Shown in pieces: positions 1 through 43,465 of a stretch of 43,465 bases of DNA. Both the position numbers and the translations under genes were made by a program. Within the stretch, counting starts at the first letter, position 1. Each line of letters opens with the position of its first letter. The notes beneath the pieces were generated by a model. That model saw only the letters and a list, made by a program, of their open reading frames with translations, was not told the DNA's origin and searched no databases. Source of the DNA: a bacterium (lineage in GTDB: Bacteria > Sysuimicrobiota > Sysuimicrobiia > Sysuimicrobiales > Humicultoraceae); NCBI GenBank assembly GCA_041487495.1, contig JBGPNN010000001.1, positions 1 through 43,465 on the forward strand, written 5' to 3'.

Positions 1-140
1 CCGAACGCGTCCCGCAGGAGTCTGCGGTGGCCGGCCAGCGCCTGCCCGTAGCCCGCGTCCCCGAGCTCGTGAAGAAGGCGTGTAGACCCCTCGATGTCGG
101 TGAAGAGGAAGGTAACTGTCCCGGTGGGCAGGGTAGGCAC
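1..140 (-). CDS. Class III adenylate/guanylate cyclase-domain protein, 5-prime end only (gene continues past the left edge)
   Basis: Absent from the ORF track because it is open at the window edge. Reverse-strand translation from GTG at 140 gives VPTLPTGTVTFLFTDIEGSTRLLHELGDAGYGQALAGHRRLLRDAF. TVTFLFTDIEGST is the typical start of a class III cyclase catalytic domain. AAGGAG lies at 152-157 on the minus strand, 11 nt upstream. Confidence 0.6.
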   Translation of the reverse strand, partial: MPTLPTGTVTFLFTDIEGSTRLLHELGDAGYGQALAGHRRLLRDAF

Positions 141-284
141 AGTGCGCAGCGCTCCTTGCTGCAATAAGCAGGGGCTTATTGAGGGCGGACTTTCGGGGTA
201 GTCCAGACTTGCTCCTTCATTCGCACTACCTCGCAGCTGCGGGGTAGAGGCACTTTTCTCGGCGTCCCAACCTCCGGAGACCTG

Positions 285-310
285 GGAACTTTCCCCCTGT
301 GCCCCCGTCT
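285..310 (+). promoter_or_regulatory. ECF-type promoter GGAAC-N16-CGTCT in front of the sigma factor gene
   Basis: GGAAC at 285-289, a 16-nt spacer, then CGTCT at 306-310. GGGAGG follows at 322-327, with GTG at 331/334. This matches the generic ECF autoregulatory layout (-35 GGAAC, -10 CGTC). Confidence 0.55.
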
Positions 311-330
311 AACTGGTCGACGGGAGGCGA

Positions 331-891
331 GTGGTGGAACACCCGGTGACTGTTGACGATAACAGCCTGATCAAACGCTCCTGCGCGGGCGACCTCGACG
401 CCTTCGGACACCTCGTCCGCGCACACCAGGACCGCGTCTACAACCTCGCCTACCGCATCACCGGCAACCACGAGGACGCTGCCGACGCTGCCCAGGATGC
501 TTTCGTCCGCGCATATCAGGGGCTGGAGCGGTTCCGCGGCGAGGCGTCGTTCTCCACCTGGCTGCACCGCATCGCGACGAATGCCGCGCTCGATCTGGTC
601 CGCCGACGCCCGGACGTCCCGCCGGTGGAGTTACCGGCCGATCAGGCGTCGTCCGACGACCCCGCGGCGGAGGCCCATCGCCGTGAGGTGAATCGCCGGG
701 TGCATGCCGCGGTCGGGCAGCTCCCAGCGGAGTATCGTGTAGTCGTCGCGCTCCGCGATGTACAGGGCCTGGCGTACGACGAGATTGCGAAGGTGCTGCA
801 GATACCTGTGGGCACCGTCAGATCGCGGCTGAGCCGGGGACGCGAGGCGCTACGCGCGCTGTTGATGGACCTCGTTGCGGCCGAGGGGTGA
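331..891 (+). CDS. ECF (group 4) RNA polymerase sigma-70 family factor
   Basis: 186-aa ORF. Region 2 is recognisable (FGHLVRAHQDRVYNLAYRITGNHEDAADAAQDAFVRAY...FSTWLHRIATNAALD). Region 4 HTH is recognisable (LPAEYRVVVALRDVQGLAYDEIAKVLQIPVGTVRSRLSRGREAL). The start may be GTG 331 or 334. Confidence 0.9.
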   Translation: MVEHPVTVDDNSLIKRSCAGDLDAFGHLVRAHQDRVYNLAYRITGNHEDAADAAQDAFVRAYQGLERFRGEASFSTWLHRIATNAALDLVRRRPDVPPVELPADQASSDDPAAEAHRREVNRRVHAAVGQLPAEYRVVVALRDVQGLAYDEIAKVLQIPVGTVRSRLSRGREALRALLMDLVAAEG

Positions 892-922
892 TGATCAGAT
901 GAATGGTAGGGAGAGGGTGAGT

Positions 923-2128
923 ATGGATCACGACGCGGCCCGCGCCCGGTTCTCGGCGCTGATCGACGGCGCACTGCCCGCGCGGGAGGCGGCGGACGTC
1001 GAGGGGCACCTGGAACACTGCGCCGCGTGCCGCACCGACCTGGCTCAACTGCGCGCCACCGTGCGACTCCTACAGGAGGTGGAGCCTGTGCAGGTACCCG
1101 AGGGATTTGCGGCCGGCGTCCGCGGCCGGCTCGAGCAGTTGTCTCATGCCGCGCCGTCGCGGCCCTGGGCGCGGTGGCGTATCACCTGGCCGCAGATCCG
1201 CTGGTCGTGGAAGACCGCGGCCGCCGCGGCATCGGTGGCGCTCGTGGCGATCTTCGCGGCCAATCTCGCGCGCGAGATGACGCCTACCTGGCGCCTACGG
1301 AGCCAGGGAGAGCGCGCGCGGTGGGGAGACGGCAGGGAGACCTCCAACGCGGAGACCAACTCCAGGGTCAATCGCAAGGCGGCGGCTCCTCCTCAACCGT
1401 CGGTGGATGCGGTCGGCCAGCAGTCCGCTGTGAGCAATGAGCCTAACTTCGATCGGAAGGTCATTCGAACCGGCCAGCTGGCTCTTGAGGTCGAGAAGTT
1501 CGACGAGGCGGCGCGGCGGCTGCTGACGATCGCCGAGACCGCCGGCGGGTTCATCGCTGATTCCTCATATGAGGAATCAGGCGGCGTGCCCCACGGCACG
1601 TTCGTTCTCCGCGTGCCGGCGAACCGATTCACTGACACCGTGCGACAGGCCGAGCAGCTCGGCACCGTCCAGCGCCGGCAGATCAGCGGCCAGGATGTCA
1701 CCGAGGAGTTCATCGACCTGGACGCCCGCGTCCGCAACCTGGAGCGGCAGGAGGCGCGACTGCTCACCTTCATGGACCGCGCCGTGAAAATCCCCGATTT
1801 GATGGCGATCCAGCAGGAAGTGTCGCGCGTGCGCGGCGAGATCGAACGGCTCAAGGGCCGGCTGCGGTTCCTGACCAACCGCGTGGACCTGGCCACAATC
1901 CAGGCCGACGTCAGCCAGAAACCCAAGAAGCAGTCAGGCGGATTCTGGGACTTCGACCGGACCATCACGCGGATTCAGGCCGCATTCCTCAACACCGTCC
2001 GGGAGATCCTCGGCGCCGTGGAGGGGATCACAGCGTTCGCGGCGGCGATCCTCCCACTGGTGCTGCTCGGCATGCTGGGGTGGGGTCTCTTCAGGCGATC
2101 GAGCCGCCGCGCCGACCGGGCGGCATGA
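923..2128 (+). CDS. Anti-sigma factor: N-terminal zf-HC2 (putative zinc finger), one TM helix, C-terminal DUF4349-like coiled-coil domain with a terminal TM helix
   Basis: HLEHCAACRTDL is an H-x3-C-x2-C motif just after the start. A TM segment is present (AAAAASVALVAIFAANL). The C-terminal part (RKVIRTGQLALEVEKFDEA...DVTEEFIDLDARVRNLERQEARL) resembles DUF4349. The ORF opens at TTG 875. ATG 923 has the best SD (GGGAGAGGG at 909-917); ATG 899 is an alternative. The gene lies next to and nearly overlaps the sigma gene. Confidence 0.8.
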   Translation: MDHDAARARFSALIDGALPAREAADVEGHLEHCAACRTDLAQLRATVRLLQEVEPVQVPEGFAAGVRGRLEQLSHAAPSRPWARWRITWPQIRWSWKTAAAAASVALVAIFAANLAREMTPTWRLRSQGERARWGDGRETSNAETNSRVNRKAAAPPQPSVDAVGQQSAVSNEPNFDRKVIRTGQLALEVEKFDEAARRLLTIAETAGGFIADSSYEESGGVPHGTFVLRVPANRFTDTVRQAEQLGTVQRRQISGQDVTEEFIDLDARVRNLERQEARLLTFMDRAVKIPDLMAIQQEVSRVRGEIERLKGRLRFLTNRVDLATIQADVSQKPKKQSGGFWDFDRTITRIQAAFLNTVREILGAVEGITAFAAAILPLVLLGMLGWGLFRRSSRRADRAA

Positions 2129-2170
2129 TCCGCTCAACGCTACCGAGCCCGCATCGCGATTGAAGCATCG

Positions 2171-2197
2171 GGAGGCCGCCGAGTCTGTGCGGCCTCC
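2171..2197 (+). terminator. Perfect 9-bp GC-rich hairpin after the anti-sigma gene (no T-tract)
   Basis: GGAGGCCGC at 2171-2179, a 9-nt loop, then GCGGCCTCC at 2189-2197. It starts 43 nt after the stop codon at 2126-2128. Confidence 0.4.
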
Positions 2198-2206
2198 TGC
2201 TATACT
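2198..2206 (+). promoter_or_regulatory. Extended -10 element TGcTATACT, 8 nt upstream of the polA start
   Basis: TGCTATACT at 2198-2206, and GTG at 2215. There is no clear SD between them. Confidence 0.35.
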
Positions 2207-2214
2207 ACGGGACG

Positions 2215-4833
2215 GTGACCCCCGTGCCCGGAACGCTCGTCCTCCTCGACACCAATGGTCTCATCTACCGCGCCTTCTTCGCGCTGCCATACTTGACGAC
2301 CTCGGACGGGCGGCCGACCAACGCTGTGTACGGTCTGACGTCCATGGTCTTGAAGGTTCTCGAGGAGGAGAAACCCGACTACATGGCAGCCGCGTTCGAC
2401 CGGCCCGCGCCGACCTTCCGCCACCGGCAGTTCAAAGAGTACAAAGCCCATCGCGAGGCGATGCCCGACGACCTCCGGCCGCAGTTTGCGCTCAGTAAGC
2501 AGGTGCTGGACGCGCTTCGCATCGCGATCTTTGAGGCCGATGGCTTTGAGGCCGAGGATATTATTGCGACGATCACCCGCCAGGCCCTCGAGCGGGGGAT
2601 GGAGGTCCTGATCGTCAGCGGCGATCTCGACACCCTGCAACTCGTCCGGCCGGGCGTCCGCGTCATGGTCACCAGCCGCGGGATCAGCGAGACGGTGATT
2701 TACGACGAAGCCAGGGTCCGCGAGCGCTTTGGATTCGCCCCGACCCAATTGCCGGACTACAAGAGCCTCCGCGGGGATTCGAGCGATAACATCCCCGGCG
2801 TGCCTGGCATCGGGGAGAAAACGGCGAGCGCCTTGGTGCAGCAGTTCGGCAGCATCGAGACCCTCCTAGACCATCTGGATCAGGCGCCGCCGAAAGTACG
2901 ACCCGCCTTGGCCGCCTCACGCGACCAGGTCGTGCAGAGCAAGCACCTGGCCACGATCGTGGCCGACGCGCCGATCACGGTCGATTGGGAGGCCTTGCGA
3001 CGGCGCGACCCGGCTCGCGATCGGGCCGAGGCGCTGTTCCGCGACCTGGAGTTTCGCGTGTTTGTGGACCGGTTGCGGGGGGTCGCGCCGCCCACGCAGG
3101 AAGCCGTCCCCGCCGTGCAGGCGACGGATGCGCGAGACCTGGCCCGCTGCGCCGAAGGCGCGGCGGAAGTCGGCGTAGCGTTTTTACGGGGCGAAGGTCA
3201 TCCACTGGTGGCGCCGATCGACGCCGTGGGTGTGGCGGCCCTCGGGCAGGCGGCCTGGATGCCGCTGAACGGTCTCGGTATCCCGGAGCCGGTCCGAGCC
3301 ATCCTGGAAAACCCCGCCGTCCGCAAGATCAGCGGCGATATCAAGGCGGATCTGCTGACCCTCGCGCGCGAAGATATTACCCCGGCCCACCTAGACTTCG
3401 ACGTCGCCATCGCGTCGTATGTGCTCAATCCCGGCAAGCGCACCCATACGCTGGAGACGGCGGCCGCCGAATACCTGGGGATCGACCTGCGACATGTCGA
3501 CGAAGACCAGGCGCTGGCGGCTCATCGCGGCGCGCTGGCCGCTGCGTGTGCGGATGCGCTGGTCCGGCTGCGTCCCGTGTTGGAAGAGCGGATGCGCGAG
3601 CGGGCCGTGGACGGGTTGTTTCGTGACGTCGAGATCCCGCTGGCCGAAGTGCTCGCCCGGATGGAACAGACCGGCGTCGTCATCGATGTCCCGTACCTGG
3701 ACGCGCTGGGCGTCGAGATGGCTGGTCGCATCGACGGGCTCGAACGTGAGATTTACGGAATGGCCGGCGCCGAGTTCAACATCGGGTCGCCGAAGCAGCT
3801 GGGCTTCGTCCTCTTTGAGAAACTGCAGCTGCCCCCGCTGAAGAAGACCAAGACGGGATACTCGACCGACGCCGAGGTGCTGGAGTTCCTGGCGCCCCGC
3901 CACGAGATTGTCGCGAAGATCGTCGAGCACCGCGAGTTGACCAAACTGAAGTCGACGTACGTCGACGTCCTGCCGCGCATGGCGGATCGCGGCGGCCGCG
4001 TGCACACGACCTTCAACCAGACGCTGGCGGCGACAGGCCGGGTGATCACCGAGTCCCCGAACCTACAGAATGTGCCCATCCGCACCGAGGAAGGCCGCAA
4101 GATCCGTCGCGCGATCGTGGCACCGGCGGGCGCGCTGCTCCTCAGTGTGGACTACTCGCAGATCGACCTGCGGGTCCTGGCGCACATCACGCGCGATCCC
4201 GGTCTGGTCTCGGCCTTCGAACGGGGCGACGATATCCACACCGTGATTGCGGCGGAGGTCTTTGGGCTGGCACCCGGCGGCGTGACGCCCGAACTCCGGC
4301 GGCGCGCCAAGGCCATCGTCTTTGGCGTGGCCTACGGGATGAGCGAGCATGGTCTGGCCGCTCAACTCGGGATCGACCGGCGCGAGGCGCGCGAGTTCAT
4401 CGATACGTACTACGTGAGATTCCCCAAGGTGCGGGAGTATATGCTCAGCGTCGTCGAGCAGGCGCGCCGAGACGGCTTCGTGACGACGGTGCTCAACCGC
4501 CGCCGCTACCTGCCGGATCTGATGAGCCGGAACCGCGCGGTGCGCGAGGCCGCCGAACGGACGGCGATCAATACGCCGATCCAAGGGTCCAGCGCCGACA
4601 TCATCAAGCTGGCCATGCTGATGATTGCCCGGCAGGTCCTCCCGTCGTCGTCGGGCGTTCACATGACCCTGCAGATCCACGATGAACTGCTGTTTGAGCT
4701 TCCCGAGCCGGCGGTGGTCGAGGTTGCGGCGGAGGTCCGTACCCTGATGGAAGGCGCCTTCCCGCTGAGTGTGCCGCTGGTCGCAGAGGCCAAGGTCGGT
4801 CCCAATTGGGCCGAGATGCGCGCCGTGCCGTGA
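2215..4833 (+). CDS. polA: DNA polymerase I
   Basis: 872 aa. A 5-prime nuclease domain is present (LLDTNGLIYRAFFAL, GDSSDNIPGVPGIGEKTA). Pol A motifs are present: A (LLSVDYSQIDLRVLAH), B (RRRAKAIVFGVAYGMS) and C (LQIHDELLFE). Confidence 0.95.
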   Translation: MTPVPGTLVLLDTNGLIYRAFFALPYLTTSDGRPTNAVYGLTSMVLKVLEEEKPDYMAAAFDRPAPTFRHRQFKEYKAHREAMPDDLRPQFALSKQVLDALRIAIFEADGFEAEDIIATITRQALERGMEVLIVSGDLDTLQLVRPGVRVMVTSRGISETVIYDEARVRERFGFAPTQLPDYKSLRGDSSDNIPGVPGIGEKTASALVQQFGSIETLLDHLDQAPPKVRPALAASRDQVVQSKHLATIVADAPITVDWEALRRRDPARDRAEALFRDLEFRVFVDRLRGVAPPTQEAVPAVQATDARDLARCAEGAAEVGVAFLRGEGHPLVAPIDAVGVAALGQAAWMPLNGLGIPEPVRAILENPAVRKISGDIKADLLTLAREDITPAHLDFDVAIASYVLNPGKRTHTLETAAAEYLGIDLRHVDEDQALAAHRGALAAACADALVRLRPVLEERMRERAVDGLFRDVEIPLAEVLARMEQTGVVIDVPYLDALGVEMAGRIDGLEREIYGMAGAEFNIGSPKQLGFVLFEKLQLPPLKKTKTGYSTDAEVLEFLAPRHEIVAKIVEHRELTKLKSTYVDVLPRMADRGGRVHTTFNQTLAATGRVITESPNLQNVPIRTEEGRKIRRAIVAPAGALLLSVDYSQIDLRVLAHITRDPGLVSAFERGDDIHTVIAAEVFGLAPGGVTPELRRRAKAIVFGVAYGMSEHGLAAQLGIDRREAREFIDTYYVRFPKVREYMLSVVEQARRDGFVTTVLNRRRYLPDLMSRNRAVREAAERTAINTPIQGSSADIIKLAMLMIARQVLPSSSGVHMTLQIHDELLFELPEPAVVEVAAEVRTLMEGAFPLSVPLVAEAKVGPNWAEMRAVP

Positions 4834-5438
4834 AGATCATCGGCCTGACCGGGGGGATGGCCAGCGGGAAGAGCCTGGTGGCGCAGATCCTTCGCGAACT
4901 TGGCGCCGAGATCATCGACGCCGACGTGATCGCGCGCGAGGTCGTGGAGCCCGGTACCGAGGCGCTTCGGGAGATCGTGGCAGAGTTCGGACAGGTCGTC
5001 CTGCAGCCCGATGGGACCCTGGACCGCCCGGTGCTCGGCGAGCGTATCTTCCGCGACCCCAAGGCTCGTGTCCGTCTGAATGCCATCACCCATCCGAAGA
5101 TCCGACGGCGGATAGCTGAGCGGGTCGAGGGCCTCCGCTGCCGCCGGCCCGGCGCGATTGTCGTCCTCGATATCCCCCTGCTCCTCGACACCGCACCGGC
5201 GGACACCTATGCGCTCGATGGGATCGTGGTGGTCTTTGTCGATGAGGATACCCAGGCCGCGAGGCTGGCGGCCCGCGACAGCGTCTCCCAGACCGTGGCC
5301 AGGCAGCGCCTCGGGGCCCAGCGGCCGTTGCGCGAGAAGGTTCCCCTGGCCACGTGGGTGATCGACAATGCGGGAACGCCGGATGCGACCCGGCGACAGG
5401 TCGAAGCGCTCTGGCGCGCCTGGCAGCAGCAGGGCTGA
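4830..5438 (+). CDS. coaE: Dephospho-CoA kinase
   Basis: VKIIGLTGGMASGKS is a P-loop at the N-terminus, as in CoaE. The tracked ORF opens at 4806. GTG 4830 gives the usual N-terminus and overlaps the polA stop codon as GTGA. Confidence 0.88.
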   Translation: MKIIGLTGGMASGKSLVAQILRELGAEIIDADVIAREVVEPGTEALREIVAEFGQVVLQPDGTLDRPVLGERIFRDPKARVRLNAITHPKIRRRIAERVEGLRCRRPGAIVVLDIPLLLDTAPADTYALDGIVVVFVDEDTQAARLAARDSVSQTVARQRLGAQRPLREKVPLATWVIDNAGTPDATRRQVEALWRAWQQQG

Positions 5439-5496
5439 TGCGATCGCGGCGGGAACCCGCCCCGAGGCCGGTTCGTACCAGTGGTGGGAGGGCATC

Positions 5497-7554
5497 ATGA
5501 GGCGATACGCGATCCCGATTCTGATCACGCTCGTTGCGCTTGGCGGCTGGCTACCCTCGCCGGCGGCGGCACAGTCGGCGTCGGTGGTGGTCGATGGGCG
5601 GATCGTGGCGTTTGATCAGCCACCCGAGATCATCGGCGGCCGCCTGCTGATTCCCCTGCGGGGCGTCTTCGAACGCCTCGGCGCGAGCGTCGAGTGGCGG
5701 CCCGACCCCGGGATCGTCGTGGCCCGGCGCGGCCCGACGACAATCGTCCTGCAACCGGGCAACCGCACTGCCCGTGTCGACGGCCGGACGCTGACGCTCG
5801 ACGTCCCCGCGGTGATCGTGAACGGGCGCACGCTTGTCCCGCTGCGTTTCGTCGGCGAGGCGCTCGGCGCGAGGGTGGAGTGGGAATCCGCCAGTCGTGT
5901 CGTCTACGTGACCTCGCCGTCGCTGGCGGGCCCGCCGGCGCCCCCGAGACCACCCGCGCCTCCGTACGGACCACCCGCGCCTCCACCGCCGGGTCCCCCG
6001 GTCGTCCCGCCCGCACCCGTTGCACCACCGACGCCGGCGCCGCCGTTCACGCTGGACGGCACCGTGGCGCGCGTCGAGCCGTACGCCGCGCCGGCACGGT
6101 TGCATATTGTCTCCGCCGGAGCGGATTTTGTCATGACGGTGCAACCCGACACGCCCATCTTCTTGACGGAAGTCGGGAGCGGCCGTGGCGGCGCCGCGGC
6201 CCTCGAGCAGATCCGTCGGGGTGATTTCGTGCGGGTGTCGGTCGACGCGCAGGGCCGCGCCCTCTCGATTCGCGCATCTTACCGTCAACTCGTGGGCCGC
6301 CTGGACCGGATCGGATCCCGACGCCTCGTGTTGGCCGGCGGACAGGTCCTCGGCCTGGCCGATGACGCCCTCATCGTGCTGGACGGTCGCTACATCACAC
6401 GCGAGGTGCTCCGCCCGGGCATGGCGGTGACACTCCGCTTGAATCCACAGACGAACGAGGTTTGGGAGATCCACGCGCAGGCGCCGCCCGCGGCCGCGCC
6501 TCCTGTTGTCCCCGCGCCCATCCCGCCGAGGATTGAGACTGCGGGGCTCAACACGGCGGGGCCAATTGGGGCCGGCGCAACGCTCGTGGTGACCATGCAC
6601 GGTACACCAGGCGCTGAGGCGTTTGTCGATATCGGACGGATCGTAGGTCTGCGCATGCAGGAGGGGCCGGCCGGCCGGTACACCGCCAGCTATACGGTAC
6701 AGACCGGCGAGGCGGCGCAGGCGCAGGTCGCGGTGCGGCTGAGTTCTGGCGGGACGGAGACCACTCGCACCATTGCCTACGTCACGATTGACGGGCTGCC
6801 ACCGGTGTTTACACGCCTGGAGCCGGAGCCAAACACAGCGGTGGCAGCGGCGCGCCTCGTCATCACCGCCAACTTCGGCGATCGTGGCCCGTCCGGGGTC
6901 AACATCGACCGCACGCGCATCTGGGTCGACGGCCAGGAGGTGCGGGGGACCGGCTCGACCGCGACATCCGTGACGTACATCCCAGCGGCGCCCCTTCCAG
7001 CAGGGCGCCATCGCGTGCAGGTGTTCATCGTGGACCTCGCCGGAAACGAGGCGTCTACGACCTGGACGTTTGTGGTCAACCCACCGGCCCAGGTCGTGGC
7101 GCCCACGTCGGTGGTGTCACCGCCGATCATCCGGCCGACGGCTGCCCCGATCGCGCCGACTCCGGCGCCCGCGACACCCACCCCGGTTCCCCCGATGGTC
7201 ACCCCGACGCCCCGAGGGCCCGCCCTGCCGCCGCCGACCATCACCAGCCCGAAGCCCGGCGATGCGGTCACGTCCCAACTGGTCGTGCGCGGAACGGCGC
7301 CGCCGGGCGCAAAAGTGCAGGTGACAATCCGGTACGAGGGCCTGACGCCGGGTGGTCCCGGCGTCACGATCGGCCCGCTGACCGCGACCGTCAGGTCGAA
7401 CGGCGACTGGGAGATTCGAACCAGATTGCCCGAACGCCTGCGAGAGACGCGGCTCACGATCACCGCGGTGACGGTGGGTTCCGGCGACCTCCGATCCGAC
7501 CCGACGCGGGTCGTGATTGTCTCACTAGAGCAGCGGGATCCGGAGCGGCCGTAG
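5497..7554 (+). CDS. Secreted protein with a copper amine oxidase N-terminal (stalk-like) domain, proline-rich linkers and Ig-like beta domains
   Basis: Start set at ATG 5497, where a signal peptide begins ([27 protein letters not shown]). The domain signature is [38 protein letters not shown]...[22 protein letters not shown]. Two PAPP-type linkers are present. The tracked ORF opens earlier, at 5368. Confidence 0.75.
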
Positions 7555-7574
7555 CGCTACCCGGCAACGGTGGA

Positions 7575-7600
7575 ACCAACTGGACACCGGTTGGTATACT
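7575..7600 (+). promoter_or_regulatory. uvrB promoter region: extended -10 TGgTATACT overlapped by a 21-bp palindrome
   Basis: ACCAAC at 7575-7580, 9 nt, then GTTGGT at 7590-7595; two further inner pairs also match. TGGTATACT at 7592-7600. ATG at 7607, only 6 nt after the -10, with no SD. Confidence 0.4.
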
Positions 7601-7606
7601 GTTTTT

Positions 7607-9748
<2,142 letters not shown>

Positions 9749-9779
9749 ATTGGAGAACGGTCTCACGAGGAGTTGGCGC

Positions 9780-12758
9780 ATGTCGTTCGACCGCATTGTT
9801 GTTCGCGGCGCCCGCGAGCATAACCTCAAGAGTATCACCGTCGAGATCCCTCGCGACCGCATGGTCGTGCTGACCGGCATTTCCGGGTCCGGCAAATCCT
9901 CGCTGGCATTCGATACCATCTACGCGGAGGGGCAACGGAAGTATGTCGAGTCGCTCTCCGCGTACGCCCGGCAGTTCTTGGGGCTGATGGAGAAGCCCGA
10001 CGTCGACGGCATCGACGGCCTTTCGCCGGCGGTCTCGATCGATCAGAAGGGCGCGCCCCGGAACCCGCGGTCCACTGTAGGTACAGTGACCGAGATCTAC
10101 GACTACCTCAGGCTGCTCTACGCGCGCGTCGGTGTGCCGCACTGTCCCACGTGCGGGCGGCCGATCAGCCGGCAGACGCGCGAGCAGATCGTCGACCAGG
10201 TGCTGGGCCTGGGTGAGGGCACGCGGGTCCAGGTCCTGGGTCCGATCGTCCGCGGCCGGAAGGGTGAATACCGGCAGCTGTTCGACGATCTGCGGCGCCA
10301 GGGGTTCGCCCGCGTGCGCGCCGACGGGAGCGTCTACGATCTTTCGGAAGAGATCCCGCTCGACAAGAACAAGAAGCACGATATCGAAGTCGTCGTCGAC
10401 CGCCTCGTCGTGAACGCCGACGTCCGCTCGCGCCTGGCCGATTCGGTTGAGACGGCGCTCAAGCTCGGCCAGGGGCTGGTCTACGTTGACGTGATTCCCA
10501 ACGGCGAGGCGGCGGGTCGCGTGTCACGCGGTCGTGTGCAGTCGCCGCGCGGCGGCCCTGACGGTGCCGACGATGGCCTGCTGGTCTTTAGCCAGCAGTT
10601 CGCCTGCCCGGATCACGGGACGGTCCTGCCCGAGATCGAGCCGCGCGTCTTCTCATTTAACAGTCCCTACGGCGCGTGTCCGACGTGCACGGGCCTGGGT
10701 TTCAAGCAGGAGATTGACGAGGATCTGGTGCTCGACCGCGATAAGAGCCTGCTCGACGGTGCCGTACTCCCCTGGGCGGCATCCACCAGCGAGTACTATC
10801 AGGAACTGCTGCAGTCGCTGGCCGCGCACTTCAAGGTCGACATGAAGACGCCGGCGCGCAAGCTGCCCAAGACGTTTCTCGATGTGCTGCTGCACGGATC
10901 TGACACGTCCATACGCGTGCGCTATCACAACAAATGGGGCGTGCTGCGTAACTATGATATGACGTTTGACGGTGTGCTCAATCAGCTCGAGCGCCGTTAC
11001 AAGGAGACCGACTCCGAATACGTCAGGGAAGAGATCGAACAGTATATGACGAGCCTGCCGTGCCCGGACTGCAAAGGCACGCGGCTCAAGCCCGAATCCC
11101 TCAGCGTCAGAGTCGGTGGCAAGAACATCGCCGAGGCGACGGCGCTGGACGTGCGGCAGGCTCTGGAGTTCTTCACGACACTGCAGTTCTCCGAGCGCGA
11201 GCGCCTGATCGCTCAGCAGATCATGAAGGAGATCAAGGCGCGGCTGAGCTTCCTGGTCAACGTGGGTCTCGAGTACCTTACCCTTGACCGGACGGCGAAC
11301 ACGCTGTCCGGTGGCGAAGCCCAGCGCATTCGTTTGGCCACACAGATCGGTAGCGGCCTCATGGGTGTCCTGTACGTGTTGGATGAACCGAGTATCGGTC
11401 TGCACCAGCGCGACAACAAGCGCCTCATCACAACCTTGATGGGGCTGCGCGACCTCGGCAACACCATTTTGGTTGTCGAGCACGATGAAGAAACGATTCG
11501 GTCGGCGGATTGGGTGGTGGACATCGGCCCGGGCGCCGGCGCTGACGGCGGCCACGTCGTCGTCTCCGGGACGCCTGAGACTGTGGCGAAACATCCAGCG
11601 TCGATCACAGGGCAGTATCTCTCCGGCCGGCGCCGCATCGGCATTCCGGCGCGGAGACGCTCGGGGTCAGGCCAGGCCCTGCTGGTCCGAGGCGCGCGGC
11701 AGCATAATCTCAAGGGCATTGACGTGCGTATCCCCCTGGGCGTCTTCGTCGCGGTGACCGGCGTCTCGGGGTCGGGGAAATCGACCCTTGTCGACGAAAT
11801 TCTGTACCGTGCGCTCAGCAACCACTTGTACAACACGCGGATCCGCCCCGGCGCGCACGACCGCGTCGAGGGGCTCGAACACGTGGACAAGGTCATCGAG
11901 ATCGACCAGTCGCCAATCGGCCGCACGCCGCGCAGCAACCCGGCGACATACACGAAGACGTTCGACCTGGTCCGTGACCTGTTCGCGCAGACCTCGGAAG
12001 CCAAGGTGCGTGGCTACGGGCCGGGCCGGTTTTCGTTCAACGTGCGAGGCGGGCGCTGCGAGGCGTGTGAAGGTGACGGCATTGTGCGGATCGAGATGCA
12101 CTTTTTGCCCGACGTGTATGTGCCGTGCGAGGTCTGCAAGGGCAAGCGGTACAATCGCGAGACGCTGGAAGTCACCTACCGCGGCAAGAATATCAGCGGG
12201 GTTCTGGACCTGACGGTCAGTGAGGCGCTGATATTCTTCGAGGCGATCCCGCGCATTCGCCGTAAACTGCAAACGCTGGGCGACGTCGGCCTCGGCTACG
12301 TCAGGCTCGGTCAGCCGGCCACCACGTTGTCCGGCGGCGAAGCCCAACGCGTCAAACTGGCGACGGAACTCTCCCGGCGGGACACGGGCCAGACCGTCTA
12401 CATACTGGACGAGCCCACGGTGGGCCTTCATTTCGCCGACGTCGAGCGCCTGCTGGGGGTACTGCACCGATTGGTCGATGCCGGCAACACCATCATCGTC
12501 ATCGAGCACAACCTGGATGTCATCAAGACCGCGGACTGGATCGTCGATCTGGGACCCGAGGGTGGTGAGTACGGCGGCGAGGTTATTGCCGAGGGCACGC
12601 CCGAACACGTGGCCCGTACGACCCGTTCGTACACCGGGCAGTTCCTCCGCCGGATGCTGGGGAGCGGGGCCGCCCGCGGAAACGGCGCCGCGGCCGGGCG
12701 GGGCCAGACGGCCGGGCGGGTCTCAGGTCGCACGGCACGTTCGGCGGCGCGTCGCTAG
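9780..12758 (+). CDS. uvrA: Excinuclease ABC subunit A
   Basis: Start set at ATG 9780 ([17 protein letters not shown]), behind GAGGAG at 9767-9772. Two ABC modules are present ([26 protein letters not shown] twice). CxxC zinc modules are present. The tracked ORF opens at 9663, inside the uvrB tail. Confidence 0.97.
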
Positions 12759-12778
12759 CCCCGGCCCGCCGAAGCCGC

Positions 12779-14653
12779 ATGACGTCCGAGGCGATTCGAG
12801 CCACGCTCCAGCTTCTGCCGACGCGGCCCGGCGTTTACCTGATGAAGGACGCCGCGGGTCGAGTGCTCTACGTGGGCAAGGCGGCCTCCTTGCGTGCGCG
12901 TGTCCGGCAGTACTTTCAGGATCCGGAATCCCAGGCCAACCCTCGGCTGCGCGTGCTGGTACCAAAGATTGTCGACGTCGACACGATCGTTACGGCGAAC
13001 GAGGTCGAAGCCCTCATCCTGGAGACCAACCTCATCAAACAGCATCAGCCGCCGTTCAACGTGCGGATGGCGGATGACAAAGCCTACCCGTACGTGAAGC
13101 TGACCCACGAACCGTTTCCGAAGATCATCATGACGCGCAAAGTCCTGCGTGACGGCGCCCGGTACTTCGGTCCCTATCCCTACCACGAGCCCAAGCTGGT
13201 CGGCCGGACGATCCGGACGATCCGCAAGCTCTTCAAACTACGCACGTGTACCATCGAGATCACCGGGGACCTCCCGCGTCCCTGCCTCGACTACGACATG
13301 GGACTGTGCTCGGCACCATGTGTCGCATGGGGTGCATCGGCCGACGCGTATCAGGAACAACTGCGCCAGGCCGCGCTTTTCCTCGATGGCCGGCAGACCA
13401 GTCTCCTCGACGAGCTCCGAGCGGAGATGGCAGACGCCGCCGAGGGGCTGCAGTTCGAGCGCGCCGCGCAACTGCGTGATCAAATCCAGGCCATGGAAGC
13501 CATCGCCGAACCCCAGCGCATCGCGAGCGGCGGCCTGGAGAATCGCGACATCGCCGCCGTAGCGCAGTCGGGCGACCTGGCCTGCGTCGAGATGATCACG
13601 ATCCGCGGCGGCCGCATCCAGGATCAGCAGCACGTGTTGATTGCCGGCACGCGTGGGCTGGAGCCGAAGGAGATCCTCTCGCAGGTGCTGGCGCGGCACT
13701 ATAGCGACCTGCCCGTTCTGCCGGGCGAGGTCCTGGTCGGCGAAGAGATCGACGACCGCGCCGCGCTCGCGGCATGGCTGACCGAACGCCGGGGAGCGAA
13801 GGTGGACGTGGCGGTGCCGCAGCGTGGGAACAGGCGGCGGCTGGTGGAACTCGCGCGCGAGAACGCCGCGCTCTACCTACACCAGGCGCACGCCCGCGAA
13901 GCGGGTCCGGCCGGGGCGGGTGTCGCCGATCTGCAGGAGGCGCTCTCCCTCGAATCCGCACCGTTTCGGGTCGAGGGCTACGATGTCAGTCACTTCCAGG
14001 CCGGAGAGGCGGTGGGGGCGATGGTCGTCTTCGAGGCCGGCCGCGCGCGCAAGCCTGACTACCGCCAGTTCCGGATGCGGGCGGCCGGGGGCGGTGATGA
14101 CTACGCGGCGTTGCAGGAGATGCTGCGGCGCCGTTTCGCACGGGCCCGCGAGGAGCAGGAGAAGATCGATCGCGACGAGCCGATCCGTCCCCGCTGGTCG
14201 GTGCTGCCCGATCTGGTCCTGATCGACGGCGGCCGCGGGCAATTGAACGCCGCGCGTGGGGTCCTCTTCGAGTACAACGTGACGGTGCCGGCGGTCGCGC
14301 TGGCCAAGGAACAGGAGGAACTTTACCTGATCGATCGTCCCGATCCGATTCGCCTGCGACCGGAATCCGAAGCGCTGCAGCTTGTCCAGCGGGTGCGGGA
14401 CGAGGCACACCGTTTCTCCAACATCGCGGGCCGACGGCTGCGGGAACGGCGCATCGTCTTCTCGGTCCTGGACGACATCCCAGGGATTGGGGAGCGGCGG
14501 AAACGAGACTTGATTCGTCGCTTCGGTTCGGTGCGAGGGGTGCGGGTCGCACCAGTCGAGACACTGACCGACGTCCTGGGACCGAAGCTCGCGCAGAGAG
14601 TGGCCCGCTACCTGGCCGAGCATCCCGATCCACGTGACGCTGCTGGTGCTTGA
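12779..14653 (+). CDS. uvrC: Excinuclease ABC subunit C
   Basis: A GIY-YIG N-terminus is present (PGVYLMKDAAGRVLYVGKA...NEVEALILETNLIKQHQPPFN). A UVR domain is present (LQFERAAQLRDQIQAME). The C-terminal endonuclease/HhH part is present (LDDIPGIGERRKRDLIRRFGS). Confidence 0.95.
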   Translation: MTSEAIRATLQLLPTRPGVYLMKDAAGRVLYVGKAASLRARVRQYFQDPESQANPRLRVLVPKIVDVDTIVTANEVEALILETNLIKQHQPPFNVRMADDKAYPYVKLTHEPFPKIIMTRKVLRDGARYFGPYPYHEPKLVGRTIRTIRKLFKLRTCTIEITGDLPRPCLDYDMGLCSAPCVAWGASADAYQEQLRQAALFLDGRQTSLLDELRAEMADAAEGLQFERAAQLRDQIQAMEAIAEPQRIASGGLENRDIAAVAQSGDLACVEMITIRGGRIQDQQHVLIAGTRGLEPKEILSQVLARHYSDLPVLPGEVLVGEEIDDRAALAAWLTERRGAKVDVAVPQRGNRRRLVELARENAALYLHQAHAREAGPAGAGVADLQEALSLESAPFRVEGYDVSHFQAGEAVGAMVVFEAGRARKPDYRQFRMRAAGGGDDYAALQEMLRRRFARAREEQEKIDRDEPIRPRWSVLPDLVLIDGGRGQLNAARGVLFEYNVTVPAVALAKEQEELYLIDRPDPIRLRPESEALQLVQRVRDEAHRFSNIAGRRLRERRIVFSVLDDIPGIGERRKRDLIRRFGSVRGVRVAPVETLTDVLGPKLAQRVARYLAEHPDPRDAAGA

Positions 14654-14698
14654 CACCGTACCTGACGGCATCTACCATATAGCCATAAATAAGGCTAT
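14650..14698 (+). promoter_or_regulatory. Sigma-70-type promoter plus palindromic candidate operator in front of the Phd::Ogt gene
   Basis: TTGACA at 14650-14655, a 17-nt spacer, then TACCAT at 14673-14678. The inverted repeat ATAGCC (14679-14684)-N8-GGCTAT (14693-14698) follows directly, in an AT-rich patch. AGGAGGA at 14700-14706 and ATG at 14715 come next. Confidence 0.5.
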
Positions 14699-14714
14699 TA
14701 GGAGGACCTCCGAC

Positions 14715-15452
14715 ATGCGCCTCGTCTCGACCGCCGAATTGAAGAACCAAACCAATGCAGTTTTGCGAACCGTCCTGACCGGTGAGCCCGTCGTCATCAC
14801 GCGATATGGCCGCGCCGTCGCGTCCCTGCTGCGGCTCGACGAAGCCGATCTGGGCCGGCTGGCCGCCGGCGGGGATCGCACCGACGCCGCGCCCGCGGCG
14901 AGAAGTCGCGGGCGCCGGTCCCGGGTTCACGCCGCCATCGGGCCGTTCGAGTATGCGGCGTTCCCGCAACCGTTTGGGACCTTCTACGTTGGCTTCGGTC
15001 CCGAGGGCCCGGTGTTTGCGCGCATCGCGCTCTCGCCGGCCGCGTTCGAGCGCGATGCCGCCCGCTATCTCGGCGCCCGCGTGCACCCGGTCCCCGCGCC
15101 AGGCTGGCTCACCGGGGCGGTGGAGTCGGCCATCCGGAAACACGAGGTGTTTCGCGGCCCCGTCGATCTGACGCGGGTTGGACCGTTCGAGCGTGAAGTC
15201 CTCGGGCTGCTCCGTCGCATTCCGGCCGGTGTCGTCAAGACCTATGGCGAAATCGCGAAAGCGGTGGGGCAGCCGGGGGCGGCCCGGGCGGTGGGGGCGG
15301 CGTGCGCCCGCAATCCGCTGCCGCTGCTGATTCCCTGTCATCGCGTCGTGCGCAGCGATGGGGGTCTCGGTGGATACTCGCTGCGCGGGGGCGTCTCACT
15401 CAAGCGCCGCCTGCTCGAAGCCGAAGGCGCCCTGCCCTCACTGCTCGACTGA
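14715..15452 (+). CDS. ogt: Methylated-DNA-protein-cysteine methyltransferase (Ogt/MGMT) with an N-terminal Phd/YefM antitoxin-like domain
   Basis: The N-terminal 45 aa (MRLVSTAELKNQTNAVLRTVLTGEPVVITRYGRAVASLLRLDEADL) look like a Phd/YefM antitoxin. The C-terminal part is a complete MGMT, with FEREVLGLLRRIPAGVVKTYGEIA and the active-site motif IPCHRVV. The tracked ORF opens at 14634. ATG 14715 has a strong SD. Confidence 0.8.
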   Translation: MRLVSTAELKNQTNAVLRTVLTGEPVVITRYGRAVASLLRLDEADLGRLAAGGDRTDAAPAARSRGRRSRVHAAIGPFEYAAFPQPFGTFYVGFGPEGPVFARIALSPAAFERDAARYLGARVHPVPAPGWLTGAVESAIRKHEVFRGPVDLTRVGPFEREVLGLLRRIPAGVVKTYGEIAKAVGQPGAARAVGAACARNPLPLLIPCHRVVRSDGGLGGYSLRGGVSLKRRLLEAEGALPSLLD

Positions 15453-15545
15453 TCGGTCTCACGGAGGGACCTACTGATTTCAACGGCAGACGCCGCGCCC
15501 GCATCCGTCGAAGACCAGGCGCCGCACGCGGTCGTCCTCGAAGAT

Positions 15546-16328
15546 GTGACCCGGCGATTCCCGGCCACACGGGCGGCCCAACGCGATGAGGTCCTGGCGC
15601 TGGACCATGTCAGTCTCACCGTGCAGGTCGGAACGGTGTTTGGCCTCCTTGGGCCTAACGGTGCCGGGAAGACGACATTGCTGCGCATCGTGAGCACGCT
15701 CCTCGCGCCCTCCGGTGGGCGCGTCCGGGTGCTCGGCTACAACGCGGTCCGGCACCCCGAGCCCGTCAGGCGGCGGATTGGGGTTGTCCTGGGCGGCGAA
15801 CGCTCCGTATACTGGCGCCTGACTGGGCGGGAGAATCTCCTGTATGCGGCCGCGCTGCACGATCTGCCCACGCGGGTCGCCAGTGAACGGACGGCGGAGC
15901 TGCTGGCCCTGGTCGGGCTTGTGGAACGCGCCGACGATCTCGTTGAACGTTACAGCAGCGGCATGCGGCAGCGCCTCGCATTGGCGCGCGCGTTGGTCCA
16001 CAATCCGGCGTTGATCATCCTCGACGAGCCGATGGCGGGACTCGATCCGCAGGCCGCCGCGGCGATGCGGACGTTGCTCGCCGCGCTGGGCCGCGACCGC
16101 CGCCGCACCATCGTGATGGCCACGCACCACCTCGGTGAGGCGGAACGTCTCTGCGGCGAAGTCGCGATCATCGATCGTGGCCGGGTGCTGGCCTGCGGCG
16201 CGCCACCGGCGCTGAAAGCCCGATGGGGCGCCGCCGCCGGCGGTGTCGAGGCCACGCTCGAAGATGTGTTCCTCGCCATCACCGGGCGTCCTATCGCCGC
16301 CGCGGACTCCGTGGAGTTGCTGCCGTGA
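15546..16328 (+). CDS. ABC transporter ATP-binding protein (ABC-2/drug-exporter type); true start probably upstream of the tracked GTG
   Basis: Walker A (GPNGAGKTT), the signature (YSSGMRQRLALA) and Walker B (LIILDEPMAGLD) are present. The conserved first strand VVLEDVTRRF begins upstream of GTG 15546. There is no adjacent permease gene. Confidence 0.85.
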   Translation: MTRRFPATRAAQRDEVLALDHVSLTVQVGTVFGLLGPNGAGKTTLLRIVSTLLAPSGGRVRVLGYNAVRHPEPVRRRIGVVLGGERSVYWRLTGRENLLYAAALHDLPTRVASERTAELLALVGLVERADDLVERYSSGMRQRLALARALVHNPALIILDEPMAGLDPQAAAAMRTLLAALGRDRRRTIVMATHHLGEAERLCGEVAIIDRGRVLACGAPPALKARWGAAAGGVEATLEDVFLAITGRPIAAADSVELLP

Positions 16329-16346
16329 CCGGCCCTGGCCTATAAT
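16317..16346 (+). promoter_or_regulatory. Candidate promoter of the tRNA cluster
   Basis: TTGCTG at 16317-16322, an 18-nt spacer, TATAAT at 16341-16346. The tRNA starts 20 nt downstream of the -10. Confidence 0.45.
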
Positions 16347-16365
16347 CGGGCTGTACATGGCGCGG

Positions 16366-16440
16366 GCGGGAGTAGCTCAGCGGTAGAGCGTCTCCTTGCC
16401 AAGGAGAAGGCCGTGGGTTCAAGTCCCATCTCCCGCTCCA
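16366..16440 (+). tRNA. tRNA-Gly (GCC), CCA encoded
   Basis: Acceptor stem GCGGGAG/CTCCCGC. Anticodon stem TCTCC/GGAGA with loop TTGCCAA. T-arm GTGGG-TTCAAGT-CCCAT. Confidence 0.95.
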
Positions 16441-16447
16441 TGCACGG

Positions 16448-16522
16448 GGCGGCGTAGCCAAGAGGCAAGGCAGGGGTCTGCAAAACCCCCATACGCCGGT
16501 TCGAATCCGGCCGCCGCCTCCA
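16448..16522 (+). tRNA. tRNA-Cys (GCA), CCA encoded
   Basis: Acceptor stem GGCGGCG/CGCCGCC. Anticodon stem GGGGT/ACCCC with loop CTGCAAA. T-arm GCCGG-TTCGAAT-CCGGC. Confidence 0.95.
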
Positions 16523-16543
16523 CCGTTTGTCTTCGCGATTCCT

Positions 16544-16632
16544 GCCCAGGTGGCGAAACCGGCAAACGCGCGACACTTAAAATGTCGTCCTGCGAACGCA
16601 GGTTGTGGGTTCGACTCCCACCCTGGGCACCA
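16544..16632 (+). tRNA. tRNA-Leu (TAA), long variable arm, CCA encoded
   Basis: Acceptor stem GCCCAGG/CCTGGGC. Anticodon stem CGACA/TGTCG with loop CTTAAAA. Variable-arm hairpin CCTGCG-AA-CGCAGG. T-arm GTGGG-TTCGACT-CCCAC. Confidence 0.95.
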
Positions 16633-16639
16633 CGAGGAT

Positions 16640-16658
16640 TGAAACCTGGAGCGTTTCA
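16640..16658. terminator. Short hairpin between the convergent tRNA-Leu and the GGDEF gene
   Basis: TGAAAC at 16640-16645, a 7-nt loop, GTTTCA at 16653-16658. It overlaps the stop codon of the minus-strand gene. The stem is weak and there is no T-tract. Confidence 0.2.
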
Positions 16659-17648
16659 GCGATAGCGCGTGACGTCCGAGCCCTGTTCGCCGGGTTCGTC
16701 GGTCTCTCCCAATGCGCGATAGATCACGCGGTTCCGGCCGGCGGCCTTGGCCTGCAACAACGCCTGGTCGGCGGTCTCCAGCAGCGCCGTCGCGGCCACC
16801 GGTCCGTGGTTGGCGGGGTCATACGTCGAAATGCCGGCGGTGACCGTGAGTGCGATCTTGCCCTGCGGCGCCTCAACCGCGACTTCCGAGACCTTCCGGC
16901 GCAGCGATTCGGCGACTTCGATCGCGTTCTCCGGACCCGCGCCTGGCAGCACCCAGACGAACTCATCGCCGCCGTACCTGGCGGCCAGGTCGGTCCTGCG
17001 CGGCCGGCCTGAGAGGATGCGGCCAATCTGGCGCAGCGCCTCGTCACCGACCTGATGGCCGTGCGTATCATTGATCTGCTTAAACCCATCGAGGTCGATC
17101 ATGATCACCGACAGGACCTGACTGCTCCGCCGCGCCCGCTCTACCTCCAGGAAGAACTGCTCATCGAAGGACCGCCGGTTCGGGAGATCGGTCAGCGCAT
17201 CGTTGGTCGCCAACTGCTCGAGCATCTTGTTGGCGGCCTTGAGTTCGTCCTGGAGGAATTTGACCCGCAAGGCGGCCCTGACGCGCGCGATCAGCTCCGT
17301 GGCGTCAAACGGCTTCGGGATGTAGTCATGCGCCCCTATTTCGAGCCCCTTGATGCGGCTTTCGACCTCGGAGCGGGCCGTGAGGAGGACCACCGGAATG
17401 TCGCGAACCTCGGGGTCTTCCTTTAACTGCTGGCACACCGTGAACCCGTCCAGGTCAGGCATCATGACGTCCACCATGATCAGGTCCGGCATCTGTTCCC
17501 GGGCCGTTTTCAAGACGTCCGTGCCGCCGGTGAGGGTGATCACCTGGCAGCCGAAAGACTCCAGCCGCTGCCTCAAGAGGCGGAGAATCGACGGCTCGTC
17601 GTCGACGACGAGCAGTCTCGGGGGTTTGGGGCCAACGGAGAGCGCCAT
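16656..17648 (-). CDS. Response regulator with GGDEF output (PleD-like diguanylate cyclase)
   Basis: Start set at the internal ATG 17648 (MALSVGPKPPRLLVVDDEPSILRLL). The REC domain is present (DLIMVDVMMPDLDG). The active-site motif RYGGDEF is present. An RxxD I-site (RRTD) lies 5 residues upstream of it. The tracked ORF opens at 17774. Confidence 0.9.
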   Translation of the reverse strand: MALSVGPKPPRLLVVDDEPSILRLLRQRLESFGCQVITLTGGTDVLKTAREQMPDLIMVDVMMPDLDGFTVCQQLKEDPEVRDIPVVLLTARSEVESRIKGLEIGAHDYIPKPFDATELIARVRAALRVKFLQDELKAANKMLEQLATNDALTDLPNRRSFDEQFFLEVERARRSSQVLSVIMIDLDGFKQINDTHGHQVGDEALRQIGRILSGRPRRTDLAARYGGDEFVWVLPGAGPENAIEVAESLRRKVSEVAVEAPQGKIALTVTAGISTYDPANHGPVAATALLETADQALLQAKAAGRNRVIYRALGETDEPGEQGSDVTRYR

Positions 17649-17750
17649 AGGTTGGCATGGGGTTCGGCGCTTTCCATGAGGTCTCCTTTGCCGCTCCGAT
17701 GGGCATGAAACATACCGGAAGTTACGGGCAGGTTTCCTGGAACCTGGGAG

Positions 17751-20093
17751 GTGGCATCGCTGGATCGTCCCCACGCGCAGCCATCGGTTTTGCCGTCGGT
17801 TGCGGGTGTTCTCTTGTTCGCCATCGGGTGGCTCTCTACGGCCTTTCCACAGACATTTGCCGTCGCGCCGTATCCGACCACTATCGGCGGACTAAGCCAG
17901 ATGAAGGTCTTCCTTCTTTCGAGCGGGGTCTTCGTCTTCCTGACCTACGTGGTAAAGATGCGGCGGGATGGATGGGTCCCGGTGGCGCTGGCAGCGGTCG
18001 GGACCGTTCCGTTCTGGGTCGCTTCAGCGCTCGCCTTCTCGGCGGGATCCTGGATGGTCATGGTCGTGAGTGCGACGCTCGCCGCGACGTTGCTGGTCGA
18101 CGCCGTGCGGCCGTGGCGATATGATACGCCCCCGCGCCGCCGGATCCCGACACTGGCCGCCGCGATAGCCGTCATCGCGGCAACCATCGGGGTCTTCGTA
18201 TTCGTGAGGCCGGAGGTCTTCATGTTGTCGAAGGCCGCGTTCCTCCACGCATTCCTGCGGCCGGTGGGCGCAGGCATGCTCGCGAGCGCGATGCTCCTCG
18301 TGGCGGGATGGGTCTGGCCCAGGGCGCAACCGGCATCACAGCTCGCCGGCGCCGTGCCGTTCGCCATCCTGGCGATCGGGTTTATCCTGGTGGGACGTTG
18401 GCCCGCGGTCTTGACCTATGGCATCCTGGCGATCGCACTCGCGCGCGAGTCTGTGGTCTTCCGTTTTATCCAACGCCGCGCGACTGAGCGCGACGCCCAG
18501 CCGCCCAGCGTCAGCGAATTCGAGATGGCCACCGAAGCCGTGGCCTGGGGCTTTATCCTACTCACGGCGGTTGTGGCCAGCATCACGCCCGATGCCGGCC
18601 ACCGCATGACCCTCTCCGCCGTCATGATCGTCACCAGCTTCTTCACCGTAGTCTTCTATCATCTCTTGCCGGTCGGCGGCGCGGGGCTCGGGCGGGCGGT
18701 CTTCGCCTCGGGGGTCTACAGCCTCATGGTGGCGATCCTGGTGCAGGCGACGGGACGCGAGCAGAGCCCGTATTTCTTCATCACCTTCCTACCGATCCTG
18801 CCGCTGGCGTGGACCCAAGCGCCGCAGACGATCATCGTTCCTCTCGCGATCCCGCTCGGGGCGCTGGTTGTCGGGCTGGCGGTTGATACCCTGCGCGGGC
18901 AGGTCACGATGGTGAGTATCGCCACACAGGGGATGCCGCGCGTGGCCGGCTTGCTGCTCGTATCGGGGTTCACCTACATGCTGGCCATGCGCAACCTCCA
19001 GAGCCGCAGCCGTGTCCGCGAGGCCCATCGCAGCCTCGAGACCGTGGTCACCAGCATGGGGGAAGGGCTCGTCGCCACTGACGAAACGGGGAGGATCACG
19101 CTCTGCAACCCGGCGGCTGCCGCGATCCTGGGGCGCCCCCCCGAGGATCTCCGCGGCGAGTCGCTGACCAGCGTGCTGCCGTTGCGGCGCGAAGACGGCA
19201 CACCAGTGTCGCACAACACCCATCCGTTGTGGCGCGCCCTCTCCGGCCAGCAGGTATCGCCTGGCCGTTATGTCGTCGCCGGGCCGTCCGCCCTCCCGAC
19301 CTCCGTGGCCGCCACTCCGCTCGCTGGTACCAACGGGCATCACGGTGCGATCATTCTGCTCCGGGACGCCCGTGCGGAAGCCGAAGTCGAGCGCCTTCGT
19401 GAAGACTTCTTCAACATCGCATCCCACGAACTGCGGACGCCGCTCACGGTCATCAAGGGCAACCTGGAGATGGCGCTCGAGGAATCCCTTTCAACGAGCC
19501 TCAAGGGCACGATCGAAGAGGCCCTCTCGTCCACAGGCCGCCTGATTCGCATGGTCAACGACTTCCTCGAAGCCGCGCGACTTGATCATGGTTCGGTGTC
19601 GATGCGCATCGAGACCGGCCGCCTGCCCTCCCTGGTCACTCAGGCTGTGGAGACGATGCGGCCGGACGCGGAGCGCAAGGCGCTCACCATCACATACCAT
19701 GCCTCGGCCGACCTGCCGCCGGTGCGAATGGACGCGGAGCGGGTGCTGCAGATCCTGATCAACCTGCTCGGCAATAGCGTGCGCTACACGCAGACCGGGC
19801 AGATCGACGTCTCGCACGAAGTGGACGGGAATGAAGTCGAGACGCTCGTGAAGGATACCGGCATCGGCATCTCGCCCGAGCACCACGACCGCCTGTTCGG
19901 TCGCTTCGGGCAGGTTGAACGCGGGCTGCGGCGGGGCGGCGGCGGCAGCGGCCTGGGTCTCTACATCTCGAGGCAGCTCGCCGAGCAGATGGGGGGCAGC
20001 GTCGTGCTGAAAGCCAGCGCGCCGGGACAGGGTAGCACGTTTGTGCTGCGCCTGCCGGTTGCTGCCGCGGAACCGGTCGCGGCCGGGAGGTAA
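17751..20093 (+). CDS. Sensor histidine kinase: large polytopic membrane N-terminus, PAS domain, HisKA, HATPase_c
   Basis: At least 8 hydrophobic segments occur in the first 400 aa or so. A PAS-like region follows (GEGLVATDETGRITLCNPAAAAILG). The H-box is IASHELRTPL and the N box is LINLLGNSVRYT. The G boxes are DTGIGI and GSGLGLYISRQL. The start is uncertain, because the GGGAG SD abuts GTG 17751 with no spacer. Confidence 0.88.
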   Translation: MASLDRPHAQPSVLPSVAGVLLFAIGWLSTAFPQTFAVAPYPTTIGGLSQMKVFLLSSGVFVFLTYVVKMRRDGWVPVALAAVGTVPFWVASALAFSAGSWMVMVVSATLAATLLVDAVRPWRYDTPPRRRIPTLAAAIAVIAATIGVFVFVRPEVFMLSKAAFLHAFLRPVGAGMLASAMLLVAGWVWPRAQPASQLAGAVPFAILAIGFILVGRWPAVLTYGILAIALARESVVFRFIQRRATERDAQPPSVSEFEMATEAVAWGFILLTAVVASITPDAGHRMTLSAVMIVTSFFTVVFYHLLPVGGAGLGRAVFASGVYSLMVAILVQATGREQSPYFFITFLPILPLAWTQAPQTIIVPLAIPLGALVVGLAVDTLRGQVTMVSIATQGMPRVAGLLLVSGFTYMLAMRNLQSRSRVREAHRSLETVVTSMGEGLVATDETGRITLCNPAAAAILGRPPEDLRGESLTSVLPLRREDGTPVSHNTHPLWRALSGQQVSPGRYVVAGPSALPTSVAATPLAGTNGHHGAIILLRDARAEAEVERLREDFFNIASHELRTPLTVIKGNLEMALEESLSTSLKGTIEEALSSTGRLIRMVNDFLEAARLDHGSVSMRIETGRLPSLVTQAVETMRPDAERKALTITYHASADLPPVRMDAERVLQILINLLGNSVRYTQTGQIDVSHEVDGNEVETLVKDTGIGISPEHHDRLFGRFGQVERGLRRGGGGSGLGLYISRQLAEQMGGSVVLKASAPGQGSTFVLRLPVAAAEPVAAGR

Positions 20094-20106
20094 GGAGAAC
20101 CGCGCG

Positions 20107-20175
20107 CTAGCCCGGCGGACGGACGAACAGGAAGTACACGATCAACGCCGCTACCAGCCAGAAGATCAGATCCAT
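20107..20175 (-). CDS. Candidate small hydrophobic peptide (22 aa, one predicted TM helix)
   Basis: Below the ORF-track size cutoff. Reverse-strand ATG at 20175, TAG at 20107-20109. The peptide is MDLIFWLVAALIVYFLFVRPPG. A strong SD, GAGGAGG (20182-20188), lies 6 nt upstream of the ATG. Confidence 0.4.
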   Translation of the reverse strand: MDLIFWLVAALIVYFLFVRPPG

Positions 20176-20237
20176 CGGATGCCTCCTCGTGGACGCTGTC
20201 TGAGGATTCGGCGGCCGAGCCGGCCGTCCTGCGCGCG

Positions 20238-20265
20238 TTGAATCTCGAACACCCTTTGCTATAAT
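20238..20265 (+). promoter_or_regulatory. Near-consensus promoter of tRNA-Thr
   Basis: TTGAAT at 20238-20243, a 16-nt spacer, TATAAT at 20260-20265 with an extended -10 TG (TGCTATAAT). The tRNA begins 14 nt downstream. Confidence 0.6.
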
Positions 20266-20278
20266 ACGCCGGGGACGG

Positions 20279-20354
20279 GCCCACGTAGCTCAGGCGGTAG
20301 AGCGTGTCCTTGGTAAGGACAAGGTCACCGGTTCGAATCCGGTCGTGGGCTCCA
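20279..20354 (+). tRNA. tRNA-Thr (GGT), CCA encoded
   Basis: Acceptor stem GCCCACG/CGTGGGC. Anticodon stem TGTCC/GGACA with loop TTGGTAA. T-arm ACCGG-TTCGAAT-CCGGT. Confidence 0.95.
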
Positions 20355-20364
20355 GTTCTTTAAC

Positions 20365-21207
20365 ATGCCTGTGAGGGATGTGGAAAACGGCATGCATCGC
20401 CACGAGTTACTCGTCTCCACCGACTGGCTGGCCGCGAATCTATTCAACAGCGATGTGCGGATCGTTGACCTGCGCTGGTCACTGGATGATCAGGACCTGG
20501 GCGAGCGTGAGTACCTCCGCGCGCATATTCCCGGCGCGGTTTACCTCCATTACCTGCGGGACCTTTCTCACCCGGACGATCGTGTCCCTGGCAAGATCGC
20601 CTCGCCCGATCGCTTCCGCGCAGTGATGGAAGCGGCGGGTATCGGCGACAATACTCAGGTGGTCGCCTACGATGATAACGGCATTTTCATGGCCGCTCGT
20701 CTAGTGTGGAGCCTTCACTACTATGGGTACAGCAACGCCCGAATCCTGGACGGCGGAATTCCGAAGTGGCTGGCGGAAGGCCGGCCCGCGGAATCCGGTA
20801 GAATAGGGTATGCTCCACAGCAATTTACTCCGCGACTCAATCCTGCGATCCGCGCAACCAAAGAAGACGTACTTGCGATTTCCACTGGGGACTGCCGGCT
20901 GCTTGACTGTCGCATGGACCGCACGTGGTTTGCGACAGGGATGCACATCCCTGGGGCCAGTCGACTTCCGGCACCCGCCGTGCTCAGGGAAGACGGCACA
21001 TGGAAGCCGCTTGAAGAACTGAGACAATTGGCGGCCTCGACGGGTGGACTGCCGGGTAAACCTGTCGTGCTGTATTGTGGCGGGGGTGTTTCGGCCTCGT
21101 GCTGCTACGTGATGTTCAAGATGCTGGGCTTGGAGAACATTGCGGTCTATGATGGTTCCTGGCAGGAGTGGGGAAGCGACCCTAACACACCCAAGGAGCC
21201 TCACTAG
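20365..21207 (+). CDS. Two-domain rhodanese sulfurtransferase (SseA / 3-mercaptopyruvate-thiosulfate type)
   Basis: Tandem rhodanese domains. The N-terminus reads LVSTDWLAANL. The active-site loop is YCGGGVSAS. The C-terminal YDGSWQEWG motif is present. ATG 20389 (MHRHELLVS), behind GAGGGA, is an alternative start. Confidence 0.85.
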   Translation: MPVRDVENGMHRHELLVSTDWLAANLFNSDVRIVDLRWSLDDQDLGEREYLRAHIPGAVYLHYLRDLSHPDDRVPGKIASPDRFRAVMEAAGIGDNTQVVAYDDNGIFMAARLVWSLHYYGYSNARILDGGIPKWLAEGRPAESGRIGYAPQQFTPRLNPAIRATKEDVLAISTGDCRLLDCRMDRTWFATGMHIPGASRLPAPAVLREDGTWKPLEELRQLAASTGGLPGKPVVLYCGGGVSASCCYVMFKMLGLENIAVYDGSWQEWGSDPNTPKEPH

Positions 21208-21222
21208 GCGTCACCCCGGCAG

Positions 21223-21250
21223 GCTGTGGTCCGCCGCAGCGCGGGATTTT
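21223..21250 (+). terminator. Possible intrinsic terminator after the rhodanese gene
   Basis: GCTGTGG at 21223-21229, loop TCCG, CCGCAGC at 21234-21240 (one G-U pair). A TTTT run follows at 21247-21250. Confidence 0.3.
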
Positions 21251-21278
21251 GGCCTCGGTCCAAAAAAGGGGACTCTTC

Positions 21279-22064
21279 ATGTACACGATCACTCCGCAGG
21301 TTGTAGCTGTTGGGCCGAAGCGCGAAAAAAGCCGCTTTACGTACATGCACAACTTTGGCCAGAAGATAGACATCCCATATGTCTCTTGGCTCATCCAGGG
21401 CAACGGTATAACGGTCTTGGTAGACGCTGGGTGCAGCGCTGAGGACTACCGTACGCACATCCGGCCGGCCGACCGCCCTCTGATGCTTGCGGGAGAGCAG
21501 TTCGCAGACGTCGTTGACGTGAAGCCTCTGGAGGAGCACCTTCGTGACCGGGGCCTTCGTTTTGACGACATCGACATTCTGATTCAGACCCACCTCGACT
21601 GGGATCACACGATGGGAACTCGCCGCTTCAAGAAGAGCAGAATCCTGCTGCAACGCGCGGAGTGGGCCAAAATCCCATTTCACCCACTCTTCGAGGGCAC
21701 GTACGCCCCAAAGTACATCTACGAAGAAATATCCAAACTCAACCTCCATCTGCTCGAAGGTGACCACACGGTTGCGCCCGGGCTGGAAATACTCTATACG
21801 CCTGGGCACAGCCCCGGCGGGCAATCCGTTGTGGTGGAGACCGGTCAGGGGCCTTATGTGATTGCAGGCATGTGCACGATTCGCGAGAATTTTTACCCGC
21901 CCGCGGACGTACTTGCTCATTCAGAGTACCGTGTGATTCCCGCTGGGATGCACATTGATCCGCTCGTCTGTTACGATAGCATGCTGCGGATCCTGGAGAG
22001 GGGTGGTGAACGGGTTCTTCCGTTCCACGATAGCTCTATCATGTCTATGGGAACGATCCGCTAG
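21279..22064 (+). CDS. Metallo-beta-lactamase-fold hydrolase (lactonase-like) with a variant metal motif
   Basis: Start set at ATG 21279 (MYTITPQ). The motif THLDWDH sits where the HxHxDH motif is expected. Later His residues occur in YTPGHSPG and LPFHD. Confidence 0.75.
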   Translation: MYTITPQVVAVGPKREKSRFTYMHNFGQKIDIPYVSWLIQGNGITVLVDAGCSAEDYRTHIRPADRPLMLAGEQFADVVDVKPLEEHLRDRGLRFDDIDILIQTHLDWDHTMGTRRFKKSRILLQRAEWAKIPFHPLFEGTYAPKYIYEEISKLNLHLLEGDHTVAPGLEILYTPGHSPGGQSVVVETGQGPYVIAGMCTIRENFYPPADVLAHSEYRVIPAGMHIDPLVCYDSMLRILERGGERVLPFHDSSIMSMGTIR

Positions 22065-22114
22065 ACGTGATGCAAATGCGCCGCAATAGCGTCCTGCTAC
22101 GCGCGTAGCCAGAC

Positions 22115-22132
22115 CCGCCTCCCCAGAGGCGG
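22115..22132 (+). terminator. 7-bp hairpin in the MBL-SDR intergenic region
   Basis: CCGCCTC at 22115-22121, loop CCCA, GAGGCGG at 22126-22132. No T-tract. Confidence 0.25.
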
Positions 22133-22173
22133 TACCCCGTTGAGAAGCCCCGGCAGACTGGAGACGAGAACGC

Positions 22174-22950
22174 GTGCAGACGCGTCGTTCTTGGGGACTG
22201 GAGGAGAAAGTCGTCGTCGTCACCGGGGCCAGTCGCGGTCTAGGGCGATGGATAAGCCTCGCATTCGCGCGTGCCGGGTCGCGGCTTGCCGTTGCGGCCC
22301 GGAACCGGGTGCTCCTTGACGACGTTGCCTCGGAACTGCGCCAGGCACGGGTCGAGGTGATCACGATTCCCACGGACGTTCGCGATCCCGACGATTGTGC
22401 CCGGCTGCTCGAGACCGCGCATGCACACTTTGGCCGCATAGACATTTTGGTGAACAACGCCGGCACGGCGGTGCGGAAACCAGCCGTAGAGATCACCGTC
22501 GACGACTTTGATGCGATTGTGCAGACCAACTTTCGAGGGACCTACTTTTGCACTGTCGCTGCCGGGAGGATCATGGTGGGTCAGAGGAGCGGGGCCGTGG
22601 TGAATATTGCTTCAACCTCCGCCGTGTTAGTCCGACGCGGTGTTCCGAACTCAGTGTATGGGCCTTCGAAAGCCGCGATTGTTATGCTCACCAAGGCTTT
22701 GGCGGAGGAGTGGGCTCCGTTCGGGGTTCGAGTCAATTGCGTGGCTCCCGGTCGCCTGCCGACGGATCTGTCCAGGAGTCTCGCGCCGCAAGGTACCCGC
22801 GAGTGGGAGAGCCTAACGCAAACGATTCCTATGGGACGGCTGGGGGAACCGGAGGATATTGCGGAGCCGGTTCTCTTCCTCGCTTCGCCCTTGAGTGGCT
22901 ATATCACCGGACAGACCCTCTTCGTGGACGGCGGTAGAACCATCCTGTAA
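22174..22950 (+). CDS. Short-chain dehydrogenase/reductase (classical SDR, FabG-like)
   Basis: TGASRGLG cofactor motif, NNAG, and the catalytic S...YGPSKAA (YxxxK) are present. Confidence 0.9.
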   Translation: MQTRRSWGLEEKVVVVTGASRGLGRWISLAFARAGSRLAVAARNRVLLDDVASELRQARVEVITIPTDVRDPDDCARLLETAHAHFGRIDILVNNAGTAVRKPAVEITVDDFDAIVQTNFRGTYFCTVAAGRIMVGQRSGAVVNIASTSAVLVRRGVPNSVYGPSKAAIVMLTKALAEEWAPFGVRVNCVAPGRLPTDLSRSLAPQGTREWESLTQTIPMGRLGEPEDIAEPVLFLASPLSGYITGQTLFVDGGRTIL

Positions 22951-23010
22951 CGTCGCCATGGCCGCAAGTCCATGAAGAAGTCCGCTTTGATCTAGAGGGG
23001 AGGCAACACG

Positions 23011-23466
23011 GTGGAGCGCACGCCGTCGGACAAACAGGTCGTCGGGGACATCCTGGAACCTCTCGAGTTCACTGTGACGCCAGAGATGAACGAGCAGTAT
23101 TTGTATGGTCAAGAAGACTACCATCCACGATACGTAGAGAGAACCCCCGCCAGTCTGCCGCTGGTGCACCCGGCGCTGCTGCTCAACATGAGCAACATGC
23201 CCCGCAGTCCGTCTTTTTCAGTTTCCTCTGGTCTCGCGGCCATTCATGTCGGAGAGCAATGTGAATTTCTGCGGCCCGTCAGAGTGGGGCAGCCGATCAA
23301 GGTTACCTGGGTGGTCAGGGACGCGTACGAGAAACGAGGACGCCCCTATCGAGTTTATGATGCGCTCATCACCCATGCGGCGGGCGAACCCATCATGCGG
23401 AGGCGGATAGAGAATACCTATGTGTCCGCGGCGATGAGCATTGCGGAAAAAGGGAGCGATAGGTAA
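23011..23466 (+). CDS. Hot-dog fold protein, MaoC-dehydratase N-terminal-half-like subunit
   Basis: 151 aa, of hot-dog size. It lacks the hydratase motif. It sits 6 nt upstream of a MaoC-type partner. GGGGAGG lies upstream of GTG 23011. Confidence 0.65.
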   Translation: MERTPSDKQVVGDILEPLEFTVTPEMNEQYLYGQEDYHPRYVERTPASLPLVHPALLLNMSNMPRSPSFSVSSGLAAIHVGEQCEFLRPVRVGQPIKVTWVVRDAYEKRGRPYRVYDALITHAAGEPIMRRRIENTYVSAAMSIAEKGSDR

Positions 23467-23472
23467 CCTCGG

Positions 23473-23907
23473 ATGACGATCTTGACCAGACAAACAACAG
23501 TCGGCTCGGAGTTTAGCGGCAAGAAGAGCACGTTGACATGGGAGCGACTCTGGGCTTTTTCAGGGGGTCTGTTTGCCGCGGACGGTTGGCCTAAGAAGAA
23601 CATCCATACAGACATGGGCGCCGCGAAGGCGACGGGGCTCTACACAGTAGCGGCCTCCGGCACACAGTATCAGGGCTACGCAGTATCCCTTCTCATTGAT
23701 CTGTTCGGCGAACAGTGGTTGGGCAACGGCTCTATGACCGCGAAATTCATCGCTGTCGTCACCGTCAACGACACGATCCAGCCAAAAGCGAAAGTGGTCG
23801 CTGTGCGTACCGAGCAAGGACGAAGCCTGTTCGAACTCGAACTCTGGTGTGAGAATCAGAACGGCACTAAGGTTATGGTAGGAACCGCGGTCGGGTCAAT
23901 TGCCTAG
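23473..23907 (+). CDS. MaoC-like (R)-specific enoyl-CoA hydratase/dehydratase subunit
   Basis: 144 aa. KKNIHTD resembles the hydratase-2 N-P-I-H-x-D motif. The C-terminal hot-dog sheet is recognisable (VVAVRTEQGRSLFELELWCENQNG). Confidence 0.75.
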   Translation: MTILTRQTTVGSEFSGKKSTLTWERLWAFSGGLFAADGWPKKNIHTDMGAAKATGLYTVAASGTQYQGYAVSLLIDLFGEQWLGNGSMTAKFIAVVTVNDTIQPKAKVVAVRTEQGRSLFELELWCENQNGTKVMVGTAVGSIA

Positions 23908-23958
23908 TGGGATTTCACATCAGAACCGCGTGGTGAGCCAGCCGCCAGACGCGCAGGG

Positions 23959-25158
23959 GTGGCGATGGCTCGACTGAGCGAAGATGTCACTAAGGACCTG
24001 CTACGCAAACACGGCATTCGGGTTCCGCCTGGAGTTGTGGTAACTTCTTCTTCGGGCGTGGAGGAAATTGTTCAATCCATGGGTCCGCAGGTGGTGGTCA
24101 AGGCCCTCGTGCCTGCCGGCCGGCGAGGGAAAGCCGGGGCTGTTCAAAAGGCGGCGGGTGTCTCGGACGCACGGCGGATCATCGATAGCATCCTAGGGTC
24201 CAAGGTCCATGGGTACATGGTCCGGCAAGTGCTCATTGAACACGCGATCCCCATCGCACACGAACTCTATACGGCATTCACGTTTGGTCCCGATGGCGCC
24301 AGGGTGTTGGCTTCTACACGAGGTGGGGTCGATATCGAGGAAACGCACCTTCAGCATCCCGAGGCGATTGTTGTGCATTCTGTCGACCACGTGACAGGAT
24401 TTAGGCGGCATCAGTGTGTCGACCTCTGGCGGCGAACCGGGGTTCGCGGGTCCCAGTTGGTCGATCTGTCATACTTTACCCTTCGTCTATGGGAAACGTT
24501 TCGAGAGGTGGATGGCTTCATGCTCGAGATAAATCCTCTCGCCGTTGATGAAAGCGGACACCTTTGGGCAGTGGGTGCGATGCTCGACGTTGACGACGCT
24601 GCAATGTTTCGGCATCCGGATTTCGCGAGGGTCCCCGTGGACGCCGGACCGGGATGGCGCGAGCCTACCATTCGTGAGAGGGCGGTCGGGGAGGCCGACC
24701 GCGCCCTGGTCGGAGGCAGGGTGCGCTACATTGAACTGGAGGGAGAGATAGGTCTCTTTGTGGCTGGAGGCGGGGCCGGGCTGATGATTCACGATCTTCT
24801 GATTGCGTTCGGGGGCAGACCGGCGAACCACACCGACATCACCCCAGGTCGGTCTCCCGACAAACTCTCCGCCGTTTTCGATGCAATTTTCACACAGCCA
24901 CACGTGAAGAGTCTGCTGGTGTGCGTCAACTATCTTCAAATGGTAAGGGCGGATGTGGTCGTGGAGGCTCTTGTGCGTTCCATCGCAGATCATCACGTTA
25001 CCACAGAACGGTTCCCCATTGTTGTTCGCGTTTTTGGCCCTGGCGAAGGCAATGCACGAATACTTGCCTCGCAAGTGCCCGGTATTCGATACCTCCCTCA
25101 CGGAACCGATATCGAAGAGGCAGTCAGGCTCATTGTCGATCTAACCTCGCGCGTTTGA
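23959..25158 (+). CDS. Succinyl-CoA synthetase beta-subunit-like ATP-grasp protein (ADP-forming acyl-CoA synthetase, substrate unknown)
   Basis: The N-terminus (ARLSEDVTKDLLRKHGIRVPPG...VVVKALVPAGRRGKAG) parallels SucC. The C-terminal CoA-ligase domain is present. ATG 23965 is a likely alternative start. Confidence 0.8.
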   Translation: MAMARLSEDVTKDLLRKHGIRVPPGVVVTSSSGVEEIVQSMGPQVVVKALVPAGRRGKAGAVQKAAGVSDARRIIDSILGSKVHGYMVRQVLIEHAIPIAHELYTAFTFGPDGARVLASTRGGVDIEETHLQHPEAIVVHSVDHVTGFRRHQCVDLWRRTGVRGSQLVDLSYFTLRLWETFREVDGFMLEINPLAVDESGHLWAVGAMLDVDDAAMFRHPDFARVPVDAGPGWREPTIRERAVGEADRALVGGRVRYIELEGEIGLFVAGGGAGLMIHDLLIAFGGRPANHTDITPGRSPDKLSAVFDAIFTQPHVKSLLVCVNYLQMVRADVVVEALVRSIADHHVTTERFPIVVRVFGPGEGNARILASQVPGIRYLPHGTDIEEAVRLIVDLTSRV

Positions 25159-25173
25159 GGACACCACACGGCA

Positions 25174-26085
25174 TTGAGTATTTTGATTGATCGGGATACG
25201 AGTGTTGTTGTGCAGGGAATCACAGGCGGACAAGCCGCCATGGATGTCCCCTGCATGCGGGCGTATGGCACCCGTGTTGTGGCTGGAGTGACTCCCGGCA
25301 AGGGAGGACAACAGGTCTTTGGCGTGCCGGTCTACGATACGGTGCGCGAGGCTCTGGCGCAGCACCACGTGACAGCGAGTGTGGTGTACGTACCTGCGTC
25401 GGCGGTACGGGAGGCGGTTTTTGAGGCTGTGGAGGCACGTATCCCCCTTATTCTGGTGCCCACAGAGGGAGTTCCACACCACGATGCTGCGGATTTCGTG
25501 GCTGCGGCACGCGCCGCGGGGGTACGGATCATTGGCCCCAACTGCAATGGGTTGATCAGCCCGGGCGAGTGCAAATTGGGAGGGATTGGTGGTGACGCTC
25601 CCGAGGAGATTTACGCGCCCGGTTCGATCGGTATCATTTCGCGAAGCGGAGGAATGTCTGCGGAGATTGCCGTGACCCTCAAGAACGCGGGATACGGCGT
25701 CAGCACATGCGTGTCGATTGGCGGAGATCTGATTATTGGGACCAGCCCTGTCGAATGCCTTAGGCTGTTCGCGGCGGACTCCCAGACACAAGCCGTTGTG
25801 TATTTTGGCGAACCTGGAACCCGGGCAGAGCAGGCGCTTGCAGACTACCTGGAGCGCGCTCGATATCCTAAGCCCGTTGCTGCACTCATCAGCGGTGATT
25901 TCCAGGAAGCGTACCCGCAGGGTACGAGTTTCGGGCACGCATCGGCGATGATCCAGGAAAACAACGACACGGCAAGAGCCAAGAGGCGTGTGCTGCAGCA
26001 AGCAGGTGCCCTGATAGTCGATCGAATGAGTGGGATTCCAAAGTTGCTTTCGGGCAGTCTTGACCCTTCGTGTGGTCGTGCTTGA
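25174..26085 (+). CDS. Succinyl-CoA synthetase alpha-subunit-like protein
   Basis: MSILIDRDTSVVVQGITGGQ parallels the SucD N-terminus. GIISRSGGMS is present. The phosphohistidine loop is retained as FGHASAM. TTG start. Confidence 0.8.
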   Translation: MSILIDRDTSVVVQGITGGQAAMDVPCMRAYGTRVVAGVTPGKGGQQVFGVPVYDTVREALAQHHVTASVVYVPASAVREAVFEAVEARIPLILVPTEGVPHHDAADFVAAARAAGVRIIGPNCNGLISPGECKLGGIGGDAPEEIYAPGSIGIISRSGGMSAEIAVTLKNAGYGVSTCVSIGGDLIIGTSPVECLRLFAADSQTQAVVYFGEPGTRAEQALADYLERARYPKPVAALISGDFQEAYPQGTSFGHASAMIQENNDTARAKRRVLQQAGALIVDRMSGIPKLLSGSLDPSCGRA

Positions 26086-26122
26086 CGGAGGCATGAACGC
26101 CTGATCGAAGGAGGAGCCAGCG

Positions 26123-27448
26123 GTGGAGAAGAGTCGGTTCTGGGACTCTGACATCGAGACACTACCCCGTTCCCGCCTCGCAACGCTGCAACTCCAACGC
26201 CTGCGCTGGCAGATCGAACGATGCTACCGTGAGTCTGCCTTCTATCGTGAGCGTTTGGATCGGGTGGGGGTCAAAGCCTCGCATCTTCAAACCCTGGAGG
26301 ACATCCGACTCTTTCCCGTGGTTACCAAGCAGGAGCTCCGCGACGAACAAGCGGCACACCCACCATTCGGACGCTACATCGTGGCGGCGATATCCGAGTG
26401 GCGCGAACTGCATCCGTCCACCGGCACAACGGGGGTGCCGGTGAACACGATTTGGTCGGCGGAGGATGCCGGGGTGATCGCCGACCATACCGCCCGGACG
26501 ATGTGGAGCTTCGGCGTGCGGCCCGACGATATTGTGCAGAACGCCTTCGCCTACGGCCTGTGGGTGGCTGGGATCGCCGTCCACTATGCCTGCGCCCGCA
26601 TCGGGTGCTTCGTCATTCCGATTGGCGCCGGCACGACCTCCCGCCAAGTGGACTACTTTCTCAACCCTGGATCGACAGTGCTGATTGCCACGCCATCGTT
26701 TGCCATTCATATCGCTGAGCATATGCGGGAACGTGATGTGAACCCAGCGGACATTCCGCTGCGGGCGGGCTGTTTCGGTGGCGAACCCGGCGCGGAGGTT
26801 CCTGCCACGCGTGCCCGCATCGAACGAGCGCTGGGGATCGACTGCTACGACTACTACGGCCTCGGCGAGATTGCCCCGACGTTTGCGTCCGAATGTATCG
26901 AGAAGAGCGGTCTGCACATCGCGGAAGACCACTACCTCGCCGAGGTTCTTGATCCCGAGACCCAGGAGCCCCTTCCCCCCGGCCATTCCGGCGTGCTGGT
27001 CCTTACCAACCTGACGCGCAAGGCCATGCCGATGATCAGGTACTGGACGAGCGACTTTGCCCGCCTGGATTCTGAGGCATGCCGGTGTGGCCGCACTCAC
27101 GCGCGGTTGGCCGGAGGCATCTTGGGCCGGGCCGACGACCTGATCATTTACAAAGGAGCGAAGTTTTACCCCGTGCAAGTTGAAGGCGTCGTGCGCGCGT
27201 TTCCCGAGTTGACCGAGGAATTCCGCATCGAACTAAGCAGAGACGAGGAACGAGGCGTAGATCAGGTTGCCGTAATTGCCGAGGTGGCCTCGGGGAGGGA
27301 CGAAACCGTAGGCGACCGCCTTCGCCGCGCCCTCGGCGAGGCCCTGGGCGTGACACCACTCGTCCACCTGGTTCAGGCTGGCAGTCTGGAACGCACAGTA
27401 TTCAAGGCCCGTAGAGTGGTCGACCTGCGCCCCCGGCCATCCGCCTGA
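26123..27448 (+). CDS. Phenylacetate-CoA ligase family (PaaK-type AMP-forming aryl/heteroaryl-acetate-CoA ligase)
   Basis: 441 aa. FWDSDIETLPRSRLATLQLQRLRWQIERCY, TKQELRDEQAAHPPFG, HPSTGTTGVP and YDYYGLGEI are typical of PaaK/F390-synthetase-like enzymes. Confidence 0.88.
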   Translation: MEKSRFWDSDIETLPRSRLATLQLQRLRWQIERCYRESAFYRERLDRVGVKASHLQTLEDIRLFPVVTKQELRDEQAAHPPFGRYIVAAISEWRELHPSTGTTGVPVNTIWSAEDAGVIADHTARTMWSFGVRPDDIVQNAFAYGLWVAGIAVHYACARIGCFVIPIGAGTTSRQVDYFLNPGSTVLIATPSFAIHIAEHMRERDVNPADIPLRAGCFGGEPGAEVPATRARIERALGIDCYDYYGLGEIAPTFASECIEKSGLHIAEDHYLAEVLDPETQEPLPPGHSGVLVLTNLTRKAMPMIRYWTSDFARLDSEACRCGRTHARLAGGILGRADDLIIYKGAKFYPVQVEGVVRAFPELTEEFRIELSRDEERGVDQVAVIAEVASGRDETVGDRLRRALGEALGVTPLVHLVQAGSLERTVFKARRVVDLRPRPSA

Positions 27449-27473
27449 CCGGGTTGTGCGTATGGAGGGTGGC

Positions 27474-28262
27474 ATGGACGCTTCTCGGAAACCAGTGGAG
27501 CTCGAAGAGTCGGACAAGCTACGGCGGACTCTCCGCAGCGATCCCCCTGATCGCCTGGGCAAGTCCACGTGGGAGATATTGGAGGAGGCCATCAGGGATG
27601 GGAAGCAGGCTGAGACTTTGGCGATTCTCGATTACCTGCAGGAAGGCGAGGTTGCTCCGCGCCATTTCTTCTTTGCTGATTGGGTGTACGGCAATTTCTC
27701 CTACGTCGTCGAGGCCTTCGGCGAGGACGCATACGAGGACATGTTTAGGGCGACGTGGGGTGCCAAATCGGATGGTGTACCTGGCAGCGTAGAGGGTTTC
27801 GAGCCCGGGCTTCTCACGGATGTGCGGGCCTTGGTGAATAGACATGCTGAGATAATGCGTGGTCATTGTCCTCCACCGGGCGCGATCCAGATCTCGGAAG
27901 AAGCGGATCGTTTTGTGATGAAGCTTCTTCCATGCAACTCGGGCGGGCGAATGCTCCGGAGCGGGATGACGCAGGGAGACTGGAACCTTCCCGTGACTGA
28001 AAAGGCCCACCGGTGGTCCTGGGGCAAGGGTGGGAAGCCTCTCTACTGCTGCCACTGTGCCTTGAGTCGGGGCATCATGGCGACGGAGACGAGGGGGTTT
28101 CCGATCCGAGTTCATGAAATACCCGGACGCGGGCTCAATCCCGATTCCGACCATCCTTCCGACCCTTGTTGTATGATTTTCTATAAGGAACCAGAGTTGA
28201 TTCCCGAGGAATACTTCACCGCCCTTGGACTCAAGAAGGAACCATCCAAATTTCAGCGCTAG
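27474..28262 (+). CDS. Uncharacterised Cys/His-motif protein, paralogue A
   Basis: The ORF opens at GTG 27456. ATG 27474 follows GGAGGG (27464-27469). Conserved blocks are shared with the next gene (LPCNSGGRMLR, HRWSWGKGGKPLYCCHCA, DPCCMIFYKEPELIPEEYF). I recognise no family. Confidence 0.7.
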   Translation: MDASRKPVELEESDKLRRTLRSDPPDRLGKSTWEILEEAIRDGKQAETLAILDYLQEGEVAPRHFFFADWVYGNFSYVVEAFGEDAYEDMFRATWGAKSDGVPGSVEGFEPGLLTDVRALVNRHAEIMRGHCPPPGAIQISEEADRFVMKLLPCNSGGRMLRSGMTQGDWNLPVTEKAHRWSWGKGGKPLYCCHCALSRGIMATETRGFPIRVHEIPGRGLNPDSDHPSDPCCMIFYKEPELIPEEYFTALGLKKEPSKFQR

Positions 28263-28323
28263 CCTGGAGATCTTGGCTTCTGGCATTTCTGTGTTCCGCA
28301 TTCTCGTCTCGGAGGGAACGGAC

Positions 28324-29055
28324 ATGGCACCGAAGCTAGAATGGTCCGGGGCGTTAGGCAGAGTGACCCGCACTGAGTCCGCCCCGGAGCAGGGCATTCT
28401 GACTTGGGACTTAGTGCGCGACGCCATCGCGGGGGGGCGACCCGAGGAGGCCATTCGATGGCTGAGGTACATCAAGGATGGGGAGAACCATGTGAAGCCA
28501 GGACGGGTGAGCCAGTCAATGTTGTACATTCAATCACTCCTTACCTATATTGCCGAGCGTTATGGAGAGGACCATGTGGAAGCGGCGCTACGTTGGTGGC
28601 GCCGAAAGTTGCTCGTTGCAGGACACGAGCCCACTTATGAAATGAGGCCCCTTGAGCGGGTTCGGTATCACGCGGAGATGGCTCGGGCGGATTACAGTGG
28701 TCTCCGGTCTGAAGCTGTCGACGTCTTTGAAGAGGAAGACCGATACGTGATGGTGCTGGACTGCTGCGGTGGCTGTGGCAAAATGCGCAGAGCTGAGCGG
28801 GAGGGGGGTGGGCCCAGACTGGGTATGACCTCGCGCTCGCATCCGTGGTCCTGGGGCAGAACGAACGTACCATACTATTGCGTGCACAACTGTGTGTGGT
28901 GGGAGGTCATGAGTACGGAAGATCTCGGTTATCCACTCCGAATTCATGAGTGGTCTGATGACCCTCGCAAGCCTTGTCGAGTCTACTTCTACAAGGACCC
29001 AGGACAAATTCCCGAACACTACTTCGCGCGCATTGGGAAGACACGAAAATTCTAG
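28324..29055 (+). CDS. Uncharacterised Cys/His-motif protein, paralogue B
   Basis: The ORF opens at 28225, overlapping paralogue A. ATG 28324 follows GGAGGG. Blocks DCCGGCGKMRR, HPWSWGRTNVPYYCVHNCV and KPCRVYFYKDPGQIPEHYF align with paralogue A. Confidence 0.7.
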   Translation: MAPKLEWSGALGRVTRTESAPEQGILTWDLVRDAIAGGRPEEAIRWLRYIKDGENHVKPGRVSQSMLYIQSLLTYIAERYGEDHVEAALRWWRRKLLVAGHEPTYEMRPLERVRYHAEMARADYSGLRSEAVDVFEEEDRYVMVLDCCGGCGKMRRAEREGGGPRLGMTSRSHPWSWGRTNVPYYCVHNCVWWEVMSTEDLGYPLRIHEWSDDPRKPCRVYFYKDPGQIPEHYFARIGKTRKF

Positions 29056-29075
29056 CGCTGGAGTGACCGGTGTTG

Positions 29076-29130
29076 TTGACAAGCACGGCACGTGGGTGCC
29101 AAAATATGACATATCGCATATGATATACGC
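29076..29130 (+). promoter_or_regulatory. Candidate promoter/operator region upstream of the solute-binding protein gene
   Basis: TTGACA at 29076-29081. Inverted repeat GGCAC-N4-GTGCC at 29087-29100. An unusually AT-rich stretch follows, containing the palindrome ATATGACATAT (29104-29114) and CATATG (29117-29122). Possible -10 hexamers are CAAAAT (29100-29105) and TATGAT (29119-29124). Confidence 0.3.
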
Positions 29131-29214
29131 ATCGCTGTTGCGAACCAACAATCGCCTACCAGCTCGGGGCTTTTCCTCGATGTCTTATCCTGCGACACAA
29201 GAAGGGAGCAGAAG

Positions 29215-30951
29215 ATGCCCAGACTGGAGCGCTTTGGGCTCAAATTTGTCGGACTAGGTGCGATCGCACTTCTCAGTTGCATACTGGTGGGTTCCCCATT
29301 GTTGACCGCCACGCTCCCGGGCTTCGCGCCCACGTCAATGCGTGTTTCGCCGTGGACCTCCCTGCCTTCCAGCACGTTGGAGGCGGCAGCTGCCGTCGTG
29401 GCCCGCAAAGCCGACGATTCGACGCTTATCGTCGCCTGGTCAGGCGATCTGAACAGCATGGATCCCCCAGACAGCCTCATTGAGTGGAACCGTGAGGTCG
29501 TCCTCAATGTCTACGAAACCCTCGTGCAATACAAATTCGAGAAGAAGGCCGATGATACACTTGTATGGCAGGGGCTTCAGGTCGCCCCTGGGCTCGCCGA
29601 ACGCTGGACAGTCAGCGGACCCTCGGTAACCTTCGAACTACGCAAGGGTGTGAAGTTCTACCCAAGCGGCAACGAGCTCACAGCTGAGGACGTGAAGTAT
29701 AGCCTTACTCGAATGACGAATGTGCCGGGGTTCGGCAGATTCAACGCAAATCTCGCCGGGCTGTTCGATGGCGAGAAGCAAATTCAAGTGGTGGATCGGT
29801 ACACAGTCAAGATAACGTTCGGCGATGCGAAGGGCGCACCGATGCTGTTTCCGTCATCGCTGCCGTCATTGCGCTTTCCTCAGTTCTCGGTGCTGGATTC
29901 CGCAGTCGTGAAATCGAGGGCGACCCCTGATGACCTGTGGGCGACAAGGTTCCTGAAGGACCACGCGGTTGGTACCGGGCCGTACTACGTTGCGGACAAC
30001 AGAACGCCTGGGCAAGAAACCACCCTACAGATGGTTCCCAACTATTGGGGGAAGAAGCCGGCCTTTAGAAGGGTTATCCTTCGGGTGATCAAGGATTCCG
30101 CCGATGTCGTTGCTCTTATGCGGCGTGGCGAAGTCGATGTCACGACCGCGCTCGGGACACGGGAGCTCACCTCCCTTGAACAAGCGGGGTTTAAGGTTCG
30201 CCGTGCAGCGGTTCCGAACATTGTGAAGCTCGAAATCGCGTTGGACAAGCCGCCGCTCGATATCAGGAACGCACGCAAAGCGCTGGCGTATGCGATGCCG
30301 TATGATGAACTGGCGAAGAACGTGTATGGCGGGCGAGCGGAGCGAGCTCTATCCTACGTCAACCCAGACGCGCCCGGCTTTGCCCCGACATTCAAACTCT
30401 ACAACGATATCAACAAGGCAAAGGAATTGATGCAGCGGGCTAACCTTCAGTCAGGTTTCCAGGTGAGCATCTTCTACGACAGCGGAGTGCCTGCGTTCGA
30501 GGACATTGCACTCCTCATTCAGGACCACCTGCGCAAGCTGAACATTGTCGTCGACCTGAAACCCCTGCCGACGACCCAAATGGGGGCCGAGCGGACGGCG
30601 CGCATCCGGGGTCAAAACTCGCTTCAGGGACTCATCCTGTCGCAGGGAGTGATCTGGCTGGATGACCCGGATCCCAATACCGATGTGTGGATCAAGTCCG
30701 ATGGCGTGTCGAACGTGACTCGCTACAAGAACCCGGTGATCGATGAGCTCCATCTGGCGTTTCGGTTTTCTCAAGACACCAAAGCGCGCGTGCGGGCTTA
30801 CGAGAAGATTCAGGGTATGGTTGCCGAGGATGTCCCCATGATTCCACTGCTCGTCACCGGGCGCAACGCGGCAACACATCCCAGGATTTCGGGGGTCAGC
30901 TTTACTGCTGATCCGCACAATCGCTTTTGGACGATGTTTCTGGCCAAGTAG
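29215..30951 (+). CDS. ABC transporter substrate-binding protein, family 5 (peptide/opine/nickel type), probable lipoprotein
   Basis: 578 aa. The signal sequence has the lipobox-like LLSC. Family-5 SBP blocks are present (VTFELRKGVKFYPSGNELTAEDVKYS, GTGPYYV, VPNYWGKKP). There are no permease or ATPase genes in the window. Confidence 0.88.
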   Translation: MPRLERFGLKFVGLGAIALLSCILVGSPLLTATLPGFAPTSMRVSPWTSLPSSTLEAAAAVVARKADDSTLIVAWSGDLNSMDPPDSLIEWNREVVLNVYETLVQYKFEKKADDTLVWQGLQVAPGLAERWTVSGPSVTFELRKGVKFYPSGNELTAEDVKYSLTRMTNVPGFGRFNANLAGLFDGEKQIQVVDRYTVKITFGDAKGAPMLFPSSLPSLRFPQFSVLDSAVVKSRATPDDLWATRFLKDHAVGTGPYYVADNRTPGQETTLQMVPNYWGKKPAFRRVILRVIKDSADVVALMRRGEVDVTTALGTRELTSLEQAGFKVRRAAVPNIVKLEIALDKPPLDIRNARKALAYAMPYDELAKNVYGGRAERALSYVNPDAPGFAPTFKLYNDINKAKELMQRANLQSGFQVSIFYDSGVPAFEDIALLIQDHLRKLNIVVDLKPLPTTQMGAERTARIRGQNSLQGLILSQGVIWLDDPDPNTDVWIKSDGVSNVTRYKNPVIDELHLAFRFSQDTKARVRAYEKIQGMVAEDVPMIPLLVTGRNAATHPRISGVSFTADPHNRFWTMFLAK

Positions 30952-31036
30952 GGAATGAGTCGCGCAGGCGCCGGTCACCGGATGCTCTGCAACCTGGCTG
31001 CGTCACGCACGGACGGTTAGGGCGGAGGGAGGAGGG

Positions 31037-31681
31037 GTGGGAGTCCGCTGGACAGAGCAGGCGCTGAAAATTGCGGCACCGCTTTGGGAAGCCGTTCTCA
31101 AGCATGATTTCATCCGTGAGCTTGGTAACGGGACTCTTCCCGACAAAAAGCTCATCTTCTATTTCGAGCAGAATATCCACTACATCGACATGGTCGTGCG
31201 GTGTCGTACCATTGCGGCGTCCAAGGCAACCTCAGACGCGGAAAGAGACTTCTTCCTGGATCGGACACCGGTCGTGGTGGAGGAGCTGCAGCACCAACGG
31301 AAGATGCTTGCAGCACTTGGCGGCAACCCAAATGCTCCGATCGCGCCTGCCTGTCACGGTTACACTCGCCACATCCTTAGCCTCGCTTGGGCTCGCAGGC
31401 CAGTGGAGTATTTTGGCGCATTCCTGCCGTGCCCGCTAAGCTACGACGAGATCGGTCACCACCTAAGAGATCGGCTCAAGAAGTCTTCCCATCGGGATTG
31501 GTGGGAGTTCTATATGAGCCGCGAGCATAACGAAATGTGCGACAGGTATCGGAGTTTCGTTGATGAGCGCGTTGACGACGTTTCACCCGCTGCGCGGAAC
31601 GAGATGCTCAAGAACTTTATTGTGAGCTGTAAGTACGAATACTGGTTTTGGGATATGGCGTACAATCTCGAGACTTGGTAG
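31037..31681 (+). CDS. TenA/thiaminase-II family protein, copy 1
   Basis: It aligns by eye to TenA: HDFIRELGNGTLP, FYFEQNIHYI, the FLPCPLSYDEIG Cys motif, and NFIVSCKYEYWFWDMAY. Confidence 0.85.
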   Translation: MGVRWTEQALKIAAPLWEAVLKHDFIRELGNGTLPDKKLIFYFEQNIHYIDMVVRCRTIAASKATSDAERDFFLDRTPVVVEELQHQRKMLAALGGNPNAPIAPACHGYTRHILSLAWARRPVEYFGAFLPCPLSYDEIGHHLRDRLKKSSHRDWWEFYMSREHNEMCDRYRSFVDERVDDVSPAARNEMLKNFIVSCKYEYWFWDMAYNLETW

Positions 31682-31693
31682 GAGATCAAAGCG

Positions 31694-32365
31694 ATGAAGG
31701 CGTGGTCACGGGAAGCGTACGATGCCGGACGTGAATTGTGGCAGCGTATTCTGGAGCATCCCTTTGTCCGGGGACTACGCGACGGAACTCTGCCCGACCG
31801 AAGTCTCAAGTTCTACTTCGAACAGAACACCCACTATATCGACGCGGCTGTAAAGGCGCGTGCGCTTGCTGCGGGTAAGGCGCCCGATATTGAGGCGCGC
31901 GACTTTTGCCTTGAACGCGGCCCGTCCGGCAAGAACGAGCTTCAGCACCAACTCAACCTCCTCGCGGCGTGCGACGGCGACCCAAACGCGGAGTTGGCGC
32001 CGGCTTGTCTTGGATACACACGCCATCTCCTGGCGATCGCGCACAGCCGCGACACGGTAGACTTGTTGGCAGCCTTCCTCCCGTGCCCCTGGACGTATGA
32101 TGAGATCGGGTCCTCACTCGAGAAACATTTGAAGAACCCACTCCACATTGACTGGATGCAATTCTACTGGAGCGCGGACCATCACGCTCTGTGCGATCGC
32201 CACCGCACGATTGTTGATCGACTAGCCGGTGACTTGTCGGCGCGTCGGCGAACCCAACTCCTGGATGATTATCTGATCAGTCTGCACTATGAGCACCGGT
32301 TCTGGGACATGGCGTATCGGTGCGAGCGCTGGCCCAGCGACCGGCTGGTGGAGTTGCGTGCATAG
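31694..32365 (+). CDS. TenA/thiaminase-II family protein, copy 2
   Basis: Paralogue of copy 1: HPFVRGLRDGTLP, FYFEQNTHYI, FLPCPWTYDEIG, YLISLHYEHRFWDMAY. Confidence 0.85.
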   Translation: MKAWSREAYDAGRELWQRILEHPFVRGLRDGTLPDRSLKFYFEQNTHYIDAAVKARALAAGKAPDIEARDFCLERGPSGKNELQHQLNLLAACDGDPNAELAPACLGYTRHLLAIAHSRDTVDLLAAFLPCPWTYDEIGSSLEKHLKNPLHIDWMQFYWSADHHALCDRHRTIVDRLAGDLSARRRTQLLDDYLISLHYEHRFWDMAYRCERWPSDRLVELRA

Positions 32366-32373
32366 GAGAACGT

Positions 32374-32396
32374 ACCGGCGAAGCGTCTGGTTTTTT
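32374..32396 (+). terminator. Possible intrinsic terminator after the second TenA gene
   Basis: An imperfect hairpin at 32374-32391 runs into a T6 run at 32391-32396, 9 nt after the stop codon. Confidence 0.3.
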
Positions 32397-32510
32397 CAGG
32401 GACGCCCTGGGACGCTCTGCCCGGGGAAGCGCCGTGGGTAGACTCGGCAAGGTGATTCATCGCCGGCTGCGATGCCTCCGGGAATTCGAGGAATACGGAA
32501 AGGGGCGAAC

Positions 32511-32906
32511 ATGCGACCCAGGCTGGATCACGTTGGAATCGCGGTGCGAAACATCGAAGATGCGGCACGAGTGTACCGTCAATTCAGCATGAGTTTGCAG
32601 CAGGTGGCGCTTGGGGAGGGCGTGAGGATCGGGTTTATTCCGGCGGGCGCCAGCCAGTTGGAGTTGCTTGAGCCAGCGGGACCGAACACGGTCGTCGGGA
32701 GATTCATTGAACGCCGGGGCGAAGGCCTCCATCATGTCTGCTTCGAGGTTGACGATCTGGAGGCCGCGCTCGCGGAGTTGAGTGGTCGCGGCGTTGAGTT
32801 GATAGACCCCACTCCCCGGAGAGGGATCCAAGGGACGGTGGCGTTCGTCCACCCCAGAGCGTGCCGCGGGGTGCTGATCGAGCTTATTAAGAAGGATGGA
32901 GAGTAG
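32511..32906 (+). CDS. VOC/glyoxalase-fold methylmalonyl-CoA epimerase-like protein
   Basis: Start set at ATG 32511 (MRPRLDHVGIAV). GLHHVCFEVDD and FVHPRACRGVLIELI match the epimerase metal-ligand pattern (H, H, E). The tracked ORF opens at 32472. Confidence 0.82.
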   Translation: MRPRLDHVGIAVRNIEDAARVYRQFSMSLQQVALGEGVRIGFIPAGASQLELLEPAGPNTVVGRFIERRGEGLHHVCFEVDDLEAALAELSGRGVELIDPTPRRGIQGTVAFVHPRACRGVLIELIKKDGE

Positions 32907-34113
32907 GAGGAGACGCGAGCCCGTGCCCGGGCCACTGCAAGGATTTCGGATACTCGATTTCACCCAATACGTTTCCGGGCCGTATTGCACGATGCTGCTG
33001 GGTGACTTGGGCGCGGAGGTGATCAAAGTAGAACCTCGGGACACCGGTGACTTATATCGCCGGCAGGGGCCGCACTTCATTGAGGGCGAGAGCACAGCGT
33101 TTCTCAGTTTGAACCGCAACAAGCAGAGTCTGACCCTGAACCTGAAGTCACCTCAGGCACGTGAGGTGATACATCGTATCATTCCGAGCGTAGACGGAGT
33201 CGTCGAAAATTCCCGGCCGGGAAGCATGCAGAAGCTCGGTCTCGGTTACGAGGATCTGCGGTCGCTTAACCCGCAGCTGATCTACGTGTCTATCTCCGGA
33301 TTTGGTCAAACAGGCCCGATGGGCCAAGAAGGCGGATATGATCTTGTGCTTCAGGCTTTCACTGGGCTCATGCGCATGACCGGCGAGCCTGAGGGGCGGC
33401 CGAACAAGATTCCCATTGCTGCCCTCGACTTCGGCACGGGAATGTTCGCAGCGCTAGGGCTCCTGTCCGCCTATATCGCGCGACAACGAACCGGACAGGG
33501 TCAACACGTTGATACGTCCCTCTTGGATTGCGCCGTGTCATGGCTGGGGATGCATGTGCTGGACTATTTCACGAGCGGCGAATTGCCCAAGCCGCTGGGC
33601 TCGGCGAGCCCGTTCTTCGCACCCTACCAGGCCTTCCGCACTGCGGACAGCGATATTGTGGTCGTCGGCACCGGGGGTCAAGATGCCTGGCCACGGCTGT
33701 GTCGCGCGGTAGGCGTCGACCACTTGAGGGATCATCCGGATTTCGCAACGAATGCTGCGCGGGTGAGGAACCGCGCTGCACTCACCGAAGCGCTCGAGGA
33801 CGTGTTCCGCCAGCGGGACAGCCAGTACTGGTTGGAGCGTCTCAGGGCGGCGGGTGTTATCTGTGGACCCATTCGAACACTTGATAGCCTGCTGAAGGAC
33901 GAACAGGTGCAGCATCGACGACTGATCGAAGACGTAGAGCACCCGACCGCTGGCCGACTGAGGTTGGCCGGTATCCCCATCAAAATGAGCGGCACGCCAG
34001 GCAGCGTCGCCGGGGCGCCTCCGAAATTGGGGGAGGACACTCGAAGCATCCTATTCGCGCTCGGATATGGGCCCGATGAAATCGCGGCGCTGCGCGCGGG
34101 AGGAGTCATCTGA
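32896..34113 (+). CDS. Family III CoA-transferase (CaiB/BaiF/Frc type)
   Basis: PLQGFRILDFTQYVSGPYCTMLLGDLGAEVIKVE is present. The catalytic Asp context is IAALDFGTG. The C-terminal GEDT motif is present. It overlaps the epimerase gene by 11 nt. Confidence 0.9.
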   Translation: MESRRRREPVPGPLQGFRILDFTQYVSGPYCTMLLGDLGAEVIKVEPRDTGDLYRRQGPHFIEGESTAFLSLNRNKQSLTLNLKSPQAREVIHRIIPSVDGVVENSRPGSMQKLGLGYEDLRSLNPQLIYVSISGFGQTGPMGQEGGYDLVLQAFTGLMRMTGEPEGRPNKIPIAALDFGTGMFAALGLLSAYIARQRTGQGQHVDTSLLDCAVSWLGMHVLDYFTSGELPKPLGSASPFFAPYQAFRTADSDIVVVGTGGQDAWPRLCRAVGVDHLRDHPDFATNAARVRNRAALTEALEDVFRQRDSQYWLERLRAAGVICGPIRTLDSLLKDEQVQHRRLIEDVEHPTAGRLRLAGIPIKMSGTPGSVAGAPPKLGEDTRSILFALGYGPDEIAALRAGGVI

Positions 34114-34886
34114 TGCGTTCGCGGCGTACGGGTGGACGTTCCAGTGCCCCTGTGGGTCGAAGCACGGGAACTCCGCTGGGAAGGGGAGGTGGCGGGCGGC
34201 CGAAACTGCCGCGGATCATTGCGGCGAACCTGGAGGCTCTCGCCTACAACGCGATCAAGAAGGCCATAGTCAATCTGGAGTTTCGGCCCGGCGACCCGTT
34301 GGTGGAGACGGATATCGCGGCGCAGCTTGCCGTTAGCAAGACACCGGTTCGGGAAGCGCTTATCCGTCTCGCACGGGAGGGTTTGATCGAGAGCGGACCA
34401 AACCGCGGTCGGGCTGTCGTGCGCTTGAGCGCGCGCGACGTGCAGGAAGTTTTTGAGATTCGCGGCCTTCTGGCGTCTCATCTAGCCCGCCGATTGGCGA
34501 CGACGGCGCGAGAGGCGCTCTTTGACGAACTCGAGGCGACGATTAGAGCCGCAGAAGAGGCAAGCCGAGACGGTGATCGACGCGCGTACTTTACGCACGT
34601 GAGAAATTTCGACAGAATCCTGTACGATGCAAGCCCAAACCTTCGGATGACACCTCTGCTCCAGAACTTTCAGGACCTGCTAGACGTCATTGGCGCCATC
34701 TCAAATGAGGTGGCGGGTCGCTCTGATAGATCGAATCTGGAGCATCGGCGCATTCTGGAGGCTCTCCGAGCGCGAGAACCCGATCAAGCGGCCCAGCGGA
34801 TGGCGGAGCATATTCGGAGCGTTTTGGCTGACTATCTGAGAGTTGTTGACAGACATGCTTCGGACCGACCTCCCGCACAAGGGTGA
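34113..34886 (+). CDS. GntR-family transcriptional regulator, FadR/FCD subfamily
   Basis: The wHTH reads ETDIAAQLAVSKTPVREALIRLAREGLIE. A helical FCD-like C-terminal domain follows. The ATG overlaps the CoA-transferase stop (TGATG). An Arg/Gly-rich extension of about 40 aa lies at the N-terminus. Confidence 0.88.
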   Translation: MRSRRTGGRSSAPVGRSTGTPLGRGGGGRPKLPRIIAANLEALAYNAIKKAIVNLEFRPGDPLVETDIAAQLAVSKTPVREALIRLAREGLIESGPNRGRAVVRLSARDVQEVFEIRGLLASHLARRLATTAREALFDELEATIRAAEEASRDGDRRAYFTHVRNFDRILYDASPNLRMTPLLQNFQDLLDVIGAISNEVAGRSDRSNLEHRRILEALRAREPDQAAQRMAEHIRSVLADYLRVVDRHASDRPPAQG

Positions 34887-35350
34887 TCGCGCGGCGGAGT
34901 CGGGTGGACAAGACGATGTTCGCGTCAGGGTTTGACGGTCACGCTCGGCCAATTCGCGTCCTTCTTGGCAAGGCCGGGCTCGACGGACACGACCGTGGCA
35001 TCAAGGTGATCGCGAGGGCTTTGCGGGATGCCGGCATGGAGGTCATCTATCCCGGGCTGCGTCAGAACATTGAATCTTTGATCCAGGCGGCCCTGCAAGA
35101 GGATGTTGACGTCATCGGTCTTTCGGTGCTCTCTGGGACTCACCTGGAGCTGGCGAGTCGCCTCATCCGGGGGCTCGGGGCTGTGGCGGGTGATTGTCTG
35201 GTTATTGTCGGGGGAGCAATACCTCCAGCCGATGTTCCGCGCCTGTATGCGGCTGGCGTGCATGGCGTGTTCCCTACGGGGAGCACGTTCGATGAGATCA
35301 TCCGGTTCATTCGCGAGCAGACTCGATCAATCGACGGCAGGCGAGGCTAG
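34883..35350 (+). CDS. Acyl-CoA mutase small subunit (B12-binding domain)
   Basis: DxHxxG motif in GLDGHDRGIKV, followed by GLSVLSG. GTG 34883 overlaps the GntR stop (GTGA). ATG 34916 is an alternative start. Confidence 0.9.
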   Translation: MIARRSRVDKTMFASGFDGHARPIRVLLGKAGLDGHDRGIKVIARALRDAGMEVIYPGLRQNIESLIQAALQEDVDVIGLSVLSGTHLELASRLIRGLGAVAGDCLVIVGGAIPPADVPRLYAAGVHGVFPTGSTFDEIIRFIREQTRSIDGRRG

Positions 35351-35370
35351 GGCCTGTCGCGTGAAAAGCG

Positions 35371-37041
35371 GTGGTCCGCATGCTCTCTGAAGATGACAAG
35401 ATCCGAACTGAGCGTCTTCGGTGGGAGCGAGAACGGCTTCTCGACCGGTCGGCGCAAGAAACGAGAACAGACGCCGGCCTCCCCGTCGATCTCCTATACA
35501 CACCGTCAAATCTCGCCGCTCTTGACTACCGGCGCGACCTCGGGTTCCCCGGTGAGCTTCCGTTCACTAGAGGCGTCTATCCAACGATGTACCGAAGCAA
35601 CTTATGGACGATGCGCCAGTACGCAGGGTTTGGCTCATCAGAGAACTCCAACCTTCTTTATAGGCAACTGCTCAGCGAGGGGCAGACCGGTCTTTCGGTC
35701 GCCTTTGACCTGCCCACGCACCTCGGCTACGATTCCGATCATTCGAAGGCCCGCGACGAGGTCGGTCGAGTTGGTGTCGCCATTGATACTCTCGATGACC
35801 TGGAGTTGCTCTTCGACGGCATTCCGATAGACGAGGTGAGCGTCAACTTCACAATCAACGCCCCGGCGGCGATTATCCTTGCCATGTACGTTGCCGTGGC
35901 CGAGCGGAGGGCCATCCCCTTGGACCGCTTGGCCGGTACTCTCCAGAACGACATTCTGAAGGAGTATCTCGCCCGGAAACTCTACATTTTTCCGCCAAAG
36001 CCGTCGCTCCGTTTGACCGCTGACGTCATCGAATACTGCACTCGGCATATGCCGCGCTTTAACCCAATCAGCATCACTGGCTTCCATGCTCGCGAGGCAG
36101 GCGCTGATGCTGTTCAAGAAATCGCATTCACTCTCGGTGCTGCGCTTGTTTACGTCGACAAGGTCCTCGAGCGAGGCATCCCGGTCGACCAGTTCGCGCC
36201 GCGCCTATCGTTCCATTTTGCCACCGGGCTCGATTTCTTTGAAGAAATCGCTAAACTGCGGGCCGCTCGGCGGCTTTGGGCGGGAGTCATGCGGGAGCGA
36301 TATCGCGCTGAAAATCCTCGGTCCTGCATGTTGCGGTTTTTCTCCGGCGGCAGTGGAGTCCCACTCGCGAGCCGAGAGCCACTGAACAATATCGTCAGGG
36401 TGGCCTACGAATGTCTGGCCGCAGTACTGGGCGGTGCGCAGGCGATCCACACGATGGCGTACGATGAACCGTTTCGCATTCCATCAGTACAGGCGGCCCG
36501 GGTTGCGCTCCGTACGCAACAGATTGTGGCCTATGAGACCGGGGTGACGCGTACGGTTGATCCGCTCGCCGGCTCATATTTCGTCGAGTCGCTCACGAAT
36601 GAGATGGAAACGGCGATCCGCAAGGAACTGGAATGGATTGACGGGGTGGGCGGCTACGTCGCCGCGCTGGAACGCGGCGATCTTGAGCGAGCCATCCTGG
36701 ATCGAGCCTACGAACATGAGGTCGCCATCCAGTCCGGCAAGCGTCGGTGGGTTGGTGTGAACTACTTTGTGGCGGAGGATGACCAGACCCAGGCGCTCCA
36801 ACTGCACGAGCCCGATCCGCTCGCGGAAGCGCGACAAATCGAGCGCGTGGGAGTGGTCAGACACGGCCGCAGTGTCGAGGCTGTCCGACGGGGCCTTGAC
36901 GATGTCAGGGCAGCCGCTGAGGGCGACGAGAATCTGATGCCGGTCTTGATCGCAGCGGTCAAGGTTCGCGCGACGTTGGGCGAAATCTGCGCGACACTCC
37001 GGCAGGTGTTTGGTGAGCATGAGGAGCCGAGGGTGATTTGA
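35371..37041 (+). CDS. Methylmalonyl-CoA mutase-family large (substrate-binding TIM-barrel) subunit
   Basis: FTRGVYPTMYRSNLWTMRQYAGFG, GQTGLSVAFDLPTHLGYDSD, QNDILKEYLARKLYIFPP and SITGFHAREAGA align by eye with MCM alpha. ATG 35380 is an alternative start. Confidence 0.92.
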   Translation: MVRMLSEDDKIRTERLRWERERLLDRSAQETRTDAGLPVDLLYTPSNLAALDYRRDLGFPGELPFTRGVYPTMYRSNLWTMRQYAGFGSSENSNLLYRQLLSEGQTGLSVAFDLPTHLGYDSDHSKARDEVGRVGVAIDTLDDLELLFDGIPIDEVSVNFTINAPAAIILAMYVAVAERRAIPLDRLAGTLQNDILKEYLARKLYIFPPKPSLRLTADVIEYCTRHMPRFNPISITGFHAREAGADAVQEIAFTLGAALVYVDKVLERGIPVDQFAPRLSFHFATGLDFFEEIAKLRAARRLWAGVMRERYRAENPRSCMLRFFSGGSGVPLASREPLNNIVRVAYECLAAVLGGAQAIHTMAYDEPFRIPSVQAARVALRTQQIVAYETGVTRTVDPLAGSYFVESLTNEMETAIRKELEWIDGVGGYVAALERGDLERAILDRAYEHEVAIQSGKRRWVGVNYFVAEDDQTQALQLHEPDPLAEARQIERVGVVRHGRSVEAVRRGLDDVRAAAEGDENLMPVLIAAVKVRATLGEICATLRQVFGEHEEPRVI

Positions 37042-37066
37042 GGATGAGTCTGCAATCTAGACAACC

Positions 37067-38086
37067 ATGATGACTCACGAATCGGGTTCCGGCATTCGGT
37101 TCGGACTCGTCCTCCAAGCGGTCGATTCACCCGGTGAGTTCACCCGGAATGTGCGTGAAATCGAGGACGGGGGGTTCAGCTACCTGTGGATGACTGACTC
37201 GTCGCTTCATGCTCGAAACCCCTACGTCTATTTGGCGCTGGCCGCCACGCACAGTCGGAACCTTTTCCTCGGAACGGCCGTCACACACCCCCACGCTCGC
37301 CACCCTGCAATCAGTCTTTCAGCGGTCGCCACGATCGATGAGCTGTCCGGTGGCCGCGCAATCTACGGCATCGGCACCGGCGACAGACCGGTGACGGAAC
37401 TTGGGCTTCGACCGGCCCGCGTACGGGTAGTTCGGGAGACGGTCGAAATTACGAGGCGGCTCCTGGCCGGAGAGATGTTGACCTGGCATGGCGAGGCGTT
37501 CAGCCTCCACAACGCCGAACTTCGGTATGGACGCCGCGCGGACTTACCAATCTTTCTGGCTGCAAGTGGCGCGCGCATGCTGAAACTCACCGGTGAAATC
37601 GCCGACGGTGGTCTGATTCTGGCGGGCTTGTTTCCAAAGAGCGTGCGCTTCGTGCAGGAGCAGGTTGCGGAGGGCGCCGCACGTGCGGGACGCGATCCTA
37701 GCATGGTTGACCTGTTCCTAATGTTGTACGGTACCGTCAACCTAGATCGACGGCACGCGATTGAAGAGAGTCGGACGATGGCAGCCTGGTTCTGTCAAAC
37801 TGCGCCGCATTTCCTTGAAATGGCGAATTTCGATCCCGAGTTGGTCAAGAAGGTCCAGTCCGCCTATACCGGCGGCGAGTTCCACCAAGCGCGCGAGGCC
37901 GCGAAGCTCTGTCCGGATGAGATGGTTGAGATGTTCACACTTGCCGGCACGCCGGATGATGCCGTTGCCCGGATCCGGGGGCTTTCGGCCCTCGGGGTTC
38001 GGGCGTTCAATTTCTTCCCCATCGGCCGTGACCGGTGGGGAGCGATCCGGTTGTTCATGCAGAGAGTGATACCGCAGTTTCGGTAG
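37067..38086 (+). CDS. Luciferase-like (LLM) flavin/F420-dependent oxidoreductase
   Basis: 339 aa. YLWMTDSSL, GGRAIYGIGTGDRP and a C-terminal LLM-like layout are present. The cofactor cannot be decided by eye. Confidence 0.8.
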   Translation: MMTHESGSGIRFGLVLQAVDSPGEFTRNVREIEDGGFSYLWMTDSSLHARNPYVYLALAATHSRNLFLGTAVTHPHARHPAISLSAVATIDELSGGRAIYGIGTGDRPVTELGLRPARVRVVRETVEITRRLLAGEMLTWHGEAFSLHNAELRYGRRADLPIFLAASGARMLKLTGEIADGGLILAGLFPKSVRFVQEQVAEGAARAGRDPSMVDLFLMLYGTVNLDRRHAIEESRTMAAWFCQTAPHFLEMANFDPELVKKVQSAYTGGEFHQAREAAKLCPDEMVEMFTLAGTPDDAVARIRGLSALGVRAFNFFPIGRDRWGAIRLFMQRVIPQFR

Positions 38087-38131
38087 CGATGCTCCGATGT
38101 CGAGGGACTACGGTCGGGAGGGCGCATCATC

Positions 38132-39319
38132 GTGAGTCGGGAGCTGCTGGCGCGCATCATTCAGCGTGACGATTTGGATTTGGCGATTCGCTTGACGCAG
38201 AAGGCGGTTCGAATTCCTAGCATTAACGGCGAAGAGGGGCCACTGGGAAAAGAGGTGTATCGGTGGCTGGGGGAGCTGGGGTTTGAAGAGGCCGAACTCC
38301 AGGAAATCTACCCAGGGCGTTACAATGCGACCGGAGTGCTCCACGGCCGTCGCCCAGGTCCAACTCTGGTCCTTACAGGACACCTCGATAATAAGCCCGT
38401 GTGTTATGGCTGGGACACCGACCCGTTTTCAGGAGCAATTGTAGATGGTCGCCTCTATGGCCATGGCGTGATGGACATGAAGGCAGCAGTCTGTTGCCAG
38501 ATTGCTGCGATTCATGCGTTGCGGCGGTCGGGCGTCGATTTCGCTGGCACTATCAGCTTTGCCGCTGTCGCCGACCACATGGGTGCGCAGCAGGGCAGCA
38601 TCGATTTTTTCAAGAAGACGCGGGCCGACATGGCTATTCTCGGGGAGTTGAGCGACAACCGAGTCTATGTTGGCCATCGCGGGCGCTACTACTTCGACAT
38701 CACCACGCTAGGTCGGGCGGCCCATACCTACCGGAAAGCAGACGCCATTAGCGCCATCAACAAGATGGCAGGGGTTGTGAAGCGTATCGACGCTATTCGA
38801 TACTATCCCAAGCTCGATCCAGAGACGGCGCGGCTGTTCGGGGAGGAGCTCTATATGGCCGTGGGCCGCATCTACGGGGGATTACCGCCCGATGGGCCCT
38901 CCATGATTCCTGACCGGTGCACTATTCGCGTGGATACCCGCCCCCAGCCTGGCGTGCCTGTCGAAGAAGTGCAGGCGGTGATCGAGGCGGCGCTCAGCGA
39001 GCTCAAGGCGAAGGATCCCGAGCTGAAGACGGAAATGGTTGTCGCCGATGTCAAGAATTGGCACTGGATCAAACCGGATGAACCGATCGTTCGCCTCGTG
39101 AGTCAAGCAGCAGAAATCGTCAAGGGCGAGCCGACAACTGTGCATGCCGTCAGCTGGCTTGGTGACACGGCCAGTTTCGGAAGGATCGTGCCGACGGTTA
39201 TCTTTGGGCCCGGGCGTGAGCCGATCTACATGCCAAACGAGTATCTTGACCTCAAGGATATTGAGATTGCTACAAAGGTGTACGCTCTGACAGCTGCTCT
39301 GGCGCTCGATGCTCACTAG
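38132..39319 (+). CDS. M20-family metallohydrolase (ArgE/DapE/acylase-type amidohydrolase)
   Basis: LVLTGHLDNKPV, GHGVMDMKAA, the central dimerisation domain and a C-terminal IYMPNEY-type segment are present. Confidence 0.82.
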   Translation: MSRELLARIIQRDDLDLAIRLTQKAVRIPSINGEEGPLGKEVYRWLGELGFEEAELQEIYPGRYNATGVLHGRRPGPTLVLTGHLDNKPVCYGWDTDPFSGAIVDGRLYGHGVMDMKAAVCCQIAAIHALRRSGVDFAGTISFAAVADHMGAQQGSIDFFKKTRADMAILGELSDNRVYVGHRGRYYFDITTLGRAAHTYRKADAISAINKMAGVVKRIDAIRYYPKLDPETARLFGEELYMAVGRIYGGLPPDGPSMIPDRCTIRVDTRPQPGVPVEEVQAVIEAALSELKAKDPELKTEMVVADVKNWHWIKPDEPIVRLVSQAAEIVKGEPTTVHAVSWLGDTASFGRIVPTVIFGPGREPIYMPNEYLDLKDIEIATKVYALTAALALDAH

Positions 39320-39341
39320 TCGCGGGAGCTAGGAGGAACCG

Positions 39342-40343
39342 GTGTCCGGACTTGGATTGCTCGATATCACGGCCGGCGTGCGTCGATTGCTCGAGGTCTG
39401 CGTCGCGCTGCGACCGCGCGAACGGGCCCTTCTGGTGACTGATACGGGGTCCGATGCTGACATCGTTGCCGCGTTCGCCCTCATCGTTAAGGAGATGGGA
39501 GCGGAACCCGTGATCATAGTCATGGAGCGCCGACCAGTTCCAGGCGCGGAGCCGCCGGAGACTGTAGCGGTGGCGATGAAAGCCGCCGACATTGTCCTTG
39601 AGCTCACGTCCCAGTTCATCGGTAGCAGCCGGGCGCGGGTCGAGGCTTGCAGGGCTGGCGCACGCTACCTAGTGCTTGTCCAGCTTGGCCGAGCGAACTT
39701 GCTTGAGGGTGGGGCCGTGTGGGCCGACTTTGATGGTATCAAACCGCTAGCCGAGCGATTGGGGGATGTTTTCGGCCGGGCGAAGAGGATACGCTTTGTA
39801 ACTACGGCGGGGACAGACCTCACGGCGAGCATTGAGGGGCGTCACGGTCGTCCACTCGTCGGGTTGGCCCGGGAGAAGGGAGGGTACGCTGCGCCACCCG
39901 ATATTGAAGTGGGGATCTCGCCAGTCGAGGGTACGGCCAACGGCACGATCGTGGTGGATGGTGCTCTCCTTCTTATGGCGGATGGTGTCTTGCGAGAACC
40001 GGTGAGGATTGTCGTGAAGGACGGTCTCGCTGTATCGGTCGAGGGGCGGGAAGCTTATGCGCTGCTAGAGATGATCCGACGATGCGACGATGATCCGCGC
40101 ATGTACAATCTGGCCGAGATGTCCATCGGCCTCAATCCGCTCGGCCGCGTGAGCGGCCTGGCCCTCGAGAGCGAGGCGGCGCTCGGCACCGGTCACATCG
40201 CGCTCGGCAACAATCTTGCCTACGGTGGACGCGTTGATGCTCCAGGGCATCTCGACTGCGTCCTGCGAGACATCACGGTCTACCTCGACGATGTGCTCAT
40301 AGTGAACGGGGGGCGGCTCGTCGGTGAATGGGTGCGCAGTTGA
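39342..40343 (+). CDS. M29/AmpS-like (COG2309) protein: aminopeptidase or NicX-like ring-cleaving dioxygenase relative
   Basis: GTDLTASIEGR, EMSIGLNP, GTGHIALGNN and APGHLDCVL (H...H-x-D) match the metal-binding C-terminus of this fold. Confidence 0.65.
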   Translation: MSGLGLLDITAGVRRLLEVCVALRPRERALLVTDTGSDADIVAAFALIVKEMGAEPVIIVMERRPVPGAEPPETVAVAMKAADIVLELTSQFIGSSRARVEACRAGARYLVLVQLGRANLLEGGAVWADFDGIKPLAERLGDVFGRAKRIRFVTTAGTDLTASIEGRHGRPLVGLAREKGGYAAPPDIEVGISPVEGTANGTIVVDGALLLMADGVLREPVRIVVKDGLAVSVEGREAYALLEMIRRCDDDPRMYNLAEMSIGLNPLGRVSGLALESEAALGTGHIALGNNLAYGGRVDAPGHLDCVLRDITVYLDDVLIVNGGRLVGEWVRS

Positions 40344-40407
40344 CCAGTGCCCCGCGATGCTCGCCGCTCAGCTTCATTCACCGAGCAATTTGTGAAGGAG
40401 GGGGACG

Positions 40408-41427
40408 ATGAGGGCGGCACTTCTTCAGGCGAACGGCCAGATTGCAATCGGCGAGTTTTCAGATCCATCCGATAGTGACAGCGTCATCGTTCGGGTCAAG
40501 GCTGCCGGGATCTGTGGTACGGAACTACATTTTCTGGACAGACTCCTGCAGCCAGATGCTTATCCGTTCATCCTAGGGCACGAGATTTCGGGTACGGTCG
40601 AGAAGGTTCCAGCCCGCGAGAGCGGGTTTCGCCCAGGGGATAGGGTTGCCGTCTATAACGTCATCGGATGTGGATCTTGCCGTCATTGCGCGACGGGGCG
40701 CACAAACCTGTGTGACCGGCCCCGGCAAATCGGTTTCAATGTCCATGGTGGGTTCGCGGAGTTTGTCGCTGCGCCCCCTCAGACATTGGTTCGGATCCCA
40801 GATTCGGTGCCGTTCGAGACCGCCGCGGTCCTCGCCTGCAGCGGGATGGCGGCCGTTCATGCCTCGCGTGCTGCAGGGGTCACGCTGAACACTATCGCGA
40901 TCGTCAACGGGATCGGCGGCGTGGGCCTCATGGTGATCCAGGTGGCGCGGCTGGCGGGTGCTGATGTGATCGCCGTTGGGGACAGCGATGCGAAACTTGC
41001 GCTGGCAAAGGAATTCGGAGCCGTGGCGACGGTTCGAGCCGCGGATGAGAAGGACTATGAGGCCCTCCCTGGACGCGTCCGTGCGTTGGTTGGGGGCGGT
41101 GCCGACTACTTCTTCGAACTCGTGGGGACGACCGCAAGCATGGCAGCGGGATTTCAGTCGCTCGGCAAGAGGGGGACGTTTGTCAGCATCGGATACACTG
41201 GCGACAAACTCGTCGTGAATCCGGTTGACCTCTTGATCAAGGAGCAACGCCTGGTAACGTGTGTCGCTGCCGCCAAGCGAGACCTAGATGATGCCGTCAG
41301 TCTGGCAGGCGCCGGCAAGCTGCGCGCGTCAATTCAGGGCCGCGTGCCGCTCGACCAGCTACTTGAGGCGCTGCGCAGTCTGCGAGAACGCCGCGTCCTG
41401 GGTCGGAACATTGTGACGTTCGCCTAG
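40408..41427 (+). CDS. Zinc-dependent medium-chain alcohol dehydrogenase
   Basis: The catalytic zinc site is CGTELH...GHEISGTV. The structural zinc site is GCGSCRHCATGRTNLC. The NAD fold is GIGGVG. Confidence 0.9.
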   Translation: MRAALLQANGQIAIGEFSDPSDSDSVIVRVKAAGICGTELHFLDRLLQPDAYPFILGHEISGTVEKVPARESGFRPGDRVAVYNVIGCGSCRHCATGRTNLCDRPRQIGFNVHGGFAEFVAAPPQTLVRIPDSVPFETAAVLACSGMAAVHASRAAGVTLNTIAIVNGIGGVGLMVIQVARLAGADVIAVGDSDAKLALAKEFGAVATVRAADEKDYEALPGRVRALVGGGADYFFELVGTTASMAAGFQSLGKRGTFVSIGYTGDKLVVNPVDLLIKEQRLVTCVAAAKRDLDDAVSLAGAGKLRASIQGRVPLDQLLEALRSLRERRVLGRNIVTFA

Positions 41428-41500
41428 TGATAGTCGCCGCGAGCGATTTGGCAGGAACTGAAGGGGGAGTTGACGTGGCCCTGCAGACGCGGAAGCCTGA

Positions 41501-42010
41501 ATTGACGTTTCTGAGGAAACCGCCGCGCATGGCCCCCTGGTGTCGCAAGAACAACTTGAGCGTGTGCTCGGGTACATTGAGCTGGGTCAACAGGAGGGCG
41601 CCCGGGTCATGTCCGGAGGCTACCGAGCAGGAGACGAGCTTTCCAGGGGCTTCTTTGTTGCACCCACGGTTCTTGGCAACGTGTCCAACGATATGAGGGT
41701 GGCCAGGGAAGAGATCTTCGGGCCGGTTGTGGCGATCATGCGTTTTGAGGACGTCGAAGAGGCCGTACGCCTCGCCAACGCGACGTCGTTTGGGCTTTGT
41801 GCGGGTGTCTGGACACGGGACATCGCGAAAGCGCACCGTGTTGCTGCGGCCCTTCGATGCGGGACGGTATGGGTGAACACCTATGGTATGTTCGATCCCA
41901 GCACCCCTTACGGCGGCTACAAGATGAGTGGCTACGGTCGAGAACTCGGAGAGGCCGCTCTGGATGCCTACACGCAGGTGAAGAGTGTGTGGATCAACAC
42001 GGGCTCATGA
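41501..42010 (+). pseudogene. 5-prime-truncated aldehyde dehydrogenase remnant (C-terminal third or so only)
   Basis: In-frame ALDH similarity (HGPLVSQEQLERVLGYIE...EEIFGPVVAIMRFEDVEEAVRLANATSFGLCAGVWT...GGYKMSGYGRE) starts right after a TGA at 41498-41500. The N-terminal two-thirds of a normal ALDH of about 490 aa, including the catalytic Glu/Cys region, is missing. Only 73 nt separate this point from the ADH stop codon. Confidence 0.7.
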
Positions 42011-42095
42011 TCGGTGTCGAGCAAGATTGCGTCGTCCCGTGATTGAAAGCGTGCGTCGTGGGTAACGCAATCAACGTGCGAGGAAGGGGAATGGA

Positions 42096-43465
42096 ATGGG
42101 CCGTTATCTGGTTGTAGGCAACCCCGTCGTCACGCTCGGCGAGCGAGACTATATTGAAGACGGCGCACTCATCATCGAAGATCGTCACGTCGTTGCGGTC
42201 GGGCCACGTGAACGCCTCCAGGCGATGGGGCCGTTCGAACGGACCATCGGCTCACCGCATCACTTTGTCATGCCTGGGTTCATCAATGGACACTTTCATT
42301 CTGGCGGGGCGATGGGTAGGGGTCTCATCCAGTATGTGTTCGAGAGAGCGAACGTCCACGCGCAGACGAATCGTGGTGCGGTCACCGAAGAGGATCTGTT
42401 CAACGCGACCGCGTTGAGCTTGATCCGATGTATTCGGGGTGGCCAGACGGCAGCGGTGGACTTCAGCTACGGTCGGCCCGGCATGCCACAATTCGGAAAC
42501 GAACCCATTCTCCGTGCCTATGAGGCGGTCGGTTTTCGTGGTGCGATCGGCGTAGTGACCCGTGATCAGAACATCTATGTCCACGGTGACAATGAAGCGT
42601 TTCTGGCGATGCTGCCCGCAGCTCTAGCGAAGGAGGTGCGGGCGTCTCCGATGGGCTATGCTTGGCCCGTCGACGAGGTCATCGCGACCTACCGAGAGTT
42701 GGTGAAGGCGTGGGACGGCCGCGACGGTCGGATTCGGTTGATCCTGGCCCCCGATTGGACGCCAGCCTGCTCCGACGATCTCTATCTGTTGAACCGACGT
42801 CTGGCCAATGAGTACGGGACCGGCGTGACAACCCACGTCCTCGAGACGCGGTCGGAGATGGTTTTCACCCTCAAAGCCTACGGGAAGACGGCCATGCGAC
42901 GGCTTGACGATCTCGGGGTGCTCGGACCGGACTTCTCCTGCGCGCATTTCGTTTGGGCGACCGATGAAGACATTGCCATCGCGCGTGACAGCGGGTCAGT
43001 TCCGGTCAACAACCCTGGCTCGAATCTGCGTCTCAGTACAGGCATCGCGCGCGTGCGTGACATCATCGACTCGGGCGGTCGGATTGCTTTCGGAACCGAC
43101 AGCATTTCGTTCTCCGATCACGAGGACTTCTTCCAAGAGTTGCGGTTGGCAGCCACCCTACAGCGGATCCCGACGGACCTCGAGATCGGGCGGCTGGACA
43201 CGGCCAAACTACTCCGATTGGCGGCAACCAGCGGGGCGCGCGCCGTGCGCTTCGAGAAACAGCTCGGTTCGCTGGAACCCGGGAAAGAGGCTGATCTGCT
43301 CATCTTGAAACGTGACCGGATATTTTGGCCTCCGGGGAAATACGATCAGGTTCCGGTTCTGGACGTGATCATCGATCGGGCCAATGCCACGGATTTGGAC
43401 TCCGTGATCATCGCTGGGAGGGCTGTGCTCGACGCCGGGAGGATCACGACTGTCGACGAACAAAA
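42096..43465 (+). CDS. Amidohydrolase-superfamily protein, TRZ/ATZ (aminohydrolase/deaminase) type, 3-prime end beyond the window
   Basis: Absent from the ORF track because it has no stop in the window. The frame is open from ATG 42096 (MGRYLVVGNPVVTLGERDYIEDGALIIEDRHVVAVG...FVMPGFINGHFH) to the right edge. FGTDS lies near the C-terminal part. GAGGAAGGGG lies upstream. Confidence 0.85.
   Translation, partial: MGRYLVVGNPVVTLGERDYIEDGALIIEDRHVVAVGPRERLQAMGPFERTIGSPHHFVMPGFINGHFHSGGAMGRGLIQYVFERANVHAQTNRGAVTEEDLFNATALSLIRCIRGGQTAAVDFSYGRPGMPQFGNEPILRAYEAVGFRGAIGVVTRDQNIYVHGDNEAFLAMLPAALAKEVRASPMGYAWPVDEVIATYRELVKAWDGRDGRIRLILAPDWTPACSDDLYLLNRRLANEYGTGVTTHVLETRSEMVFTLKAYGKTAMRRLDDLGVLGPDFSCAHFVWATDEDIAIARDSGSVPVNNPGSNLRLSTGIARVRDIIDSGGRIAFGTDSISFSDHEDFFQELRLAATLQRIPTDLEIGRLDTAKLLRLAATSGARAVRFEKQLGSLEPGKEADLLILKRDRIFWPPGKYDQVPVLDVIIDRANATDLDSVIIAGRAVLDAGRITTVDEQ

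What the first reader, a model, noticed from the sequence alone, without database searches (positions are those of the whole stretch)
20355..43465. Compositional break at tRNA-Thr followed by 23 kb or more of co-directional CoA-centred catabolic genes (possible acquired island)
Everything right of tRNA-Thr (20279-20354) is on the plus strand. Gaps are very short, and several junctions overlap (32896/32906, TGATG at 34111-34115, GTGA at 34883-34886). Hand counts of single 60-nt lines give about 48-68% GC here, against mostly 63-80% to the left. The functional theme also changes, from housekeeping and repair to accessory catabolism. tRNA 3-prime flanks are classical island insertion points. The gene set recalls catabolic clusters for aryl- or heteroaryl-carboxylates, such as the anaerobic indoleacetate (iaa) cluster of Aromatoleum/Azoarcus as I remember it. 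That cluster also combines a PaaK-type ligase, a family III CoA-transferase and an MCM-like mutase. Here those occur together with hydratases, an SDR, several amidohydrolases, a solute-binding protein and a GntR regulator. The substrate cannot be deduced from sequence alone.
Basis: partly seen in the sequence, partly recalled or inferred. Interest (0 to 1): 0.68.

Follow-up and report, generated by a model that had tools for sequence, protein, structure and literature searches.

The report
Catabolic genomic island at tRNA-Thr
A 28.6-kb block of lower-GC catabolic genes was inserted between a threonine tRNA gene and the EF-Tu gene of an uncultured Armatimonadota-like bacterium: it is an ordinary kind of genomic island that has lost its integrase, but it carries a widespread, uncharacterised gene cluster that may break down the pyrimidine half of vitamin B1.

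Summary
GC falls from 66.6% to 59.6%. GC3 falls from 0.81 (11 genes) to 0.67 (24 genes) with no overlap, and the best change point is 20240 (20070-20350), at tRNA-Thr(GGT). The window is a whole MAG contig, so I found the far end on a 99.8%-identical contig. About 200 bp after the last gene lies a degenerate 50-nt copy of the tRNA-Thr 3' part, followed by a hairpin and tuf. A congener (L020) and a distant Armatimonadota MAG (L018) have the empty site, HK-tRNA-Thr-hairpin-tuf. Another congener (L010/L013) carries the island. The island is about 28.6 kb, has 29 plus-strand genes and no integrase. Its proteins are 89% identical between the two carriers. That exceeds flank proteins at comparable host divergence (70-87%), so lateral spread is favoured. 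The iaa comparison holds only as a family-level analogy. The right two-thirds belongs to a gene set recurring in 38 metagenome loci: M20, NicX-fold protein, split B12 mutase, CoA-transferase III, TenA, F420-type LLM. These loci usually have a ThiY-like binding protein. My inferred function is catabolism of a thiamine-type 5-substituted pyrimidine via methylmalonyl-CoA (confidence about 0.3).

The parts
20238..20265 (+). Promoter-like site upstream of tRNA-Thr (TTGAAT, 16-nt spacer, TATAAT, with TG). It belongs to the native flank and is also present in the empty-site relatives.
   Evidence: 10 of 12 matches. The same motif lies upstream of tRNA-Thr in L020 and L018.
20279..20354 (+). tRNA-Thr(GGT). 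This is the left boundary of the island (attL side). Its 3' 49 nt are repeated in degenerate form at the far end of the island.
   Evidence: ARAGORN; Rfam 70.7 bits. It is 76/76 identical to the tRNA at the empty site of L020. The repeat is shown.
20355..43465 (+). The part of the genomic island that lies in the window (23.1 of about 28.6 kb). The rest runs to window-equivalent position about 48970 on L019.
   Evidence: GC/GC3 step; right end on L019; empty sites in L020 and L018.
20392..21207 (+). Two-domain rhodanese, resembling 3-mercaptopyruvate sulfurtransferase (module A).
   Evidence: Pfam Rhodanese 1.8e-32. NCBIfam PRK11493 scores 139 bits, below its cutoff. It is 90% identical to the sister-species copy, which starts at the equivalent of M10.
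21279..22064 (+). Metallo-beta-lactamase-fold hydrolase, lactonase-like.
   Evidence: Lactamase_B 8.7e-16. AiiA and 4-pyridoxolactonase models hit far below cutoff. A 48% identical homolog sits in the L016 cluster.
22174..22950 (+). SDR oxidoreductase (module A).
   Evidence: adh_short_C2 7.7e-62.
23011..23907 (+). Two adjacent MaoC-like hot-dog proteins (23011-23466 and 23473-23907). They are a putative heteromeric enoyl-CoA hydratase.
   Evidence: MaoC_dehydratas 5e-7 for the second protein; weak FAS1_DH and MaoC hits for the first.
23959..26085 (+). SucC-like (23959-25158) and SucD-like (25174-26085) subunits of an ADP-forming acid-CoA ligase. This is a divergent paralog of succinyl-CoA synthetase.
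   Evidence: ATP-grasp_2, CoA_binding and Ligase_CoA. NCBIfam scores of 223 and 297 bits are below the equivalog cutoffs of 370 and 336-353.
26123..27448 (+). PaaK-type aryl- or heteroaryl-acetate-CoA ligase.
   Evidence: AMP-binding_C_2 and AMP-binding. PaaK models score 338-350 bits against cutoffs of 646-700.
27474..29055 (+). Pair of paralogous Cys/His-rich proteins of unknown family: unkA (27474-28262) and unkB (28324-29055).
   Evidence: No Pfam or NCBIfam hit. The two are 34% identical to each other. 82 homologs were found, some named Chloroflexi. The pair is conserved next to a crotonase in L101. Invariant C154, C192, H194, C195 and C232. The model has pLDDT 87 and no PDB fold match.
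29215..30951 (+). Family-5 (Opp/Dpp/Nik-type) solute-binding protein and first gene of module B. A promoter-like site lies at 29076-29105. The matching permeases and ATPases lie beyond the window end.
   Evidence: SBP_bac_5 4.8e-66; promoter-like site; permeases and ATPases on L001, L019 and L013.
31037..32365 (+). Two TenA (thiaminase II)-like proteins (31037-31681 and 31694-32365).
   Evidence: TENA_THI-4 about 1e-27 to 1e-28. The best PDB match is B. subtilis TenA 1TYH. The catalytic Cys (LPC) and Glu are kept, and the Asp44 position holds Asn.
32511..32906 (+). Methylmalonyl-CoA epimerase (glyoxalase fold).
   Evidence: TIGR03081 scores 122.2 bits, above its cutoff of 114.95.
32923..34113 (+). 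Family III CoA-transferase.
   Evidence: CoA_transf_3 2.9e-130. The best NCBIfam models (succinate-glutarate and succinyl-CoA:mesaconate transferases) score well below cutoff.
34113..34886 (+). GntR/FCD transcriptional regulator. Its start overlaps the CoA-transferase stop (TGATG).
   Evidence: FCD and GntR domains; junction sequence.
34916..37041 (+). Split coenzyme-B12 acyl-CoA mutase: B12-binding small subunit (34916-35350, motif DGHDRG) and large subunit (35380-37041).
   Evidence: B12-binding 3.5e-25 and MM_CoA_mutase 3.2e-195. Alignment to HcmA 4R3U and human MCM shows the MCM-type Tyr (MRQYAGFG) and Arg (YLARKLYIF), but Phe in GFHAREAG. DxHxxG motif.
37067..38086 (+). Luciferase-like oxidoreductase of the F420-dependent Mer type.
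   Evidence: Bac_luciferase 8.3e-54. Mer models score 199-201 bits, below cutoff. The best PDB matches are Mer structures at 174 bits.
38132..39319 (+). M20 (ArgE/DapE-type) deacylase.
   Evidence: Peptidase_M20 and M20_dimer. It co-occurs with the NicX-like gene in 35 of 38 long loci.
39342..40343 (+). NicX-fold / M29-related metalloprotein.
   Evidence: Precomputed PF26233. It scores 50 bits to P. putida NicX 7CN3; the HLD motif is kept and the His265 position holds Glu. Model pLDDT 94. Foldseek TM is 0.79 to NicX and 0.60-0.68 to M29 aminopeptidases.
40408..41427 (+). Zn-dependent alcohol dehydrogenase.
   Evidence: ADH_N and ADH_zinc_N.
41540..42010 (+). Remnant of an aldehyde dehydrogenase gene (C-terminal 156 codons). 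About 948 bp are deleted at about 41531 relative to the intact 494-aa gene of the sister species.
   Evidence: The Aldedh match covers only profile positions 313-461. The intact gene is at L013 12149-13633. Deletion mapped.
42093..43465 (+). TRZ/ATZ-type amidohydrolase (deaminase/chlorohydrolase subfamily), cut by the contig end. The full protein is 533 aa on L019.
   Evidence: Amidohydro_1 6.6e-43. NCBIfam TRZ/ATZ, 5'-deoxyadenosine deaminase and SsnA models all score below cutoff. Full length seen.

Best explanation
Window 20355-43465 is the left 23.1 kb of a genomic island of about 28.6 kb with 29 genes.

Shown:
- The island integrated into the 3' part of tRNA-Thr(GGT) and split the ancestral tRNA-Thr-tuf arrangement.
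- The functional tRNA lies at the left end.
- A decaying copy of tRNA positions 28-76 lies at the right end, directly before the native hairpin and tuf.
- Integrase and other mobility genes are gone, so the island is now fixed cargo.
- The island is present in two species of one Armatimonadota-like genus and absent, with an exact empty site, from a third species and from a distant relative.

Inferred, history: the two island copies are more alike than the host genomes seem to be. The island therefore probably spread laterally, or was captured twice at the same att site, and was probably not inherited from the common ancestor.

Shown, cargo: there are two modules with the same foreign codon usage.
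- Module A (20.4-29.1 kb): rhodanese, lactonase-like MBL, SDR, MaoC pair, SucCD-like ligase, PaaK-like ligase, and a Cys-rich unknown pair.
- Module B (29.2 kb to the end): an ABC importer plus a GntR-controlled gene set that recurs in many soil and sediment metagenome contigs.

Inferred, function of module B (confidence about 0.3):
1. It imports a thiamine-derived or similar 5-(substituted-methyl)pyrimidine.
2. It trims the pyrimidine (M20 deacylase, TenA, ADH/ALDH, TRZ/ATZ deaminase).
3. It reduces and opens the ring (F420-type LLM, NicX-fold metalloenzyme).
4. It passes the resulting branched C4 acid as methylmalonyl-CoA through CoA-transferase, epimerase and B12 mutase to succinyl-CoA.
For: Composition. 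GC is 0.666 against 0.596. GC3 is 0.81 against 0.67 without overlap. The change point is 20240. Codon-usage distance to the flank is twice the within-region baseline, while modules A and B are alike. Extension genes on L019 have GC3 of 0.65-0.70.

Boundaries. The right end was seen on L019, which is 99.8% identical to the window (for the same contig as L001). The Amidohydro_2 stop is followed by a spacer of about 200 bp. Then comes a 50-nt alignment to tRNA-Thr positions 28-76 (local score 60, against a maximum of 43 in 2000 shuffles). Then come 'GCAGTTGACGGCCGCCGC' (hairpin) and the tuf start. The sister species has an 11-nt CGTGGGCTCCA followed by the same hairpin and tuf. In that species one 35.8-kb contig spans both junctions.

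Empty sites. In L020 the tRNA-Thr CCA is followed at once by GCAGTTGACGGCCGCCGC, the hairpin and tuf. L018 has HK, tRNA-Thr, hairpin, tuf.

No mobility genes. No integrase or transposase domain occurs in any island gene.

History. The HK tree puts the island-bearing L010 with the island-free L020 (90% in the HK C-terminal part), away from the window (79%). Flank proteins between window and L020 are 70-87% identical. Twenty-eight island proteins between window and sister species average 88.9%.

Cargo. Families were assigned. Counts of loci carrying each family near NicX-like homologs, in 38 metagenome loci of at least 8 kb: M20 35, B12 small subunit 32, MCM 30, CoA-transferase 26, TenA 23, LLM 18, GntR 13. 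Eight of the ten module A gene families were found in none of them; rhodanese homologs in 2 and an MBL homolog in 1. The same set occurs in L012, L016 and L017. A ThiY-like SBP (3IX1, 142 bits) with a NitT-type permease occurs in 24 of 38. All seven TenA paralogs keep the thiaminase II Cys and Glu. The epimerase scores above the TIGR03081 cutoff. The mutase has the Tyr and Arg of carboxylate-substrate mutases and a DxHxxG small subunit. No TPP riboswitch is present.
Against: - No integrase, excisionase or transfer gene remains, so integrase-mediated insertion is inferred only from the att-like repeat and the empty sites.
- The right end was not seen on the window contig itself (it ends at 43465). 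It was seen on a 99.8%-identical contig from another sample.
- The lateral-spread inference rests on five flank proteins. They were compared with L020, not with the island-bearing L010, for which only 309 aa of HK flank were available. Catabolic enzymes could simply evolve more slowly than a sensor kinase.
- Function: the window's own importer is family 5 (Opp/Dpp type), not ThiY-like.
- The M20 was not shown to be a YlmB ortholog.
- Most TenA paralogs have Asn where B. subtilis TenA has Asp44.
- The NicX-fold protein has Glu at the NicX His265 position, so neither dioxygenase nor hydrolase chemistry can be assigned.
- ALDH is deleted in the window's species and short in L016, so it is dispensable.
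- No published pathway of this kind was found.
Confidence: 0.8

Rival explanations
1. Single ancient acquisition. The island entered the common ancestor of the two carrier species, was inherited vertically, and was later lost from the L020 lineage. Loss would be by excision or by recombination between the tRNA repeats.
For: The two carriers share the same insertion point, gene order and right-hand hairpin. The sister's 11-nt repeat can be derived from the 50-nt remnant by a deletion of about 240 bp. The remnant differs from the tRNA at about 8 of 49 positions, which suggests age.
Against: Island proteins are 88.9% identical between the carriers. Flank proteins at the same phylogenetic depth are 70-87% identical. 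The island-free L020 groups with the island-bearing L010 in the HK tree. This scenario therefore needs an extra precise loss.
Confidence: 0.35
2. The step is an assembly chimera. Two organisms of different GC were joined at a conserved tRNA gene in a MAG contig.
For: The window is a complete MAG contig, and tRNA genes are known chimera points (general knowledge).
Against: The same HK-tRNA-Thr-rhodanese junction occurs in independent assemblies of a different species from two samples (L010 and L011). One contig of that species spans both island ends. The right end carries a tRNA remnant followed by the same tuf leader as the empty sites.
Confidence: 0.01
3. The cargo is an iaa-like pathway for an aryl- or heteroaryl-carboxylate (ligase, then CoA-transferase, then mutase), as in anaerobic indoleacetate degradation.
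For: A PaaK-type ligase, a family III CoA-transferase, a split B12 mutase, an SBP and a regulator are all present. The iaa cluster uses these families (PMC8360864). L012 and L017 have a Mo-hydroxylase next to the mutase.
Against: There is no acyl-CoA dehydrogenase (IaaF type) in the island. The PaaK-like ligase and the rest of module A never accompany the mutase/CoA-transferase core in 38 long loci. The constant partners are instead TenA, M20, the NicX-fold protein and LLM. The epimerase passes the methylmalonyl-CoA epimerase cutoff. Mo-hydroxylase occurs in only 1 of 38 loci.
Confidence: 0.1
4. Module B is a thiamine-pyrimidine salvage unit (uptake, deformylation, TenA giving HMP for thiamine synthesis). 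It is not a catabolic pathway, and the CoA genes are unrelated neighbours.
For: TenA paralogs have catalytic residues, and an M20 and a ThiY-like SBP occur in related clusters. The ThiXYZ-YlmB-TenA salvage route is established (cited in PMC10470507).
Against: No TPP riboswitch is present in the window, L019, L016, L017 or L012. The clusters carry a GntR/FCD regulator instead. The mutase and CoA-transferase accompany the NicX-like gene almost as regularly as M20 does, and at least as often as TenA (30 and 26 of 38 loci, against 35 for M20 and 23 for TenA). No ThiD, ThiE or ThiM gene is nearby.
Confidence: 0.1

Closest known systems
tRNA-gene-associated genomic islands and degenerate integrative elements (P4-type and tyrosine-integrase islands, catabolic islands such as ICEclc)
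   Same: It is inserted at the 3' part of a tRNA gene and leaves the tRNA intact. It is flanked by a direct repeat of the tRNA 3' part. Its GC and codon usage are atypical. It carries accessory catabolic cargo. It shows presence/absence among close relatives with an exact empty site.
   Different: No integrase, excisionase, conjugation or phage genes remain. The gaps at both ends are too short (37 bp and about 200 bp) to hide a remnant integrase. The host is an uncultured Armatimonadota-like lineage. The target is the tRNA-Thr(GGT) that precedes tuf, so the island now separates the tRNA promoter from tuf.
iaa gene cluster of Aromatoleum aromaticum (anaerobic indoleacetate degradation; PMC8360864)
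   Same: It combines a PaaK-type CoA ligase, a family III CoA-transferase that works with succinyl-CoA, a two-subunit B12 acyl-CoA mutase, a binding protein and regulators. The logic of a substituted succinate/malonate CoA ester being rearranged is the same.
   Different: There is no IaaF-type decarboxylating acyl-CoA dehydrogenase. The ligase is not linked to the mutase in related clusters. The mutase sits with a bona fide methylmalonyl-CoA epimerase, TenA, M20, a NicX-fold protein and an F420-type LLM. Orthology to Iaa proteins was not tested.
Thiamine pyrimidine salvage ThiXYZ-YlmB-TenA (Bacillus; as cited in PMC10470507)
   Same: It has TenA-family enzymes with the catalytic Cys and Glu, and an M20-family deacylase. 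Most related clusters have a ThiY-like binding protein with a NitT-type permease and ATPase.
   Different: No TPP riboswitch and no thiD/thiE are present. GntR control is used instead. There are two or three TenA paralogs, most with Asn at the Asp44 position. The set is coupled to reductase, deaminase, CoA-transferase, epimerase and B12 mutase genes, which salvage does not need. The window's own transporter is family 5.
Methylmalonyl-CoA epimerase plus mutase module of propionate and thymine/valine catabolism
   Same: The epimerase passes the equivalog cutoff. The mutase large subunit has the Tyr/Arg pair of carboxylate-substrate mutases. The small subunit has DxHxxG.
   Different: No propionyl-CoA carboxylase or MeaB chaperone lies nearby. 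Phe replaces the Tyr of the MCM 'GYH' motif. By sequence score the closest solved structure is 2-hydroxyisobutyryl-CoA mutase HcmA. The module is fed by a CoA-transferase, not a carboxylase.
NicX, 2,5-dihydroxypyridine 5,6-dioxygenase of the Pseudomonas putida nic cluster
   Same: NicX is the best structural match (TM 0.79) and the only PDB sequence match. The His-x-Asp metal ligands are kept.
   Different: Identity is only 20%. The third ligand, His265, is Glu in all 22 aligned subfamily members. No NicC, NicD, NicF or NicE partners are present. The chemistry (dioxygenase or M29-type hydrolase) is undecided.

Membership tests
tRNA-associated genomic island | Insertion at or in the 3' end of a tRNA gene, with the tRNA kept intact | tested here: met
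   tRNA-Thr(GGT) lies at 20279-20354. The composition change point is 20240, interval 20070-20350. The tRNA is identical to the one at the empty site of L020.
tRNA-associated genomic island | Direct repeat of the tRNA 3' part at the distal end (attL/attR) | tested here: met
   A 50-nt degenerate copy of tRNA positions 28-76 lies at L019 17382-17431 (score 60 against a shuffle maximum of 43). An 11-nt exact repeat occurs in the sister species. The repeat is not in the window itself, because the contig ends first.
tRNA-associated genomic island | Empty target site in related genomes | tested here: met
   L020 (HK 70% identical) and L018 (HK 51% identical, named Armatimonadota) have tRNA-Thr followed directly by the hairpin and tuf.
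tRNA-associated genomic island | Composition and codon usage differ from the host core | tested here: met
   GC3 is 0.81 against 0.67 with no overlap. Codon-usage distance is twice the baseline. The tetranucleotide signal is only weak.
tRNA-associated genomic island | Integrase or other mobility genes at one end | tested here: not met
   No integrase, transposase or conjugation domain occurs in any of the 29 genes. The end gaps of 37 bp and about 200 bp are too short to hide one.
iaa (indoleacetate) catabolic cluster | PaaK-type ligase, family III CoA-transferase and two-subunit B12 mutase together | tested here: met
   All three families are present. This holds at family level only; orthology to IaaB, IaaL and IaaGH was not tested.
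iaa (indoleacetate) catabolic cluster | Decarboxylating benzylmalonyl-CoA dehydrogenase (IaaF, acyl-CoA dehydrogenase family) | tested here: not met
   No Acyl-CoA_dh domain occurs in the island. The feature is defined in PMC8360864.
iaa (indoleacetate) catabolic cluster | Ligase functionally linked to the mutase and transferase (conserved co-location) | tested here: not met
   PaaK-like homologs were found in 0 of 38 long loci that carry the core, while MCM was found in 30 and CoA-transferase in 26.
Thiamine pyrimidine salvage (ThiXYZ-YlmB-TenA) | TenA with the thiaminase II catalytic Cys and Glu | tested here: met
   Alignment to B. subtilis TenA 1TYH. Cys and Glu are invariant in seven paralogs. 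The Asp44 position holds Asn in five of seven.
Thiamine pyrimidine salvage (ThiXYZ-YlmB-TenA) | ThiY-type binding protein | tested here: not met
   The window has an SBP_bac_5 protein, and tblastn found no ThiY-like gene. Related clusters do have one: 24 of 38 loci, best PDB match 3IX1.
Thiamine pyrimidine salvage (ThiXYZ-YlmB-TenA) | TPP riboswitch control | tested here: not met
   No RF00059 match at gathering score in the window, L019, L016, L017 or L012.
Thiamine pyrimidine salvage (ThiXYZ-YlmB-TenA) | YlmB-orthologous formylaminopyrimidine deformylase | not tested
   An M20 family protein is present. No YlmB sequence or model was available for comparison.
Methylmalonyl-CoA epimerase/mutase module | Epimerase reaching the equivalog cutoff | tested here: met
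   TIGR03081 scores 122.2 bits against a cutoff of 114.95.
Methylmalonyl-CoA epimerase/mutase module | Mutase with the substrate-carboxylate Tyr/Arg pair and a DxHxxG B12 domain | tested here: met
   MRQYAGFG and YLARKLYIF align with the human MCM Tyr and Arg. HcmA has Ile and Gln at these positions (residue roles from my memory of the MCM/ICM/HCM literature). DGHDRG motif. The GFH variant of the GYH motif is unexplained.
Methylmalonyl-CoA epimerase/mutase module | Activity on methylmalonyl-CoA | not testable with these tools
   This needs an enzyme assay.
NicX 2,5-dihydroxypyridine dioxygenase | NicX fold | tested here: met
   The model has pLDDT 94. Foldseek TM to 7CN3 is 0.79, E = 4e-29.
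NicX 2,5-dihydroxypyridine dioxygenase | His-His-Asp iron triad (His265, His318, Asp320; residue numbers from memory of the NicX structure paper) | tested here: not met
   HLD is kept, but the position aligned with His265 (SHIGWG) is Glu (AEMSIG) and is invariant in 22 subfamily members.

The most novel reading that the evidence does not exclude
The conserved core carried by the island consists of a transporter, two or three TenA paralogs, an M20 deacylase, a NicX-fold metalloenzyme, an F420-type reductase, a TRZ/ATZ deaminase, a family III CoA-transferase, methylmalonyl-CoA epimerase and a B12 mutase, under GntR control. The most novel reading is that this core is an undescribed pathway that mineralises the pyrimidine moiety of thiamine or its breakdown products (FAMP, aminomethylpyrimidine, HMP, pyrimidine carboxylic acid). 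The C5-branched ring carbons would leave as methylmalonyl-CoA and then succinyl-CoA. Module A (PaaK-like heteroaryl-acetate ligase, rhodanese, hydratases and a Cys-rich unknown pair) might then handle the thiazole-acetic acid half. That would make the island a complete vitamin B1 catabolic island that moves between bacteria.
Probability: 0.25. Interest if true: 0.75.

Novelty: new member of a known kind. Interest (0 to 1): 0.45.

Why it matters
The island itself is a clean textbook case. Both ends, a decayed att repeat, two empty sites and a second carrier could all be recovered for an uncultured Armatimonadota-like lineage. It shows that tRNA-targeted islands shape catabolic capacity there, and that the tRNA-Thr site upstream of tuf is an integration site.

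The cargo matters more. The same gene set recurs in dozens of soil and sediment metagenome contigs, in a Gaiellales MAG and in other genomes, with no published function that I could find. A 2024 study states that the metabolic fates of the main thiamine degradation products are unknown (PMC11223231). If the cluster degrades thiamine-type pyrimidines, that question becomes directly testable with defined genes. It would also add a new role for a B12 mutase. Finally, the unkA/unkB pair is a family with no Pfam model and no solved structural relative.

Tried and rejected
- The genome-contig scan with the histidine kinase found only distant kinases (28-32% identity). The source genome is not a GTDB representative, and this used the only scan.
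- The exact look-up of the ADH failed. The population contig differs from the window at two residues.
- Four of five downstream proteins were not in the protein collection. I therefore reached the far end through the ALDH remnant.
- The window holds no second copy of the tRNA 3' end, even with 3 mismatches. The repeat lies beyond the contig end.
- P0141's contig returned no DNA and ends just after the kinase.
- The terminator scan found fewer sites than the shuffles gave, so no operon boundaries could be drawn.
- Tetranucleotide signatures normalised for base composition barely separate island from flank. The signal is in GC3 and codon choice.
- Literature searches for TenA+NicX, thiaminase II + luciferase-like + CoA-transferase, thiamine catabolism + ring cleavage, and thiamine degradation + HMP + mutase found no description of this cluster. 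One search was rejected for term length.
- Mo-hydroxylase looked like a core member after L012 and L017, but it occurs in only 1 of 38 loci, so I dropped it.
- I considered calling the NicX-like protein an M29-type dinuclear hydrolase because of invariant Glu and His residues. Neither sequence nor profile search reaches M29 structures, and the fold is closer to NicX. I left this undecided.
- The unkA fold search found nothing (best E 0.35).
- The chimeric-assembly explanation was rejected.

Full report
**1. The observation**

ARAGORN and Rfam place tRNA-Thr(GGT) at 20279-20354. GC is 0.666 to its left and 0.596 to its right.

The difference lies mainly in third codon positions. Eleven left-hand genes have GC3 of 0.775-0.838. 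Twenty-four right-hand genes have GC3 of 0.605-0.729. The ranges do not overlap (Mann-Whitney p = 3e-6). GC2 does not differ significantly, and GC1 differs less (0.72 against 0.65).

A single-change-point likelihood scan puts the break at 20240, with a 2-lnL interval of 20070-20350. This is the kinase/tRNA-Thr junction. Codon-choice distance between flank and island (0.087-0.098) is twice the distance within either side (0.047-0.049). Tetranucleotide signatures corrected for base composition separate the sides only weakly.

All credible genes right of the tRNA are on the + strand, and the quoted overlaps are in the sequence. The left side is a core region: ECF sigma/anti-sigma, polA, a Cu_amine_oxidN1 protein, uvrB, uvrA, uvrC, ogt, tRNA-Gly/Cys/Leu, a GGDEF response regulator and a PAS histidine kinase.

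**2. Where the sequence comes from**

The window is an entire 43,465-bp NCBI MAG contig, so nothing lies downstream in the source record. It is not a GTDB species representative. Homologs of the flanking kinase at about 51% identity are named 'Armatimonadota bacterium' by NCBI. Synteny with one such MAG is extensive. The host is therefore most likely an Armatimonadota lineage. This is an inference from names attached to relatives.

**3. Both ends of the block**

- Same population. Logan contig SRR35962460_52346 (L001/L019) is 99.8% identical to the window over 16.4 kb. It continues past the window end with the rest of the amidohydrolase (533 aa), two Opp/Dpp-type permeases, two ATPases and an Amidohydro_2 protein. 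These genes have GC3 of 0.65-0.70, the same as the block.
- Right end. About 200 bp after the Amidohydro_2 stop, L019 reads GTCCTTCGTAAGAACGAACTCATCGGTTCGGAATCGGTCGTGGGCGCCA. This aligns with positions 28-76 of the tRNA-Thr (anticodon arm to CCA). The local score is 60, against a maximum of 43 in 2000 shuffles. It is followed at once by GCAGTTGACGGCCGCCGC..GGCGGCC (a hairpin), a ribosome-binding site and ATGGCGAAGCAGAAATTT, the start of EF-Tu.
- The remnant is not recognised as a tRNA.
- In window-equivalent coordinates the block runs from 20355 to about 48970, or 28.6 kb.

**4. Relatives with and without the block**

- Second carrier. Contig ERR14652025_5910 (35.8 kb; L010 and L013) is about 85% identical in DNA to the window and so belongs to another species. 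On one contig it carries kinase, tRNA-Thr, the same genes in the same order, Amidohydro_2, then 16 nt, CGTGGGCTCCA (the last 11 nt of the tRNA), the same hairpin and tuf. Its island is 29.1 kb.
- Empty site in a congener. In L020 the kinase is 70% identical to the window's. The tRNA-Thr there is identical to the window's. Its CCA is followed directly by GCAGTTGACGGCCGCCGC, the hairpin and tuf.
- Empty site in a distant relative. In the Armatimonadota MAG L018 (kinase 51% identical) the order is uvrB-uvrA-uvrC-ABC-tRNA Gly/Cys/Leu-GGDEF-kinase-tRNA-Thr-hairpin-tuf.

The ancestral arrangement is therefore tRNA-Thr followed by tuf. It resembles the thrT-tufB linkage of E. coli (from my own knowledge). 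The block is an insertion into the 3' part of the tRNA gene, bounded by an att-type repeat. These independent assemblies also exclude a chimeric join at the tRNA.

**5. What kind of element it is**

None of the 29 genes has an integrase, transposase, phage or conjugation domain. The non-coding ends are too short to hide a remnant: 37 bp after the tRNA and about 200 bp before the repeat. It is a tRNA-integrated genomic island that has lost its mobility genes.

A repeat covering tRNA positions 28-76 is the footprint expected when an element carries a copy of the tRNA 3' part and recombines within it. That mechanism is inferred, not shown.

**6. History**

In a tree of the flanking kinase, the window groups with P0137. 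The island-bearing L010 groups with the island-free L020. The kinase C-terminal part is 90% identical between L010 and L020 but 79% between L010 and the window.

| Comparison | Protein identity |
|---|---|
| Flank, window vs L020: UvrA | 87% |
| Flank, window vs L020: GGDEF regulator | 81% |
| Flank, window vs L020: UvrC | 79% |
| Flank, window vs L020: Ogt | 76% |
| Flank, window vs L020: kinase | 70% |
| 28 island proteins, window vs L010/L013 | mean 88.9% (range 82.6-94.9) |

Accessory enzymes that are more alike than UvrA argue for lateral spread, or a second capture at the same site, after the host lineages split. I rate this about 0.55. One old gain followed by loss in L020 I rate about 0.35. 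The calibration is thin: five proteins, compared with L020 and not with L010.

**7. The cargo**

The island has two parts with the same codon usage.

Module A (20392-29055):
- a two-domain rhodanese;
- a lactonase-like MBL hydrolase;
- an SDR;
- two MaoC-like proteins;
- a divergent SucCD-like ligase;
- a PaaK-like ligase (338-350 bits against cutoffs of 646-700);
- two paralogous proteins of unknown family.

Module B starts at a promoter-like site at 29076-29105:
- a family-5 SBP;
- two TenA proteins;
- methylmalonyl-CoA epimerase (above the TIGR03081 cutoff);
- a family III CoA-transferase;
- GntR/FCD;
- the B12-binding small subunit (DGHDRG) and the mutase large subunit;
- a Mer-like F420-type LLM;
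- an M20 deacylase;
- a NicX-fold protein;
- a Zn-ADH;
- an ALDH remnant;
- a TRZ/ATZ-type amidohydrolase;
- beyond the window: permeases, ATPases and Amidohydro_2.

**8. Module B is a member of a widespread conserved cluster**

Homologs of the NicX-fold protein fall from 88% identity (the sister species) through 65% to a large group near 50%. Their contexts repeat the same families.

- L012: TRZ/ATZ amidohydrolase, M20, NicX-like, a branched-chain-type ABC system, a Mo-hydroxylase and the two mutase subunits.
- L016 (a 2.84-Mb contig): amidohydrolase, ADH, NMT1-type SBP, LLM, ADH, a short ALDH, M20, NicX-like, mutase, CoA-transferase, M20, LLM, TenA, ABC, TenA, MBL.
- L017 (a Gaiellales MAG): TenA, NMT1-type SBP, permease, ATPase, GntR/FCD, M20, NicX-like, M20, TenA, ADH, LLM, TenA, CoA-transferase, glyoxalase, mutase, Mo-hydroxylase.

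A metagenome scan gave 80 further loci. Counts in the 38 loci of at least 8 kb:

| Homolog of island protein | Loci of 38 |
|---|---|
| M20 | 35 |
| B12 small subunit | 32 |
| Mutase large subunit | 30 |
| CoA-transferase | 26 |
| TenA | 23 |
| LLM | 18 |
| GntR | 13 |
| Epimerase | 10 |
| ADH | 10 |
| ALDH | 8 |
| Amidohydro_1 | 8 |
| Module A: rhodanese / MBL / the other eight families | 2 / 1 / 0 |
| Mo-hydroxylase | 1 |

These counts are lower bounds because many contigs are cut. Most of these loci have 66-72% GC. L012, the closest relative of the island's core (M20 75%, NicX-like 65%, mutase 64%), has 58.6% GC, like the island.

**9. What module B may do**

The usual transporter in related clusters is a NitT/TauT-type system, found in 24 of 38 loci. 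Its binding protein matches ThiY best among solved structures. ThiY is the formylaminopyrimidine-binding protein (3IX1; 142 bits, E = 2e-40).

All seven TenA paralogs examined keep the catalytic Cys and Glu of thiaminase II. Five have Asn at the Asp44 position. In Bacillus, FAMP is imported by ThiXYZ, deformylated by YlmB and hydrolysed by TenA. YlmB searches retrieve M20 proteins (PMC10470507).

Unlike salvage genes, these clusters have no TPP riboswitch and carry a GntR/FCD regulator.

On the CoA side:
- The epimerase is a bona fide methylmalonyl-CoA epimerase by score.
- The mutase aligns with the Tyr and Arg that bind the substrate carboxylate in methylmalonyl-CoA mutase, where HcmA has Ile and Gln (residue roles from memory).
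- The mutase has Phe in place of the Tyr of the GYH motif.

A pyrimidine substituted at C5 gives a C3 backbone with a one-carbon branch when its ring is opened. Thymine behaves this way in the reductive pathway via beta-aminoisobutyrate and methylmalonate semialdehyde (established knowledge). That would explain why a CoA-transferase, an epimerase and a B12 mutase travel with TenA.

My working model, all inferred:
1. Uptake.
2. Deacylation (M20).
3. TenA-type substitution at the C5 methylene.
4. Side-chain oxidation (ADH, with ALDH where present).
5. Deamination (TRZ/ATZ).
6. F420H2-dependent ring reduction (the LLM is closest to Mer).
7. Ring opening (NicX-fold enzyme and/or amidohydrolases).
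8. Methylmalonate to methylmalonyl-CoA to succinyl-CoA.

I give this about 0.3.

The NicX-fold protein cannot be assigned a chemistry. Its best structural match is NicX (TM 0.79), followed by M29 aminopeptidases. One of the three NicX iron ligands is Glu in the whole subfamily. ALDH is deleted in the window's species (a 948-bp deletion at about 41531) and short in L016, so it is not essential. I found no paper describing such a pathway. A 2024 study calls the fates of the main thiamine oxidation products unknown (PMC11223231).

**10. Comparison with the iaa cluster**

IaaB is a CoA ligase, IaaL a phenylsuccinyl-CoA transferase and IaaGH a B12 mutase (PMC8360864). The island shares those three families and the idea of rearranging a substituted dicarboxyl-CoA.

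It is not a member, for three reasons:
- It has no IaaF-type acyl-CoA dehydrogenase.
- The PaaK-like ligase is not linked to the mutase in any related locus.
- The constant partners of the mutase are different.

Module A may be a separate CoA-dependent unit. A link to the thiazole-acetic acid half of thiamine (a heteroaryl-acetate for the PaaK-like ligase, with rhodanese handling sulfur) is only a speculation.

**11. Verdict**

- The compositional break is real and exact.
- The island interpretation is supported by an att-like repeat, two empty sites and a second carrier.
- The integrase is absent.
- As an island it is a new member of a well-known kind.
- The cargo is the more interesting part. 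It is a widely distributed, uncharacterised, B12-mutase-containing gene cluster with a pyrimidine/thiamine signature.

Noticed in passing
window 20107-20175 (- strand): A 22-codon hydrophobic micro-ORF (MDLIFWLVAALIVYFLFVRPPG) with a GAGGAGG ribosome-binding site lies between the kinase and tRNA-Thr. It is conserved in L010, L020 (MDLIFWVLAGLIIYFLFFRPPG) and the distant L018 (MDIIFWLLFGLIVYFLFVRPAG), so it is probably a real small membrane peptide gene.
   Followed up: partly
window 41428-42010; L013 12149-13633: The aldehyde dehydrogenase gene is intact (494 aa) in the sister species. In the window's population it has lost about 948 bp, leaving a 156-codon C-terminal ORF. L016 also has only a 161-aa ALDH-like ORF at the same place in its cluster.
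   Followed up: yes
window 27474-29055; L101 2440-4051: unkA and unkB are 34% identical paralogs of a small family (82 homologs found, several named Chloroflexi or Dehalococcoidales). The family has no Pfam or NCBIfam model. Residues C154, C192, H194, C195 and C232 are invariant. The model is confident (pLDDT 87) but has no structural relative in the PDB. The pair also occurs next to a crotonase and a transposase in L101.
   Followed up: partly
L019 17432-17516; L013 20252-20334; L014 end: Three independent assemblies all stop within the first 30 nt or so of tuf, just after the island. This suggests that tuf is a repeated (duplicated) gene in these genomes and breaks the assembly there.
   Followed up: no
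window 20238-20354 and the island's right end: In the empty-site relatives a near-consensus promoter drives tRNA-Thr, with tuf about 60 nt downstream. This suggests tRNA-tuf co-transcription, as in E. coli thrT-tufB. The island has moved tuf 28.6 kb away from that promoter. No terminator-like site follows the tRNA in the window, so the tRNA promoter may read into the rhodanese gene.
   Followed up: no
window 14634-15452: The O6-methylguanine-DNA methyltransferase (DNA_binding_1) carries an N-terminal PhdYeFM antitoxin-like domain. The same fusion is called in L020 and in the JGI contig.
   Followed up: no
L018 8579-8665 vs window 16544-16632: tRNA-Leu(TAA) is on the opposite strand in the distant relative L018. 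An ABC ATPase gene replaces ogt after uvrC there, which indicates small local rearrangements in otherwise conserved synteny.
   Followed up: no
L017 1-342: In the Gaiellales MAG a phage-type integrase fragment and a tRNA-Lys(CTT) lie about 4 kb from the first TenA gene of its cluster. That copy of the cluster may also sit in or near an integrated element.
   Followed up: no
window 35380-37041: The mutase large subunit has Phe in the otherwise conserved Gly-Tyr-His motif (TGFHAREAG, against SGYHMQEAG in human MCM and SGYHISEAG in HcmA). By score its closest solved relative is 2-hydroxyisobutyryl-CoA mutase, not MCM, although it has the MCM-type Tyr/Arg pair.
   Followed up: partly
window 16656-17774 (-) and 17751-20093 (+): The longest ORFs of the divergently oriented GGDEF response regulator and the histidine kinase overlap by 24 nt at their 5' ends. 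The real starts must lie further in, which leaves a very short shared control region.
   Followed up: no

Follow-up and report, generated by a model that had tools for sequence, protein, structure and literature searches.

Cys4 metal sites are usually structural or redox-active and seldom catalytic, and in treble-clef and zinc-knuckle proteins the ligands are contributed by a knuckle at the end of a β-hairpin and by the first turn of a helix. In DUF35 proteins Zn sits in a Cys4 ribbon, and these proteins organise complexes of thiolase or HMG-CoA synthase. HgdAB and BcrBC (PF06050) are heterodimers of paralogous, Cys-ligated metallo-subunits that act on CoA thioesters, and their genes are located by that of a CoA-activating enzyme. 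For DUF35, the structure of a Zn-ribbon protein for which a role in acyl-CoA binding was proposed has been described (PMC2954200).

In a bacterial DNA stretch of 43,465 nt (the window), an earlier note had proposed that two adjacent genes, here called A and B, encode a heteromeric, metal-dependent enzyme acting on the acyl-CoA produced by the ligase encoded upstream. In the present analysis, heteromery, the metal site and a link to acyl-CoA metabolism found support, whereas a fixed linkage to a PaaK-type ligase was not upheld in the clade that carries the pair.

Like the DUF35/SSO2064-type proteins (PF01796, PF12172), which are partners of SCPx-type thiolases, HMG-CoA synthase and steroid aldolases, A and B appear to be small cytoplasmic Cys4 proteins, and their family shows no recognised catalytic motif and has its genes in acyl-CoA catabolic operons by thiolases and CoA ligases. 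However, Pfam gave no match for A, for B, for 10 long or fused relatives or, at E ≤ 5, for 31 isolated C-terminal domains. Also, the model of A consists of a helical N-domain and a three-stranded α/β domain instead of a ribbon and an OB barrel, the proteins are about twice as large as DUF35 proteins, and they have near-invariant His, Glu and Lys residues and occur in paralogous pairs and tandem fusions. Membership in DUF35 was rejected because neither PF01796 nor PF12172 matched and no OB barrel was seen in the AlphaFold2 (AF2) secondary structure of A. Similarly, the likeness to 2-hydroxyacyl-CoA dehydratase and benzoyl-CoA reductase is conceptual, namely a putative paralogous Cys-metal heterodimer beside a CoA-activating enzyme. 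In contrast to HgdAB and BcrBC, with subunits of roughly 380-430 aa, A and B have 240-260 aa and show no sequence or fold match, no gene for an ATP-dependent activator lies nearby (none of the BcrAD/HgdC or BadFG type among the window genes), and the family is also found in MAGs of mostly aerobic lineages. Membership in PF06050 was rejected, as there was neither an HGD-D match nor an adjacent activator ATPase.

Genes A and B and their surroundings

The two ORFs were found on the + strand at the positions given by the earlier note (Table 1), each with the GGAGGG ribosome-binding site (RBS) of its own that had been noticed there, and the 25-nt gap was confirmed between the stop codon of the ligase gene (TGA, 27446-27448) and the ATG of A (27474). 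Alternative starts of A exist at GTG 27456 and at the in-frame ATG 27462; the starts of homologues correspond to 27474. The genes end with TAG codons at 28260-28262 (A) and 29053-29055 (B). In a BLASTP comparison A and B shared 34% identity over 253 columns (E = 4e-39) and all of the shared blocks quoted in the note were recovered, so that by sequence the two are clear paralogues, as had been claimed. Calculated pI values are 5.5 for A and 8.2 for B. Neither protein has a predicted transmembrane helix or signal peptide, in line with the note, and the maximal Kyte-Doolittle hydropathy over 19 residues is as low as 0.77 for A and 0.48 for B. When compared to a syntenic relative (L090; genomic loci of the family are numbered L001 onwards), dN/dS was 0.155 for A and 0.091 for B, and the flanking genes gave 0.154 (ligase) and 0.092 (SBP gene) in the same comparison. 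A and B are real genes under purifying selection.

An antisense ORF longer than the pair genes overlies the A/B pair of the window.

Table 1. Positions of genes, ribosome-binding sites and motifs in the window
Feature	Position	Strand	Remarks
SDR and two small hot-dog/MaoC genes	22174..23907	+	Head of tightly spaced string
SucC-like and SucD-like genes (ADP-forming acid-CoA ligase pair)	23959..26085	+	In A/B gene string; below succinyl-CoA synthetase cut-offs
PaaK-class acyl-CoA ligase	26123..27448	+	AMP-binding and AMP-binding_C_2 (Pfam); 25 nt upstream of A
RBS of A, GGAGGG	27464..27469	+	4 nt upstream of ATG; direct sequence reading
ORF A (paralogue A)	27474..28262	+	262 aa; canonical family member
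Motif P-C154-N-S-G-G-R-M-L-R-S of A	27930..27962	+	First predicted Cys ligand; G157 92%, G158 94%, R159 79%, R162 83%
Motif Y191-C192-C-H194-C195 of A	28044..28058	+	Two predicted Cys ligands and near-invariant His; Y191 94%
Motif P-C232-x4-Y237-K238-x-P-E-L-I-P244-E-E-Y-F of A	28164..28217	+	Fourth predicted Cys ligand and C-terminal signature
RBS of B, GGAGGG	28311..28316	+	7 nt upstream of ATG; direct sequence reading
ORF B (paralogue B)	28324..29055	+	243 aa; divergent partner, remodelled metal site

Genes A and B stand at the end of a string in the order SDR, split MaoC hydratase, SucCD-like ligase, PaaK-like ligase, A and B. The two MaoC genes are of the split R-specific enoyl-CoA hydratase type, and the SDR/MaoC gene order is maintained in L090. 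A few kb downstream in the window there are genes for a methylmalonyl-CoA epimerase, a CoA-transferase and a mutase, with the mutase and B12-binding genes at a distance of about 6 kb. The upstream ligase resembles the PaaK phenylacetate-CoA ligase (TIGR02155) in its AMP-binding and AMP-binding_C_2 domains and in a full-length alignment. However, it reached 337.5 bits with TIGR02155 (cut-off 646.3) and 349.8 bits with NF041878 (cut-off 700), and no paaABCDE genes occur within the window. By domain content it is a PaaK-class enzyme and not a PaaK equivalog; since its scores are far under the equivalog cut-offs, phenylacetate should not be assumed as its substrate. An Rfam scan of the window detected four tRNAs only and no riboswitch near the operon, and a scan for promoters and terminators gave nothing above the expectation from shuffled sequence.

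The homologues of A amounted to 82 close and about 1,100 remote clusters (50% identity), with E values down to 2.5e-158. In total, the family comprises 1,128 representative clusters, 766 of them with E ≤ 1e-10, from at least eight phyla, and A and B can be aligned end to end with more than 300 domains (CCHCC family profile A1/A3). Among GTDB species representatives 195 loci were confirmed, with hosts belonging to Chloroflexota, Desulfobacterota, Alpha-, Gamma- and Betaproteobacteria, Acidobacteriota, Rokubacteria, Spirochaetota, Planctomycetota and Binatia. Neither a cultured host nor an informative name was encountered among the homologues listed (82, 24 and 120) or the 80 genome loci; all homologues listed were unnamed or "hypothetical" and came from uncultured organisms. 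Pfam and NCBIfam gave no match for A or B apart from a sub-threshold TPR_4 in B, and phmmer searches of the PDB with A and B returned noise from designer PPR/TPR repeats over the N-terminal helices only. When PDB was searched with a full-length profile and a profile of the C-terminal domain, the former gave the same repeat noise over the N-terminal helices, and the C-terminal domain had no match (HMM E ≤ 0.001). Foldseek searches of the PDB with the models of A and of a natural fusion also led to zero matches at E ≤ 0.001, the top non-significant ones being BcsD and H-NOX. No description of the family was found in the literature. The author of the earlier note could not place A and B in any family, and profile and structure searches of the kind proposed there likewise brought no confident match to a characterised one in Pfam, NCBIfam or PDB. 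Judged by these searches, the A/B family is large, widespread and previously unannotated.

The PDB sequence searches also returned chance matches (E ~ 1) to IscB and pantetheinase.

A predicted four-cysteine metal site

The AF2 model of A is confident (pLDDT 90.7, pTM 0.86) and predicts an N-terminal helical domain (about residues 30-130) followed by a small C-terminal α/β metal domain. Candidate metal-site residues of A are C154, C192, H194, C195 and C232, and A carries this set completely, together with K238 and P244. In the model, C154 lies at the end of a β-hairpin, ahead of a Gly-rich loop and a short Arg-rich helix, the motif Y191-C195 sits at the N-terminus of helix 190-207, and C232 is placed at the start of a strand. 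Such a ligand layout would be typical of Cys4 knuckle sites. Over 306 family domains, conservation was 98% for C154, 96% for C192, 94% for H194, 93% for C195 and 98% for C232, with the CCHCC pattern complete in 267 of them. Outside the ligands, Y237 (95%), K238 (98%), P244 (98%), E142 (93%) and R129 (91%) are also strongly conserved.

In B, the corresponding residues are C148, C151, C186, H188, N189, C190 and C218. An Asn occupies the position of C195 of A, a Cys follows one residue on (C190) and the knuckle has an extra Cys (C151), so that the ligand set reads C, C, H, N and C, the Asn being compensated by Cys at positions 157 and 196, and the B-type pattern is C-x-H-[NS]-C. Position 196 is a Cys in all four distinct B-type orthologues shown, and the knuckle Cys at position 157 is present in three of them (absent from L004/L005). 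Across the family, a Cys at knuckle position 157 occurs in 13/20 domains without C195 but in 5/286 domains with C195 (Fisher p = 2e-14). This compensating swap argues for a real tetra-Cys metal site that has been remodelled in B. Both the conservation of Cys and His in homologues and the swap are sequence evidence in favour of the metal dependence put forward in the earlier note, whose motif YC-x-H-(x)-C correctly covers the shifted Cys of B (N189, C190).

The predicted secondary-structure positions of the ligands, as well as the knuckle swap, would be compatible with a mononuclear Cys4 zinc site. As in treble-clef and zinc-knuckle proteins, ligands would come from a hairpin-end knuckle and a helix start, and the C-x-x-C knuckle of B-type proteins (P-C-G-S-C-G) is classical. 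In contrast to these, the fourth ligand of A, C232, stems from a distant strand, and the motif forms part of a larger domain with no detectable relative. The two-lobed build of a helical and an α/β part recalls H-NOX haem domains, which ranked at the top for the fusion model. However, H-NOX domains have no Cys4 site and the A/B alignment lacks the haem-binding Y-x-S-x-R motif; with Foldseek values of E = 1.2-1.6 and TM 0.14-0.39, a classification as H-NOX was rejected and is kept as a weak lead only.

Pairing and gene neighbourhoods across the family

Tandem A/B genes are confined to one clade of Chloroflexota, in which they are adjacent at every locus (for example, locus tags HYU29_05015 and HYU29_05020). 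About 20 B-type clusters were found, all from Chloroflexota, and the trees of A and B mirror each other. Of 83 loci analysed, four distinct ones have the tandem (the window, L004/L005, L006/L007 and L010) and a search with B yielded further ones (L090-L093). The tandem was thus rejected as a family-wide trait. Thirteen proteins of 465-564 aa are natural tandem fusions of full length, most of which have lost His194 or the whole site from one half. For one natural A-B-like fusion a single compact fold was predicted (pTM 0.89), in support of an A-B heterodimer. Gene arrangement, fusions and models agree in suggesting this assembly, so the heteromeric pair of the earlier note gains indirect support from constant adjacency in the clade, mirrored trees and the compact fusion.

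Genes at the loci of relatives were predicted by conservation-weighted calling. Adenylate-forming CoA ligases were the most enriched and most tightly coupled neighbours family-wide; AMP-binding ligases made up 34/553 genes within four positions of the family gene versus 2/555 genes farther off at the same loci (p = 6e-9), an enrichment of about 17-fold that extends across phyla and is based on locus counts that are not phylogenetically independent events. At 17 loci and in the window, a ligase gene directly adjoins on the same strand; the gaps span 1-105 nt, and 15 of them are ≤55 nt. PaaK-class enzymes reappear in two unrelated lineages (L085; L096/L097). The ligase enrichment and this recurrence indicate that the link to acyl-CoA metabolism is real. 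Further recurrent neighbours are acyl-CoA dehydrogenases (ACADs), enoyl-CoA hydratases, thiolases, E1 alpha/beta subunits, family III CoA-transferases, acyl-CoA mutases and OYE/FadH-type reductases. Within the pair clade, a PaaK-type ligase upstream of the pair was encountered only in the window and in L090, which is 88% identical; at the other loci of this clade an SBP5 ABC transporter, family III CoA-transferases, Amidohydro_2 or an enoyl-CoA hydratase adjoins the pair. PaaK linkage was therefore rejected as the defining context. An action of the pair on the acyl-CoA made by the ligase, as the note had it, agrees with the family-wide enrichment and with the recurring PaaK-class enzymes, but the ligase is not a conserved neighbour in the pair clade. 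Similarly, the expected co-occurrence holds for A with B within their clade, whereas neither the tandem nor the PaaK neighbour is a family-wide feature.

In one block of species from the Alphaproteobacteria, the family gene lies between asparaginase-II-like and MmcB-like genes with no CoA enzyme adjacent, and in L030 and L060 it is flanked by a methyltransferase gene and a hydrolase-like gene. LipA or LipB adjoins the family gene at several loci, with E1 alpha/beta and a fused E2-E3 gene nearby. K238 as a lipoylation site was set aside, because the annotated locus has a canonical E2 with a lipoyl domain and nothing lipoyl-like was found in the family.

Possible functions of the pair

Probably, the A/B pair is a two-subunit metal-binding protein. 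From the data above we infer a model in which heterodimer formation, the identity of the metal, CoA binding and catalysis are combined: A would be the canonical subunit and B a faster-evolving partner whose metal site was rebuilt by shifting one ligand. Four Cys would form one metal centre, with C154 from the knuckle after a β-hairpin, C192 and C195 from the N-terminus of a helix and C232 from a strand, and structural Zn(II) is the preferred reading of this centre. Beside it would lie the near-invariant His194, Glu142 and Lys238 as well as the Gly/Arg loop G-S-G-G-R-x-R-R, a Gly-rich and Arg-rich loop of the kind that binds phosphates. The loop might grip the nucleotide-diphosphate part of acyl-CoA (or acyl-AMP), and His194 and Glu142 might perform acid/base chemistry on the thioester produced by the neighbouring CoA ligase. 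A and B would then close an operon-like string, running from the SDR, split MaoC and SucCD-like genes via the PaaK-like ligase, that could route an organic acid via CoA esters to the products of the methylmalonyl-CoA epimerase, CoA-transferase and mutase genes downstream. To the reading of A and B as heterodimer subunits of a previously unannotated metalloprotein family, the zinc and acyl-CoA assignments included, we give an even chance. Since Cys4 sites are usually non-catalytic, it is only the additional conserved polar residues that speak for the label of an enzyme, and no homology to an enzyme of known mechanism was found in the searches.

The same four cysteines, conserved to 93-98%, might instead bind a [4Fe-4S] or [2Fe-2S] cluster or a rubredoxin-type Fe, in which case A/B could be a redox protein serving neighbouring redox enzymes such as ACADs, a tungsten aldehyde oxidoreductase or OYE/FadH-type enoyl-CoA reductases, or could itself be a redox or radical enzyme on acyl-CoA by analogy to 2-hydroxyacyl-CoA dehydratase heterodimers. 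Relocated ligands are common in Fe-S proteins too, and the genomic context offers frequent tandem ACADs, an AFOR gene directly upstream in L001, adjacent OYE-like reductases in L017 and L031, a Fer4-nitroreductase after the fusion in L096 and many strictly anaerobic hosts, for example Desulfobacterota, Dehalococcoidales and Syntrophus. However, the family is equally present in MAGs of mostly aerobic lineages (marine Alphaproteobacteria, the marine contig L001, Burkholderiales), ferredoxin-like CxxCxxC spacing and Pfam signals of Fer4, HGD-D and radical-SAM are all absent, the window contains no activator ATPase of the BcrAD/HgdC type, and one knuckle plus a helix N-terminus is more typical of mononuclear Zn sites. 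An iron-sulfur protein in any of these roles, whether as partner of the named enzymes or as the enzyme itself, appears unlikely. The Zn-ribbon precedent of DUF35 with its proposed acyl-CoA-binding role (PMC2954200) suggests a non-catalytic zinc scaffold by analogy, an adaptor that would stabilise or channel between CoA ligase and thiolase, ACAD or mutase. This would suit a Cys4 site of the normal, structural kind and the translationally coupled positions of family genes, which lie 12 nt after SCPx-type thiolase genes in L046 and L065, overlap by 4-8 nt with the gene of a B12-binding mutase subunit in L021 and L088 and by 4 nt with an ACAD gene in L096, and follow ligase genes by 1-18 nt; also, fully annotated loci with SCPx-type thiolases have no DUF35 gene among their annotations. 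Nevertheless, we consider a scaffold quite improbable, given that non-ligand residues are very highly conserved (H194 94%, E142 93%, K238 98%, Y237 95%, R129 91%), that no sequence relationship to DUF35 was detected, that His194 is missing from one fusion half only, which looks like a pair of active and inactive subunits, and that partners differ widely between loci, which is hard to square with a single specific protein-protein interface.

A ligand sensor or cofactor carrier, in which the two lobes, one helical and one α/β with a conserved His on a helix, would hold a tetrapyrrole or another cofactor as H-NOX holds haem and would serve B12-dependent mutases or regulate the pathway, is very improbable in both the binding and the service it implies. 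H-NOX was the best Foldseek match of the fusion model (E = 1.2, TM 0.39) and also appeared once for the single A model, but these structural matches are below any significance threshold and H-NOX has nothing equivalent to the four conserved Cys. Corrinoid genes do recur: L021 and L088 have mutase and B12-binding genes immediately upstream, the window has them about 6 kb further downstream, and the operon of the fusion encodes a RACo activator. However, most loci are without a corrinoid gene, and no fused output or DNA-binding domain was seen in 150 architectures.

A bolder form of the preferred zinc/acyl-CoA reading is possible, if doubtful: A and B would be founders, open to experiment, of a structurally new metalloenzyme superfamily that acts as a dedicated partner of adenylate-forming CoA ligases and transforms acyl-CoA or acyl-AMP, in a reaction not yet assigned, by means of the Cys4 centre and an adjacent catalytic His. 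With similar reserve, such an enzyme might fill a gap in the pathways by which abundant uncultured bacteria (Chloroflexota, Desulfobacterota, marine Alphaproteobacteria) degrade organic acids that are recalcitrant or branched/alicyclic. Without a match in Pfam, NCBIfam or the PDB and located beside CoA-activating enzymes, A and B probably represent an unrecognised step or partner in organic acid breakdown by uncultured bacteria. Although it counts about 1,100 clusters, the family is represented neither in the PDB nor in the copies of Pfam and NCBIfam that were searched, and it sits in catabolic clusters that are used to predict organic-acid oxidation by uncultured Chloroflexota, Desulfobacterota and marine Alphaproteobacteria; an unassigned and strongly conserved metalloprotein in these clusters means a blind spot in current pathway reconstructions. 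If the fold is truly new, it would add a new metal-binding architecture, and if the protein is a ligase partner, the ANL/PaaK superfamily would gain an accessory subunit of a new type. The predicted natural heterodimer of A and B, in which one metal site is canonical and the other remodelled, and the natural fusions at hand are convenient entry points to structure and substrate.

Some MAGs carry several copies of the family gene, with two loci each in JACPPQ01 and JAFDIX01, which is consistent with a substrate-diversified catabolic family.

Genes A and B and their surroundings

The earlier note had described two paralogous reading frames, each with its own ribosome-binding site, directly behind a PaaK-type CoA ligase and devoid of membrane segments, and all of these points were borne out. 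Both frames lie on the + strand, GGAGGG precedes each start, and A (the canonical paralogue) begins 25 nt after the TGA stop codon of the ligase gene. BLASTP alignment of A with B, its divergent partner, gave 34% identity over 253 columns (E = 4e-39), and maximal 19-residue hydropathies of 0.77 for A and 0.48 for B leave no hydrophobic stretch compatible with a transmembrane helix or signal peptide in either protein. Compared with the syntenic locus L090 (88%-identical), dN/dS values amounted to 0.155 for A and 0.091 for B, within the range of the flanking genes for the ligase (0.154) and a solute-binding protein (0.092). A and B are real, selected, paralogous genes.

Features of the window around genes A and B
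Feature	Position	Strand	Remark
O6-methylguanine-DNA methyltransferase DNA-binding domain	14634-15452		N-terminal segment ahead matches Phd/YefM antitoxin family
Four tRNA genes	16366-16629, 20279-20351		three clustered, one just upstream of rhodanese gene
Rhodanese and metallo-beta-lactamase pair	20365-22064		upstream of operon
SDR	22174-22950	+	head of gene string
Two small hot-dog/MaoC genes	23011-23466, 23473-23907	+	weak FAS1_DH_region match; MaoC_dehydratase match
SucC-like and SucD-like genes	23959-26085	+	
PaaK-class ligase	26123-27448	+	full-length alignment to PaaK models; stop codon 27446-27448
GGAGGG before A	27464-27469		
A	27474-28262	+	262 aa
GGAGGG before B	28311-28316		
B	28324-29055	+	243 aa
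Promoter-like and palindromic elements	29076-29127		between B stop and SBP gene
Tandem TenA/THI-4/PQQC-family paralogues	31037-31681, 31694-32365		106 and 107 vs. thiaminase-II equivalog cut-off of 130 bits

A and B form the end of a tightly spaced + strand gene string, and L090 is fully syntenic with the window. The hot-dog pair, which follows the SDR gene in L090 also, resembles an R-specific enoyl-CoA hydratase split over two genes and probably heteromeric. The SucC-like and SucD-like products scored below the cut-offs for succinyl-CoA synthetase (223 vs. 370 bits and 297 vs. 336-353) and probably constitute an ADP-forming CoA ligase that acts on a different acid; the operon would then hold two different CoA-activating systems. 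The ligase upstream of A, at 337-350 bits vs. PaaK cut-offs of 646-700, is to be read as PaaK-class rather than as a phenylacetate ligase. Downstream of B follow genes for SBP_bac_5, the two TenA-family paralogues, which may not be thiaminases, a glyoxalase/methylmalonyl-CoA-epimerase-like protein, a family III CoA-transferase, a GntR regulator, and B12-binding and methylmalonyl-CoA-mutase proteins, and then luciferase-like, M20, M29-like, ADH and ALDH genes. The marine contig L001 likewise has a TENA_THI-4 gene, about 7 kb away from its family member.

Between B and the SBP gene, a promoter-like TTGACA-18-CAAAAT (10/12 matches; the whole scan was not above shuffle expectation) and the AT-rich palindrome TATCGCATATGATATA may serve the transporter gene as a promoter and operator of its own. 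Rhodanese genes adjoin family members in Desulfobacteraceae loci (L019, L094/L095) as well, and these neighbours hint at a sulfur connection. The methyltransferase gene is either an unusual domain combination or has a mis-chosen start codon.

Search for known relatives and spread of the family

Like the author of the earlier note, we were unable to place A and B in a known family. A had no match in Pfam (2025 copy) or NCBIfam (release 20), and B had only a sub-threshold match to TPR_4. PDB sequence searches with A, B and two profiles (full-length family, isolated C-terminal domain) returned only repeat-type noise on the N-terminal helices or chance matches with E ~ 1, and 31 isolated C-terminal domains, scanned singly against Pfam at E <= 5, had no family in common. 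A confident AlphaFold2 model of A from 46 homologues (pLDDT 90.7, pTM 0.86) had no Foldseek match at E <= 0.001 among 350,542 PDB chains (best E = 0.13, TM 0.28), and the model of a natural 498-aa fusion likewise gave nothing significant in the PDB (best E = 1.2, H-NOX, TM 0.39); a new fold means here one with no solved analogue among the PDB chains searched, short of proof of novelty. A literature search did not match the family to any known kind. Because sequence profiles, PDB sequences, PDB folds and the literature all failed to place it, we rate this 'CCHCC' group as new both as a protein family and in its architecture.

A word-indexed search yielded 82 homologue clusters, and an exhaustive profile search of 1.84 billion representatives retained 1,128 (E <= 0.001), 766 of them with E <= 1e-10. 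When GTDB species were scanned at one genome each, 195 loci were confirmed; the 80 that were retrieved (79 MAGs and one single-cell genome) belong to Chloroflexota, Desulfobacterota, Alpha-, Beta- and Gammaproteobacteria, Acidobacteriota, Rokubacteria, Spirochaetota, Planctomycetota and Binatia. All matches listed in three homologue searches were unnamed or 'hypothetical', none with a Pfam domain. Three architectures occur, namely singles of ~240 aa, full tandem fusions (465-564 aa) and ~370-aa forms in which the N-terminal helical half is present in an extra copy; among those examined, Pfam revealed no fusion to a known domain. Conserved uncharacterised families are not rare, and this one is set apart by its size, phyletic breadth, clear metal site with ligand swapping, probable natural heterodimer, fusion series and specific CoA-ligase association in the catabolic gene clusters of uncultured bacteria that are abundant.

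Conserved Cys4+His residues, ligand compensation and the co-inherited A/B unit

The four cysteines and the histidine noticed in A and B proved to be conserved in homologues. In 306 aligned domains, C154 (98%), C192 (96%), H194 (94%), C195 (93%) and C232 (98%; numbering of A) were nearly constant, with the CCHCC pattern in 267. Also near-invariant are K238 (98%), P244 (98%), G208 (97%), Y237 (95%), Y191 (94%), E142 (93%), R129 (91%) and H131 (88%), as well as the loop P153-C-G-S-G157-G158-R159-x-x-R162. In the model of A, C154 sits at a beta-hairpin end, C192 and C195 at the N-terminus of helix 190-207, and C232 at the start of a strand; such a knuckle and helix-N-terminus layout is typical of Cys4 sites. 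A knuckle cysteine at position 157 occurs in 13 of 20 domains without C195 and in 5 of 286 with it (odds ratio 104, p = 2e-14), and this compensating swap is the strongest argument for metal binding by the cysteines. C195 is missing from B and from every distinct orthologue, all of which carry a cysteine one residue later (...Y-C-x-H-[N/S]-C...), and B and three of four distinct orthologues possess the knuckle cysteine (P-C-G-S-C-G). Because the loss of C195 is accompanied by a relocated cysteine, B appears to keep the metal site in rebuilt form.

The A/B tandem is limited to one Chloroflexota clade with ~15 A-type clusters (57-88% identity to A) and ~20 B-type clusters (56-89% identity to B). 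Both genes adjoin in all contigs examined (the window, L004/L005, L006/L007, L010 and L090-L093), and HYU29_05015 and HYU29_05020, of A- and B-type, are consecutive locus tags. In a distance tree, the A and B clades are each monophyletic with matched internal branching, a long stem lies under B, and the distance from A to B (0.765) is not smaller than that to single-copy members (0.709); these features suggest that the duplication is old, that the copies were inherited together and that B evolved faster. Other parts of the family contain independent tandem fusions, which serve as Rosetta-stone evidence for an A/B unit. The model of one of them reached a pTM of 0.89 over 498 residues, so the placement of its halves relative to one another is predicted with confidence. 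In most of the fusions, one half is CCHCC and the other lacks His194 (R, A, Q, T, G or L instead) or the whole site, as would be expected if one subunit were active and its partner degenerate. With opposite pI values of 5.5 (A) and 8.2 (B), the two proteins would suit a heterodimer, which they probably form.

Neighbouring acyl-CoA genes and candidate functions

Neighbours were surveyed at 83 non-redundant loci, with frames chosen by cross-locus conservation and gene products clustered. AMP-binding CoA ligases were commonest: 28 loci had one within four genes of the family gene and 12 had one immediately upstream in the same orientation (gaps of 1-55 nt), with adjacency in at least five phyla. 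Using farther genes of the same loci as internal control, and bearing in mind that locus counts are not independent evolutionary events, ligases made up 34 of 553 genes within four positions vs. 2 of 555 farther off (odds ratio 18, p = 6e-9), and ACADs were enriched ~2-fold (p = 0.02). The association with CoA-activating and acyl-CoA-processing enzymes is statistically strong. Also found repeatedly near family genes are SDRs, enoyl-CoA hydratases, E1 alpha/beta of 2-oxoacid dehydrogenases, a fused E2-E3 gene, LipA/LipB, family III CoA-transferases, OYE/FadH-type reductases, tungsten AFOR and SCPx-type thiolases (12-nt gap in L046 and L065). In L021 and L088, the family gene directly follows genes for the large and B12-binding subunits of an acyl-CoA mutase and overlaps the B12-binding gene by 4-8 nt, which suggests translational coupling. 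The fusion P0255 is encoded in the order RACo, PaaK-class ligase, ACAD, ACAD, fusion (4-nt overlap), Fer4-nitroreductase, SCPx thiolase, and a Desulfobacteraceae MAG (L085) has a PaaK-class ligase within four genes of a family member.

The specific PaaK linkage is lineage-restricted, because other loci with the A/B pair have no PaaK-class ligase next to it: L091 (DUF3179, A, B, SBP5-permeases ... PrpD, two CoA-transferases), L004 and L092 (permeases, A, B, fused CoA-transferase, Amidohydro_2, SBP), L006 (SBP5, Amidohydro_2, A, B, PGA_cap) and L093 (MFS, A, B, enoyl-CoA hydratase). A conserved alphaproteobacterial synteny (SDR, asparaginase-II-like, family gene, MmcB-like; L045, L048, L049, L051, L054, L058, L074 and L098, the MmcB-like gene being one position farther away in L058) lacks a directly adjacent CoA enzyme and does not fit the acyl-CoA theme. 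L030 and L060, with a methyltransferase and a hydrolase-like gene as neighbours, are a further exception.

The earlier note had proposed that the pair is a heteromeric, metal-dependent enzyme for the acyl-CoA that the ligase produces, and this proposal is partly supported. Its heteromeric nature has good indirect support in constant adjacency, mirrored trees, natural fusions and the fusion model, as has metal dependence in Cys4+His conservation and ligand swapping; the ligase link held as a family-wide one, being neither PaaK-specific nor constant among A/B pairs. In such a putative enzyme, the Gly/Arg-rich loop at a helix N-terminus would bind CoA or AMP phosphates, and His194 and Glu142 would act on the thioester. 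Knuckle/helix geometry, the C-x-x-C knuckle of B and the occurrence of the family in MAGs from lineages classed as mostly aerobic make us lean slightly towards structural Zn over Fe-S for the Cys4 centre. Rival readings are that the family protein is an Fe-S redox protein serving neighbouring dehydrogenases and reductases, a non-catalytic scaffold or a cofactor-binding or sensor protein. The scaffold would have a precedent in DUF35 (PMC2954200), and a cofactor or sensor role would agree with the weak H-NOX resemblance of the fusion model and the corrinoid neighbour genes.

Among single loci, LipA and/or LipB lie directly downstream on the same strand in L019, L040, L044, L062, L067, L070 and L072, E1 alpha/beta and the fused E2-E3 gene are nearby in the related loci L011-L014, L078 and L094, and L017 has mutase and B12-binding genes nearby on the opposite strand. 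The family protein P0063 is identical, with identical neighbours (AFOR directly upstream), in L001 and in the MAG locus L041 (labelled Alphaproteobacteria UBA828), reflecting either a very widespread population or a binning/labelling inconsistency. In a Chloroflexi MAG (L008/L009), a single-copy member lies among LarA_N (nickel-pincer racemase N-domain), LUD_dom, several small UGSC-domain and two SBP_bac_5 genes.
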